The translations under genes were made by a program, and so were the position numbers. The notes under the pieces were generated by a model. That model worked only from the letters and a program-made list of their open reading frames with translations. It did no database searches and was not told the origin of the DNA. Shown piece by piece: positions 1 through 64,000 of a stretch of 64,000 bases of DNA. How positions within the stretch are numbered: the first letter of the stretch is position 1; each line of letters begins with the position of its first letter. This DNA comes from Emiliania huxleyi CCMP1516 (taxonomy: Eukaryota): the NCBI RefSeq assembly GCF_000372725.1, contig NW_005201213.1:186001-250000 (forward strand), written 5' to 3'.

Positions 1-2396
1 GCACGCACCTCGCGTCCGAGCGCGAGTCGACGAGTGGTCGCCGAGAGATCGCCGAACCACGTTTCGAGTGCGCGCGCACACAGCACAGCTGCGGGTTGTA
101 ACTCGACTGCCGATCGCGCGCGCGGGATGTAAATGCAGCTCGCTGGCGCCAGGTGCACGGTGGCAGGGACTGGAGGCTCGGCCGAAGGGGAAGAGCAGTC
201 CTCAATCGTCACGTAGAGGTCACTGGGCTGGATCCATCGAACTGCCACACACCTGGAGCGGAGGCACATCAGGTCTTGCGGCACACTCTCCGACAGATGC
301 ATGCCTTTTGAGCAAGCCCACGCGCCTCCACCGTCGCGTAGTATGCCAGCGGCACGCCGGTACGCCTACGAGTCGTGCGCGCTCGGCAGTAATCGGCGTT
401 GAGACTGCCTAGCGCGCACATCGAGAGCGCCGAGTTGTGTTGCCGCGAGGAATCCTGCTCGAAGATGGGGTCCGAGCGGCGCTTGATCGCATGGGATGGA
501 TCAGTGGGGCTATCACGTGGGTTGGCGTGCTCAGTCAGGAGTTGGCGTGTGTGTGGGAGATTCACGCCCGTCGCTCAACATCTGTTGAAAAACTGTTCGC
601 TGAGCAAGCTCACGGTCGAGCGGGCTTGACGCGCGCTTCAGGATAGCAAGAGGCGTGCCCACTCCCCTGAGGAGCGTGCGGGCACGCCTGGGTATCGTTG
701 TGGAGCGACCATGGACTGGGATGACAGCCGGCGAAGCGCTGCGCCAAAACCATGGCTCCGAAAAGCGTCCGCCCTCGGCGGGCTGGACGCTTCACGGCGG
801 AGGCTGTGAAGTCGCGGCATCGAGTTCAACCTGAGCGCACGCACGCACCGTGCTGGGGAGGAGTTGGCCTGCGAGCGGCGAGCGCTCCCAAGCGCGCGGC
901 GCCCCGTTCTGGCCATCTTGCGCTTTACCACCACAAAATCGCCTCCATTTTGCGCGCCTCCGGCGCTTCGCTTGTCTTGTGAGCCTGTCTTGTGAGCCTG
1001 TCTCGCGTCCACCCATACCGCGTTGGTGTCCAGTCCGAGCCTGGCTGTTCTTCACCTTTCTACCTACCTACCTTGGCGTACACATAACTCAAGGCCACAT
1101 CCTCCTCCCTGTCGCCCCCCCCCAGCACTCCACCGTGCCAAAGGAACAAACAAGAGCACAACATCACAACACACAACAGGAAGTAACCGACGATGTGAGA
1201 AAAAGACTCGCTAAACAAAAGAAACATTCGTTCCGGACCCCCTTGCTCCCCAGCCTCCCCCCCTCGGGAGGGCCGAACAGAGGCGCCCGTGGGGACCCCG
1301 CAATGCCCTTCCCCCCTCGGAGGGGGCCGGACGAGGCGTACCCCGAGGGCCCCACCCTTTCCTTCGCATAGCGGCCACTCTACGGATCGCTGGTCGAGCG
1401 ACCCGGGGGATGCCCCGCGCGCCTGACCCAGGCGCGGAAACGAATCTGCGAGGCGTGGCCGCTCATGCGGCCCGATGGGGAGGAGGGGAAGACGTAGGGC
1501 GTGCTTGCGCGCCTTTCTGAGGCCACTCCAACCCACCCGCGCTAGGTCTCGGGGGACGAAGGGGTCACACCCGACGACCTCGGGAACTAGCCGGGGCAGT
1601 CGGAGAAGTGGCAACTCCGTGCACTGACGGTCGGCCGTCAGAAAACACGCCTCCGTGGCTCGGTTACACCAATCCTCGCTACCCAACGGACCAAAGGAGA
1701 TCCAAGAAAACCAAACCAACAAACATTCGTTCCGGACAAGGAGGTCGACAGCCGCCCCAACAAGCGATGTCGCTGTGGCCAAAGTCGCTTCGTAGACCGC
1801 CGCCGTCGACGCTCCCGGTACCCGCCCGCCCAGCGACCGCAAGCAGCACCCCTCTCCTCGCTCTCCCTCCACACTCAGAGGTCGCTTCACCCCCGTCACA
1901 GGTGTTCCTAGGCGGTGCGGCAGCAGGTGTCGCCACCTTTGTCTTTGTGCAGCCCCTCGTTCTGCCTGCTCTTCTCGGCGGCGCTGCGTGGTGGGCAGTC
2001 TCGCTCCGGAGACAGGAGCGGAAAGGCTTCTACCGGAACAACGCCGCGATCGCATAGTCGTGTGTCGAGCATATAGCATGTGCATGTGCACAGCGCTGCG
2101 GTCATGGTGTGTGAGCATGCGTGAGTGAGGTTCGGGTTGATGGAGTTCCCCGTGTGCGTGGCGTGCGACACACATGGCGACACACGCGGGGACGCGTGCG
2201 GCTGTGCAATTTGGCATGGTCTTTGACACTTGTGTGTACTGTCGATGTGTACTGCACCATCATCGATCATGCCACCAACCTCCAACCACCAACGCAGTCC
2301 GTGTCGCGTTTCAGATGTTCTTTAAGTGTTGTTACGTTTGGTACCCAAACACTGTCACGCTTGATGGGCGACATAACATGCGTGTTCGAGTTCGTG

Positions 2397-3335
2397 TCAC
2401 CGCAGCTCGGCGTTCCGCAGCTCCGCGAGCAGCTCGAGGTAGCCGTCGTCGTCGGGTGACACGAAGCCGCGCCGCAGCAGAAAGTCAGCGATGACGACGG
2501 CCACGTTCGGCTTGAACAGCCTCTCCCCCGCCTGCCGCTCGACCAGCCGCGCCACCTCATCCATGGGCGTGAGCGAAAATTCCTCGACCTCCCCGTCGAC
2601 AGCGCGCGGCACGAAGTCGTCACCGCAGCGCAGGTCGAAGGTGTATAGCACATCGCGCTTGAGGGCCCACCCCGTCTCGTCAAACCCGGTGTAGCAAACT
2701 CCGCCCGCCGGCTGGATCGCGCCTGCCAGCCGCGGCGGCACGCCAGCCTCCTCGGCCGCCTCCTTGCGGATCGCGCCGAGAGGCATCTCGCCTGCCGCCA
2801 TCCCGCCCGCGGCAAGGCAGTCGAGCAGCCCCGGCCAGGTAGGCTTGCTCTTTGCCCGCCGAGCGAGCCACATGCTGGCGGGCCTGCCGTCAGCGCCTTC
2901 GGTGTAGCAATTCACGAACACACCGTACGCCGGAGCGCCAAAGAGGCCGGCCGCGGCGCGCTCCACGACAAGGGAGGGAGGGGCGAAAAAGGAGGTGCGG
3001 ACAGCGAAGGCCTCATCGCGCCAGCCGTCGAGCATGGGCACAGATCCTTCGGCACGGAGGTCGCAGATAACCTCTGTCACGGCCTTGGACCGCTCCTCGA
3101 GCGTCGCGCCAGCATCACCGCGCAGCGTGACGGCCTCTTCGCTCACGTCAAAGATGGCGTAGCGGCCGAGAGCCGCAGCAGACTTGGGCAGGACCCGCCC
3201 CACCGTCGTTCCGTCCACGACGAATGCGCGGGCAGAGGCAGCGGCGGTGGCGGCGTTGTTGTTAGCGCGGACCACGTCGAGGAGCGCACGCGCGCAGGCG
3301 GATATCGGTGGAGCGGCGAGGGCGAGTGTCAGCAT
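2397..3335 (-). CDS. Nudix hydrolase, NUDT20/YJR142W-like
   Basis: Intronless 312-aa ORF with WRDEAFAV, ERAAAGLFG..YGVFVN, WLARRAKSKPTWPGLLD and the Nudix box GGMAAGE...KEAAEEAG. Confidence 0.88.
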   Translation of the reverse strand: MLTLALAAPPISACARALLDVVRANNNAATAAASARAFVVDGTTVGRVLPKSAAALGRYAIFDVSEEAVTLRGDAGATLEERSKAVTEVICDLRAEGSVPMLDGWRDEAFAVRTSFFAPPSLVVERAAAGLFGAPAYGVFVNCYTEGADGRPASMWLARRAKSKPTWPGLLDCLAAGGMAAGEMPLGAIRKEAAEEAGVPPRLAGAIQPAGGVCYTGFDETGWALKRDVLYTFDLRCGDDFVPRAVDGEVEEFSLTPMDEVARLVERQAGERLFKPNVAVVIADFLLRRGFVSPDDDGYLELLAELRNAELR

Positions 3336-4322
3336 TCACCTCGTGCGTGCGCCCGCCCGATGTAACTGGTGCTCTGCTCGGCAATGCTGCACGATCACGC
3401 GTCGGGCGAGGCACAAGCTCCGAGGGTACCCCTAAGGGCAATCGTTTAGGAGTCGCTTAGGCGGCTCCCGTGGTGTACCTGTGTTAGTGCCGTGCGCGCC
3501 AGTCCCGTGCCAGTGTCGTGCGAGGGAGCTTGTTGTAAATAAAATTCCCGTAGAGTACCTAGTTAGTGCCAGTGCGCGAGTGGTGCTCTTGGGAAGAGGT
3601 TCCTCCTTTCCGCTCCCCCCCCGCAAGGCGCGAGACACTGCGCGCCAGTCCCGAGAGAGAGAGAGAGTCTCTCTCCCAGTCCCGTGCCCAGTGCGTCCGT
3701 GCGAGGCAGCTCTGTTGTAAATTCTTTCTTTACGCTAGATCTACATCACGTGATGAAGTACAGTTGTACCAGTCTCGGATCGGCCCATAAAGTCGCTAGT
3801 CGGGCGGACGCGTCGAGCACACCAGCCACCAGGCAAATTGCGAGCAACGTCCTGTGAGCTCCTGACAGCTCACGACGAATGTACCTTCCCGTACCAGGTG
3901 TCCTGCCCCGCGCGCGCTCGACGCACGACGGCCGCGCGCGCCGAGTTCTCTGCTGGTTCTCTGGTACAAGAGGTAGGACGGGAGAACGAGATGATAGTAG
4001 GGAGTAGAAGTGAAAGCAAAGAGGAGCCCTGCGCACGCACGACTCCGCAGGAGAGAAGCCCCTCCCGCCCGTGCTTGCGCAGCGCAGCCTCCTCCGAGCA
4101 ACGACACCTGAGAGCAACAGCCAACACCCGGTCGTGGAAGCGGTACTGGTAAACACAAACGACAAACCGAAAACGACGAAAGGGATGTGAGGCGTCGCGC
4201 AGCGCGCGAGACACAGATCGACGGATGTCGGGCCAGCGCAACAGCCGTACACGCGCGAGGCGAGGAGTCGAGATCATTCCGCGCTAGTGCGCAGCGCCGG
4301 GGGCGCGCTACGGGCGCGCGGC

Positions 4323-6914
4323 TCATCGGCACACGCGGTCCTTGACTCGCTTCAAGCTGGCGACGAGCGGCATCGCCAGCCGGAAGAGGGGGCGCGGCAG
4401 CGCGCGGTGGGCATCGAGCAGCGGGCGGGCGGCGTCGAGCACGTTGTACTCTGGGACGAGCGTGCCCGCCATCCCCTCGAGGCAGAGGACGTTTGTGACG
4501 AGGGTCATGTAGTTTGCGTCGATCGCGACGCCGCGGTCGCGCACGAGCGCCAGCACGCCGCGCAGCACCTCCCCGAACCTGGGGGTACGGCGAAGCCGGG
4601 GGGTTGGGAACGCGATCTCGTGAGATGCGGCTGCGATACCGCCGACTACACGGCTGTCGCCGCGGCGGTGAGGGTGCAGTCCGGCGCCAGAGGGCGCTCC
4701 GGCCGGCTGGTGGCGGGTGGGCGGGCGGCGGGACGTGCGGTGGCGGAGGTGGCGGCGATGGAGGCGGCGGAGCGTGCTGCGGCAGAGAAGGCGGCGGCGG
4801 AGCGTGCGGCAGCAGAGCGTGTTGTAGAAAGTAGTAGCGCCGGTAGGAGCCCGTGTGTGGCATCTCGGGTCCCCGAGCTGGATGCCGGTGCCGTACCCGC
4901 GGCATGTGCGGCGGAACAAGTCCGACATGTCGGCCTCGAACTCCTCCCTCGCCGTGCAAGCCTGCGAGTCCGAGAAGCGGAGCACGCACCGGGCGGCGGC
5001 GGCGCCGTCGCCCGCGCCCATCGCGTTCAGGAAGCCGATGAACGCGTCCGCCTATGCTGCGGTCTAGATGCTGCGGTCTAGATGCTGCGGTCTAGATGCT
5101 GTGGTCTAGATGCTGTGGTCTAGATGCTGTGTGGGCGTGGCTCGGGGCGTGGCTCGGGGCGTGGCTCGCCTCGCGGCGGGTGAGCCGCGCCACCATGCCG
5201 ACGTCGAGGAGCGCGAGCGAGTTGCGGCCGTACCTCCGCGCCCGGCGGAGCAGGATGTTGCCCGGGTGCAGGTCGGCGTGCATCAGGTTGTCGAGCAGGA
5301 GCATCTTGAGGTAGAGGTCCTCGCCGCGCGACACCACAAAGTGCGCCTGGGTTCGGGTACCGTGGGGGTGGGGGATGGCTCGGTACCACCCGGACGGCGA
5401 CCCTGGGTTCGGGTATCGTGGGGGTGGGGGGTGGCTCCGTCGGACGGCGACCCTGGGTTCGGGTGCCGTGGGGGTAGGGGATGGGTCCGGGTACCTCCTC
5501 CCGCGAGAGGGGGTCGGCGCCGCCGCTGCCGGAGGAGACGCCGAGGGTGAGGTCGGTGGTGTAGGTGGAGACGAGCTCTCCAGCCTCGTACGACTCGACG
5601 AGGACGGCCTCACTCGCGGCGAGCACGCGCGGGAAGCGGACGTCGCGCCACGCGGCGAAGTTCCAGCCGAAGCGGCGCAGGTGCTCCGCCTCGATGTCGA
5701 GCCGTGTCTGCGCGACCATGGTGCCCGAGAACTGCGTCACGGACGCCCTCAGACCAGACACACCACAGAGGCGAGCAAGCAAGTCCGAGGCTGCGCGCAT
5801 GAGGGTGAAGTCGGTGACGATCCTACGCGCTGAGTACGCCAACCTCGGGGCGGGAGTACGGCATTGTGCAGTGTGTTTCAGAGCACCGCGTGAAGACAGC
5901 GGAGAGGAATACAGTGACACAGCGGGATACGGCCGAATACAGCGGAATACGTGTCCTCTCGGGCGCTGGTTGGGAGACATGAACACGTGTTCCGCTTCTA
6001 GGGCCACGATCCGCCGCACGACCGCCGGGTGGCGCACCTAGGGTTAGGGTTAGGGTTAGGGTCAGGGTTAGGGTCAGGGTCAGGGTTAGGGTTAGGGTTA
6101 GGGTTAGGGATAGGGTGGCGCACCTTGACGGCCACCGTCTGGTTCAACCAGACCGCGCGGTGGATCTGGGCGATGGAGCCCGAGGCGATCGGCCGTCGCT
6201 CAAAGTCCTCGAACAGCTGGTCGACGGGTGCGCCGAGCGCCTCGCGCACCTCCCGCTCGGTGTGCCTCCAGCCGTGGCGTGGCGCCTGCGAGTGCAGCGA
6301 CGCGAGGGCGGCGCACATGGCCGTCGGAAAGACGTCCGGCCGGCACGACGCCCTGGAGAAGAGAGGCGCGGAGGGTAAGAGAGCAGGCGCGACGAGCCGG
6401 CACGAGGGTGGTGGTGAGTCGGAGGAGTGTGTGTGTCCTCGGGAGTGTCTCGGAAGTGTCTCGGAAATGGCGCGGACCACTGTCCCCATTTGATGAAGGC
6501 GGTGCCGGCGCGCGCGAGCGAGGCGGTGAGCATGCGGTACCAGACGCGGTTGCGGAAGAAGGGCCACAGCCACGCCAGCCACGAGAGCAGCATCGGCGGA
6601 GAGAAGATCAGAGCGAGCACGACAGCGCGGCCGACCAGGCTCGCAAAGCCGGGAGGCGCCTCGGAAACGAGCGCCGCCTCCTCGCGCTGGCCGATGATCT
6701 CGCGCAGCGGCGGCGGCCGCCCGCGCGCCACCGAACGCACCGCAGCCTGCAGACCCAGCCCGCCAACCACCAGCACTGCCGGGTGCTGCTGCTCCACCTG
6801 CCGCCGGAACGCCGCGGCGCCGCGGTGCACAGGCCGGTTCGACGGCCGATTGGGCGGCGAGGGAGGCTGACCTGCGTCGGCCAGTGCGGCCACGAGCAGT
6901 ACGAACGAGGTCAT
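4323..6914 (-). CDS. ABC1/UbiB (ADCK2-like) atypical kinase, about 7 exons
   Basis: Motifs FIKWGQW, IASGSIAQIHRA, VAVKVRHP, HADLHPGNIL and LLDVG. Inferred introns: 6353-6477, 6038-6123, 5823-6011/6014, 5347-5494, 5052-5169, 4579-4878. Confidence 0.88.
6040..6112 (+). repeat. Interstitial telomere-like (TTAGGG/TCAGGG)n tract inside an intron
   Basis: About 12 hexamers read directly from the sequence. Confidence 0.95.
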
Positions 6915-7297
6915 CGGCCGCAGCACTCGCCTCGTCGCAGGTTCCGCAGCTCGAACAAGCCAAGAAAAAAAATCTGCGTTGTTTCCTTCTTTTCTTTCTT
7001 TTCTTTCTGGCGTGCCAACTGGGTCAACGACGTCAAGAACAAGCAAGCGGCAGACGTCCTCTTACCCTCGGCCGCAGTGGAGGGCGCCCGTACCGCCTAG
7101 CTCCGCGGACGGGTCCCTCCACCCTTCAAGAAAGATCTCTCTCTCCACCCTTCACGTACGGATCATGTAGTCCCCACAATCGTTGTCGGATCGCTTGTCA
7201 TGTGAGAAAGAAAACAGACAAACCGCTGGGTGCGCTTCTTAGCTCCCCGGCCCTGGATGTGAGGTTAATGACTGCACTCCAAGTGCTCCAACCCTAG

Positions 7298-7552
7298 GAG
7301 GAGGCGGCGAGGGAGGAGGCGGCAGGGGAGGAGACGGCGAGGGAGGAGGTGGCGAGGGAGGGGGAGGCGAGGGAGGGGGTGGTGAGGGAGGAGATGGCGA
7401 GGGAGGAGGTGGCGAGGGAGGGGGGGGGAGGGGGGGGGGAGGGAGGGGTAGCAAGGGACGCTGCAAGGGAGGCGGCGGCGGCGGAACGGGTGAGAGTGGA
7501 GGGGGAGGAGGAGGTGTCGAGGGAGGTGGTGAAGGGGGAGGCGGCGACGGCA
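7298..7552 (-). repeat. Low-complexity SPPP/poly-Pro-coding tract, probably a gene fragment
   Basis: Purine-rich GGAGGAGGCGGCGA-type repeats with no recognisable domain attached. Confidence 0.5.
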
Positions 7553-7714
7553 GGCAGAACACGCTTTGTTTTCTTCTTTAGGTGTGCCGGTGATAGTACT
7601 AGCACGCGCCAGTTCGCACCTGTGTCGAGCCTGTCTGCTGTGAGAGAGAGTTGTCCTGTTTAAATTCTTCTTTATGCCCGCAACGATCCAGAAGAAGCTC
7701 GGCCCGACGCAACG

Positions 7715-9705
7715 ATGCTGGCGGGGACTCTGCTCGCGCTGGCGATCTCCGTCCGCCGCGCCTCAACGCTGACGGAGGAGTTTCGGTGCGCCCGTCTCGT
7801 CGCCGACTGCTTCGGCGGCTGGCCTTTCGCGCGGCTCGCGTCACTGCGCGCGCCGGGCCTCGAGGCGAACGTCTTCTTCCGGCCGATCGGCCCGCCCGCC
7901 GTCGCCGCTGCACTTGACAGCGACGGCGGCCTCTGCGGCACCGCTCAGCTCATGAAGGTCGAGCTTTCCCGCGCCACAGGGGCGGAGAGCGCCGGCCGCG
8001 TGGTCGCCTTCACGCAGAGCGTGAGCGTGGCGGCGGCGGCAAGGCGGCGCGGTGTCGGCCGCGCGCTGGTCGCCTTCTGCGAGGAGGAGGCGCGGGAGGT
8101 GTGGGCGGCTGACGGCGTCGACGAGGCCTGGCTCGCGGTGGCGACGGAGAACGAAGCTGCGCGGGCGCTGTACGACAGCTTGGGGTACCAGAGCTGCGGC
8201 GAGGCGCGCGGCAACTTGCTGCTCCGCAAGCGCCTCGCCACGGGCGCAGCCAGCGCGGGCGAGGGCTCGCAAGGCATCGCCGAGTACTCGGACCCGTTTC
8301 TGCACTAGTCTCTGTAGGCGCAGCCAGCGGACGAGGCTCGCGCATCGTCGCGTGCGAGGCTGTCGATGCCGCCGCCGACGCTTCCGCCGCCGACCGCCGC
8401 GCGCCTCTGAGCGGTGGCGTCGGCTGGTCGCCGCTGCTGTCCAACTTGGGCGTGCAGGTGCTCTACTCGGCGGTGCCATAGGTGGTGCGTACTCCCGGAG
8501 AAGCCGGCGCAATCTCGCGTAATCTCGGGTACTCAGGCGCTGTACTCGGCGGTGCCTCTACTGGGTGTGAGCCTGCTGCTCGCTCCGTTCGGAGGCCCGT
8601 CCAGCGCCTCGCTCCTCGGGCTGTCGGCGCCGTGGGAGGCGTACGACGGCGCGCTCTCGCCCGCTCCCCGCCGGGGGCGCATGTCCGGGACACGTCACAC
8701 GTCCATGACATGCCTGCGACATGTCCCACAGGCTGCCTCTCGCCCCTCCCTGCCGCATGGTGGGGTGCGCCACTGGTGGAGGCCGGGGTCGGCGGCGGTG
8801 TTGCCCTGGCGGAGCTCGCGCGACAGGGAGTCCTCCCGTCTCTCCTCGCTCCCACGGCGGGCGACCCACAGGAGCCTCAGCAGCCGCAGCCGCAGTCTCC
8901 ACCGCAGCCGCAGCCGCAGTCTCCACCGCAGCCGCAGCCGCAGCCGCAGCAGCCGCAGCGGCAGCAGCGGCAGCTCGACTACACGCCTGCGCAGGCTGAG
9001 CAGATGCGGCCGCTCTACGAGGTCTCCGCCGCCGAGCCGTCGTTCCCGCGCGCCGCGACGGCGATCGTGGCGTGGCAGCTCGCCGTCGCCTTGGCAGAGG
9101 AGCTGTACTACCGCGGCTTCGTCGAGTCTGCGGGCGTGCTCGCCATCAGCTACCCGCTCCGCGCTGCCGGGGTGGACATCGCCGCGGCGGGCGCGCTGCC
9201 GCTCGTCGAGGGCTTGCCGTTGCTCGTGAGCGCCGCGCTGTTTGGGCTGGTGCACGCGGAGTTTGTCGAGGGTGCCGCCGCCGCAGCCCACGCCGATGAC
9301 GCGGCGGGGGCGAGGGCGGCGGGGGCGGCGGGGGCGGTGGAGGCGGTGGAGGCTGAGGCGGTGGAGGCGGTGGAGGCGGTGGAGGCGGTGGAGGCGGTGG
9401 AGGCTGAGGCGGCGGGGGCGGCCGACGCGGCGCCTGCTCCGCCGATCTCCGCCAGCGGCGTGCGAGACACAAAGGCGTTCTGGTTCCGCGCCACCGCCGC
9501 GTACGGCGCGCTGTACTCTTCGCTGTACGTGCTGAGTGGCCACCGGCTGCTCGCGCCGGTTTGCGCGCACGCCGGCCTCAACATTGGCCTCTGTCTGCGC
9601 GATTGGGGCCGCATGCGCCGCACGCCGCCCGCGCTCCTGCGGCGCGTCTTTTCGGCCCGTGAAGGAACCTCCTCGGGGCAGGGGGTGGAGGCGGCGGAGA
9701 GATGA
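7715..9705 (+). CDS. GNAT acetyltransferase fused to a CPBP (CAAX protease/Abi) intramembrane metalloprotease, 4 exons
   Basis: GNAT motifs VSVAAAARRRGVGRAL and NEAARALYDSLGY. CPBP motifs AEELYYRG, SAALFGLVH and APVCAHAGLN. Removing introns 8244-8317, 8458-8536 and 8649-8731 gives one continuous frame. Confidence 0.75.
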
Positions 9706-9814
9706 GCGGGTTGAGACGTCCAAATTGCGCTCTTATTAATAGGGGGAAAAATCAGATCGAGATCCCCGATGCCCGAACCGCCTCGAAAAAGCGAGTCAAA
9801 CACCGCGCAAATCT

Positions 9815-9965
9815 GGGTGACGTCCTTAAAATACCTTGCGGACGGGGTGACGTCCTTAAAATACCTTGCGGACGGGGTGACGTCCTTAAAATACCTTACA
9901 TGCGGACTGGGTGACGTCCTTAAAATACCTTCCATGCGGACTGGGTGACGTCCTTAAAATACCTT
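9815..9965. repeat. Tandem array of 5 x GGGTGACGTCCTTAAAATACCTT with 7-11 nt linkers
   Basis: Five identical 23-mers read directly. Confidence 0.95.
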
Positions 9966-10060
9966 GGAGCAGATAGATGGACCACCCACCCACCCTGTCA
10001 ACATCATGTGGGGAGGAACGTTGATACGTTGATGGCGCCAGCGCCTGCTGTTGACAAGTG

Positions 10061-10667
10061 GGGAGCAGACGGCTTCATCGCGAAGGCCGAAGCTGCCCCC
10101 AGCAGGCGTCTTGACGGGTATCAAAATTCTTCCCTACAAAAGAGGCCAACGGACCCGAGAATATAACTTCGCGCAGCTGCGAGAGCCGAGACGAGCTTTC
10201 TCGGAGCGACAGCCTCAAAGAAAAAAGGGTGGATGGGTGGGGGGACGATCGCTGGTGAGCACCAGCGCGCCCCAAGAACGGTGGGGTGCCCTCGACCGCG
10301 CGTCCAAGTCACTTGGGCGGACGAGCGAGCGGCACATGGCCTGTGCTGACAAAGAGAAATCGGAGTCTGGCGACGAGATCGATAAAAGTGCGTCGTTTCT
10401 TCTGAGGACTGAGGTGCCTCAAGAGGTGTACTACACCTCTGGGGTGCCTTTCAGAGGTGTACTTCAGAAGCAGAGCTGACGTCAGCGCGTCGCCAGCACC
10501 TCCTTCTCTCCTCGTCGAACCCACCACCATCCCCTTTCTCCTCCTATCTGTCTTGTGTGTGCCTTGCTGGGGGAGCAGACGGCTTCATCGCGAAGCTGCC
10601 CCCAGCAGGCGTCTTGACGGGTATCAAAATTCTTCCCTACGACAAAAGTGGCCAACGGACCCGAGAA
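10061..10667. repeat. ~100-bp direct repeat pair (10061-10161, 10571-10667)
   Basis: GGGAGCAGACGGCTTCATCGCGAAG...CCAACGGACCCGAGAA occurs twice with small indels. Confidence 0.9.
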
Positions 10668-11176
10668 GCAAAGATAGAGCGAACAATGCAACAAAGGAGA
10701 AAGGACACACACAGGCAACACATTCGGGACGATAACAGACGATGTCGATGAGTGAGACGCTGTAAGAGAGATCATGCAGTACTCCACAAGTTCGGTGTGT
10801 AGAGTCCGAGTGTAGAGTGACCGAACTTCGCTCGACGTTCACAGCGAGCTCCTGCGCCCACGTCGCTCGTCGGAGGGCCGCGTTGCTGCGCGCAGCACGC
10901 CGCGCCGCCATCCTCGATCATGCCGCTGCAACATGTTGCTCGTGATAACCCAGTGAGTGTCTCCGCACTTGTTAGACACAACATGACCGTCGGTGGCGGA
11001 GGAAGTCCGTCCATGTTGCCGTTTTCATGGGACTGGCACGGTCGGTGTCGGCAGCCTTCGACCTTGGTGGGGTGTCACTGCACTAGGTAACGGGTTTCGA
11101 AAACTACAAGCGCCCGTCCTACCCGATACGAAAAGAGGTTGTGGATGGCGGGGCTTGCATTTTGCCGATTATCGTA

Positions 11177-11372
11177 CGTACGTACTTTTTGCTTACTGGG
11201 AGAAAAGGGACAGGGGGTTGTGTCCTCTAGGCCCCTAAGGGCCCTACGCGCGGCGTGAGAGCTTGGAAGCGAGCTTTGCACGGCGATCGAGGATGGCGCG
11301 GTTCACCCCCTTCACCGAAGCGATGGAGATGCGTTCCGCGTGTTGTGACACAAATGAGAGGCGGGAGTGGGA
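11177..11372 (-). mobile_element. 3' end of a CRE-like non-LTR retroelement (divergent copy) with 3' UTR
   Basis: SRLSFVSQHAERISIASVKGVNRAI matches SLSFMSHYAERISLSVVRGVNRAI at 26.4 kb. The UTR segment recurs at ~35133-35180. Confidence 0.55.
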
Positions 11373-11976
11373 GGGCCCAACTTCAGAATCGTGCTTTTTG
11401 GGTTGGGTGTAGACAGAGTGCGCCGTCGTGAGCGGGTGTAGGACCGGCTCCGTCGGCAGCCGTACGAGCGGCGGAGGGGCAGTGGGGGGAGGGGCGGGGG
11501 GCGGCGCCGCCCTCGCCGAGGTCATGCTCGGTTGGATCGGCAGCAAGCCGATGGGAATGGCATACGCGAAGGCTCGCAAAACGGGCGGCGGGTGGGCGGG
11601 CAGCAGCGAAGTGGGGGGCGAGAGCGGCGACGTGGGCGAGAGCGGCGACGACGGGTCCGGCACGCTGAGGATCAGCGGCCTCACGTGCAGCGGCGTCTGC
11701 GCGGTTTGCATCGGCGGCGGCGGCGCAGCAGCCGAGCGTGGAACGGTCGGGCCCGACGGACGGACGGCGGTGAGGAGAGAGGTGGCGCGCGAGAAGCCGG
11801 AGGTCTTCGCCGAGCACACGTGGCCCAGCTTGGGCTGCCCACATGCGGCGCAGCGGTTCTTGGCGAGGCCGAGGCGTCGCGCTTGCTGCCCGAGCTCGAT
11901 TCTGAGGTAGCGGTTGCGAACGGAAGCCGGGCTGCGGTTGGTGAGGCCGTCGGCGATGCGGCCCCATTTACGACCC
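11373..11976 (-). pseudogene. Myb/SANT 3' exon fragment plus a CxxC...HxC knuckle
   Basis: GRKWGRIADGLTNRSPASVRNRYLRI...KNRCAACGQPKLGHVC follows a pyrimidine tract and CAG. No first Myb helix was found. Confidence 0.6.
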
Positions 11977-12104
11977 TGCGGAATTGGGAGATGCAGGGGG
12001 TGAGAGACGGCGCGGGGCGGGATCTTCAAATACTTGGGCGAGAGTGATGGCGTTTCGACGGCGGCCGCGCCTGCTTGAACGGGACGACGGCATACTGACA
12101 CATT

Positions 12105-12471
12105 CCGTTCTGGTGCCCCTCGGCTGGCCAGAGGACGACTCACAATGCAAAATCGGAAAGACATCACGAGGGGCCGTATAAACGGTGCCGCAGCGGCCCG
12201 GGACACTAACAATGAGTTGCCGCCACTCGCCCGGCCTCCTAACCCTCGGGGTCGCCCGGAAAGTGGGCTTGCGCACCGGCGACCCCCCCAGCACGCCGAC
12301 CCGAGGTGTACCCTCCGGCCACCTGGGAGGGGCGCTCACTCCATGTTTGGCCCATTGGCTTCACCATGATGGATACGGAGATGGCCAGCCCTTGGTTGTG
12401 CACCTGCGGCGCGAAGAGGAGGTGATCTCGGCGGACGACGGCCATGCCGAGAGCGGGCGCAGCGCGGAAGA
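12105..12471. repeat. ~367-bp dispersed repeat, copy 1
   Basis: Highly similar to 18822-19188 in the same orientation. Confidence 0.92.
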
Positions 12472-12806
12472 GGCAAGAGGGTGCGCAGCGCGTCGCGGCC
12501 GCGCGCTTGGGAGCCGGGGGGATGGCCGGAGGGGGCGGGACGCCTGCATGTCCTCGAAGCCCCCAACCGCATACGCAAGCCGAGCCGCGAACGGCGGCGA
12601 GAGAGTTTGGCAGGGTCAGGCGAGGACCGCGCATGGCCAAGGAACCTTTTTTAGGACCCCCAGCGCGGCAAGAACGGGCGTGCGTCTCCCATCGTGTCTC
12701 CCCTTCCGCCGACCCCTATCACACTGTGATCTGTGTGATATCACACAGATCACACAGATTGTGTTCTCGCTTAGCAGAAGTTTACGGCCGTTGTTTTCAT
12801 TTTCGA

Positions 12807-15421
<2,615 letters not shown>

Positions 15422-15644
15422 GGAGGAGCTCGGCGGCAACAGCCTAGCGGCGACGAAGAAGCTGCGCGCCGTACTGTTACTTCTTTATTTCTTTTTTAGG
15501 GGGAGTTGTTTTGTTTAAATTCTTTTGAGGGATGGGGGAGGAGAGGGTCCAAGTCGAAAAAGAAAAAAGAAACGCGGCAACGCGCCACGACAGACGGGGA
15601 GTTTTAAAGAGGAGTGTCCGCGGGCGAGCGGTCGAGAATTCACA

Positions 15645-16382
15645 ATGGACGCGATCGCTACCCTGAAGAGGAGCGCGACCGAGGCGATTGGGAAGCACGA
15701 GCTTCCGCGTGCGCTGGTGCTGCTCAACGAGGCGCTCGACCTCGCGCCCGACGACCGCGCGCTCTGGACAAACCGCGCGTACGTGCATGAGCTCAGAAAG
15801 GCGCCAGCCGACGCACTCAGCGACGCGCGGCGCGCGATCGAGCTCGACCCCGGTTTCAGCAAGGCGCACCTGCGGCTCGGCCGCGCGCTGGTTGCGCTCG
15901 GTCGCACCGACGAGGCCTACAGCGCGCTCGCGTCCGCGGTCGAGCGCTGGCCGCAGGACTATGCACTCGCTGAAGCGCTCTCTGCCGCCGGCGCGGCGTC
16001 AAGCGGCGGCGACAGCGGAGGCGGAGGCGGGAGCGCAGTTGCGGCCAGCGAGGCTGCGTTGCTCGAGGCGGCGCAGCAGGCGGACGCGCGCGCGATGCGC
16101 TCGACCAGCGACGGCCTCGACTCGAGCTACTATTATGCCGCGGTGCCAGCGGCGCGGCATACACTTCCAGTGCGTCCGCCCGAGCGGATCGAGGCCTCGG
16201 CCGACGCCGAGCGAGCGAAGGAGCTGGCCGCGAGCGGCGCAGTCCGCGCGGACATTGAGCGGAGGGGCGGCGACTCGTACTACTATGCGCACGGGAGGGT
16301 GACAGACTACCACGTCCCGTCGGTGCCTCACCGCATCGCCGCCGATGGCAGCCTCTCGCCGTGGGACCCGTCGCAGCGCTGA
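15645..16382 (+). CDS. TPR-repeat protein
   Basis: ALDLAPDDRALWTNRA and AIELDPGFSKAHLRLGRAL. Divergent from TRM61, with ATGs ~220 bp apart. Confidence 0.85.
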   Translation: MDAIATLKRSATEAIGKHELPRALVLLNEALDLAPDDRALWTNRAYVHELRKAPADALSDARRAIELDPGFSKAHLRLGRALVALGRTDEAYSALASAVERWPQDYALAEALSAAGAASSGGDSGGGGGSAVAASEAALLEAAQQADARAMRSTSDGLDSSYYYAAVPAARHTLPVRPPERIEASADAERAKELAASGAVRADIERRGGDSYYYAHGRVTDYHVPSVPHRIAADGSLSPWDPSQR

Positions 16383-16490
16383 CGCTAGGAGAGGGGCAGC
16401 ACCGTTGTTGCCACGCGCGGTGTTTTTCTTGGTGGATGTTTTCTCTCAAGGCAGGTGAGAGCAGAGAGGTGTGCACTCCGCTTGTAGCCT

Positions 16491-16590
16491 TGTGTGCTCA
16501 TCACACTGTGGGGTGCCCGAGCATGAGACGTATGTGCGCGTCTGTGCGTGTGTGGCTGTGGGACAGACGTTGTTGTCCTATGCGCGGGGC
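16491..16590. repeat. ~100-bp dispersed repeat with an inverted copy at 63669-63778
   Basis: GGGACAGACGTTGTTGTCCTATGCGCGGGGC here and its reverse complement at 63.67 kb. Confidence 0.85.
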
Positions 16591-16961
16591 AGCATCCTGC
16601 CCCAGCGGCACCGCCGCATTTTTTCTCCTTTGCCTGAACTCCTAAATGCTAAATGCGCTGTTGCAGAATGTCCCTTGAGCCTTGTAATGCGAAAAAAGAA
16701 AGAAAGCAAACAGACAACCCAAGGGAGGGATGGGAGGACGGCACGCCGCCACCACACACAGGGATTTTAAGGAGAGGTGTGTGATGCGCTAGCCGTCGCC
16801 CACCCTAGGGAGTCTGCCTCTTCCTTTCTCTTTTCGCAGTCTCTCGGAGACGCTGTACGGGCAGAAAAGAGAATTCTCCCCGCCCGAGGCGCCAGGCTGC
16901 TCTCGGCCTTTGCCAGCTCGCACGGCCCTGAGCGAGCTCGGCGCGGCCCTGAGCGCGGAAC

Positions 16962-18292
16962 ATGATATCCGGCGCGGCCCTGAGCGAGCTCGCCGCAGAC
17001 GAGCTCTGCATCGGAGCGCTCCAGTACAGCGACGACAGCAGCGATGGCGAGTCTATTGGCGAAACACCTTCTGTGGACGGCGGTGCCGCGCTGGATGACG
17101 TGGCCACGACCAGCCCTCTGCCTGCGTCCCAGAGTCCGCCACCATCCACGCCGCCAAAGCTGCCGCCAGGGCCGGCGCCGACACCGGCCCCACCCGTCTG
17201 CGTCTGCCGCGCCGCCTCCGACCCTACGTACGAGGTGACGCGCTGGCACTGGTCCACCCTCTCCGTGGCTGCCTTTCGCGCCCACTGCGCCGCATCGCGC
17301 TGTCCGCTCATCATTACAGGCCTCGGCCCGCACCTGGCGCCCAGAGGCCTCTCCCTCGAGCGGCTGCGCGCCCTGCTTCCGGCGGACATGGCGGTGCCCG
17401 TGCGGGGCCACGGCACGATGAGCGCGGCCTCCTTCTTCGGCCGCCTCGACGCCGGCGAAGCTCTTTACCTCGCGGACGTGCCTCTGGCCATTCACTTCCC
17501 GTGGCTGTTTGACGAGGTGGCGGTGCCCGCCTACTTTCTGCACGACTTTGCGCACCGCACGCGGCGCCGGCTCTCGATCATGCATGACACGCCCTCGCTC
17601 TTTGTCGGCGGCGCCGGCACCACCTCTGCTCTGCACGTCGACCAGATGTGCTCCAACTTTTGGATGTACCTCGGCGAGGGCGCCAAGCGGTGGATCACCT
17701 TCCACCCGGACGACGCGCTGCTCCTCTCGCCCACTTGGGACGCGCCCGAGCAGATCCATCGCTTCGCACCGCTCGCGCAGCTCGAGAGCGACGCGCAGAG
17801 CGCCGCGTCGCTGCGGCAGGCGCGGCGGCTCGAGTTTGAGCTGCGCGCCGGCGAGGTGCTCTACATCCCGCACAACACGCCCCACGAGGTGACCAACCTC
17901 GCCGCCACCTGCGCCGTCTCGGCAAACTACCTCGACCAGACCAACGTCGACCTCTCGCTCGCTCAAGGCACGGCCAAGCTGGCGACCTCCCCCTGCCTCC
18001 CCCTGCCTTCCTTCCCTTCCCTTCCCCTGCCTTCCACAGCCTTCCCTTCCCCTGCCTTCCACAGCCTTCGCGCGAGCCCGGCAGTGCGCGACACGCCAAT
18101 CTGCGCGCCATGCTGGACGCGTTGGGCGAGGTGGAGTGGCCCGCCCTCGCCGACGACCTCGGCGCGCACGGCGGCGGCGGCAACGGCGACGACGAGGCCT
18201 ATGCGAGCGGCGCCACGCCGCCCGTGGGGCGTTTCGCTGCGCATGAGCGGTTGAGGCACAGCCGGCCCGTGACCATCTGTGCGCCTTTGTGA
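16962..18292 (+). CDS. JmjC/cupin-like 2-oxoglutarate-Fe(II) oxygenase
   Basis: LFVGGAGTTSALHVD, GAKRW and GEVLYIPHNTPHEVTN give an H-x-D...H triad. A probable GC-AG intron at ~17983-18065 shifts into the MLDALGEVEW frame. Confidence 0.85.
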
Positions 18293-18821
18293 GCCAGAGA
18301 CCGAGAGAGTCAGATCGTGTGACAATCCTGCGCTCCGGCCTGCTGTGTAGTGGTTGTGGGACCCCCTCCTTCATCTAGGGCATGAATTCGTAGTGGCGGG
18401 CGGGTGAGGCTCGGAACACATGTTTCCTCGCGCACCCCCTCTCTTTTCGTTCTCTTGTCACTGTGTGGAACGCGCTTGCGGATGCGCGCCCCAAAATGTC
18501 CGCCTCAAAAGGCCTCGTTCTCGCCCCTTTCCTGTACGCGTGGGTCTCAGAGGACGAATGCGCACCGGACCTTCGAGGACATCAAAGTCGGCTGCGCCCT
18601 ACGGCCATCCAGCCGGCTCTCGAGTGTCGCAGCGCGACGCGCTTCACCCCTCGACTCCGCGCTGCGAGTTGATCTGGAGACGACGCTCGGCCACCGCCAA
18701 CTCCACACTGACGTGTCGCACATGCGCCGAGTGTCCCCTCCGAGGGTGTCCTTGTATAGTATACTTGGTTGCGAGTTAAAAAAAGCCCATTCCGCGCCAT
18801 CAGCCAGCAGCAGTACACATG

Positions 18822-19188
18822 CCGTTCTGGTGCCCCTCGGCTGGCCAGAGGACGACTCACAATGCAAAATCGGAAAGACGTCACGAGGGGCCGTATAAAC
18901 GGTACCGCAGCGGCCCGGGACACTAACAGTGAATTGCTGCCACTCGCCCGGCCTCCTCCCCCTCGGGGTCGCCCGGAAAGTGGGCTTGCGCACCGGCGCC
19001 CCCCCCAGCACGCCGACCCGAGGTGTACCCTCCGGCCACCTGGGCGGGGAGCGGAGTCCGATTTTGGCCCATTGGCTTCATCATGATGGATACGGAGGTG
19101 GCCAGCCCTTGGTTGTGCACCTGCGGCGCGAAGAGGAGGTGATCTCGGCGGACGACGGCCGTGCCAAGAGCGGGTGCAGCGCGGAAGA
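18822..19188. repeat. ~367-bp dispersed repeat, copy 2
   Basis: Matches 12105-12471. Confidence 0.92.
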
Positions 19189-19703
19189 TGCTGAACAAGC
19201 TCCTCTTGTAGCTCGATCGGTCACACCGCCATCGCCGTCGGGGAGAGGGGGGACGACACTGCTTCTGCAGCGTGCACCTCAATCCTGTACCGTGTTTGTT
19301 ATGACCCCCCCCAATGAACACACCAGTGAGGGTGGGCGAGACGATCGAGGGGTCCCGTACCATGCATGCGGAACCGACCCTATCCAGTGCTCAAGTGCTC
19401 AAGAACCGCGCGGGCGTGGGTGGGTGGGTAAGCGAGTAAAAACGGGTACACTCCACTCGGTGCCACTGCCACACCAACTTGCATCAGGGTGGAACAGCGG
19501 CGGCGGCGGTTGCGACGACGGGATCCGCAAAGGCTGTGAAGGGCCTCCAGGGCTCGCACCTCAACCTCTCACAGGCCAGCGCACAGCGCCATAGCAGGTA
19601 TTTTCTTCTCAATAACAAGGCTGTGAAGGCGGGTACTCGCGGCAGCACGCATCGCACTGTGGACGCAGCGGCATATCAGGCGGTGTTGGCGATCTTCCAC
19701 GCC

Positions 19704-20229
19704 ATGCAGATCGACCTCTCAGCGAAGGACGCGTGGGACGACACGGAGCTCATCCGAGCCTACGACCGCGCCATCGCCAGCTACAAGGCCAGCCGCCGCC
19801 CATCATGCGCGCACCGGCCCTGCGGAGACGGGAGCTCACCGCGCCCATAGGCAACCCCAGCGACCTCGAGCGCAGGGCGGCGGCGCGGCGCAGCCAGGGT
19901 TGCGGCGTGCGACGACGGCGGGCGGGCGGAGGCGCTCGCGCGCGCTGAGGCCGAGGCCGAGGCGGAGTTTCAAGCGGAGGCGGAGGCGATTGCGGCGATG
20001 GAGCTCGCAGAGCGGCAGCACGCAGGCCGGCGTGGCGAGGAGGAGGAGGAGGGCGAGGGCGAGGAGGAGGGCGGGGGCGAAGAGGAGCTCACGGGGGCTG
20101 CGCGTGGCGGCCAGGAGGCCCCAGCGGCCGCGGCGTGGCGCGGTGGTGGCAGCTGCGCGCAGGGCGGCGAGCGTGGCGCGGGCAGCGGTGAGGGCGGGAG
20201 TGAGGCGGCGTGGGCGAGCTGGTACGCAT

Positions 20230-20310
<81 letters not shown>

Positions 20311-20696
20311 GGCAGCAGTGGCAGCAGTGGCAGCAGCAGCAGTGGCAGCAGCAGCAGCAGCCGCCGCCGCCACCGGCGGCGGCGTGGGGTGCGACCAGCT
20401 GCGCTCCTGCCACCCAGGGCGCCGCCCCCTCGGAGACCGCGCACCCGCACGGCGCAGCCGGAGGGCCGTGGCCCGCGCACGCACCGCCGCCCGCGCCGCC
20501 ACAGTGGCAGGGAGCCGGCGGCGGCGCGGCGGCGTCCAGCTGGCCCTCGCCGCCGCCTACCGGCGCCGCATACGCGAGTGGCGGCGGCGCGGCGGCGGCG
20601 GCGGACGAGAGCGACGATCTCGCCAACTTGATCATGGCGTGGTACCACTGCGGGTTCTTCACCGCGCGGTACCAGGAGCGGCGCGCGCAGCGGTAG
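19704..20696 (+). CDS. SMN: Survival motor neuron (SMN)-like protein, 2 exons
   Basis: N-terminal Gemin2-binding motif WDDTELIRAYDRAIASYK and a C-terminal YG-box-like DLANLIMAWYHCGFFTARY. GC-AG intron 19788-19850 keeps frame. Confidence 0.82.
20232..20360 (+). repeat. (CAG)n polyQ tract in SMN
   Basis: About 26 uninterrupted CAG, then WQQ units. Confidence 0.97.
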
Positions 20697-21099
20697 CCAG
20701 CGTGCTGGGCGCACGCCAGGAGTGTGCGGTGCCCAGGTCGCAGGTGGCTGCGAGCGTAATTGGACCCCGCGGGGGGGGATGCGAGACTTGGGCGTGTCAA
20801 CCCCCGAATCGCGCCGCGGTTCCCGTACGGCTTTAGCGAGGAGTGAGCCGAGTGTCGAACGACCTTTCCCCGTGAAGCGAGAGTATAGCTCTACACAAGC
20901 GCGGGGATCTCATCCTACGACAGCCGCGCGCGCAGCATCCCCCCTGCGCACGTGCACAGCCGCGCGGCGCGCGCGCACGCACCTCCCAACCGACAGGCGA
21001 GACCGAAAAATCTGAGTCGCGCAATCCTCCCCGAGCTCGTCTGGTCGTCATCACACCGGCCTCCCGCCGCGAAACCGTCCCACACACGCCCGCGCGTGG

Positions 21100-24000
21100 C
21101 TACTGCAGGGCGACGCCCAGCTTGCCGACGAGCTCGATGAGCCGCTTGAGCCCCATGAGCCAGTGGCCGTTGTCGGCCCAATCAGTCGTCGTCAGGTGGA
21201 CGTGCACCTGCGACCATAGGCGCGACACTGCAAGTGAGCGTTGCGGGCGGCGCGACGCGCGAGGGCTCGGGCGGCGGCCGCCTCGAGCGCGGTGCGCGCG
21301 TCGCCCGCCGCCAGCGCGCCGCACAGCTGCTCGAGCTTGTCAAACACAGGCTGCGACACGCCTCCGGCCTGCAGGTAAGGCAGGTGGGGTGAGGTAAGGT
21401 GGGGTGGGGTGAGGTAAGGTGGGGTCGGCTTCTCCACGCACACGAGGTGGTGGGGCAAGGGCTAAGCGACCCCTCGCGACTCGTCCAGAGCAGCACGGCA
21501 TTCAAAGCGCAAGGCCCAGTGCGCGCGTGGTTGAGCAGCGTGTGTTTTGGGGGGGGGGGGGGGGGGGGGCGTCCGGGGGGGGGGTTGCACCTGCAGCTTG
21601 GTGAAGAGCGCCCCGGAGCGCTTCTCGGTGTCCTCCAGCCGCCGCTTGTCCACCGGCTGCAGCTGGTAGGCGCCGCACTGCGCCATGAGGCCCTGGATGG
21701 TGCCAATCACCCCCGACGGGTCGTACGTCGGCGGCGGCGGCGCGGGCGGCGGCGCGGGCGGCGGCGCGGCCGCGGGCGGCGGCGGCTCCGGCTGCGCATA
21801 GCTGGCTTGCGGCGGCACTTCGTACGACGGCTGCGCCGGCGCCTGGTACTGATACGCGGCGGGCGGCGGCTGCGGCGGCGGCGGCGCGGAGCTCGAGTAG
21901 CCCGTCGAGTAGCCGGCCGCGGGCGGCGCAGCGGGCGCCGGGGCCGGCGCTGCGGGCGCCGGAGGCGCCTGATACGCGTAGGGCGCGGCGGGCGGCGCGG
22001 CGGGCGCGGGCTCGTAGGTGGACATGGGCGCGGCGCGGCTGCTGTAGCCGTTGTTTGGCGCCGCGCCCTGGTCATATGCGCCATATTGGCCGCCGGCGGG
22101 GTAGCTGCCGTAAGCCTGCTGCTGCTGCTGCACGTGCTCGTAGGGGTCGGTGCTGTAGCCGCCGCCGTTGTGGTAGCCGTTGCCGTTCGCCGCCTCGTAG
22201 GGCTGCTGCTGCGCGTAGGCGTCGTAGCCCGGCGTCTGCTCGTAGCCCTGCGTCTGCTCGTAGCCCTGCGTCTGCTCGTAGCCCTGCGTCTGCTCGTAGC
22301 CCTGCGTGTAGCCCGCCTGCGGCTGGTAGCCCGCCTGCGGCTGGTAGCCCGCCTGCGCAGCCGAGCTCTCCGGCACGTGCACCACGTCGTACGGCACCGG
22401 CGGCGGCGCCATGAGCAGGTTTGGGTTGGCGCCGTGGATGCGGTGCATGAGCAGTGCGGCCGGGTCGTCGACGGTCTCCGCCGGCGGCAGCTGCACCAAG
22501 TAGCCCATCGCCTCATGTAGGCACCCCTGCGCCGCGAGCAGCTCTGTGCGGGCAGAGGGACGCGGCGGTGAGGGGAGCGGCGGCGAGGGCGGCGGCGAGG
22601 GCGGCGGCGAGGGCGGCGAGGGCGGCGGTGAGGGCGGCGGCGAGGGCGGCGGCGAGGGCGGCGAGGGCGGCGGTGAATGTGTGGAAGACGCGTCCGAGTT
22701 GTCGTGGGCTAACGCGCGCGGCGGGTGTGGGCGTGCAGTGATGTCTCAGTAGCGCCTCGGAGTGTCTCGGAGGCGTCTCGGAGGCGTCTCGGAGGCGTCT
22801 CGGAGGCGTCTCGGGAGCGTCTCGGGAGCCTGCAAACGCCGTCAGCTGCTCGGCGATGAGCGGGTAGCCGTCCTTGATCTGCGTCGCCTCCTGCAGCACG
22901 ACCGCCTTCTCGAGCAGCTCGAGCAGCGAGCCCGCCTCCGCCCCGCCGCCCCCGCCGCCGCCCGCCGCCCCCGCGCTCTGCTCGCTGTAGCGCGCGTGCC
23001 ACAGCTCGACCGCCTTGACCGTGTTTGCGGCGCACATGTAGCAGAGCACCGCCGCCGACGCGTCGCCTGCCTCAGCCTCGAGCCGCTCGCCGAGCAAGTT
23101 GCACAGGCCCTGCAGCGCCTCGGCCGAGGCGTAGGTGTGGATGAGCGCGAGCGTCTCCTTCCACGCGGGCAGCGACGACTCAGCGACGTACCGGTCAAAG
23201 TCTTGGTGCACGACGGCCGACAGCCGGCTCATGAACGCCGACTTGTTCGAGGCGAGGTACTGGTCGCGCGTCGCCGCCCAGAGCTCCTCACCACCGGACG
23301 CGGCCAGGATGAGCGCGTCGGCGACGCGGCCCTGCGCGAGGCACACCTCGACCGCCGTGGCAAAGTTGCCGTTCAGCATCGCGAGCGACACGTCCGGGTC
23401 GTCGGGCGCGGGCGCAGTCTCGAGCGGCCCGGCCCGCGCGGGCGGCTCGGCGGCAGGCTCGGGCGGCATGGGCGACGCGCCGTCGTCGGGCGCGGGGGGG
23501 GTCGCGGCCGCCCCCATGGCGTCCAGCTCCGACGCCTGCGACATCTGCCGCTCCGTCGCGATTGCCATCTGCGAGAAGAGCTCCTCGGGGTTGACGTCCT
23601 GCAGGAAGGCTCCGGGGAGGCTCAGGGAAGGCTCCGGGGAGGCTCCCGGCGTCGTCTGTAGAGAGGTCTGGGGCCTCTCTTCGTGCCCCTCCTGGCACAG
23701 CCACTGCATCCCAGGGAATGTCTAGGACGAGTCTGTGGAGGCCGGGTCTAGGACATCCGCTCTCCTGCAGCGGCGGCTGCGGCTCCGGCGTCGCCGGCGT
23801 GACCGGCTCGGGCTGCGCCTCGTACTGCGGCTCGTACTGGGGCTCGTAGGCCGCCTCGGCCTGCGGCTCGGCCGGCGGCGGCGCGTTCGGGTCGACGAGC
23901 CCGAGGAAGCCGAGCACGAGCGTCCGCTGGTCGTGTGAGCAGAGCACCTCCATCAGCTTCCAGTCGTCCGCGTCGCGCTCGCTCGGCGCCGCCTCGGCCT

Positions 24001-25374
24001 TGTGGGCGCAGAAGCCGGCCAAATCGCCGGCCTCGAGCGCGGCGCGCAGCTGCTCGGCCCGCGCAACCACGCCGGTGTCGCTGGGCACGTCCTCGATCGT
24101 CACCTCGCTCGACTTGTGACTGAAGCGCACCAGCTTGCCGCCAAAGCCAAAGGACGCGCCGCACGGCCGGCGCAGCCACTTTGGCGCGCGAATCATGGGC
24201 TTGCCCGCGTGGGGCTCCTGCACGGAGAAGCCGTCGGCGCCCGTCTCCTCGGCGCCGGCCGTGGCGGAAGCGTCCGCCAGCGAGTGCACCGCCACCTCGC
24301 CCGAGAATGAGGCGGACGAGAGGAGGGCCGGCAGGCAAGGCGACCACTGCACGTCAAACGTCCAATTGGCCGAGGGAGGCAGCTCGCAGAGCACCTCGCC
24401 CGTCGCCGGGTCCCAGCAGAGCGTGCGGTTGTCTTTGCCCGACGAGATGAGCAAGTTCTCGTCCTGCGGGCACCACGACGCGGTGAGGATGCCCTTGGAG
24501 TGGCCGGTGAGCTCCTTGACGGGCGCAAACGCGTTGCGCAAGTCCCAGATCTGCATGCTCGGAAAGGCGTCGTCCTCGGAGGCGACGATGATCTGCGTCG
24601 CCACCTCGGGGTTCCATGCGATGACTGAGTTGCGCTGCCCGCGGTTCGCCGAGTTGGTGAAGTTGATGACCGGCTTCTTGAGCTTGAGGTCCCACACGAC
24701 GGAGAGGCCGTTGTGCGACGTCGACGCGAGGATGTGCGTCACCCTGCGGTTCCACGCGACGCAAGAGATGTCGGCGCCGGGGCCGGGCGACTTTGCGCCC
24801 GGCGAGACGACGCGCGGCGTCGACGGATTCGTCAGGTCGGTGATGAAGACCTCCGACTCGGCCGCGCCCGAGGCGAGCAGCTCCGGCACGGCCGGGTTGA
24901 ACTCGAGCCCGCGCACGGGCCCCGAGTGGGAGTCGATCGTCGCAACCACGGGGGCGTCGTGGCGGCTGATGAGCCGGCCGGGGTCGACGATCTGCACGCT
25001 GCCGTTGGCCGTGCCGGCCGCCAGCAGCCCGTACGGCAGCGAGCCGTCCGCCACGCCCTTGGTGCCCCACGTCAGCCGGCTGAAGCGGTCGTTGCACGCG
25101 AGCGAGCCGACCAGCGGCAGCTCGGCGCCGCCCTGCAGGTCGAGCGAGAAGACCTGCCGGATGTGGGAGGGGAGGAGGTGTGCGTGCGGGCGTCGAGCGG
25201 AGTCGCAGCGCTGAGACCGGCGCTGCAGGCGTCACGCACATCGAGGTGCGAAGTGGAGTCAAACGTGTCCGATATGGCGCCCGCGACGGTGCCCGCCGCC
25301 AGCAAGCCAGAGTGCTCGTTGGAGGACGACCACGCCACCGTGGCGGAGCGCGGGATGCTTCCGACCTTGGGCAT
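21100..25374 (-). CDS. SEC31: COPII outer coat protein Sec31 (WD40 + ACE1 + Pro-rich + C-terminal domain), about 6 exons
   Basis: LLAAGTVAGAISDTFDSTSHLD, VVWDLK, IWDLRNAFAP, RAPKWLRRPCGASFGFGGKLV, WKETLA and the C-terminal WLMGLKRLI. Confidence 0.95.
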
Positions 25375-26403
25375 TTCCGCCTGCAAGGGGCAGAGGCGCT
25401 GTGTCTGCGCAGAATCGGCTCGCGCGCCGCGGCGCGCGCCGACATTCCCGCGCGCGTGACGCCGCGTGTGGCGCGTCAGCGCGGACTTTGCGCTGTGGGG
25501 TCCGACGAGAATGGCGCGCGGCGGAGCTGGCAAAAGCCGTGTGTCTGGGCTTTCTGCGTGTCGGCGGCGCTCGCGCCGCTGAGGCGGCTGCTGCGAGCGC
25601 GGCAAAGGCGGGAGCCGAGCGCGAGTCGGCGCCGCAGCGCTGTGCGTGTCGCGGAGGGCTAGTACGGGCTGCGGCTGGGCGTGGTGCGCGCCGGCAAGAC
25701 AGCGCGGTCGGCGAAGTGGCGCCGGAGCAGCAGTAAACAAAGATAAGCGTCACTGCGAGAAAAGAAATTTTCCGTCTTGCAGCAAGAGGCTGTACGCAAG
25801 GTCTGCGGCGCGCTCGGCATGAGGGAGCAGTTCGAGGCGGCGATGGCGGCGGGGGAGCTGCTCGAGATGCTCGAGAGCTTGCCGCGGGGCGGTCGAGGCC
25901 TCCGTTCGGCTGATGCGCGGTTACAACCGCACGGGCGAGTGGCCAGAGCCCATTCTCACCAGCCCTGCCCCGCAGCGCGGCCGCTCGCCAAGCCCCGTCG
26001 ATGAGTGGTCAGATGGATAGTTAGTGCCCGAGAGTGAGGGGTCCGGGGGGGAGCACAAACATAGGACGCCCAGCCTTGCCCTCGACAAAATACCAACGAC
26101 AAGTCCCACAATAAGACCTGTCTTGCTGCTTGTCTCTGATTGCTCAATCGCTGGATTGGTAGGCAAAGGCGGGGCAAGCTGAATATCGACGGCCACGAGC
26201 TCGACCTGCCGAAGCTGCGCCGCACCGACCCGGTCGAGTCCCTGTCCCTCGAGCCCTGTTCACGCGCGCTTGTTGTTTGACCGCTGCCAAAAGGCCCACC
26301 ATAAAGGGACGGTAGCTGCGAATCATGATCAGTTCTAATGAAGTACCGGGGCCCAACGGATAGACGAATCCGGGGCACCCTCCGCTCGAAACCCTGGCTA
26401 GGG

Positions 26404-26715
26404 CCCTGTTCACGCGCGCGCGAGACGTGCAGACAGGGTTGCCAGGTAAGAGCGAATGGCGCGGTTCACGCCTCGCACAACAGAGAGAGAGATGCGCTCT
26501 GCATAGTGGGACATAAAAGAGAGCGAGTACTTGGGCGAGTAGGCCGTGCGGTCAACGCTGCCGCGCGCGACTTTGCGCGCGAGGCGGCGCAGCTTGAGAA
26601 CGGCGGTGGGCGAGAAGCCGCCGCCGAACGTCTCGTGGAGCAGCAGGTTGAAGTTGTTGCGCTTGACAAAGATCGCGTCGTGGTAGAAACCGCGATGCGC
26701 CTTGACGTAGCACGT
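26404..26715 (-). mobile_element. 5'-truncated CRE-like non-LTR retroelement fragment (restriction-like endonuclease C-terminus)
   Basis: YHDA..K...LLHETFGGG...RISLSVVRGVNRAI resembles the ETFGG...RIS..RGN tail of CRE/SLACS ORFs. A near-identical inverted copy lies at 34.7-35.0 kb. Confidence 0.65.
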
Positions 26716-27020
26716 GTTGTGCGGCCAACAAAAGAGAGAATCTCTCTCCAACAAACAAACGAAGCGCGCCGTCTGCCTTCCTAAACAGAAAACGCAGTGC
26801 TCTTGCGTTACGGCGGAAGTGATCTAATCACCCGAATGCCACGTTCGGATCGCTTCTCATCGCAAACCTTGTCAGCAGTTCACCCTCGGGTTAAAGGTAA
26901 ACCAAAGCGTGACTCGTGATTGAAGCGGCGGCGCAGCGCGACGCTGTTGAGCACCTCGACACTGTGAGCACCATTCTGTTGAGCAATTTGCTGCTGGCTG
27001 TTTCACAGCAGCGGACCGGC

Positions 27021-30000
27021 ATGCTCACCATGTTGCTCGCTCCTCTCGGCATCTCCTCGTTTCCGTCCTCGCCGCCTCCCTTCGCCCCGCCGCCGGCCTC
27101 GCCGTCGCCACCGCTGCCGCCGCCGCCGCCGCTGATTCCCGGTGGAGCCCACGGCGCAGCGGCGCTGTGCGGCTACCTCGAGGCGGTGCCGTACCCAGGA
27201 TGGGAATCGTACTCGGGCGTGCAGCTGCACGACACTCGATACAACCTCTCGAGCCCAAGGGCCATCGAGGCTGGCTGTGCAGCCTACGACGCCGGGGCTG
27301 CGGAGATGGTGATCGCGAACTGCAACACCAACGGCGACGGCTCAGTCTTCGTGTACCGTGCGTCGAAGGATGCCTACTGCGTGGACCCGAACGTGCCGTC
27401 GCCGCCGCCGCCTATGGTGCCGCCGTCTGGGGCAAACGCGCTTGGGCCTGATTATGAACGCGGGCTTCTGGTGGTGCGCACGTTGTGCCGCACTCTCAAC
27501 CCACACCCCCGTCCTTCTTGACCTCCCACACACCCACTCATAGCCTTCTTTCTCCCTTCCCACCAACCCTCACCCTCTCAGCGCCCTGCACACACAGCGC
27601 GCTGCCATGTTCGGCATTCTCGCAACCATGGCAGGTGCGCGTGCTGCTGACGGACCTCGACGAGGATTACTTCGCGCGGCGTGGCTTCAGCGAGGCGGAC
27701 GTGCGCGAGCTGACGTGGACCGGCCGCGGCCAAGTGAGTGACACGCCGTTCACGTCGCTGGCCGCCGTCTTCGCCGCGTCGACATACAACAAGATCACCT
27801 TCCCCGAGGCCAAAGGACGCATCGCTACCGTGAGCCTCGATGTGAGCAGTGCCGACCTCGACGGTGGTGCAAGCTGCAATGAGGCCGAGGCGCGCTCGCG
27901 TGCAGACGACGCACTGGAGGCGCTGGGCGTGAGCAAGAGCGCGTACCAGCACGTCGAGTACGCGTTGCCAGACAACGGCTGGATGGCGGGGTGCCCATGG
28001 GGTGCGTACTCGAACGTGTGCGGCGATACCAACTGGGCGCGAGCCAACGGCAACCCGCCCGCGATGGGCTCTTGCCGCACGGTGATCCGGATCGGCAACA
28101 GCTTCAGCTTCGCGAGCGTCGACCACGCGGGGCGGCTGCACGAGCTGGGCCACTCGCTCGGCATCCGAGGCCACGGCGCGACGCCCAGCCCCGCCTCGCA
28201 GTTCAGCGACGGCTACATGCACGATGACGCCATGTCCGCCGGCGGGTACACACACTTTACGCCGGCGCACCAGCTCATAATGGGCGTCGTCGACCTGCAG
28301 CACGTGCTCGTGTGGGCCGGCACCGAGCTGGTGGTGCCGTTGCAGGACGCGGCACGCCTGCCCGACGCCGGTCAGTTCACCGCGCTGGCGGTGCGCGCCA
28401 AGAGCGGCGGCAAGCTTCTCTCGTACCGGGCGGGCGTGGAGCTCTTCGAGTCTCGCAACCAAGTCGTGGGCGGCGCCAACGGCAAGGTGTTGGTGCAGTC
28501 GATTCTGCACGACGAGTTTGCGGGCGAGGCGCTGCTGGCGGCCGGCGAGTCGCATGGGGTCGAGCTGGACGCGTCATCAGGCGGGGCGTCGCTCACCGTG
28601 CTGGTGTGCAGCGTGGGCAGCCGCGCCGCAACGCTCGTCGTCACCTCTAAGCCCGCTGCCGACGCGCAAGCCGCGTGCGCCGCCGGCGTCAGGCCACCGC
28701 CGGCAGCAAGCCACAACTTCGTCATGTCCGACCTGTGCAGCGCGCGCGTCCAGCTCCCCGGTGGAATGAAGGCCATGGGCGCGTCGTGTGAGGGCGCGGA
28801 CCAGGGCACGTACCTTGGCGTCTTCGACTCGGCGGCGGAGTGCGCGCCGGCCGCGGCCGAGGCCTCATGCGCGCTGTACATGTTCGCCCCCAAGGCGCCT
28901 GGCTGGGGCTGCCGCTGCTGCGAGCGCGTGACGCAGGACCACTCAAGCTGGGACATTTGGCATGCGGACCCGAGCGTAGCGCCGGCGGCGGAGCAGCCGT
29001 TTGTGGACGAGTGGCGTTGCCAGGTGGCGAACCTTTGGAAGGAGGGCAGCCCCACGGCGCCACCCTCCGTGCTGCCCGCACCGGACACCTCGGCGTACGA
29101 CCACATCAGCTGCGACCTCGATGGCGACGGCGCCGCCGACAGCACGTGGGTGCGCGGCCAGGTGCGCCAGCTGCGCAACTGCCAGCTGGGCGCGGCGCAC
29201 TCCGATGCGGTGGCCGGGTGGAGCGAGTGTGACCTGCACGGCGGGCGCGGCCGCGGCGCCAACCGATGCCACGTGCCAAGCGCAGCGCTGGCGATGCAAA
29301 TCTGCAGCGCGCACGCCGACTGTGTGGGCGTGCAGCGCGATGCCGACGGACACGAGCCTCGTGCCTCGCATGAGCTGGGCTACGGCTCCAACGTGGTGGA
29401 GGCGTGGCTGAAGGGATCCGCGCAATTCGGGCCGTCTCACCTGCTGTCGACCTCGCCGCCGTCGCCCTCGCCGCCGCCGTCGCCGCCGCTTACTAAGTGC
29501 ATCGCGGCGACGTGTGTCTCACCGCTGCCGCCGCCGCCTCCCTCCGCCTCGCCGCCGGCCTCGCCGTTGCCGCCGTCTTCGCCATGCATGGATCTTCCGG
29601 GCGCATCTGTAGCTACTTGGTTCGACGGCACTAACGGGTGTGACGCTTACTCAGCCAACGGCTGGTGTGAAGCCTATGGCAATACTGATTACATTGGCGA
29701 GGGCACGGCCAACGACAAGTGCTGCGTGTGTGGGGGCGGGGTAACAGCGCCCTCTCTGCTGTTGCCACCGCTGCCGCCGCCGCCGCCGCTGATTCCCGGT
29801 GGAGCCCACGGCGCAGCGGCGCTATGCGGCTACCTCGAGGCGGTGCCGTACCCAGGATGGGAATCGTACTCGGGCGTGCAGCTGCACGACACTCGATACA
29901 ACCTCTCGAGCCCAAGGGCCATCGAGGCTGGCTGTGCAGCCTACGACGCCGGGGCTGCGGAGATGGTGATCGCGAACTGCAACACCAACGGCGACGGCTC

Positions 30001-33000
30001 GGTCTTCGTGTACCGTGCGTCGAAGGATGCCTACTGCTGCGGCGATGCGACCAACTGGGGGTACGCCTGGGCACCCAAGTGCATCGCGGCGACGTGTGTC
30101 TCACCGCTGCCGCCGCCGCCTCCCTCCGCCTCGCCGCCGGCCTCGCCGTCGCCACCGCTGCCGCTGCCGCTGTCGCCGCCGACCTTGCCGACACCGCCGA
30201 TGCCGTCGCCCTCGCCACCCTCGTCGCCGCCATCGCCTCGGCGCCCGCCTGCGGAACCAGCCATGATCAGCCCTGATGCGACGCAGATCTACGTGCGCGT
30301 GAACCCGACGGCCTGCAAAGGCTCCGGCACCGGCGTGTACTCCAGGACTACGTCCAACTACCGTGACACCGGCAAGCCGCGGTATGAGTTCCGCGATGAC
30401 TACACCGTCACCTCCATACAGCGGCAGTACACTCTGTCTGTCTACTGGTCGGACGGGAGTGGGAGTAGCTCCCACCCCAACGGAGCGTGGGTCCACGACG
30501 GGCCAGGCTGCCAGGCGCTGAACACGGCTGACACCGGCTTGGCGGGCGTGCCGACAGCGAACTGGCAGTGGGAAGTCTTGGGCATCTCGGCGACGGCGCC
30601 TCTACCGTCGCCGCCCTCGTCGCCGCCATTGCCTCGGCGCCCGCCCTCGCCGCCGCCGCCGTCCACCTCGCCGCCAGGATCCTGCCAATTTCTCGACGGG
30701 GCTCCCTGTAATGAAAACTGGTACAACGGGGATTCTGGTTGCAGTAGCTACACTCACGAGCAGTGTACTTCGAATGGCTTTTGCTGCGAGTGGGTAACGC
30801 CGTCAACACCGCCGCCGTCGCCGCCCCCGTCGCCTCGCTCACTGCTGTCGCCTGCGCCACACCAGCCGCCGCCACCAGTGCCGCCGCCAGGGTGGCCCGC
30901 TCGGCCGCCGTCCGCCTCGCGCTCGCCGCCGCCTCCCTCCGCCTCCCCGTCGCCGCCGCCGCCGCTGATCCCCGGTGGAGCCCACGGCGCAGCGGCGCTG
31001 TGCGGCTACCTCGAGGCGGTGCCGTACCCAGGATGGGAATCGTACTCGGGCGTGCAGCTGCACGACACTCGATACAACCTCTCGAGCCCAAGGGCCATCG
31101 AGGCTGGCTGTGCAGCCTACGACGCCGGGGCTGCGGAGATGGTGATCGCGAACTGCAACACCAACGGCGACGGCTCAGTCTTCGTGTACCGTGCGTCGAA
31201 GGATGCCTACTGCTGCGGCGATGCGACCAACTGGGGGTACGCCTGGGCACCCAAGTGCATCGCGGCGACGTGTGTCTCACCGCTGCCGCCGCCGCCTCCC
31301 TCCGCCTCGCCGCCGGCCTCGCTGCCGCCGCTGGTCCCCGGTGGAGCCCACGGCGCAGCGGCGCTGTGCGGCTACCTCGAGGCGGTGCCGTACCCAGGAT
31401 GGGAATCGTACTCGGGCGTGCAGCTGCACGACACTCGATACAACCTCTCGAGCCCAAGGGCCATCGAGGCTGGCTGTGCAGCCTACGACGCCGGGGCTGC
31501 GGAGATGGTGATCGCGAACTGCAACACCAACGGCGACGGCTCGGTCTTCGTGTACCGTGCGTCGAAGGATGCCTACTGCTGCGGCGATGCGACCAACTGG
31601 GGGTACGCCTGGGCACCCAAGTGCATCGCGGCGACGTGTGTCTCACCGCTGCCGCCGCCGCCTCCCTCCGCCTCGCCGCCGGCCTCGCCGTCGCCACCGC
31701 TGCCGCTGCCGCTGTCGCCGCCGACCTTGCCGACACCGCCGCCGGCCCCGCCGTCGCCACCCTCGTCGCCGCCACCGTCTGTGGCCCCGTGCTACACCAA
31801 AGACGGAGCTTGCATCTGCAACATGTCAGGCGAGGACGCTTGCGTCGCCCCTGCCTTGGAGGGCGGCGGCCAGTGCAGCGCCACGGACCCCTGCTTGGCA
31901 AATGACCGGGCGTCCTGCCCCAGCGGCTGCCGGTGGGAGTCGCTCAGCTACATGGATCGGGTGTGCTCCATCAACAAGTGCGTCGAGCCGTTGCCGCCAC
32001 CGCCGCCACCCTCCTCTACGCCGACGCCGCCGCCGCCTCCGCCGCCGCGTCAACCATCCTCACCGCCACCAGCGCCGCCGCCGCCGCCACGGGCGCCTCC
32101 ACCACCCTTGTGTTCCGACCCAGCTCCGTCGGGTTACAATCAGCCCGGGACGAACTGCCAGTACCACTGCCCGCAATGCGCTGCACCGTATTACGACTGT
32201 GGGTGCTGCTACATATTCTACTCAAGTTGCGGCATGGGGGAATGCTCTTCGTTCAAGTGTCAACCATCCTCACCGCCACCAGCGCCGCCGCCGCCGCCAC
32301 GGGCGCCTCCACCACCCTTGTGTTCCGACCCAGCTCCGTCGGGTTACAATCAGCCCGGGACGAACTGCCAGTACCACTGCCCGCAATGCGCTGCACCGTA
32401 TTACGACTGTGGGTGCTGCTACATATTCTACTCAAGTTGCGGCATGGGGGAATGCTCTTCGTTCAAGTGTCAACCATCCTCACCGCCACTCTTTTCACCC
32501 GCGTCGCCGCCCCCGTCGCCGCCAAGGAAGGCCGTCTCAAAATACTTGGCTACGCTCGACGTGAGCACGGTCCCCTTCAGCAAGGAGCCGGTGACCGTCG
32601 ATGCCATCATCAAGGCGATCACCGCAGGCATCGTCAGCCAGAGTGAGCCAGCGCAGCTGTCCATCGACGTGCTCCAGCAGTTCGTCGTGGTCGCCTGGCA
32701 GAATGACCTGGCCGATGATGAACTCGAGGCGGCCCTGTGCCGCGCAGACGACGACTACGACCCGAATGGATGCAGCGCTACACGGATCGCGGCGGCGCCG
32801 CCATCCCCGCCGCCAGCGACGCCACCAGGGCCGCCGCCAGCGACGCCATCGCCGCCAGGGCAGCCGCCAGCGACGCCATCGCCGCCAGGGCAGCCGCCGC
32901 AACCACTGACGCCACCAGCGCAGCCGCCACCAGCGAAGCTGCCACCAGCGCAGCCGCCACAAGACAGCCGGCGCTTGCTCTCCATCTCCCGGCGGCGAGC

Positions 33001-33901
33001 ACTCAGTGTCGCGGGTGGCGCCCAGTGGGTCATGCGGGCGAGGCTGGTGAACACCTCGCACACGATCTCCCAGCCTCCCGACCTGGGTGATTTGGCCGAG
33101 GCGGTGACGCTGGACGCGGTGATCATCGAGATCGAGACGTTGGTCCTGCCTTCGTCGCCGGACAGCCTTGTCGACGACGCAAGAGATAGCGGCAGGATCA
33201 GCACAGAGGTGGTGCCGGGCGTGCTGGCGGCCCTACTAGACCTCTCCAACTTGACCAACGCCACCGACCCATTCAGCTTCATCACCAATGCCACCACCTA
33301 CCTCTTCCCGCCAGCCCCGCCGCCGTCGCCGCCGTCGCCGCCACCCGCACCGCCGTCGCCGCCGTCGCCGCCACCCGCACCGCCGATGCTGCCTCCGCCT
33401 CCGCCTCTGCCTCCGTCGCTGCCAAGTCCGCCGGCGCTGCCGCCCACGGTGCCCGCCCCGCCGCCGCCCTCGCCCCCGCCTCCAGCACCGCCGCCGCCCC
33501 CCATGGTCTTGGCTCAGCTGGGCGAGACGTGCGAAGGCTTCGACGAGAGCACTGGCAAGCCCTTCCCATCCTGTGCACCGGGACTGGTGTGTGTGCCGTT
33601 GTCGATCGGCATGCTATCGATTCCTGGCGCCGGCAGCACGTGCCAGGCTGAGCCGAAGCCGACCGAGGGAGGGGGCTCTGCGGTGATTGCCGTGGCGGCG
33701 ATCGCGGCTGGAGTGGCCCTTCTCGCAGTCCTCGGCGGGGCCTGTATGTGCTGCAAGAAGAAGAGCCGCGTGCTGCCGTATCGTCGTGCATCCGTGGCCG
33801 ACGTGGCAACCCCCAGGACGTCAAAGAGCGGGGCCCCAAATCCCCCCTTGTGGCGTCCCCAAAATTTCGAAGGCGCGCCCAATCGCGCGGGGGTCACGTG
33901 A
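27021..33901 (+). CDS. Large type-I membrane metzincin (gametolysin/M11-like) peptidase with Pro-rich linkers and repeated Cys-rich modules
   Basis: Hydrophobic N-terminus, intron 27474-27634, HELGHSLGIRGH plus DAMS Met-turn, PAN-like segments, and a TM helix followed by CCKKK. Confidence 0.75.
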
Positions 33902-34577
33902 CCTCTGTAAACGCGGAGTCCAAAAGGTGTGACACCCCCCCCCCCCCCCCCGCCGCCGCCGCACACACAACTGGCACTCGCGCCCCTCCCTGTCCACTGT
34001 CATGTCCTCAGCATGGGACGGCAGTCTTGCCTCCCACGACCCACAGTACCCGGCATGTGTGTGTGCACTAGCGCATGGAGAGAGAGACGAGTTACGTTGT
34101 CGTGGGGTCAACTTATGTTTTCTACGCTAGACTTGAGGATGAGCGAGATCACAGCGGCCCCCGGCTATTCACAGAAGGTTGATAACAACAAGAATGCGCG
34201 CTGAGATGAGTGCCGCGAGGCGCGGCCGGGGATGACGGTAAAGTGCCAAGACGGCGCCCGTTTTGGCGTAGTTTGTTGAATTCCGCTTACCCGGCGTAAT
34301 TCGTCGATTTCCGCACCTCTTCGGCAGCGCTCGCACGCCCTCGCGTCAAAACACCATCATGTCGCCCTTTCGGGTGACAGCAAGCAATTTTGCGGGTATA
34401 CCTGCAAAAATCCGGGTATACCCGGGTAATACCCGTACTTTTGCATGGCTTCGCCTCCTGGGACCACACCCACAGCCGCTTCACTAATCAACACTCCGCA
34501 TACCACTTTCGCATATACCACTATACCAAGTTAATCAAAATATCACCAAATACCGGTCTCATACCGGTAAAGTTCGA

Positions 34578-35033
34578 GCACTGCGGCACGCCCGCCTCCG
34601 TTGGCCACTCCTACGTACGCCTTCGGCAGCACCGAGGAGAAGGCCCGCCGCCTGAACATGGGCTGCAAGGCGCGCGGGCAGCCCGGCCAACCCTTCTCCC
34701 ACAAGACCAGCCACGGCTACGTCAAGGCGCATCGCGGTTTCTAACCACGACGCGATCTTTGTCAAGCGCAACAACTTCAACCTGCTGCTCCACGAGACGT
34801 TCGGCGGCGGCTTCTCGCCCACCGCTGTTCTCAAGCTGCGCCGCCTCGCGCGCAAGGTCGCGCGCGGCAGCGTCGACCGCACCCACGGCCTACTCGCCCA
34901 AGTACTCGCTCTCTTTTATGTCCCACCATCCAGAGCGCATCTCTCTCTCTGTTGTGCGAGGCGTGAACTAACCCATTCGCTCTCACCTGGCAACCCTGTG
35001 TGTGCACGTCTCGCGCGCGCGTGAACAGGGCCC
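34578..35033 (+). mobile_element. CRE-like non-LTR retroelement 3' fragment, frameshifted
   Basis: Inverted homolog of 26404-26715 that extends further 5' (AFGSTEEKARR...GYVKAHRG). Confidence 0.65.
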
Positions 35034-35180
35034 GCACTGCTATCAAATCGGTGTCATGCATATGATACCAGGTCACAGGTATGGGTTCGGCACCGCAGAT
35101 CACACCTTTTTCAGTGTACTCTCTCTCTCAGTGTACGTACTTTTAGCTAACTGGGAGAAAGAAAAGGGACTGGGTCGTGT

Positions 35181-35282
35181 GGAGATGCATCCATTTTGGG
35201 TACCGGCGGATAGCAGGTGAACGCTAAGGTGCGGAGATGCATCCATTTTGGGTACCGGCGGATAGCAGGTGAACGCTAAGGT
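35181..35282. repeat. ~52-bp tandem duplication
   Basis: GGAGATGCATCCATTTTGGGTACCGGCGGATAGCAGGTGAACGCTAAGGTG occurs twice. Confidence 0.95.
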
Positions 35283-35885
35283 GGGTTTCGAACCCGTGAC
35301 AACGCCCGTCTGGGTTTTTTTGCGCCGAGTCGAACTGCGGGATTCGAACTCGAGACCCAATGCATTTTGCGACGATGTATCATTCACTTTAGAGTTTGTT
35401 TTTCACTTTATGCCACCCTGGATACAATGTCACTCTGCATCATATGCATGGATGGAGGGGGATGGGGATTCCATGATCCATGTGCGCCACGTACCACGCG
35501 ACCACGCGTTCGACTCCGCGGCGCGTCCGGTCCGGAGAGCCAGCCACCGACCCCGTCTCCCTCCCCTCCCCGGCCCCCTCCCCCTCCCCTCCGTCTCCCG
35601 CCAGAGTGCCTCACTCAGCAAAGCTGCTGGCCTGCTGCGGAGCACTCACGGGGGGCCGCCGGTCTCGAGGGGCCGGTCTTCTGGCCCAGCGAGGCCGCTG
35701 CGGGGCACCCGGCGGCTCGGGTCGCTTCTCAACGCAAACTCGGTCGAGCATTTTTGTGTCCGGCTCCAGAAAAAGAATTCGCGGCGTTTTGGAGCTGCGG
35801 TGGAGCCGAGGTCCGCTCACCGGCCTGCGCCCCCTTCGCCTCCACCCCCTTCTCCGCCGCCCTTCTCCCCCTTAACCGGCCTGGG

Positions 35886-37512
35886 ATGGCTCAGCGCGGG
35901 TCGTGGAATTCGTCGTGGGAGCCACGGCTCAGGACGCTTCCGCCTGATGAGCTCGCCGCGCTGGCTGCCAGCGCCTGCGAGGCCCACCCCGACATGGCAA
36001 GCCTCGCCAACACGCTGCTCGGCCCGCTCGTGGACCGGGACGGCGTCGTCAGCTCGCCCGACCTGGTCCCGTTGATCATCAAGCACGTGGAGTGCAACGG
36101 CCGGGTGCCGCGCGTCTGCTCCACCTGGCAAAAGGGCTGGGACCAACACCATCGCGGCAAGGGCTCGATGAAGAACGCCTCGTGCGAGAGACTGCCAGCG
36201 GCGGCGTTGGAGCAGGACGACTTCTTCGGCTCGGCTGGAGGATTCGTTTCGGATGTGGCCTCGGTGGGCGAGGGGCTGATCATATCGCGGGGGCCCGACG
36301 GGCAGGCCCTCCAGCTCGTGGACCAGAACATGGCCGTCAAAAGTGAGAAGAAAATGGACGCATCTAGCCTCCTCCACGCGACCGACCAAAGTGTGTTGAC
36401 CGCCGAGCCGGGCACGGGCGCCGTCACGGGCTGGCACTCCACCGCTCTCCGGCTCCGATCGCTGCCCGGCTTCGACCTGATTCGCGAGGTGCCTCTCGAA
36501 GCGCAAGTGGACGGCGGTCTGTCCCACTGCGACACCTTGCGAGCCGGGACTGTCGTCGACGGCCGCCTAATCTGCACTGTCGGCACGCCGGTCTTTGACG
36601 GGCCGCCGGGGGAGCTTTTCTTCCTGCGCGTCTACGACGCGGGCAGTCTCGCCTTCCAGCGCGCCATTCCTCTCGACTTCGCGCCCGCCTTCGGCGCCCT
36701 GGCGGTCAAGGGGGGTGAGGTTCGCGTCACTCTTCCACGCGCATCCACCTCCTGTCCCTCCGCCACCCTCGCCACCGCCTCCCTCCGCCCTCGCCGTTGC
36801 CTCCGCGCCTCCCGTTCCCCGTGCTTCACCACCGCCCAGCCAAGTCCCACCGCCAAGTCCCACCGCCTCCCTGCGTCCTTGGCCAGGCCTTCATCGGCTG
36901 CGCCGGCAATGAGAATGGCTTTGCCGTCCTCTCGCTGGCGAGCGGCGAGGTCGTGCGGCGGCGGCAGCACATCGGGCACCCGGGCGAGCCGGCCCTACGG
37001 CGCCTCCTCTTCCGCGGGCAGAAGCTGCTCGCCCTCTCCTCCGACCGGCTGCACGTCCTCTCGGTGAGATGAGCCGAGATCGCCCGAGATTGCCCGAGAT
37101 TGCCCGAGAACGCCCTCTCCAGGCTGCACGCCCTCTCTGCCACCCCCCAGACACCCACACGCGCCCTGACTACCCCGCCCCGCCTCACACACGGCTGTGG
37201 CACCTGAGCCCGATCGGCCGGGTGCGTGTGAGGAGGGGTGGGTGGGGTGGGGTGCAACGTCCGAGTGAGGCATGTCCAACGTGCTCTCCTCCCTCCTTCA
37301 TCCACCCCCCCCCCCCCTCACTTCCCCAGGCTGCCGCGCCGTACCCGCTCGTGCAGACGCTGCGGCTCGTGGGCCCCGAGGGCGCCGCGGGGGTGGTGGC
37401 GACGAGCGCGAGCCTCTCCGGCAACCGGCTGCTGGTCGGGGTGTCAGCGGGCTATCACTTCCCGGGTGTGGTGGTCGGCTGCCCCACGCTGCTCGCCTTT
37501 GAGGACTACTAG
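35886..37512 (+). CDS. F-box-like N-terminus plus probable beta-propeller, 3 exons
   Basis: SPDLVPLIIKHV...RVCSTW F-box-like segment with a beta-rich remainder. GT-AG introns at ~36720-36886 and ~37064-37329. Confidence 0.55.
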
Positions 37513-38404
37513 TGCCTGCACGCAGCGTGGGGCCCGCTTGCACGCATCGGGGCCCGCCTACTCCACATGCACGTGCATGCACATGCACATGTGCATGAGA
37601 GCGACAGGGCTGGCCCCTACTAGGGCGGAAGGATCCCAATGGACTCCGCGCGCGGCGCGGGCGGGCGGGGCCCGGCGCCGCCCGGGCATGCGCATCAATC
37701 GCACATCGGGGGCGGGATCGATCATATACTTATGTTTCCCGTGCGTGGGCGGCCGGACTTTCGGCGCGTTTGGGGGGGGGGGATTGAAAACCATCCGGAC
37801 GCGCCCCCCCGCGCCCCGCCCCCCGGCACAGCCACACCGCTCGCACACGCCGCAGCATTCCCAGCCGAAGGTCCGGTTTGGAAGCCAAAGACCCACAATC
37901 AGAACGGGCCCTTCTGCCATTCGGCGCGTCTCGGTCGGCCGTGGTTATGTGTTTGTTAGCGAGAAAAAGGCGTCGTAACGGTTCCCAGGTGACCTGCCAT
38001 GATGCCGGGGGCTCTCATTTGCGCGACCCCGCGCGCCCCTAAAGCTCCGCGGCGTGGCCTCCGCAGGCGCTCCCCTCGCCTCGAGGCAGTCGCGAGGAAC
38101 GGCAATGGTGAATCCGAACTCGAGGGACGCGCGAGGTTGGCCGAGAGCAACAGCGACAAATGTCAACGCGCTCGCCTCCACCGCCGCGAGTTTCGGGAGA
38201 GGCGGCGGCGGCAAACCGCCGCCGCCTCTCTCCTCCTCTGCCAATGCCGCCGCCAACCAGCCAGCCGCCGCCTTCGCAGCCACCGCCGCCCTCACTCCGA
38301 GCTCGCAGCCCGCCCGCCCGCCCGCCCGCCGCCTCTCCCCCACCGTCCAATTCCACCGCCCACAGCCCGCCACCCTCACGGCCGCGCCTCCCCCGCCACG
38401 CCGC

Positions 38405-38850
38405 GCCCAGTTTTCATTGTGCTTGCAGAGCTTCTCGTATGCATAGGGATACTGGCCACAGACCAAGTCGTTGCTCTGCATGTAGTTATTGCGCTCGTCC
38501 GTGCACTCTGTGCAGGCCTTGGGAGGCGGCAACGGCATGGGTGGAGGCGGCGCTGCAACCTTGCACTTCTCCTTCGTGCTGCTCCACTTGCATCCGCTAG
38601 TGGCTTTGCAACTCTGCTTGTCGGTCACGTCCTTGCAGGAAGGCAACGGCGTGGGTGGAGGCGGCGCGGCGCAGCACACGTCGGACGTCGCCGTCGTAGC
38701 CCGCTCCGTTCGCATAGCACGAGCGCTGGCAGAACCTCTTCTGCACCCAGTTTTCATTGTGCTTGCAGAGCTTCTCGTATGCATAGGGATACTGGCCACA
38801 GACCAAGTCGTTGCTCTGCATGTAGCTGTTGCGCTCGTCCCGTGCACTCG
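38405..38850 (-). pseudogene. Truncated secreted-protein fragment with a duplicated Cys-rich module
   Basis: DERN.YMQSNDLVCGQYPYAYEKLCKHNENW occurs twice (~38405-38507, ~38745-38849). It is frameshifted and the second copy is cut off. Confidence 0.6.
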
Positions 38851-39925
38851 AAGCGTGCAAGTTGCTCGGAAGTGCGCCTTCTCACAAGCGATAAATCAGC
38901 GATAAATTCGACGCCAATCATGATTGGCCCACTAGAGGCGGGTGATGGCTCTGCTGCCGCCGCATGAAGCAATGGCGCCTTCGATAGTCTGCTACTTGCG
39001 GTCACGGTCACAAGGGAGGAAACGATGAGCAGCATGCGCGCCTTCGGTGATGGCTCGGGCGAGCACCGCGGCACGGAATCGCTTCCCGTGGTAGTTTCTT
39101 GTTGGAAAGACCGCCGTGGAGTAAATAAGGGAGTTACGTCGTGAAATTCTCTTATGTACACCTTAGAGCCCAATCCGAATAGTTGGTTGCGCGATGGTGG
39201 ACCTACATGTACATGTACCTGGTGGTTGTGGTTGGTGTGTGGCTCGCTCGGGAAGTGTTGCGAACGAACGAATGAACTCACCATGTTGATTCCCAAAATT
39301 CCCTTACTCAATCTAACTTACCATGTTGATGTGACAGCATGAGCCCGTATTATACATCCACTCCCACCACCAGGACCAGCTGGCCGCGGGCGTACTGCAC
39401 ACCACTCGACACGCGAGAGACTAAATCCCACAGACACTTTTCGACCGACACGACAGCTGACGCCTTTTGCAGCCTCATGGTGGACGCGGCGTATACGTCC
39501 GGGCTACTGCGACATTGAAGCTCCAGCCCTCCCGCTGTGCGGCGGCGGCGGCGCTGACGCCGGGGCGCGCAGGCGACTTCAGGCGCGCGCACGTCGGGTG
39601 GTAGGAGCTCGCGTCCACTCCGGACCTGGCCGCTCTCGGTCCTGCAGGTGCGCACCAGCTCGAGAGCAATATGCTACCAGGTCACAGTATGGGTTCGCAA
39701 TATGCGAGAACTCGGCCAGTCACGTGCGACGACGGTGGGACTCACCTTGCTCCGAGTTCAGTGTGTCTATCTAGACGACCCTTGCGCGTCCTGTGCGAGT
39801 CACGCAGCGCGAGTCACTGTACAAGCCCGCATGATGCGACTTGATGCTTGAAATGGCGACGACACTTAGAGTGCCAATCTGAGTGCCCGCTTAAAGTGCC
39901 CATGAACTAGCACCCCCTACCCGGG

Positions 39926-41011
39926 CTAAGTCCTCTCCCACCCAACCCGCCCACTTGGCGCCGGCGCAGGAGCCAGGGCAAGTGCCGGCGCTGGTGGCAA
40001 AGGTGCCGGCGCAAAGGCAACTGGCGAGGCGCAAGGAAGGTGTGGCGCAGCGTCCCCTGGAGCCCTGCCTAGCTGGTTGCGTAAGGCGCTTTCTCTGAGC
40101 GCCACCGCTTCATCATCGCACGCCGCCGCTGCCGCCAGCTCCACCTCAGCCACGGCCAGCAGCCTCGATGGCTCCCCGGCGGCACGCGCGTAGGCCACTG
40201 CCGCCTCGACCGCGGTGGCAAAGTAGCCCAGGGATACAGGCCTCCCGTTCTCGTAGCGCCTCGCCTCGAAACGGCCTGAGGCGTGCTCTTTCACGCCCTT
40301 GTAGCCGCTGCTGCTAATAGAGTGGTGCAAGCGTAGGCCCTCAGGCACCACCACCGCCGCCGGCGGAGGCCGTGGCTGGTACTCCCCCACCGCCCGCGCG
40401 TACGCCACCGCCGCCTCAACCGCCGAGTCAAAGACACCGATCGAGGTGGACCTGCCCTTCACAGTTTGCTGCGCCTGGAAGCGGCCAGAGGAGGGCTTTA
40501 TGTGCACACCCTTGTAGCCCGTGCTGCTGCGGCTGGAGAGATGCAGGCGCAGGCCCTCCGCTGATAATTGCTGCGGCTGCGGCGCTGGCGGCGGCAACGT
40601 CGGCCGCGGCGGCGGCGGCAAGCTCTCGCGAGACATGTCTGGTCCATTAGACTGAGGCTGCGCATCCTGCTGCCGCCACCCGCGCGCAATGAGCTTGGCG
40701 GCCGCTCCCTTCTGCGCTGCCGGAAGCTCTGCTTCCGCGGGCTGCTCCGCCTCTTGCAGCCCTGCCCAGGGATCGGCCGCCTCTGGCCCTGTTGCCGGAA
40801 TCACCGCCTGCGCCAACTCTTCCGCCTCCATGAGAGTTTTCCCGCTGCATATTGGCCCTGTCACCGCCGCCTCTGCCGCCTCTGCTGCCACCGCCGACTC
40901 CGCTGGCGGAGCTGGCATCCTCGGATGCTCGTACGCGGCCGAGTTCGAATGCTCGATGGCGATGGCGTCCTCTTCGGCCGTGGTTGCGGGACCGTGGCGT
41001 TTTCGCTTCAT
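39926..41011 (-). CDS. Protein with two AP2-like DNA-binding repeats
   Basis: EGLRLHLSS..STGYKGV...GRF.A...G.F..AVEAAVAYARA occurs twice. Confidence 0.78.
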   Translation of the reverse strand: MKRKRHGPATTAEEDAIAIEHSNSAAYEHPRMPAPPAESAVAAEAAEAAVTGPICSGKTLMEAEELAQAVIPATGPEAADPWAGLQEAEQPAEAELPAAQKGAAAKLIARGWRQQDAQPQSNGPDMSRESLPPPPRPTLPPPAPQPQQLSAEGLRLHLSSRSSTGYKGVHIKPSSGRFQAQQTVKGRSTSIGVFDSAVEAAVAYARAVGEYQPRPPPAAVVVPEGLRLHHSISSSGYKGVKEHASGRFEARRYENGRPVSLGYFATAVEAAVAYARAAGEPSRLLAVAEVELAAAAACDDEAVALRESALRNQLGRAPGDAAPHLPCASPVAFAPAPLPPAPALALAPAPAPSGRVGWERT

Positions 41012-42668
41012 GCACATTGCGCGCGTCCTCGAGGACGGCAAACCGGGAAAATGACCTGTTCACGTAGCTTGTTCAGCTGGATCCGGGGCAGTCGGATGCA
41101 CCCCTCACTGGGGGAGGCGGCGCGGGCGGCAGGCGCATATGCGCGGGTGAGGGTCGGGCGGGGGGCGGAGCCGAGAGCGGCTCACGGGTTTGTCCGGTGG
41201 GGGGGGGCGGGGCGGGGCGGGGCGGGGTGGATCGGGTCGGGTCGGGGTGGGGCGGGGTTGCTCGGGTCGGAAGAGAAGAGAACCTCCTTATCAGCTGGTC
41301 GGCCGCCATGTGGGCCTCCGGGCCTGCTGCGGCGGCGCGGCCGGTTGAGGCCGGGCTCGGCCCGCGGCCCGCGACGGCTGGCCGCCGACGAGCGATCTCG
41401 CGCTGCTCGTCAAAATGGCGGCGGTGTCGATTGCGGCAACGGTCGTTCAGTCGCTCAGCGCTCAGGCGTCTGTCGTCTGTCGTCTGTCGTCTGTTGTCGC
41501 ATTTCGCACACGCGCGCGCCGCGCGACCCGCGTCGCTCCGCGAGGGCATGAGCCTTCCGCGCCCCCGCAATCTTCTACCCCCACGACTCGGAACGCGAAT
41601 GTGACAGGACCATCGGGTCCTTCGGCCACCAAAGCGAGATCACCCGAGAGCAGCTGAGTCTGCCTCTGGCCTCGCCTCCCTCTCCTTCAGGCATTCGTGG
41701 CATCCTATGGGTCGTCCAGAGTTATCGACCTCTGGCGAGTCAGCCAGCCCCACTTTGAGGGCGCCATGAAGTACAGCGATCGCCAACTCGCTGGCCTCTT
41801 CGCAAGGCCCCCCGACCGTGTCGAACTCATCGACGCGGGCTCTCTCGGCTGCGGGACCGGCCCCAGCTTCGGCTGAGGGCTGACAAGCTGCCGAGCCCAA
41901 ATCACTGTGAGAGTCGTGATTTCTTGTTGATTTTCAAAAAATCTCTCTCGGGTCGGGGTGGGGAGGGGTTGTGGGGTGGGGTGGGGATGACATGTCGGGG
42001 TGGGGAGTGGGTGGGCGCCGGAGTGGGCGTGGTGTGACTGCTCCTGTGGCGCGGGCGACGGCATGTGAATTTTGTTTTTTTCACACGCAATCTCACTCTA
42101 TCAGAGGCGTGAATCCTTTAGGATTCTCGCCCGCTCTGCTGAGGGGAGGAGCCGGACGATCGCTCGGTCGAGCCTGCCCTGCTGGTCTCTGACCTCATGT
42201 TGACATTCTATTCACAGACAAATGAATCTCGGCGGGCGGATTACGTCCCGCGCTCACACTGCTCACTCCTTGTGCGAGCCGCCGGTCAGCGATCAGCTCG
42301 CCTCTCCTACTTATCTTCCGTCGCTTTCGTCGTGATGAGTGCGGTCGACATCGCGGCGAAGGCCGTCTTCACGGCATCGTCGACGTCTGCGACGAACGGG
42401 ATTACAGTGGGACAAATCATCGTCCGAAAGATGAAGGTGCTTGACGACGCCCCCCCTGCCTCCGTTGCTCAGCGGGGCAGCTGACGCGCAACAGCTCTCC
42501 CATAGGCGACTCGGCAGGTGCGCCGGCGCAAGCCATCGCCTAGATGCTACGCGCCCCTGATCCCTGCCCAGCGCCCGGGCGACGCCCGGGCTCACACTCC
42601 CCTCGAGACACTCCCACACAGCCAACGAGGGACTGGGGGGCAACCGTTGCGACTGGTGCGCGCACACG

Positions 42669-43115
42669 ATGGTCTCCGCGGTGCCGGGAAAATCTACCAC
42701 AAAACTACTACGACGGCAGCCAAAAGCTCTTCTTCTCGTCGAAACACCACGTCGGCTGCGCTCACCGCCGACGGCTGCCCTTGCCGTCGACATTTTTTCC
42801 GCCGATTCATCGCCGCCGTCTTTATCCCAAGCGTCTAGGCCACTGCTGGCGGTCACCACCGATCTCCACGTCGCCGATTCCATCGCGGAGGACGCCACCA
42901 CCGCCGGAGCTAGCACCTCCTCGGCACGCGGGGCACTTCCCGCCTCCCCCCCCCCCCCCCTCCCTCGCGCCTGGGCCGCTCGGGACGCAGCCCCGCGTTC
43001 TCCCCGCCCCCCCCTCCTCCCTCCCTGCCTCGACCCTCTTCCACGCGCCGCTCGCGCAGGTCTGCTATACTCGGGGTCGTATTTCGATGTGCCACACACC
43101 GACAACAAACAAAAG

Positions 43116-43212
<97 letters not shown>

Positions 43213-44793
43213 CCACCACCACCCACCCACCCGCCACACACCACACACCCACACACACACACACACCCCACACACATTCCCCCCCCCAAACCCCCCCCGG
43301 CCTCTCTATATTCTCCGGCGTCCAATCGCCCGAGACATGAACTTGAGCCCGCTCCCTCGGGCGCCGCCCTCCGCAGGCTCAACGTTCGAGCTTTGTCTCC
43401 CGTCACTCTCTCCTCTCATTTCAGACCCCCCACTCATGCGCATAGCTGTTCGCACTTCCGACCAATGCAGGCCGCTTAAAGTGCCCCAGCGCCGCCCCAC
43501 ACCTTCGCCCCTGTGGCTGTGCCTCTCAGGCTCCGCCCTGCGCGGATTTCGAGTGCACCGGCTGCAACTATCTCAGCACCAATGGGGCCTATTATGAAGC
43601 GCCGCCTGGCCAGTGCTCCTTCGACTCGTCCACGCAGAAGTGCAAGACGTCGATCTGGAACGACGTCGAGAAGGACACGTGCCTCGCCGAGGTAATCCCC
43701 AATCCCCGCAACCCCCCCCCCCCCCCATCCCTCTCTTCCCCTCCTCCAGTCTCTCTCTCCCTCCCTCCCTCTCTCTCTCAGCCGCCGCCGCCTTTGCTTT
43801 GCGCTCCCTGCCGCTGCCCCAGCGCCGCCCCACACCTTCTTCCTCGCCCCTGTGCCCCTCTCAGGCTCCGCCCTGCGCGGATTTCGAGTGCACCGGCTGC
43901 AACTATCTCAGCACCAATGGGGCCTATTATGAAGCGCCGCCTGGCCAGTGCTCCTTCGACTCGTCCACGCAGAAGTGCAAGACGTCGATCTGGAACGACG
44001 TCGAGAAGGACACGTGCCTCGCGCCCCCTCCGTCCGCGTCGCCCCCGCCGTCCGTTTCGCCGTCGCCGCCGCCGCCTCTGCCGCCGCCTCCCTCCGCCTT
44101 GCCTGCGCCGCCGCCGTCCGCCTCGCCCTCTCCGCCGCCGCCGTCCGCCTCGCTGTCGCCGCCGCCGCCTCTGCCGCCGCCTCCCTCCGCCTTGCCTGCG
44201 CCGCCGCCGTCCGCCTCGCCCTCGCCGCCGCCGCTGTCCGCGTCGCCCTCGCCGGCTGCCGCGCGCCGCGGCGGCACATGACCCGTCTNNNNNNNNNNNN
44301 NNNNNNNNNNNNNNNNNNNNNNNNNNNNNNNNNNNNNNNNNNNNNNNNNNNNNNNNNNNNNNNNNNNNNNNNNNNNNNNNNNNNNNNNACGCGGCGCCCG
44401 CTACAGGCGTGTGCCGCACGGACGAGCAGAACAAGGGCAACTTTGACGAGCTTTGGGGTATCGAGCTCGGGCTATTGGGGTGCCACGACAGGTGTCGCTT
44501 CAGCCGCGGCTGCACCGGCGCGCCTCCCCCCCCCCCACCCACCTCAGCTCCTCCCTCTTGGTCGCAGCACACCGCGCTTTGGCCCGCGCAGGGTTCGAGA
44601 TTACACGAGATTACACGAGCTTACACGAGATTGCCATCTGGCCCGCGCAGGGTTCGAGTACACCGTCGAAGGCAAGGCGTCCCGCTGCAAGCTCTTCAAG
44701 GGCCCCATCCTCTCGACGCTGCCTGTCGGCGGCGCGCGCTGCTACAAGAAGGCGTCCAAGACGGAGCTCGGGCCGCACAAAAAGCGGCTCTAG
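42669..44793 (+). CDS. Multi-exon Pro/Cys-rich surface protein with a duplicated exon and a PAN-like end; spans a gap, start uncertain
   Basis: Exon APPCADFECTGC...DTCLA is duplicated (43530-43687, 43865-44021). SPPP tract, then C..GCTGFEY...CKLF...CY. Confidence 0.5.
43118..43276. repeat. (CA)n microsatellite
   Basis: Seen directly. Confidence 0.97.
44289..44388. other. Assembly gap (100 N)
   Basis: Run of N. Confidence 1.
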
Positions 44794-45880
44794 GAGGGGG
44801 GCGTCGGACGGCGTCCCAATCCTACGGGGCGCCCTGCGGTGCTTTCGAGGAGGCCGATCGATGCGCGGCCCCGTTACCCTCCAGGCCGATCGGTAGGGGG
44901 CTGACGCGGACCGTAGCGCTAAGTGGCCTGGCCCGCCACTGATGGAGCAAGACTCAAAGCGGAGGACCGGGGAACGCCGAAATTACACAAATGACTGTGA
45001 ACACATCCACAGTCATCCACAGTCTAGTAAGTGCATAGCTATCTAGTAGTAGTACTCAGAAGCACCCTTTCTTTGTGCGGAGCTCCGGACCAAGCGTCTA
45101 AGTGTCCTCCTTTAGCTTTACGGAGCCTCCTACGTCCTTCCATATCCCACACTGCACACACCCCCGGTCTCTTCTTTCACATCCTGACCTATAGCGACAG
45201 GAACGTAGACATCCCTCCCTACAGCGACTCGGAGGATGTGGCGGCTGCGGTGTGTAAACAGGCCGAACGGTGGGGGACGGGGAGGAACGGGAGGGGGAAG
45301 AGGACGGAGAGGAAGAGGAGTCACTTGAGGGGGCTGGTGGTGACGGGCTCTCAGCACTCAGATCGCGGCTGCTCACCGCAGCAGGCTGGGCGCGGGCGAC
45401 GGCTTCCTCAGAAAAAGAATTGAACATTCCTGAGTCGCTCGCCACTCTGGCACTAACAGAGTAATACACAGCGTACATTCTACATACATACACTACGAAA
45501 AAGAAGCTCGGTAATTCGGAATGAAATTCGCGATCGCCACCCCAGGCACGGGACTGCGACTGGCGGCTGCGGGCTGGGCGCGGCAGCACCAGCAGCACTG
45601 GCACTAAGAGAGGAACCAGTGCATGAAGAAGAGAATTTTACAACGAAACTCCTCTCACAACCCTCGAAGATTTCACGGCGGACCTGTACCAGCCCCCCTC
45701 GCCCCTCCCCTCGCGATGGCGCTCCCTCCCCCTTCGAATACCTGCTCTCACCTGACCCCCACGCCCCACCCCCACCACACCCGCACGTCAGCATACAACC
45801 CGTCTCGTTGTCTCTCATCCAACTCTCCAGCTCCAACTCTCCAGATCCACGCCGCGCCCTGCCCCTGCCCCCTGGCCGAC

Positions 45881-48800
45881 TCAGCGCGCGGCCGCCTCTG
45901 CGCGTTGCCAGCGCGCGGCCGCGACGAAGCGACCCATTAGCTCCTCAGCCGAGCGGGCGGTGCCGCCGCCTTCCTTTGCGGCGAAGCGCGCATGGATCGC
46001 GGGCATGGACTCGCGGATCGCCTCGCTAAGGTGCTGCTCCTCGGCCCGCGACCACGGCGCCGGGCCCGCAGGCGCCGCCTCGATCGCACCGCCTCGCTGG
46101 CTCGCCGCTGATGGCTCCGCTGGCTCGGCCGCCTCTGGCTCGGCCGCCTCTGGCTCGGCCGCCGCCGACGACGACGATGACGGCTCCGCCGCTGCCTCCT
46201 GGCGGGGCGGCACGCGCCGCCAGTCGGTGCCCTCCTCGCGCCACGAGAACCAGTCGTGCCATCCGGCCTCGTCGGACGGCGTGCGGACCAGCGCCTGAAA
46301 CCAACCGTCCTCCAGCACGGCCGTCACGGTCGCGCGGAGCCACGCGGCGGGCTGCCCCTCCTCCTCCTCCACCTCCACCTCGATCACACCCCCCTCGCGC
46401 GGCCACACCCACCCGGAGGGCGGCGGTGGCGGCCGGGCGCGGCCCGGCGCGATCAAAAAGTCGGACCCGCCGCTCGGCTCGCCCGAGCTGCGGCCAGATC
46501 CGACGGCGTTCGTCCCGTCGAACGCCATCTCGACCACCTCCGCGTCGACCCACTCTGCGCCGTCTGCAGAGTCGTCGCCGTCGGAGCCGTCGCCGTCGCT
46601 CACGACGGCAGCAACGATGAGCGGCGAGCCGCCATCGGAGGACGCGCCCGCGCTCTGGTCGGCGGCAGCGCAGGGCATGCAGATGTACTCCTCCGCCTCC
46701 TCGGCCTGCTGCTTGTCCACACCGGCGCACTCGCCGTGGCACCAGCGGCCGCACGCGTCGCAGCTGATCCACACGCCCTCAAACGGCAGGTTGTTGGTCG
46801 GCAGGTGGCGGTCGGTGTCGCAAAAGCAGCCGAGCTCGCGAGGGCGCTTGGTGCCCTTGCCGCGTGAGGCCGGCGTCAGCCCCTCCCCGCCCGCCCGCGC
46901 GAACGCCACCGCCGCCTCGACCGCCGTGTCGAAAGTGCCCAAGTGGACCCGCCTCCCATTCAACTTGATCTCAACCCGGAAGCGGCCGCAATCCTTGGTC
47001 ACACCGCGGTAGCCGGTGGGATTGCGGCTAGACAGGTGCAACCGCACCCCTCCCGCATCTGCCACCACCGCCGGAGCCTCCCCGACCGCCCGCGCGTAGG
47101 CGACTGCCGCCGCCACCGCCGTGTCGAAGGTGCCCAGATGCGCGCGTAGGAATCTGCCGCCACCGCCGGTCTCGGCCGAAAAGCGACCAGAGCGCACCTT
47201 GAACACGCCCATGTAGCCGGTGCTGTTGCTGCTCGAGAGGTGCAGGCGCAGCCCCTCTGCCACTGACGCAGCCACTGACGGAGCCTCGGCGAATCCTGCC
47301 CGCGCCTGCTCGGCCGCCGACGCCCGCTCTGCCCCCTCCTCCCCCTCCTCCTCCTCCTCTGCCTCCCCCTCCTCCTCCCCCTCCTCCGCTCCTCCCTGCC
47401 CGACCGCCCGCGCGTACGCCACCGCCGCCTCCACCGCCGTGCCGAAGCTGCCCAAGTGCAGACACGTTCCGTCCAGCATGTGCCGCGCGTTGAAACGGCC
47501 CCTCCGCATCCGCACGCCTCTGTATCCGGTGCTGTTGCTGTTGGAGAGGTGCAAACGCAGCCCCTCTGCCTCCTCGACCACCGGCGCCGGCTCTGCCCGC
47601 TCCTCCCGCTCCTCCCCCTCCTCTGCCTCCTCCCCCTCTTCCGCAGCTGCATCCTCCGGCGCCTCCGCGACCGCCCGCGCGTACGCCGCCGCCGCCTCCA
47701 CCGCCGTGCCGAAGCTGCCGAGGCTGCAGTACCTCCCGTCCACCACGTGCCGCGCCACGAAGCGGCCAGAGTGATGCTCACACACGCCTCTGTAGCCGGT
47801 TCTGTTGCTACTGGAGAGGTGCAGCCGCAGCCCCTCTGCCTCCTCCACCACCTCCCCCTCCTCCTCCTCCTCTTCCTCCTCTTCCGTGGGTGCGGTGGGT
47901 GCGGTGGAGGCGGTAGCGGCGGAGGAGGAAGAGAAGGAGGCGGCGGGAGGGGTGGTAGAAGAGGCTGCCGAGAGTGCGACGGCGGCGGCGCGGCTGGAGC
48001 GTCGCTTCGGCGCGGGCGCGTCGGTCGACTCGTTCTCGCCCTCGCCCTCGCCCTCGCCCTCCTCCATGGCGCCCTCGGTCCAGTTCGGGCCAGTGTGGCC
48101 CATCACCACCTGTGGCAACCAATCGATGTCAAAGGGTGTTGAGGCGGTACATCGCTTGGGGATCTCTCCAAACGTACCCGGCAAGTGTGAATCGTCCGGT
48201 GCGCAGCCTTGCACCCAGTGCACGCCAGCTCGAGCGGCGCCACCTCTTGCGCCGTGTGCTGGTTAACCCGCAGCGGCGGTGGTGCTGCTGCCGGCGGTGG
48301 CCTCCCGCGCAATCCCTGTTGTCGTTCTTGGCGCAATCCTGGTGTCACCGCTGCAGCCGGCCGAGCCAGCGGGTCGGGTGCCTCCCCATGAATGGAGCAG
48401 TGGCGCCGCCCGACTCGGCGGCACACAAGGCAGTGGCGTCGCCCGCCCGGCCCTACCCCAGGGCCGCCTCCGTCGCCGCCTCCGTCGCCGCCGTCGCCGC
48501 CAGCGCCACACTCCACGCCATCCCACCCCTTCTCCTCCTCCTCCCCCTCGCCGCCGCCCAGACCGACGGACTCCTCCAGCCTCGCCTCCAGCTCCGCAAC
48601 CGTGCCGCTCACGCGCAAGCCCGCCGCCCGGCAAGCCTCCCGCAGCGCCGGGTGGGTGGGGCCGCCCCGGCCGCGGAGCAGGTCGGCGATCGCGGTCGCG
48701 TCTTCGGCGAAGCCGTAGTAGGAGAGGCCCATCGCCTGCGGGAAGTTCCGAGGAGGTTCAAGGGAAGGGTACCTCGGCCGAAGCCGTAGCAGGAAGCGGC

Positions 48801-50864
48801 CCAACGAGCCTTGCACATCGCCTTGAGGGGTCGCGTCCCGAGGGGCTCGAGCCAAGAGAGGCCCTCCTCGGCCTCCTTCATCTCCTCCTCCTCCTCCCCC
48901 TCCTCCTCGCCCTCGCCCTCACCCTCGCCCTCCTCCTCGCCCTCCTCCGCTCCTCCCTGCCCGACCGCCCGCGCGTACGCCGCCGCCGCCTCCACCGCCG
49001 TGTCGAAGCAGCCGAGGCCGACCACCCTTCCGCCCACCCTGCGCTGCGCCCGGAAGCGGCCGTCCGCACGTGCGTACACTCCCCTGTAGCCGGCGTTGCT
49101 GTTGCTCGAGAGGTGCAGACCCAGCCCCTCTGCCTCCTCGACCACCGACGCCGGCTCTGCCCCCTCCTCCCCCTCCTCCTCCTCCTCTGCCTCCCCCTCC
49201 TCCTCGCCCTCCTCCGCTCCTCCCTGCCCGACCGCCCGCGCGTACGCCACCGCCGCCTCCACCGCCGTGCCGAAGCTGCCCAAGTACAGACACGTTCCGT
49301 CCAGCATGTGCCGCGCGTTGAAGCGGCCCCTCTGCATCCGCACGCCTCTGTATCCGGTGCTGTTGCTGTTGGAGAGGTGCAAACGCAGCCCCTCTGCCTC
49401 CTCGACCACCGGCGCCGGCTCTGCCCCCTCCTCCCCCTCCTCCTCCTCCTCTGCCTCCTCCCCCTCTTCCGCAGCTGCATCCTCCGGCGCCTCCGCGACC
49501 GCCCGCGCGTACGCCGCCGCCGCCTCCACCGCCGTGCCGAAGCTGCCGAGGCTGCAGTACCTCCCGTCCACCACGTGCCGCGCCACGAAGCGGCCAGAGT
49601 GATGCTCACACACGCCTCTGTAGCCGGTTTTGTTGCTACTGGAGAGGTGCAGCCGCAGCCCCTCTGCCTCTGCCGGCCGCTTTGTGCCCTTGCCGCGCGT
49701 CGCGGTCTTGCCCGCCGCCGGCTCCGCCGCGCCCGCAGACTGCTTGTCGAGCAAACGTCGGGCGAGCTCCGCCTTGGTGCCCTGCTTGACGAGGCCCTCC
49801 GCCTCGCACAGCGCCTTGAGCTGCGACACGCTCAGACCGCCGCTCTCGCGCAGCCGCCTCGCCAGCGCCTCCGAGTTGCCGCACGCCGGCAGCCCTCTCG
49901 CCTCGCAGAGCGGCTTGAGCCGGCGGGGCGGCAGCCGATCCAGCCAGTTTAGCGTCAGCGCCTCCGCCTCGGCCTCCGCGTCGTGCTTGCGCCACGCGTC
50001 AGCCAGCGAGGCGGAGCGCAGCCCCGCTGGGCTGTGGTAGATGGAGTACGTGCGCTCCGAGGAGGTTGTGCGCTGCTCGACGCTCCAGCCCGGCGGCAGG
50101 GTTGCTGCTGCGGGCGCGGACCCCGGCGGTGGTGGCTCTGGCAGCCCCTTGGTCGGCGGCGGCGGCTGCGGCTGCGGCTGCGGCGGCTGCGGCGGCGGCG
50201 TCGGCGGCGTCGGCGGTGGCACGGCCGGCCGCGCCAGTTTGCGCGCTTTTGGGCTCCTGCCCTCTGCCTGCTCCGCGGCCTCGGGCGGCGGCGCCTGCTC
50301 GGGCGGCGCCGCCTGCTCGGGCCGGATGAGCTCGGCCGCGACGCCCTCCTCCTCGTCGCCATCCTCGTAGACCAAATCGTACGTGCCGTCTGCGTTGACT
50401 GCGGCGATCCGTGCGGGGAACCACGCCTTTTTCCTTCCATACCCGGGCCGCGGTGCCGACGAGACGCGGTCTCCTCGCGCATACGTGGCGGTAGAGGTGG
50501 AGGCGGCGGCGGCTGCCAGGGACGTACTCGTCGCGGCTGCGCGGCGGAGTTGGTAGGTGGGGTGCTCGTCTCGGTCTGTCGTCGCCTCCGCCTCCGCTGT
50601 CGCCGCCGCCTCCGCCTCGTCGACCGCCCTCGCGTACGCCACCGCCGCCTTCACCGCCGAGCCAAAGAAGCCGAGGTGCCGGTCCGGCCTCTGAGAGAGA
50701 GACCCCCTTGGCCTCCGTCGCTGAGCATAGAAGCGGCCGCTCAGAAAGTAGACGCCCTTGTAGCCGGTGCTGTTGCTGCTCGAGAGGTGCAGGCGCAAGC
50801 CCTCTGCCACCGCCACCGCTGGCGGCGCGGAAGCCTCAAGCTCAGACTGCAGGGGCGCCGCCAT
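45881..50864 (-). CDS. Multidomain chromatin protein: 8 AP2-like repeats, Tudor-like, MBD-like, SAP, PHD and Agenet-like; 3 exons
   Basis: WFPARIAAVNADGTYDLVYEDGD (Tudor), LPPGWSVEQR..YHSPAG (MBD), LSVSQLKALCEAEGL..GTKAELARRL (SAP), CFC..WISCDACGRWCHGEC..YICMPC (PHD). Introns at ~48737-48808 and ~48110-48266. Confidence 0.78.
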
Positions 50865-51022
50865 CCCGCACCCCCTGGCGCACTTTGTTTTCTTTTTTGT
50901 AGGTACAATTCAGCAATATATCAATATACCCCCACAGGAACAAATCTAACCCTATAAGTCCCACCGCCACCAGTTTCCGACCGTCCCACCGATTCGGTCG
51001 TTTGCACCACCAGCTCCGCCCA

Positions 51023-52424
51023 ATGGCCAAGCGACGGCTGAACCCGGACGAGATTCGAGCAGCCGTGGAGGCGGGACCGCCCCCCCACTCAGTCAACTAC
51101 GAGACCGACAAAAAATGGCATGCCGAGCAGAATCGCTGGCTCGCCAAATGGACCGAACGCCGGCTCCCCCCCGACAGCGGCGACAGCGGGAGCAGCCGGC
51201 GGGACCAGTGGCGCGATCGAAAGCAGCAGCATGCACGGCTGCTGCGGGCGGCGGAGAAGGAGCCATCTGCCTCCCTGAAGCGCCAGCGCAAGGCCGCAGC
51301 GACACCTGCCGTGACACATAGCGGCCGTGTGCACGCTGGCCCGCCACGGCTCAAGAGGCCAAAGCCGCCGCCGGAAGGTGGCGACCAGCAGGCGTACGAG
51401 CTCGCCATGGGCATGTATGGTATTGCTCGCGACACCAGGCGCAAGATGTCGAGGCGGACCAAGAGCGAAGACGCCGAGCGCAAGAGGGATGCGCGAGCGA
51501 TCACGGCGATGATGGCAAGTGCGAGCATTGGTTCGGCGACTACACAGAGCGCCGCTGCTGGAGCTGCCGGCGCCACCTCCAGCCAGATGGTTCCTGAAGC
51601 AGGCATGCCGGGGGTGGCTTTGCCTCCCATCCCTCCCCGCCCCACCCACCATCACCACACAAGGCTTCCCCGTGGTAGGGCCGCAGGCAGTCATGGCCGC
51701 CAAGGAGCGAATGGAGAGGGAGCGCGAGCGGTCGCAGCGGCGGCGTGACGTGGCCAAGCTCACGGTGACAAGCTATTATGAGGAACGCATGCGGATTCGG
51801 CGGCTCGATGAGCAGGTGGCGCTGCTCAAGGCCGCTGATGAGGCGCTGCGAGATTCTGACTATTGGCGGACCACTGGCTTCTTTAGCAGCGTGCGAGGGG
51901 ATAACTACTATGACCATTGGCTGTGCCTCGCAATCAAGGAGTGGGCCGCTTCGCATGAGCCAGATGGCTCCCAGCAGTGGGAAAGCGCACTGATGGCGGT
52001 GGCGGTCGAGTCCGCTACACGACGCGGCTGTGGGACTGGAGCATCAGCCACCGGGTTTCGGCGCATCGGTGCACTGGCCACGCTGCGGTGGCTGCTGCCC
52101 AGCCTGAGCTTCAAGCCCATACCCGGCTCACTTGACCCTGACCCTGTCTTGGGCGTGCAGCAACGCGCTGCAGCAGGCTACTGCGTGTGCGGATGCGTCC
52201 TGGAGCCTTTTGAGCCGCTCTCTCAGGAGGATCTCGCGCTTGGCGGCCCACCCACGGACGAGTGCAACACACCCGCCAGCGGACTGGTGCCCTTTTGCAG
52301 AGTGCACGGCCGGCGTAAACGTTACAGGCTGCCGGATAGATTGATCCAGAAGATGCAAGAGTACAATGTGGCACGGCAAAGACGGCAAGACCTGAGCATG
52401 TTTGGTGTGTTGCCGCAATTTTAA
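51023..52424 (+). CDS. Hypothetical protein, probably 2 exons, with a Cys/His-rich end
   Basis: Two overlapping ORFs joinable by a GT-AG intron at ~51590-51686. No recognised domain. Confidence 0.45.
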
Positions 52425-52538
52425 CGAGGGCCTTTTCTTTGTGCAAAATTCAAGTAGAAACAATTCTTTTTACGAGGACGGGCGGATCGCTCCGTCGTCG
52501 GATCTGGATTGCGATTGCCCCTCGCTTGGCGGTGCAAA

Positions 52539-53774
52539 ATGAAGGAGGGCGATGGCGCGGGCCGTAGCCAGGGCGAGGACGCGGCAGGAGAGGCAACCTG
52601 GCCTCCAAGCGGTGGCAGATCAGCGGGTCAGATCGCAAGAGAGGCGCACGCTTCTGCGGCCGAGGCTGCAGGGAGGCAGCAGATCGGAGAATCCTCGGAG
52701 CCGCAGGCGCAGCAGATTGCAGACCCTGAGCCTGGACTCGCCGAGCTTGATGCCTTGATGAACTCGATGACGAGGCAAGAAGAGATGGCGTTTCAGGCAT
52801 GGCGCGAGCAGCGCGGTCCTGCGATGTACGGCAGCATGCACGTCCCCACGGAGGTTGGCTTGGTGGCTGCCTGGCGCGCAGAGCAGCGGCTGCCGTCCCC
52901 TGCGCCATCACTTCCGCAGCAGCAAGCTGACACTGCCTCCCAGCAACAAGCCGCACAAGTCGTTCTCGAAAGCTTGGACATCCTGGTGCGCGGCGACTTT
53001 CTTTCGTGGCTCCAAGATTACCGCAATGTGGGTGACCCACTCGACGAGCCTCACTTGGAAGATCTGCTTTGCATTTGGCGCAACTCCGATGAGTATGAAG
53101 ACACAAAGAACACCCGCATCGCCGAGACATGCCATTGCCCGCGCGACCGCGAAAAAATGCGCTCACTGCCTTATGCAGAGCTCAAGCGACGTGTCGAGGA
53201 TGGCATGCTGGGTCAGCCAGGTGAGAGCCAAGCTGTCTACGATGCCCGAGTGCGCGCCGATCGACTGGCGCGCGGTGTAGAGCTCGGCGAGTACTTCACC
53301 AACCCCTCCGCCTTTAGCGGCACGCACCTTCCCTACTGCACGTGCACATACGACGGTGAAGTGGCCACGCCCGCAATTCCGGGACTGACGTGTGACGCAG
53401 ATGGCAGCATCTCAGCTGCAGACCTACTGGGTGATCTGATAAACTATGGATCTCGCGCGGGAGAGTGGCAGCCAAGCGGTGGCGACCACGTGCCTGAGGA
53501 CTGGGTTGGAGATGGCACGTTGGATAGCAATCGCGATGGAGATTATCTTGGCATGCCATACCTCACCAGCTTCTGCACGGCGTGCAAACGAATCCGTTCT
53601 GATGAGCCTTTCCTTTCGCATGTGGCCAGAGACCCTGACCTGCGAGTTTGCATGTGCATGAAAGTCTCAACCACAGTGAGCGTGAGGCTGTGCGTGGCTG
53701 TCGGAGACTCCGTGCGGCTGCGCGATGCGCTTTGCCAGCACTGTCGAAAGTCGGATCCGGTGGAGGATCAGTGA
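52539..53774 (+). CDS. Hypothetical intronless protein with CxC/CxxC motifs
   Basis: ~410-aa complex-composition ORF containing CHC, CTC, CTAC, CMC and CQHC. Confidence 0.55.
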   Translation: MKEGDGAGRSQGEDAAGEATWPPSGGRSAGQIAREAHASAAEAAGRQQIGESSEPQAQQIADPEPGLAELDALMNSMTRQEEMAFQAWREQRGPAMYGSMHVPTEVGLVAAWRAEQRLPSPAPSLPQQQADTASQQQAAQVVLESLDILVRGDFLSWLQDYRNVGDPLDEPHLEDLLCIWRNSDEYEDTKNTRIAETCHCPRDREKMRSLPYAELKRRVEDGMLGQPGESQAVYDARVRADRLARGVELGEYFTNPSAFSGTHLPYCTCTYDGEVATPAIPGLTCDADGSISAADLLGDLINYGSRAGEWQPSGGDHVPEDWVGDGTLDSNRDGDYLGMPYLTSFCTACKRIRSDEPFLSHVARDPDLRVCMCMKVSTTVSVRLCVAVGDSVRLRDALCQHCRKSDPVEDQ

Positions 53775-55337
53775 GTTACCCGCTTACGTGAAGAAACACA
53801 ACGGCCAGAGAAAAGGCAACACGCCGCAGGTCCACACTAGTCTACCCTTATAAGTCTCTCGTGTCGGCGCCGACGCTCTTTTAACGTAGAACGTCCCAGC
53901 CGAAATCCGCCCGCCACGATCGATCAGTCCACAATCGTCGGCCCCCAGCGACCCGCAGCGATGGATGCCGCCGCCCCCCCGCCCCCTGCGGCTGACGCGC
54001 CGATGCACGACCGGCCTCCGTCGGATGGCTCTCCGGCCTCTCCGGCCGCTGACGCGGCCGCCCATGCTGCTGCCGATCCGGTCCCTCTCACGCTCAGCGA
54101 TACGGCTTTATCCGCACAAGCTACGACAACTTTGAGGTCGCCGGCTTTGGCCAGGTGCAGCCACCACCTGCTTGCCTCCATGTTCACGCTTCGCGCCCCT
54201 CCCCCCCTCTGACACCGCCGTATGACCTTAGGTGAGGGGCACGACTACCCGCCTGGAAGGCGCTCTCATCAGCAAGTCACCCAGGCACCAACTCCTGGGC
54301 GTTTACGCTTGACTACGAAACCATGCAGTGGATGCAGCTCGATCAAAACGGCGACGCCAACAGCTGGTCCCTGGGCGAGTTCCTCGCCCAGGATGAGGTG
54401 CGAGTCATGATGCTCGACCCAGCGTGCACCAAGTCGCTCACATTCCGTGAGTTCGTCAACGGGCCGATCATCTCTCCAAGTCGACTGCGATCTCGGACTC
54501 CGACAACTGGACCGGTGCACCAGCCGCGGAGGACGATGGCTCCCTCGACGACATCCCTTCATCGACGGACGCCTTCACCGCCGCCGGCCCTGGGCCATCC
54601 AGCGCGGCCTCCGACGGCCTGCACGTGATCGAGCGGGTACAGAAACGGTGGCTGCCCAGCTCACACCCTAATCGATCTGCCTTAGGCACGGAGCCAACGG
54701 AGCCATCGCGCATGCCCGCATCGCGTGCGGCTCCGAGGTCTCCCGCCGAGACCGGCTCGGCGCGGCGCGTGGCCGCACGCCGCCGTTGAAAAGGCGAGAT
54801 AGGACCGAGGGGAGAGCGCCGGCCACATCGAGCGAGCGCTGACGTGTAAGGTGTCTGTGCTGCTCCGGTGTGTGTGGGATTCTGCCTCCCCCCCATCTGT
54901 GCGGCGAGTTGTTTGCGGCGCGATGCCCGATCGTGCGCGATAGCCTCCCTTGCGTGGTGTGTCGGTGTGTCGGGGTCGTCCGGAGCGTGTGGCGGCGCCG
55001 TTGCATGCAGCGCTGCTCCACGTGCCACGACTGCTTTGACTGACGTGACTGACTGTGATGAGACATGAGAGCTGATGGATGATCTCCGACAACCCAAAAC
55101 CAAAATGAAAATGCGGAGTGGCCCACTTTGGCGTGCAGATCCTGCGTCTCTCACTGCCCGAACAACAGAGACGGGTACCGCCGCAGGTCCCACACTACCA
55201 AAAGAATAAAGATGTGACGCCGGAAGGAATGGCGCTGGGATGTGAGTTTGCCGGTCGGTGGATCTGACCTACTGATGCATACCATGCGGGAGGGCCCGAA
55301 CCGGTACGGCTCTCCCATGGGGTCTGGGACGCGTATT

Positions 55338-55485
55338 TGTTGTAGAGATTTCACGTTGTAGAGCGCCTCTACATCGCTCTACAACGGAGGCGCATCGTCA
55401 CGCGCCGGATGTAGAGCTCTACAGCTCTACAGCGCTCCAGAGCGCTCTATACATCTCTACAGCTCTACAGCGCTCTACACTCTAC
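55338..55485. repeat. CTCTACA/TGTAGAG direct and inverted repeat cluster, transposon-subterminal-like
   Basis: More than 10 motif copies. The pattern resumes at 56239-56257 after the TIR insertion. Confidence 0.8.
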
Positions 55486-56238
55486 GGGTTGTTGCACGAG
55501 TATATGGGCCAAAAGCGTCGAAAATGTCCCAAAAAAGCGTGTGAGAGTTTGTGGCAGCTCCGCAGCCTGCGCGCGCTGCCGGGACGCACCGCTCGCGCGT
55601 TCGGCACACTCGGTGGACCCCACCGAGTGTGCCGAACCAACTGGAGTAAGTAGGCTCGATGCCGCGCTTGCTGTGGAGCTGCCACAAACTCGCCGGCGAG
55701 CGTGCCACCGACGGCGTCCCGTCGGAGGTGATGGAGTGTGAGACCTGAGGCTACGGAGGTGACGCCTGAGGTACCGGCCCGTGCACGGCGACTCAGCCGG
55801 CGACCGCCACGGGCTCAGACGAGACCTGTCGACGCGCTCCGGCTCAGCTTCACCCTGGTCCTCGGGCGTCTGTCGACGTCAGGACCACCCATACAGCTCG
55901 AGGGTTTGAGGTCGCAAGAGCCAAGATGGTGGCGTTTGGACATCCCAACCATCCCACAAGACAGCCTGTAGGTGATGGCGGGACGGCGCAGTGTTTGTGG
56001 CACTCGGCAGTAGGCACCTGCGGCACGGCCCCGCTGTCGGCTCTCGCGGGCTGCGGAACCGGCCCCAGAAGGGGACGGTCCGGGCGAGTGTGGCAGCTCC
56101 TGCGCTAGTATGGGCACCATCTATCACAACACTACTGACCCTGGCCATTAGAGCTGCCAGGGATAGCGTCAGGAGCCGGTAGGAGTCAAAACCCCTCATA
56201 TTTGAGACATCGTGGCCCATATACTCGTGCAACAACCC
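55486..56238. mobile_element. Non-autonomous TIR DNA transposon, 753 bp
   Basis: Perfect 26-bp TIR GGGTTGTTGCACGAGTATATGGGCCA, with CTAC on both flanks as a 4-bp TSD. Confidence 0.9.
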
Positions 56239-56460
56239 CTACTCCTCTACACACCCTCCCTCAGCAACGAACAAAAGAGGACACAGGGGCCTGCGTCTCC
56301 ATGACCATGTTGATTGTTGTAGCTTCTCTCACACAGTACATACGAAAACAATCGCGGCTCGGAGCTCGGCGGCATATGTCAGCGCGTTTTTGCTCGGAAA
56401 TTTTACAACAGAGCTCCCTCCGAGCTCCATGCGGCAAAAAGAATTCGGGCACCCCGCGTC

Positions 56461-56966
56461 ATGAGCGGCGCCGGCGGCCCAGCCCTGCTGCCCGACCTGG
56501 CACGGGGCGATCTGGGCTCGCTGCTCGCCCTCCTCTCCGGGCGACAGACACGCGGCAGGCTCGACGCGCGGCACCCGACCGAGAAGCAAGACACGCTGCT
56601 CACCTGGGCCGCTCGTCACGGGCAAGCGCCGAGGCGGTGCGGCTGCTGCTCGAGGGCGGCGCGAGCGTTGGGGCGGCTGACGGGGACGCCTCCGCTCTCT
56701 TCCTCGCGTGCGAGAGGGGCCACCTCGAGTGCGTCCGGCTGTTCCTCGAGGCCAATGCGGCGGTCGGCCAAGCCCAGGCAGAACGGCGCCACGCCGCTGC
56801 TCATTGCAAGCCAGGAGGGTGAGCTCAGCTGCGCCCGGCTGCTGCTCGAGGCGGGCGCGGTGGTCAAGCAGGCCGATGAGGACGGCGCTACGCCGCTGTT
56901 CATGGCGTGCCAGGAGGGCCACCTCGAGTGCGTCCAGCTGCTTCTCAAGGCTGGCGCGGCGGTCAA
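56461..56966 (+). pseudogene. Ankyrin-repeat gene, frameshifted and 3'-truncated
   Basis: ALFLACERGHLECVRL and GATPLFMACQEGHLECVQLLL fall in different frames. Confidence 0.75.
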
Positions 56967-57300
56967 ACCTGCCGCTCCGCGCGGCGCGCTGAGGGCAGCC
57001 GAGGTTGAGGTCGACCGCCACCACGCCGCGGCAGCGCTCGGCCTGCCTCGCAGCGTCGAGCAGCGTCTGCGGGTCGTTGCCCGAAGAGTGGGCGACCAGC
57101 GGGCAGTCGTCGGCTGGCGCTCCAGCAGGGGACGGCAAACTCCTCGGACCGGATCATCGGCGTGTAGCATAGCTGCGCGCTGTGCCGCCGAGCGAGGAGC
57201 CGGAAAGCCAGCTCGCTGCCGACATCGGGGCGAGGATAAGCCGATGCGGCGGCAACGGCTGGCGCGGCGGAGGCAGCGCGGCGGAGGTGGTCAGCCCCCT
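56965..57300 (-). pseudogene. tRNA-dihydrouridine synthase (DUS1-like) N-terminal fragment
   Basis: LILAPM, SELAFRLL..LCYTPM, PLVAH..GNDP and VDLNLGCPQRAARSG are split over three frames. Confidence 0.8.
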
Positions 57301-57460
57301 GCTGAAAAACGCAAAAGACAACAAAAGAAATCGCGGCGCCTCGACGCACCTCGTAGAAGACAACCCCTTGGGTTGTGTGTTTTCTTTCTTTCTTTCAGAA
57401 GACAACCCCGTGACAACCCCGTCTTAACTTCCCGCACGCCCCCCTGCGCCGACTTAGCTC

Positions 57461-59989
57461 TCAGAGCCCACTCACATCTGGACACTGGAGCTCGAATCCT
57501 TCCCGCTCGCTCACCGCATCGCGAATCGCTTTCTCTCCCTCGTCGCCCAAATCGTTGTACAGCAGGTTCAGCTTGGTCAGCGCCCCGTTGACGCGAAGGG
57601 CGTCGGCGATCGCGACGGCGCCCTCGCCGCTGATGTCGTTGCGGGCGAGGTTGATGGTGTTCAACACCCCGTTGACGCGAAGAGCGGAGGCCAGCGCAGC
57701 GGCGCCCTCGTCGCCGATCTTGTTGTACATGAGCACGAGGTTGGTCAGCGCCTCGTTGACCTTAAGGGCCTCTGCGATCGCGCTGGCACCCTCGGGGCCG
57801 ATGCCGCCGCTGCTGGTGTATGGGTCGCCCGAAAGGTCAAGAGTGGTCAGCACCCCGTTGACTGCGAGAGCGCCGCCGATCGCCTTCGCGCCCTCGTCGC
57901 CGATCTCGTTTTCGCCGAGGTCGAGGTTTTTCAGCACCCCGCTGCCGCGCAGCGCCTCGGCGATCGCAGTCGCGCCGGTGGGGCCGATCTCGTTGCCGCC
58001 CATGTTCAAGGAGGTCAGCACCCCGTTGACCGAAACCCCCGCCGCGACGACCGCAGCCGATCCGGGTCCGAGGACCTTCCCCGACAAGTCGAGCGACGGC
58101 ACCGCCTCGCGCCCGCGGAGCTGCAGCGGGTTGAGCGGGATCGCGCGCTCCTCGCCCACGCTCAGCGCGACGAGCGTGTGCGTCTTCCGCACCGCGCCGA
58201 GCAGCGCCTCCCGCACGCGGCCGCACACCTTGCCCCAATCGAGCGTCAGCGACGTCAGCGCCGACGGCTCCGACTCCATCCACGCGACCACTGTTCCCAC
58301 CATCCCGTCATCGACCAGCTTCAGTTTGCCGTCCTCCTCGTCCTCGGAGTCGCGAGTCACGCCCGTGCTCACGACCATCTCGCGCCCCTGGTAGATCACC
58401 TTCGCCCCGACCTCCTTGGACTCGCCCTCGACCTCGCTCGCCTTGATCCAGCCGGTAGTCCCAAGGGGGAACCCCGTCAAATCGACGCCGCTGGCCTGCA
58501 GCGGCAGTACCGTATCCATCGCCGCGGCAAGCCCGCTGCCGCCGCCGTGCTGCATCGTCGCCGCGAGCACCGCCGCGCGCTTCACCTTGAGCGCATCGCC
58601 CACCGCCGCTTGGAAGCGCAGGTCGTTGTTGTACGCCTCAGCCTCGTCGCCGAGCGGCGCCTCGAGCCGCTCGTCCGCCGCACCGGCGTCCGCGCCGCGC
58701 TCGAGGCCGAGATGCATGCGAACTAGTTGCGACGCCTCCTCCGCTGCCTCCCCAGCCACCCCCCGGCGCACCTCCGCCGCCATCTGCGCGCCCATGTCGG
58801 TGAGCAGCTTCTTGCGCTTGCCCGCCACCTGCTCGAGCGTGAGCGAGGCCATGTTGATGGAGAAGCTGCACTGGATGACGAGCGTGCTGCCCTCCACGCC
58901 CGTCAACCGCACCTGCAGGTGTCGAGAAGGGGCAGGCGATGAAGGAGAAGGCGGAGGAGGGAGGTGGAGCGAGGTTGACGCACCTGCAGGCCCATGAGCG
59001 GCGGCAGCAGCGTCTCCCTCTCGTGCGGGTACTGCGAGAGCCACGCAATGTCGGCGCCGCGGTCGATCATGCCCATCCCGAGCTCGAGCACCGTCGACGC
59101 CTTGCCCTCCGCGTAGTGCACCGCCTGCGCGCGGTCGGTGGTGGTCGACGAGAAGCCGTACTCGACGCCGCCGCGGAAGCCCAGCGCGTCCGGCTTGAAG
59201 AAGGCTTCCGGGAGCGTGGCGCCCGCCCAGCCGCGGTAGAGCGGCGTGATCTTGGTCAGCGGCGACAGCTTGACAATGATCGAGTTGATCGCGTGGATGG
59301 TGGTCGAGTACTGGTTGTGCCACGTCCAGCGCACCGCGGCCTCGCCTTTGCCTGCCGCCGTCGCAGCCCACTCGCCGAGGTTAAGCAAGCCGCACTTCTT
59401 CTGCAGAAAGGGCACCTCCTTCTCCGAGGCGTACTCCAGCCGCACCGCGCCGTCGGCGCCGCGCGCTGAGGAGAAGCGAAGGACGCCGTTGTACTTCTCG
59501 TACATCGGCCCCGTGTACAGCCGGCCGGCGACCAGCTCCTCCTTGGTGAGCGGCGCCTGCCCCGCCTTAACGAGCTTCGGGTTCATCTCGTCCGCCATCT
59601 TCTTCTCGTAGACCGAGAGCGGCTCCGGCTTGCGGCACCACTCGGGGTGGGCCGTGCGGAAGTCGCCGCCGCGCTCGGCGTAGCGGCCGTCCTGGTCCTC
59701 GACAGGCGCGACGACAAACTCCCACTCCAGCTTGGAGGTCGCGCCCTTGATGCCGTTGGAGGTGTCGAACGGCACGTCCGCATCCTTCTTCTCGCAGTGC
59801 TCCGTCTCCATGGCCTTGAGGAGCGAGCCGTCCACCATGAGCGGCGGCCCGATGATCTTCTCGAGGCCTGCCCACAGGTCAGGGGACGGGGGTCGCTGGT
59901 AAGAGTGGGCGGGTAGGATAGGTAAACTACTGGCGTGCAGCACGCCTCCGTAGAACTGCTCCACGCCGCCGAAAGCCATCTCGCCCTTG
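57461..59989 (-). CDS. R-S-E class mono-ADP-ribosyltransferase domain plus RI/NLRC3-type LRRs; 5' end lies in the gap
   Basis: RLYTGP..KYN.VLR, LYRG, GFSSTT and SQYPHERE, then LxxLxLxxNxIGxEGAxAIAxAL repeats. Introns 59868-59945 and 58913-58983. Confidence 0.85.
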
Positions 59990-60089
59990 NNNNNNNNNNN
60001 NNNNNNNNNNNNNNNNNNNNNNNNNNNNNNNNNNNNNNNNNNNNNNNNNNNNNNNNNNNNNNNNNNNNNNNNNNNNNNNNNNNNNNNNN
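59990..60089. other. Assembly gap (100 N)
   Basis: Run of N. Confidence 1.
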
Positions 60090-60284
60090 GCGCCTGCGTG
60101 CGGGCGGACCCTCACAGATCACAGATCACATACTAGTTTTCAAGCATCAAGGTGCTCTCCAAGTTAGGCACAAAAGATACCGGCCATTTAGGATTCCTAG
60201 ACGATCACTGAGTAGGCCAAAATCCCGACTGGGCCGGGAGCAACCTCAAAACGGCCAGCGCGCGGACCCCCACAGCAACAAGAA

Positions 60285-60930
60285 AAATGCTTACGACGGA
60301 CGTCTGCTGAAGCAGGCTCGCGGTATCCCGATGGGGAGTGCGCTCTCGCCACCGCTGGCGATAGGAACTCTCGCATGGATGGAGCAGGAATGGATGCATA
60401 CGCTTGAAGATGATGTCAAAGCCCGATTCCGTATGAAACGATACATGGACGATGTGATTACGATAACTACAAAGGACGATAGTGTGTGGGATGTCGACCG
60501 CTTTCGGGAGGACTTCCGCCGTTCTGAATGCTACTGGGCTCCTTTGAAGCTAGAGGCAGCAGAGAGCGCCCATTTCTTGGAAACGACTCTCGAGCTCGAC
60601 CCAAGCGGAAGCTTCCGGACGAGACTCAAGAACGTGAACGAGGAGTGCGAGGCGGTACCCCGGGTGTGGCGCTACCATCGTTGGGATAGCTTCACATGCG
60701 CGAAAATGAAGGAGGGAATCGTTGTTGGATGCCTGCTCAAGGTTGTCGCAATGGCGAGCGATGACGAGGGATTCACGCTCAGCGTGACGAGCAAGCTCAG
60801 GGAGTTTACGGCGCTCGGATACCCCTCACACGTGCTTAATGGGGCTATCGGGCGCGCGTTTGCCCGGACAAGAGACGAGCGGCTCCTTCGGGCCAGACTA
60901 TGTTCACAACGGTGGGAGGCCAACCTCTAG
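60285..60930 (+). mobile_element. Penelope-like reverse transcriptase, 5'-truncated, with no C-terminal GIY-YIG
   Basis: Q.RGIPMGSALSP, RYMDD, HFLE and a PLE-type thumb (YHRWDS..K.G...LGYP), followed by a stop. Confidence 0.82.
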
Positions 60931-61260
60931 CCATGTGAACCAAAAAGAAAAAATGTATTCTCAAAGCCAGTCAGAGCACCGTCCAAAGGCGGGTGCTGTC
61001 GACTAAGGGACAATCTTGTCTGTCGACAGCCGAACTTGTGATGGGACACCCTCGGAATCCAACTGCGTACTACTTGGCTAGCACGCTATTGGCATACCGA
61101 CGGCTAAGGCCGAAATCGGTTCACACCTGCTCTTGCAGGTGTGAACACAAAGGATTCGCTGTATCTACTCAGCTGCTCCGCTTACACTTGCCTGTGAAGT
61201 GTGAACAGCGGATTTTGAATCAGCGTTCTCCTCGAACGATATCGGTGTCGAAACACCGCT
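60902..61260 (+). ncRNA. Candidate structured RNA or element 3' UTR downstream of the RT
   Basis: At least 7 consecutive hairpins, including a perfect 12-bp stem at 61119-61146. Confidence 0.45.
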
Positions 61261-61325
61261 CTGACAGCGCTCACAGCTGCCCGCCCGCCGCATTCTCGTG
61301 CAACGCTTCGCCAGCCTTATTGCGG

Positions 61326-62377
61326 ATGGGCGCCTGCGGCTCGAGGCCGTTCTCCAAGCGAAGGCAGGGGCGCAAGGCACGTGCAGCAGCGGAGAAAGAG
61401 GCCGCCGACCAGGCGACCACTGCTGCTGCAGTGGCCGCTGCGGCTGCGGCGGAGACTGCCACGGTGGCAGAGGCGGCGGCGCTGGCGGCCGCGGCGGCAG
61501 AGAAGGAGGCGGCTGCCATGCCGAGGTCGAACACGGTCGGCGAGATCTCCACCGACGACCTTGGCGAATGGTCTCCAAACTCCTCTCTTGGAGCCGGCTC
61601 TGTCTCTTGCCTCACACCGGCAGCGGCCAGGCTGCGCGTGCGGCTGGTCAGCGGCTTGCGGCGGGCGAGCCTTCCGAACGGCGCCACCCTCTCAGTAAAC
61701 AGGGGCGCGTGTGGGGCGGCCGACCTCTTGGAGGAGTACCTCTCCCTCGGAGGCGATGCGGGACGCTACGAACTGGTCACGCAGAACCAGCGCGCCCGCT
61801 TCGAAGCCGGCGAGGTGTACACGCACGTCGGCCCGCTACTCCTCGCGATCAACCCCTTTCGCCCCCTTCCGGGCCTTTACGACGCGGCGGCGATGCGGCA
61901 GCACGCCGACCCGTCCCGCCCATCGGAGGTGCCTCACGTGTACGCCGTGGCGCGAGAGGCGTGTGGAGCGCTGCTGGGCGGGCTGGGCAGCGAGAAGGGC
62001 AGCCACTCGATCGTGGTCTCTGGCTGCTCGGGCAGCGGCAAGACGGAGACGGCGAAGCACGCGCTCACATTCATCGTCTCCTTGTCGCTGGGCGGAGGTG
62101 GAGGCGGAGGAGAGGGCGATGTCGAGGCGGTGGGAGCGAGGCTGCTCGCCGCGACTCCTCTGCTGGAGGCGCTCGGCAACGCATCCACCGCCCGGAACTG
62201 GAACTCGTCCCGCTTTGGCAAGGGCGTCCTCCTCTCGCGGAATCTTTGCGGCGACGCGGCCGCGGGGCGGGGCGAGGGCGGGCTGCGCGCCAGCATCCGC
62301 ACCTACCTGCTCGAGACATCTCGCGTGGTTGGCGGGGCGGAGGGCGAGCGCTGCTTCCACGTGTTCTACCAGCTGCT
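61326..62377 (+). CDS. Myosin motor domain, N-terminal part, runs into the gap
   Basis: VYTHVGPLLLAINPF, PHVYAVA, SGCSGSGKTE, LEALGNA, NSSRFGK, YLLE.SRV and FHVFYQL. Confidence 0.88.
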
Positions 62378-62477
62378 NNNNNNNNNNNNNNNNNNNNNNN
62401 NNNNNNNNNNNNNNNNNNNNNNNNNNNNNNNNNNNNNNNNNNNNNNNNNNNNNNNNNNNNNNNNNNNNNNNNNNNNN
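62378..62477. other. Assembly gap (100 N)
   Basis: Run of N. Confidence 1.
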
Positions 62478-63149
62478 CTTGTCGGAGCCGTCCGGCTTCT
62501 CTGCCTTCAGGGACTGGACCTCGTCCTCGAGCGCCTGTACCGTGGTGGCGGTGGGTCCGGGAGAGGAGGGCGGCGGGACGTGTGTTGGCGGAGACGAGGG
62601 ATGCGGGCGCGGCGGCGGAGGGGAGGAAAGTGGCGGGGAGATGGAGGACGGGTGGAAGGGAGACGGGGAGGCGGCGGTGGCGGGGAGGTGTGAGGAGGAG
62701 GCGAGGGCGGCGAGGACGAGGGCGCGGCGGTGGCGGTGGTGGGGCGGGGGCGGCTGGGTCGGCCTTCACGTCACGCGAAGTGCCAAGCTTGTCGGAGCCG
62801 TCCGGCGTCGACCCCGCCTTGAGCGACTGGACCTCGTCCTTGAGCTCCTGCACCTTGTTCACGAGCGCCTGACCCGTGGTGGCGAGGGTGGGCTGGCGGC
62901 GGCGAGCGGGGGAAGGGGAGGGAGGGGGACATCGGCCTTGATGTAGCGCGAAGTGCCACACTTGTCGGAGTCGTCCGGCGTCCCCGCCTTGAGCGCCTGG
63001 TTCTCGTCCTTGAGCGCCTGGTTCTCGTCCTTGAGCGCCTGGTTCTCGTCCTTGAGCGACTGGTTCTCCGCGCGTGCCTCCCCGATGTCGGCCCTGCCGT
63101 TGATGTCATCCGTCACTGCGTGCTCCATCTTCGAGGCGGTGCAACCCAT
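62478..63149 (-). CDS. N-terminus of an acylated coiled-coil repeat protein (MGCTASK), multi-exon, runs into the gap
   Basis: Heptads ENQALKD x3-4. Each exon carries (S/A)LKA..PD.SDK, and exons are separated by GC-AG introns. Confidence 0.65.
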
Positions 63150-64000
63150 TTTGAGCGGTGTTCTGCACACGAGGGGAGCGCACACCGTGAGTCGGGGGAT
63201 GCGAACGCGTAACGCTTGTGGGTTTGATTGTGCGCTCTGGGATGGGGAGGCGGCAGAGGCGGAGCCGGAGGCGGCAGCGGCGGTGGCGGAGCAGTGGCAG
63301 CGGAGGCCGGCGGCACACAAGAGCTGCTCGGGCGTGAGGGAGGGCGGCGGCGGCGGCCTTGAAGTCGATCGTCGATCAAAATCGGTTCCTCGGACACACC
63401 GTTTACGCAGCGCTTACCTCTTGGTCTGAGGTGTGAAGCGATGGAGGCGCTCGCCGCGTGCGGCGATTGAGCGCCTCCCTCTCTCTCCGGCTGCGCGCCT
63501 GACCGGTGCAGCCTCCGAGTCGGCGTCTAGCGCGCGCGATAAGGTTTTTGCTCGCCTTCCCTGGGACCCCGTGTTGCGTGACTCTGTGCGATTCCGGGCC
63601 CGGGTTGTGCGTTTACGTGAACCGCGCCATTGCTGCTGTAACTGTTACGTCTTCGGTCCCCGCGGGAAGCCCCGCGCATAGGACAACAACGTCTGTCCCA
63701 CACACGCACAGTCCACAGACGCGCACATACATCATGCTCGGGCACCCCCCACAGTGACTGTAGTGGTGTGAGCACACACGCAAAATCGGCTTTTTAGTTT
63801 TTGGGGCACACACATCACTCCAGACACGCGGACACACACAGAAGGACCGCATGCACGCCACGCGAACCTAGCTTAGAGTACTCTCACAACACGCGCATCA
63901 GCCCGCCGATCGTTGGGCGCCTGCCTACGCTCCGGCCGCGGTGTACCCCGTGGCGCACTCCTGCCTAGCCGGGCGCTTCGCTGAGAGCTCCGCTCTCACG

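What the first reader, a model, noticed from the sequence alone, without database searches (positions are those of the whole stretch)
4579..58990. Window-wide intron class: intron 5' end copies the start of the next exon, interior is simple-repeat filler
Seen: the same architecture recurs in unrelated genes. ABC1 has AGGTGCGCCACCC x2, GGATCGT x2 and G(C/T)TCGGGGA. GNAT-CPBP has 23-30 nt duplications at three introns. TRM61 has CAGGT(T)GGAGC, the protease GGTGCGC, and ART-LRR CCTGCAGGTGCG. SEC31 has junction repeats CTGCAGGA and CTGCAGG that lie mostly upstream of the splice sites. Interiors are TTAGGG, (GGCGAGATTC)n, (CA)n or pyrimidine tracts and are not homologous to each other, unlike introner transposons. 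Known: tandem duplication of AG|GY proto-splice sites and break repair are proposed routes of intron gain. Inference: a pervasive intron-generating process (staggered break or duplication plus filler synthesis), helped by a spliceosome tolerant of GC donors. Different mismatch levels would reflect different intron ages.
Basis: partly seen in the sequence, partly recalled or inferred. Interest (0 to 1): 0.85.

Follow-up and report, generated by a model that had tools for sequence, protein, structure and literature searches.

The report
Algal introns born with target duplications
In this coccolithophore alga, some spliced introns begin with a copy of the first letters of the next exon, and relatives carry such introns in some gene copies but not in others, which likely marks introns newly made when telomere repeats or other DNA were inserted at a staggered cut and the duplicated target became the splice donor.

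Summary
The pattern is real but affects a minority of introns. The window matches Emiliania huxleyi proteins. I called 25 introns in 9 genes; 9 have RNA-contig support. The intron start resembles the next exon's start in 5 of 25 (ungapped) or 8 of 25 (gapped). The ungapped excess lies entirely in ABC1 and GNAT-CPBP (65 matches vs 35 expected); the other 16 introns show none (64 vs 62). The SEC31 and ART-LRR repeats are not significant and fit splice consensus. Duplication plus mostly simple-repeat interior co-occur in only 2 of 25.

Relatives support recent gain. Other haptophyte-clade copies share almost none of the ABC1 positions. In one lineage (98-99.5% identical copies) two telomere-filled introns with 15- and 6-nt duplications each occur in one of three copies, one at the same site as the window's TTAGGG intron. 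A close relative of the window gene has a seventh intron that the window lacks.

It is not one class: the telomere intron fits break repair, the GA-donor intron looks multicopy (introner-like). The routes are known from Daphnia and dinoflagellates; ten literature searches found no haptophyte report.

The parts
4323..6914 (-). ABC1/ADCK kinase gene, 541 aa after removing six introns
   Evidence: Joints in RNA-like contigs; spliced frame; P0034/P0036 of the same length; named E. huxleyi models P0003/P0004
6038..6123 (-). 86-nt GT-AG intron: 13-nt target duplication (copies 6113-6125 and 6027-6039) around CCCTAA telomere-type repeats; both splice sites lie in the duplicated target
   Evidence: Piece arithmetic (260 letters between listed pieces); p 0.002; 110 nt long in L033; same site carries a separately built intron in L066
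5823..6011 (-). 189-nt GA-AG intron with 7-nt duplication; interior apparently multicopy (introner-like candidate)
   Evidence: Only AG-ending register of the RNA joint; depth, shared gap at 5876 and loose ends at 5822 and 6004; gapped p 0.017
4579..4878 (-). 300-nt GC-AG intron, 9-nt copy with one mismatch at the donor +2 base
   Evidence: Joint in 4 of 4 runs; p 0.011
5702..5703 (-). Empty site: a 169-nt GC-AG intron lies here in L033 (99% amino-acid identity); only a 3-nt repeat at its ends
   Evidence: Pairwise alignment; named model P0004 contains the translation of this intron's 3' half
6353..6477 (-). 125-nt GT-AG intron, no exon copy, CCGAGA-type 11-mers
5347..5494 (-). 148-nt GT-AG intron, no exon copy, 50-nt tandem unit
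5052..5169 (-). 118-nt GC-AG intron, 5-nt junction repeat only, 12- and 14-nt tandem units
8244..8317 (+). GNAT-CPBP intron 1, GC-AG, 13-nt exact duplication then degenerate; no tandem filler
   Evidence: Joint in 4 of 4 runs; p 0.002
8458..8536 (+). GNAT-CPBP intron 2, GT-AG, CAG plus 20 nt with 2 mismatches duplicated
   Evidence: Open frame; RNA piece lengths of 142 and 114 end at its borders; p 0.0003
8649..8731 (+). GNAT-CPBP intron 3, GC-AG, about 25 nt degenerate copy; no tandem filler
   Evidence: Joint in 3 of 4 runs; p 0.007
13221..13864 (-). TRM61 last intron, (CA)n interior, gapped copy of the exon start
   Evidence: Open frame only; gapped p 0.003, ungapped p 0.23
14013..14157 (-). 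TRM61 intron with CAGGT(T)GGAGC and 10-mer filler; borderline
   Evidence: Open frame only; gapped p 0.053
27474..27634 (+). Protease intron, GGTGCGC repeat; weak
   Evidence: Open frame only; p 0.064 ungapped, 0.040 gapped
23599..23764 (-). SEC31 GA-AG intron, CTGCAG|GA repeat; donor equals exon start but no further copy
   Evidence: Open frame only; p 0.98
58913..58983 (-). ART-LRR intron, CCTGCAG|GTGCG repeat; not above chance
   Evidence: Open frame only; p 0.16 ungapped, 0.073 gapped

Best explanation
About a fifth to a third of the introns in this window start with a copy of the next exon's first bases, and they are likely young insertion scars: extra DNA would have been placed at a staggered cut, leaving the target twice, with the first copy serving as the splice donor. 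Shown: the copies, the splicing in ABC1 and GNAT-CPBP, lineage-specific ABC1 positions, and filled versus empty sites in relatives. Inferred: because donors here may be GT, GC or GA, almost any target starting with G can act as donor, while the AG comes from the start of the target or the end of the insert, so the message is restored exactly. The inserts likely have more than one source. For the TTAGGG intron the likeliest route is break repair with telomere-repeat addition (about 0.7); CCCTAA on the sense strand would supply a CTAAC branch-type motif and a pyrimidine-rich tract. For the GA-donor intron a multicopy introner-like element is likelier (about 0.55). The three GNAT-CPBP introns have long worn copies and unique short inserts, best read as older repair or duplication events.
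For: Excess similarity in the window. Replication: paralog L071, 8 introns, 48 vs 31.1, 48 of 100,000 simulations; 13 filtered haptophyte-clade introns 72 vs 47.7; 30 introns of other eukaryotes 111 vs 101.7, not significant. Exact shared start of 6 nt or more: 9 of 46 vs 0 of 30, Fisher p 0.010; without L071 6 of 38, p 0.031. Filled/empty pairs: L066 has a 61-nt insertion (15-nt target copy plus CCCTAA filler) absent from L047 and L053; L053 has a 96-nt insertion (6-nt copy plus filler) absent from L047 and L066; exon identity 97.7-99.5%. Read-through proteins of the sister group run on at both sites, so gain is the simpler reading. L066's copy follows its own exon, not the window's, at the first differing base. 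Positions 146, 231, 271 occur in 0 of 12 other haptophyte-clade loci, 223 in 1 of 12, 341 in 0 of 8. In 8 of 8 telomere-type introns CCCTAA outnumbers TTAGGG on the sense strand, and two begin with TTAGGG before switching.
Against: An annotation-free scan found no excess of this layout over control dinucleotides (16 with AG vs 30 CG, 11 GG, 15 TG, 13 AC, 25 CC). The haptophyte-clade excess rests on two introns: without my manual re-call of L019 963 of 100,000, without L019 and L066 12,166 of 100,000. The one filled/empty pair in the window's own lineage has just a 3-nt repeat and its direction is unresolved. Inserts are not clearly templated from flanking exons (3 of 25 at p<=0.05). Position 223 is also used in non-haptophyte L039, and position 312 recurs in L019, L047 and L071, so some sites may be old or hotspots.
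Confidence: 0.68

Rival explanations
1. Most of these introns are introner-type mobile elements whose target-site duplication gives the donor, with interiors since scrambled by minisatellite growth.
For: GA intron: depth 2411 and 3664 in its bin vs at most 257 in flanking bins (X7, X11), 6-9 contigs per run share a gap at 5876, loose ends with unlike flanks begin at 5822 and after 6004, that is at the intron ends less the 7-nt copy. Its 3' part resembles part of L033's extra intron (2 of 500 shuffles). Five E. huxleyi introner families, 653 elements, TSD status '?' or N (PMC9860276 supplement rows). Same donor-from-target layout in dinoflagellates.
Against: No end-to-end relatives of the six ABC1/GNAT-CPBP copy-bearing introns in the window or the other loci, longest terminal inverted match 3-7 nt; duplications vary from 7 to over 20 nt; pure telomere repeat needs no element; GNAT-CPBP intron bins show low depth.
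Confidence: 0.2
2. The introns are older, and the copies arose later by local duplication across the junction or persist by chance plus splice consensus; empty sites reflect loss between direct repeats.
For: A 20-nt duplication with 10-mer filler lies inside an intron end at 44580-44660 (sequence), so the scar can form without making an intron; direction at the window's empty site is open; recurring positions 223 and 312; weak cases equal (C)TGCAG|GTGCG consensus.
Against: Near-total lack of shared positions, even with the closest other lineage L067; sister groups lack the L066 and L053 introns; exact 13-31-nt copies exceed the null.
Confidence: 0.08
3. Plain tandem duplication of exon sequence containing AG|GY, with no inserted DNA.
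For: Both splice sites lie in the duplicated target for the TTAGGG intron and L066's intron; GNAT-CPBP copies are 20-27 nt.
Against: This predicts that the intron's 3' part copies the upstream exon end; only 1 of 25 does at p<=0.05, and 45-75 nt of non-exonic sequence lie between the copies.
Confidence: 0.04

Closest known systems
Daphnia pulex new introns from staggered double-strand-break repair (Li et al. 2014, PMC4202315; abstract, section 19 and passages read)
   Same: Insert flanked by a direct repeat shared with an adjacent exon (33 such repeats, 4-12 bp, among 90 new introns), presence/absence among alleles, parallel gains at one site, no obvious source sequence.
   Different: Here GC-rich, repeats reach 13-31 nt, the copy is nearly always the downstream exon start, donors include GC and GA, and some inserts are telomere repeats.
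Introner-like elements of Symbiodinium and Polarella glacialis (bioRxiv 10.1101/2020.10.14.339549; passages read)
   Same: 5' splice site taken from a GH-starting target duplication, 3' site from the insert or the duplication; frequent GC and GA donors mirrored by the downstream exon start.
   Different: Those have fixed 4-, 5- or 8-nt duplications and large families, in Symbiodinium with inverted repeats; here lengths vary, no inverted ends were found, and only one intron has a sign of a family.
Short interstitial telomeric sequences inserted at breaks in primates and rodents (PMC2246262; passages read)
   Same: TTAGGG arrays at sites that are empty in orthologs, sometimes with target duplication (6 of 130 rodent, 4 of 25 primate loci).
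   Different: Here the insertions sit in coding sequence and are spliced out; some relatives show TTAGGG turning into CCCTAA within one insert.
Non-canonical donors of E. huxleyi (Feldmesser et al. 2014, PMC4028052; passages read)
   Same: GC 56%, GT 40%, GA 4% of 241 curated junctions; 10 GC, 13 GT and 2 GA of 25 here.
   Different: The passages read ascribe GC donors to genome GC content and do not link donor to the next exon's start.

Membership tests
Break-repair new introns (Daphnia type) | Direct repeat shared by an intron end and the adjacent exon, beyond chance | tested here: met
   5 of 25 ungapped, 8 of 25 gapped
Break-repair new introns (Daphnia type) | Removed from RNA | tested here: met
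   ABC1 and GNAT-CPBP junctions in contigs of 3-4 runs whose RNA status is the tool's guess; P0034/P0036
Break-repair new introns (Daphnia type) | Filled and empty alleles of the same duplication-bearing intron | tested here: inconclusive
   Met in relatives L066 and L053; the window's four ABC1 introns covered by L033 are all shared with it, and its one differing site has a 3-nt repeat
Break-repair new introns (Daphnia type) | Insert has no dispersed family | tested here: inconclusive
   None in window or loci, no whole genome available; GA intron looks multicopy
Introners / introner-like elements | Family of introns alike from end to end | tested here: inconclusive
   Not found in 64 kb plus fetched loci; indirect sign for the GA intron only
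Introners / introner-like elements | Short fixed target duplication (3-9 bp) | tested here: not met
   7, 9, 13, 13 and over 20 nt in the window; 6, 15, 31 in relatives; not all introner families have one
Introners / introner-like elements | Terminal inverted repeats | tested here: not met
   Best match 3-8 nt within the 40 terminal bases of 19 introns; many families lack them
Introners / introner-like elements | Match to the five published E. huxleyi families | not testable with these tools
   Only summary rows seen, no sequences
Break-inserted interstitial telomeric sequence | Telomere array at a site empty in orthologs | tested here: met
   Intron 6038-6123 is 91% tandem repeat; site empty in 11 of 12 other haptophyte-clade loci
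Break-inserted interstitial telomeric sequence | Telomerase shown to write the insert | not testable with these tools
   Capture of telomeric DNA would look alike
Tandem-duplication introns without insert | Intron equals downstream exon start plus upstream exon end | tested here: not met
   Upstream match in 1 of 25

The most novel reading that the evidence does not exclude
Haptophytes are making introns now by healing staggered breaks in genes, often with telomere repeats: the target copy becomes the donor whatever its second base, which would explain why most E. huxleyi donors are GC and some GA, why intron positions are lineage-specific, why telomere repeats are scattered through haptophyte genomes, and why two distant lineages gained a telomere intron at the very same AAG|GTGCGCCACCC site.
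Probability: 0.35. Interest if true: 0.8.

Novelty: new variant of a known kind. Interest (0 to 1): 0.6.

Why it matters
How new introns arise without a transposon is an open question with few worked cases. Haptophytes would offer an abundant, sequenced system in which filled and empty alleles can be compared, with a specific prediction: young introns' donor dinucleotide equals the next exon's first two bases. It also gives a testable cause for the unusual GC/GA donors of E. huxleyi and for intronic telomere repeats that break assemblies (one fetched contig, L053, jumps between genes inside such an insert).

Tried and rejected
No whole genome is held, so the genome-wide test could not be run. 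Viral contigs gave nothing for the ABC1 alignment, a telomere-acceptor motif or a GA-intron motif; the prokaryote scan gave 3 short bacterial matches of 18-22 nt, taken as chance. The annotation-free repeat scan showed no excess. Templating of inserts from flanks was not supported. A branch-type CTRAY motif lies in the last 60 nt of only 2 of 25 window introns, so the branch-point argument applies to telomere inserts alone. No listed run is on record as RNA; status is a guess backed by joints. The cluster look-up and the L071 search gave no species names for the relatives, so their lineages are unnamed. Rows dropped: from 77 loci, those scoring under 500 and 12 near-duplicates were left out of the tree (68 rows, quick search only); intron calls near alignment gaps were filtered out, including L053:247, L047:369 and L058:244; L033:146 and :223 (same as window), L053:278 (same as L047) and L053:517 (chimeric part) were removed; a 36-nt in-frame call in L071 was treated as coding; the L019 intron was re-called by hand from 50 to 68 nt. 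Window genes at about 38,000-44,700 and 11,400-12,300 were not included because their junctions were uncertain. Read et al. 2013 was not held; its report of 10-11-bp intronic repeats is recalled, not read. Rogers/Hellsten tandem duplication and polymerase-theta repair are recalled or seen as listings only.
Full report
Identity. The window is GC-rich eukaryotic DNA; an ABC1 exon matches two named Emiliania huxleyi gene models and transcriptome proteins. No whole genome was available, so all counts come from the 64-kb window and fetched loci.

Splicing. Contigs of four runs from four studies were laid on 4250-12100. They skip 4577>4878, 5048>5167, 5345>5494, 5816>6006, 6351>6477 and 8242>8317 in 4 of 4 runs and 8647>8731 in 3 of 4. 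Sliding each joint to an AG end gives GT, GC and one GA donor. The TTAGGG intron 6038-6123 follows from 260 letters between listed pieces and the only open frame; 8458-8536 follows from the frame and from piece lengths of 142 and 114. Proteins P0034 and P0036 (541 aa) match the spliced ABC1 across all six junctions. GC and GA donors are already published for this species (PMC4028052, passages).

Is the copying more than chance? I added 16 introns in TRM61, SEC31, protease, JmjC, SMN, ART-LRR and an F-box-like gene from open-frame continuity alone. Counting matches at positions 3-15 against coding positions that start with the same two bases gave 129 vs 97.1 for 25 introns (10 of 100,000 simulations), 5 of 25 individually at p<=0.05, 8 of 25 with gaps. 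ABC1 plus GNAT-CPBP give 65 vs 35.1; the other 16 give 64 vs 61.9. The SEC31 and ART-LRR repeats are not significant and look like (C)TGCAG|GTGCG consensus. Copying of the upstream exon end is significant in 1 of 25. An annotation-free scan found no excess.

Interiors. Tandem repeats cover none of 8 interiors and at least half of 8 others; only 2 of the 8 copy-bearing introns are mostly tandem repeat. Several share a CCGAGA-type 10-11-mer. The GA intron stands out: depth 2411 and 3664 in its bin for X7 and X11 against at most 257 beside it, 6-9 contigs per run with one shared gap, and loose ends with unlike flanks at 5822 and after 6004, the intron's ends less its 7-nt copy. That is what a dispersed element carrying its own AG would give; it is indirect. 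Published tables list five introner families in E. huxleyi (PMC9860276, section 7 and supplement rows).

Relatives. A metagenome scan gave 77 ABC1 loci, aligned with a spliced aligner that recovered all six window introns. A quick tree groups 31 rows with named E. huxleyi and Prymnesium parvum proteins (SH-aLRT 99). In 12 other loci of that clade, positions 146, 231 and 271 are empty in all, 223 is filled in 1, 341 is empty in 8 of 8 that span it, and 400 and 457 in 5 of 5 once chimeric L053 is set aside; three of the 12 show no intron at all and could be transcript-derived. The closest other lineage, L067, has two introns at other places.

Filled and empty sites. L066, L047 and L053 are 97.7-99.5% identical in exons. 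L066 alone has a 61-nt insertion: a 15-nt target copy and CCCTAA repeats, at the same site as the window's telomere intron, following its own exon at the first base where the two lineages differ. L053 alone has a 96-nt insertion with a 6-nt copy. Read-through proteins of the sister group are continuous at both sites, so gain is simpler than loss. L019-L025 hold a 68-nt intron with a 31-nt exact copy. Paralog L071 (species unknown; counted with haptophytes on its donors, composition and shared assembly prefix with L033) has 3 of 8 significant copies, and near-identical protein P0087 lacks its first intron, though that record may be partly spliced RNA. Thirty filtered introns of other eukaryotes show no excess. 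The haptophyte-clade excess depends on L019 and L066. In the window's own lineage, L033 has a 169-nt intron at 5702/5703 that the window lacks; named model P0004 contains its translated 3' half and P0034 carries L033's neighbouring residues in a fully spliced protein. It has only a 3-nt repeat and its direction is unresolved.

Mechanism. Shown: copies, splicing, lineage-specific positions, filled/empty pairs in relatives. Inferred: insertion at a staggered cut duplicates the target; a lax donor rule lets the first copy start the intron; AG comes from target or insert. The donor equals the exon's first two bases in 13 of 25 window introns (permutation p 0.049), 7 of 8 in L071 (p 0.020), 7 of 13 in the clade (p 0.13) and 6 of 30 controls (p 0.98); all 3 GA donors precede GA. 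Telomere inserts read CCCTAA on the sense strand in 8 of 8, two starting with TTAGGG, as expected if both broken ends were extended and joined; telomerase itself is not shown.

Prior knowledge. Daphnia break-repair introns (PMC4202315), dinoflagellate elements that take GH donors from the target copy (bioRxiv 2020.10.14.339549) and telomere insertions at breaks (PMC2246262) cover the parts. Frequent interstitial telomere repeats are noted in Calcidiscus without a link to introns in the passages read (PMC13518057), and haptophyte intron turnover is raised as an open question (PMC8379373); passages of PMC12480563, PMC3488318 and PMC12130899 added nothing specific. Ten searches surfaced no report of this layout in haptophytes; the library lacks most subscription papers and the genome paper, and preprint supplements were not seen. 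Earlier scan notes describe similar scars in other marine protists, unchecked here.

Verdict. Observation partly confirmed; interpretation partly supported; a new variant of known intron-gain routes, interest 0.6.

Noticed in passing
window 5702/5703; L033:1349-1517: Intron presence/absence within the E. huxleyi lineage: 169-nt GC-AG intron in L033 and, by its translation, in the scaffold behind named model P0004, absent from the window.
   Followed up: partly
window 5822-6004: Interior of the GA-AG intron is matched by several other contigs per run with sharp ends; possible introner family.
   Followed up: partly
window 44580-44660: 20-nt duplication around three 10-mers at the 3' end of a probable intron: same scar, apparently without a new intron.
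   Followed up: no
window 37039-37140: Inside an F-box-like gene intron, a second acceptor followed by a worn copy of the upstream exon end, after CCGAGAT 10-mers.
   Followed up: no
window 8244-8308: Unspliced GNAT-CPBP intron 1 reads in frame to a stop, which would give a GNAT-only protein.
   Followed up: no
window 4549-4907: A contig retaining the whole 300-nt intron occurs in 4 of 4 runs with 0-1 differences; intron retention is known in this species.
   Followed up: no
L053:2200-4100: Contig jumps from ABC1 into another gene inside telomere repeats; that gene has several telomere-filled probable introns, three with 15-17 of 18 bases matching the next exon start.
   Followed up: partly
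L069, L030: Non-haptophyte loci with several near-identical introns in one gene (GTGAGCGAG...CGCTCGGCGCAG), introner-like.
   Followed up: no
L019, L047, L071 at ABC1 column 312 phase 1: Same intron position in three lineages with copies of 31, about 8 and 6 nt; hotspot or old site.
   Followed up: partly
window 60290-60930: Open frame with a YMDD motif, likely a reverse-transcriptase fragment (read by eye, no search).
   Followed up: no
window 12075-12480 and 18820-19190: Two copies of a roughly 370-nt intergenic repeat.
   Followed up: no
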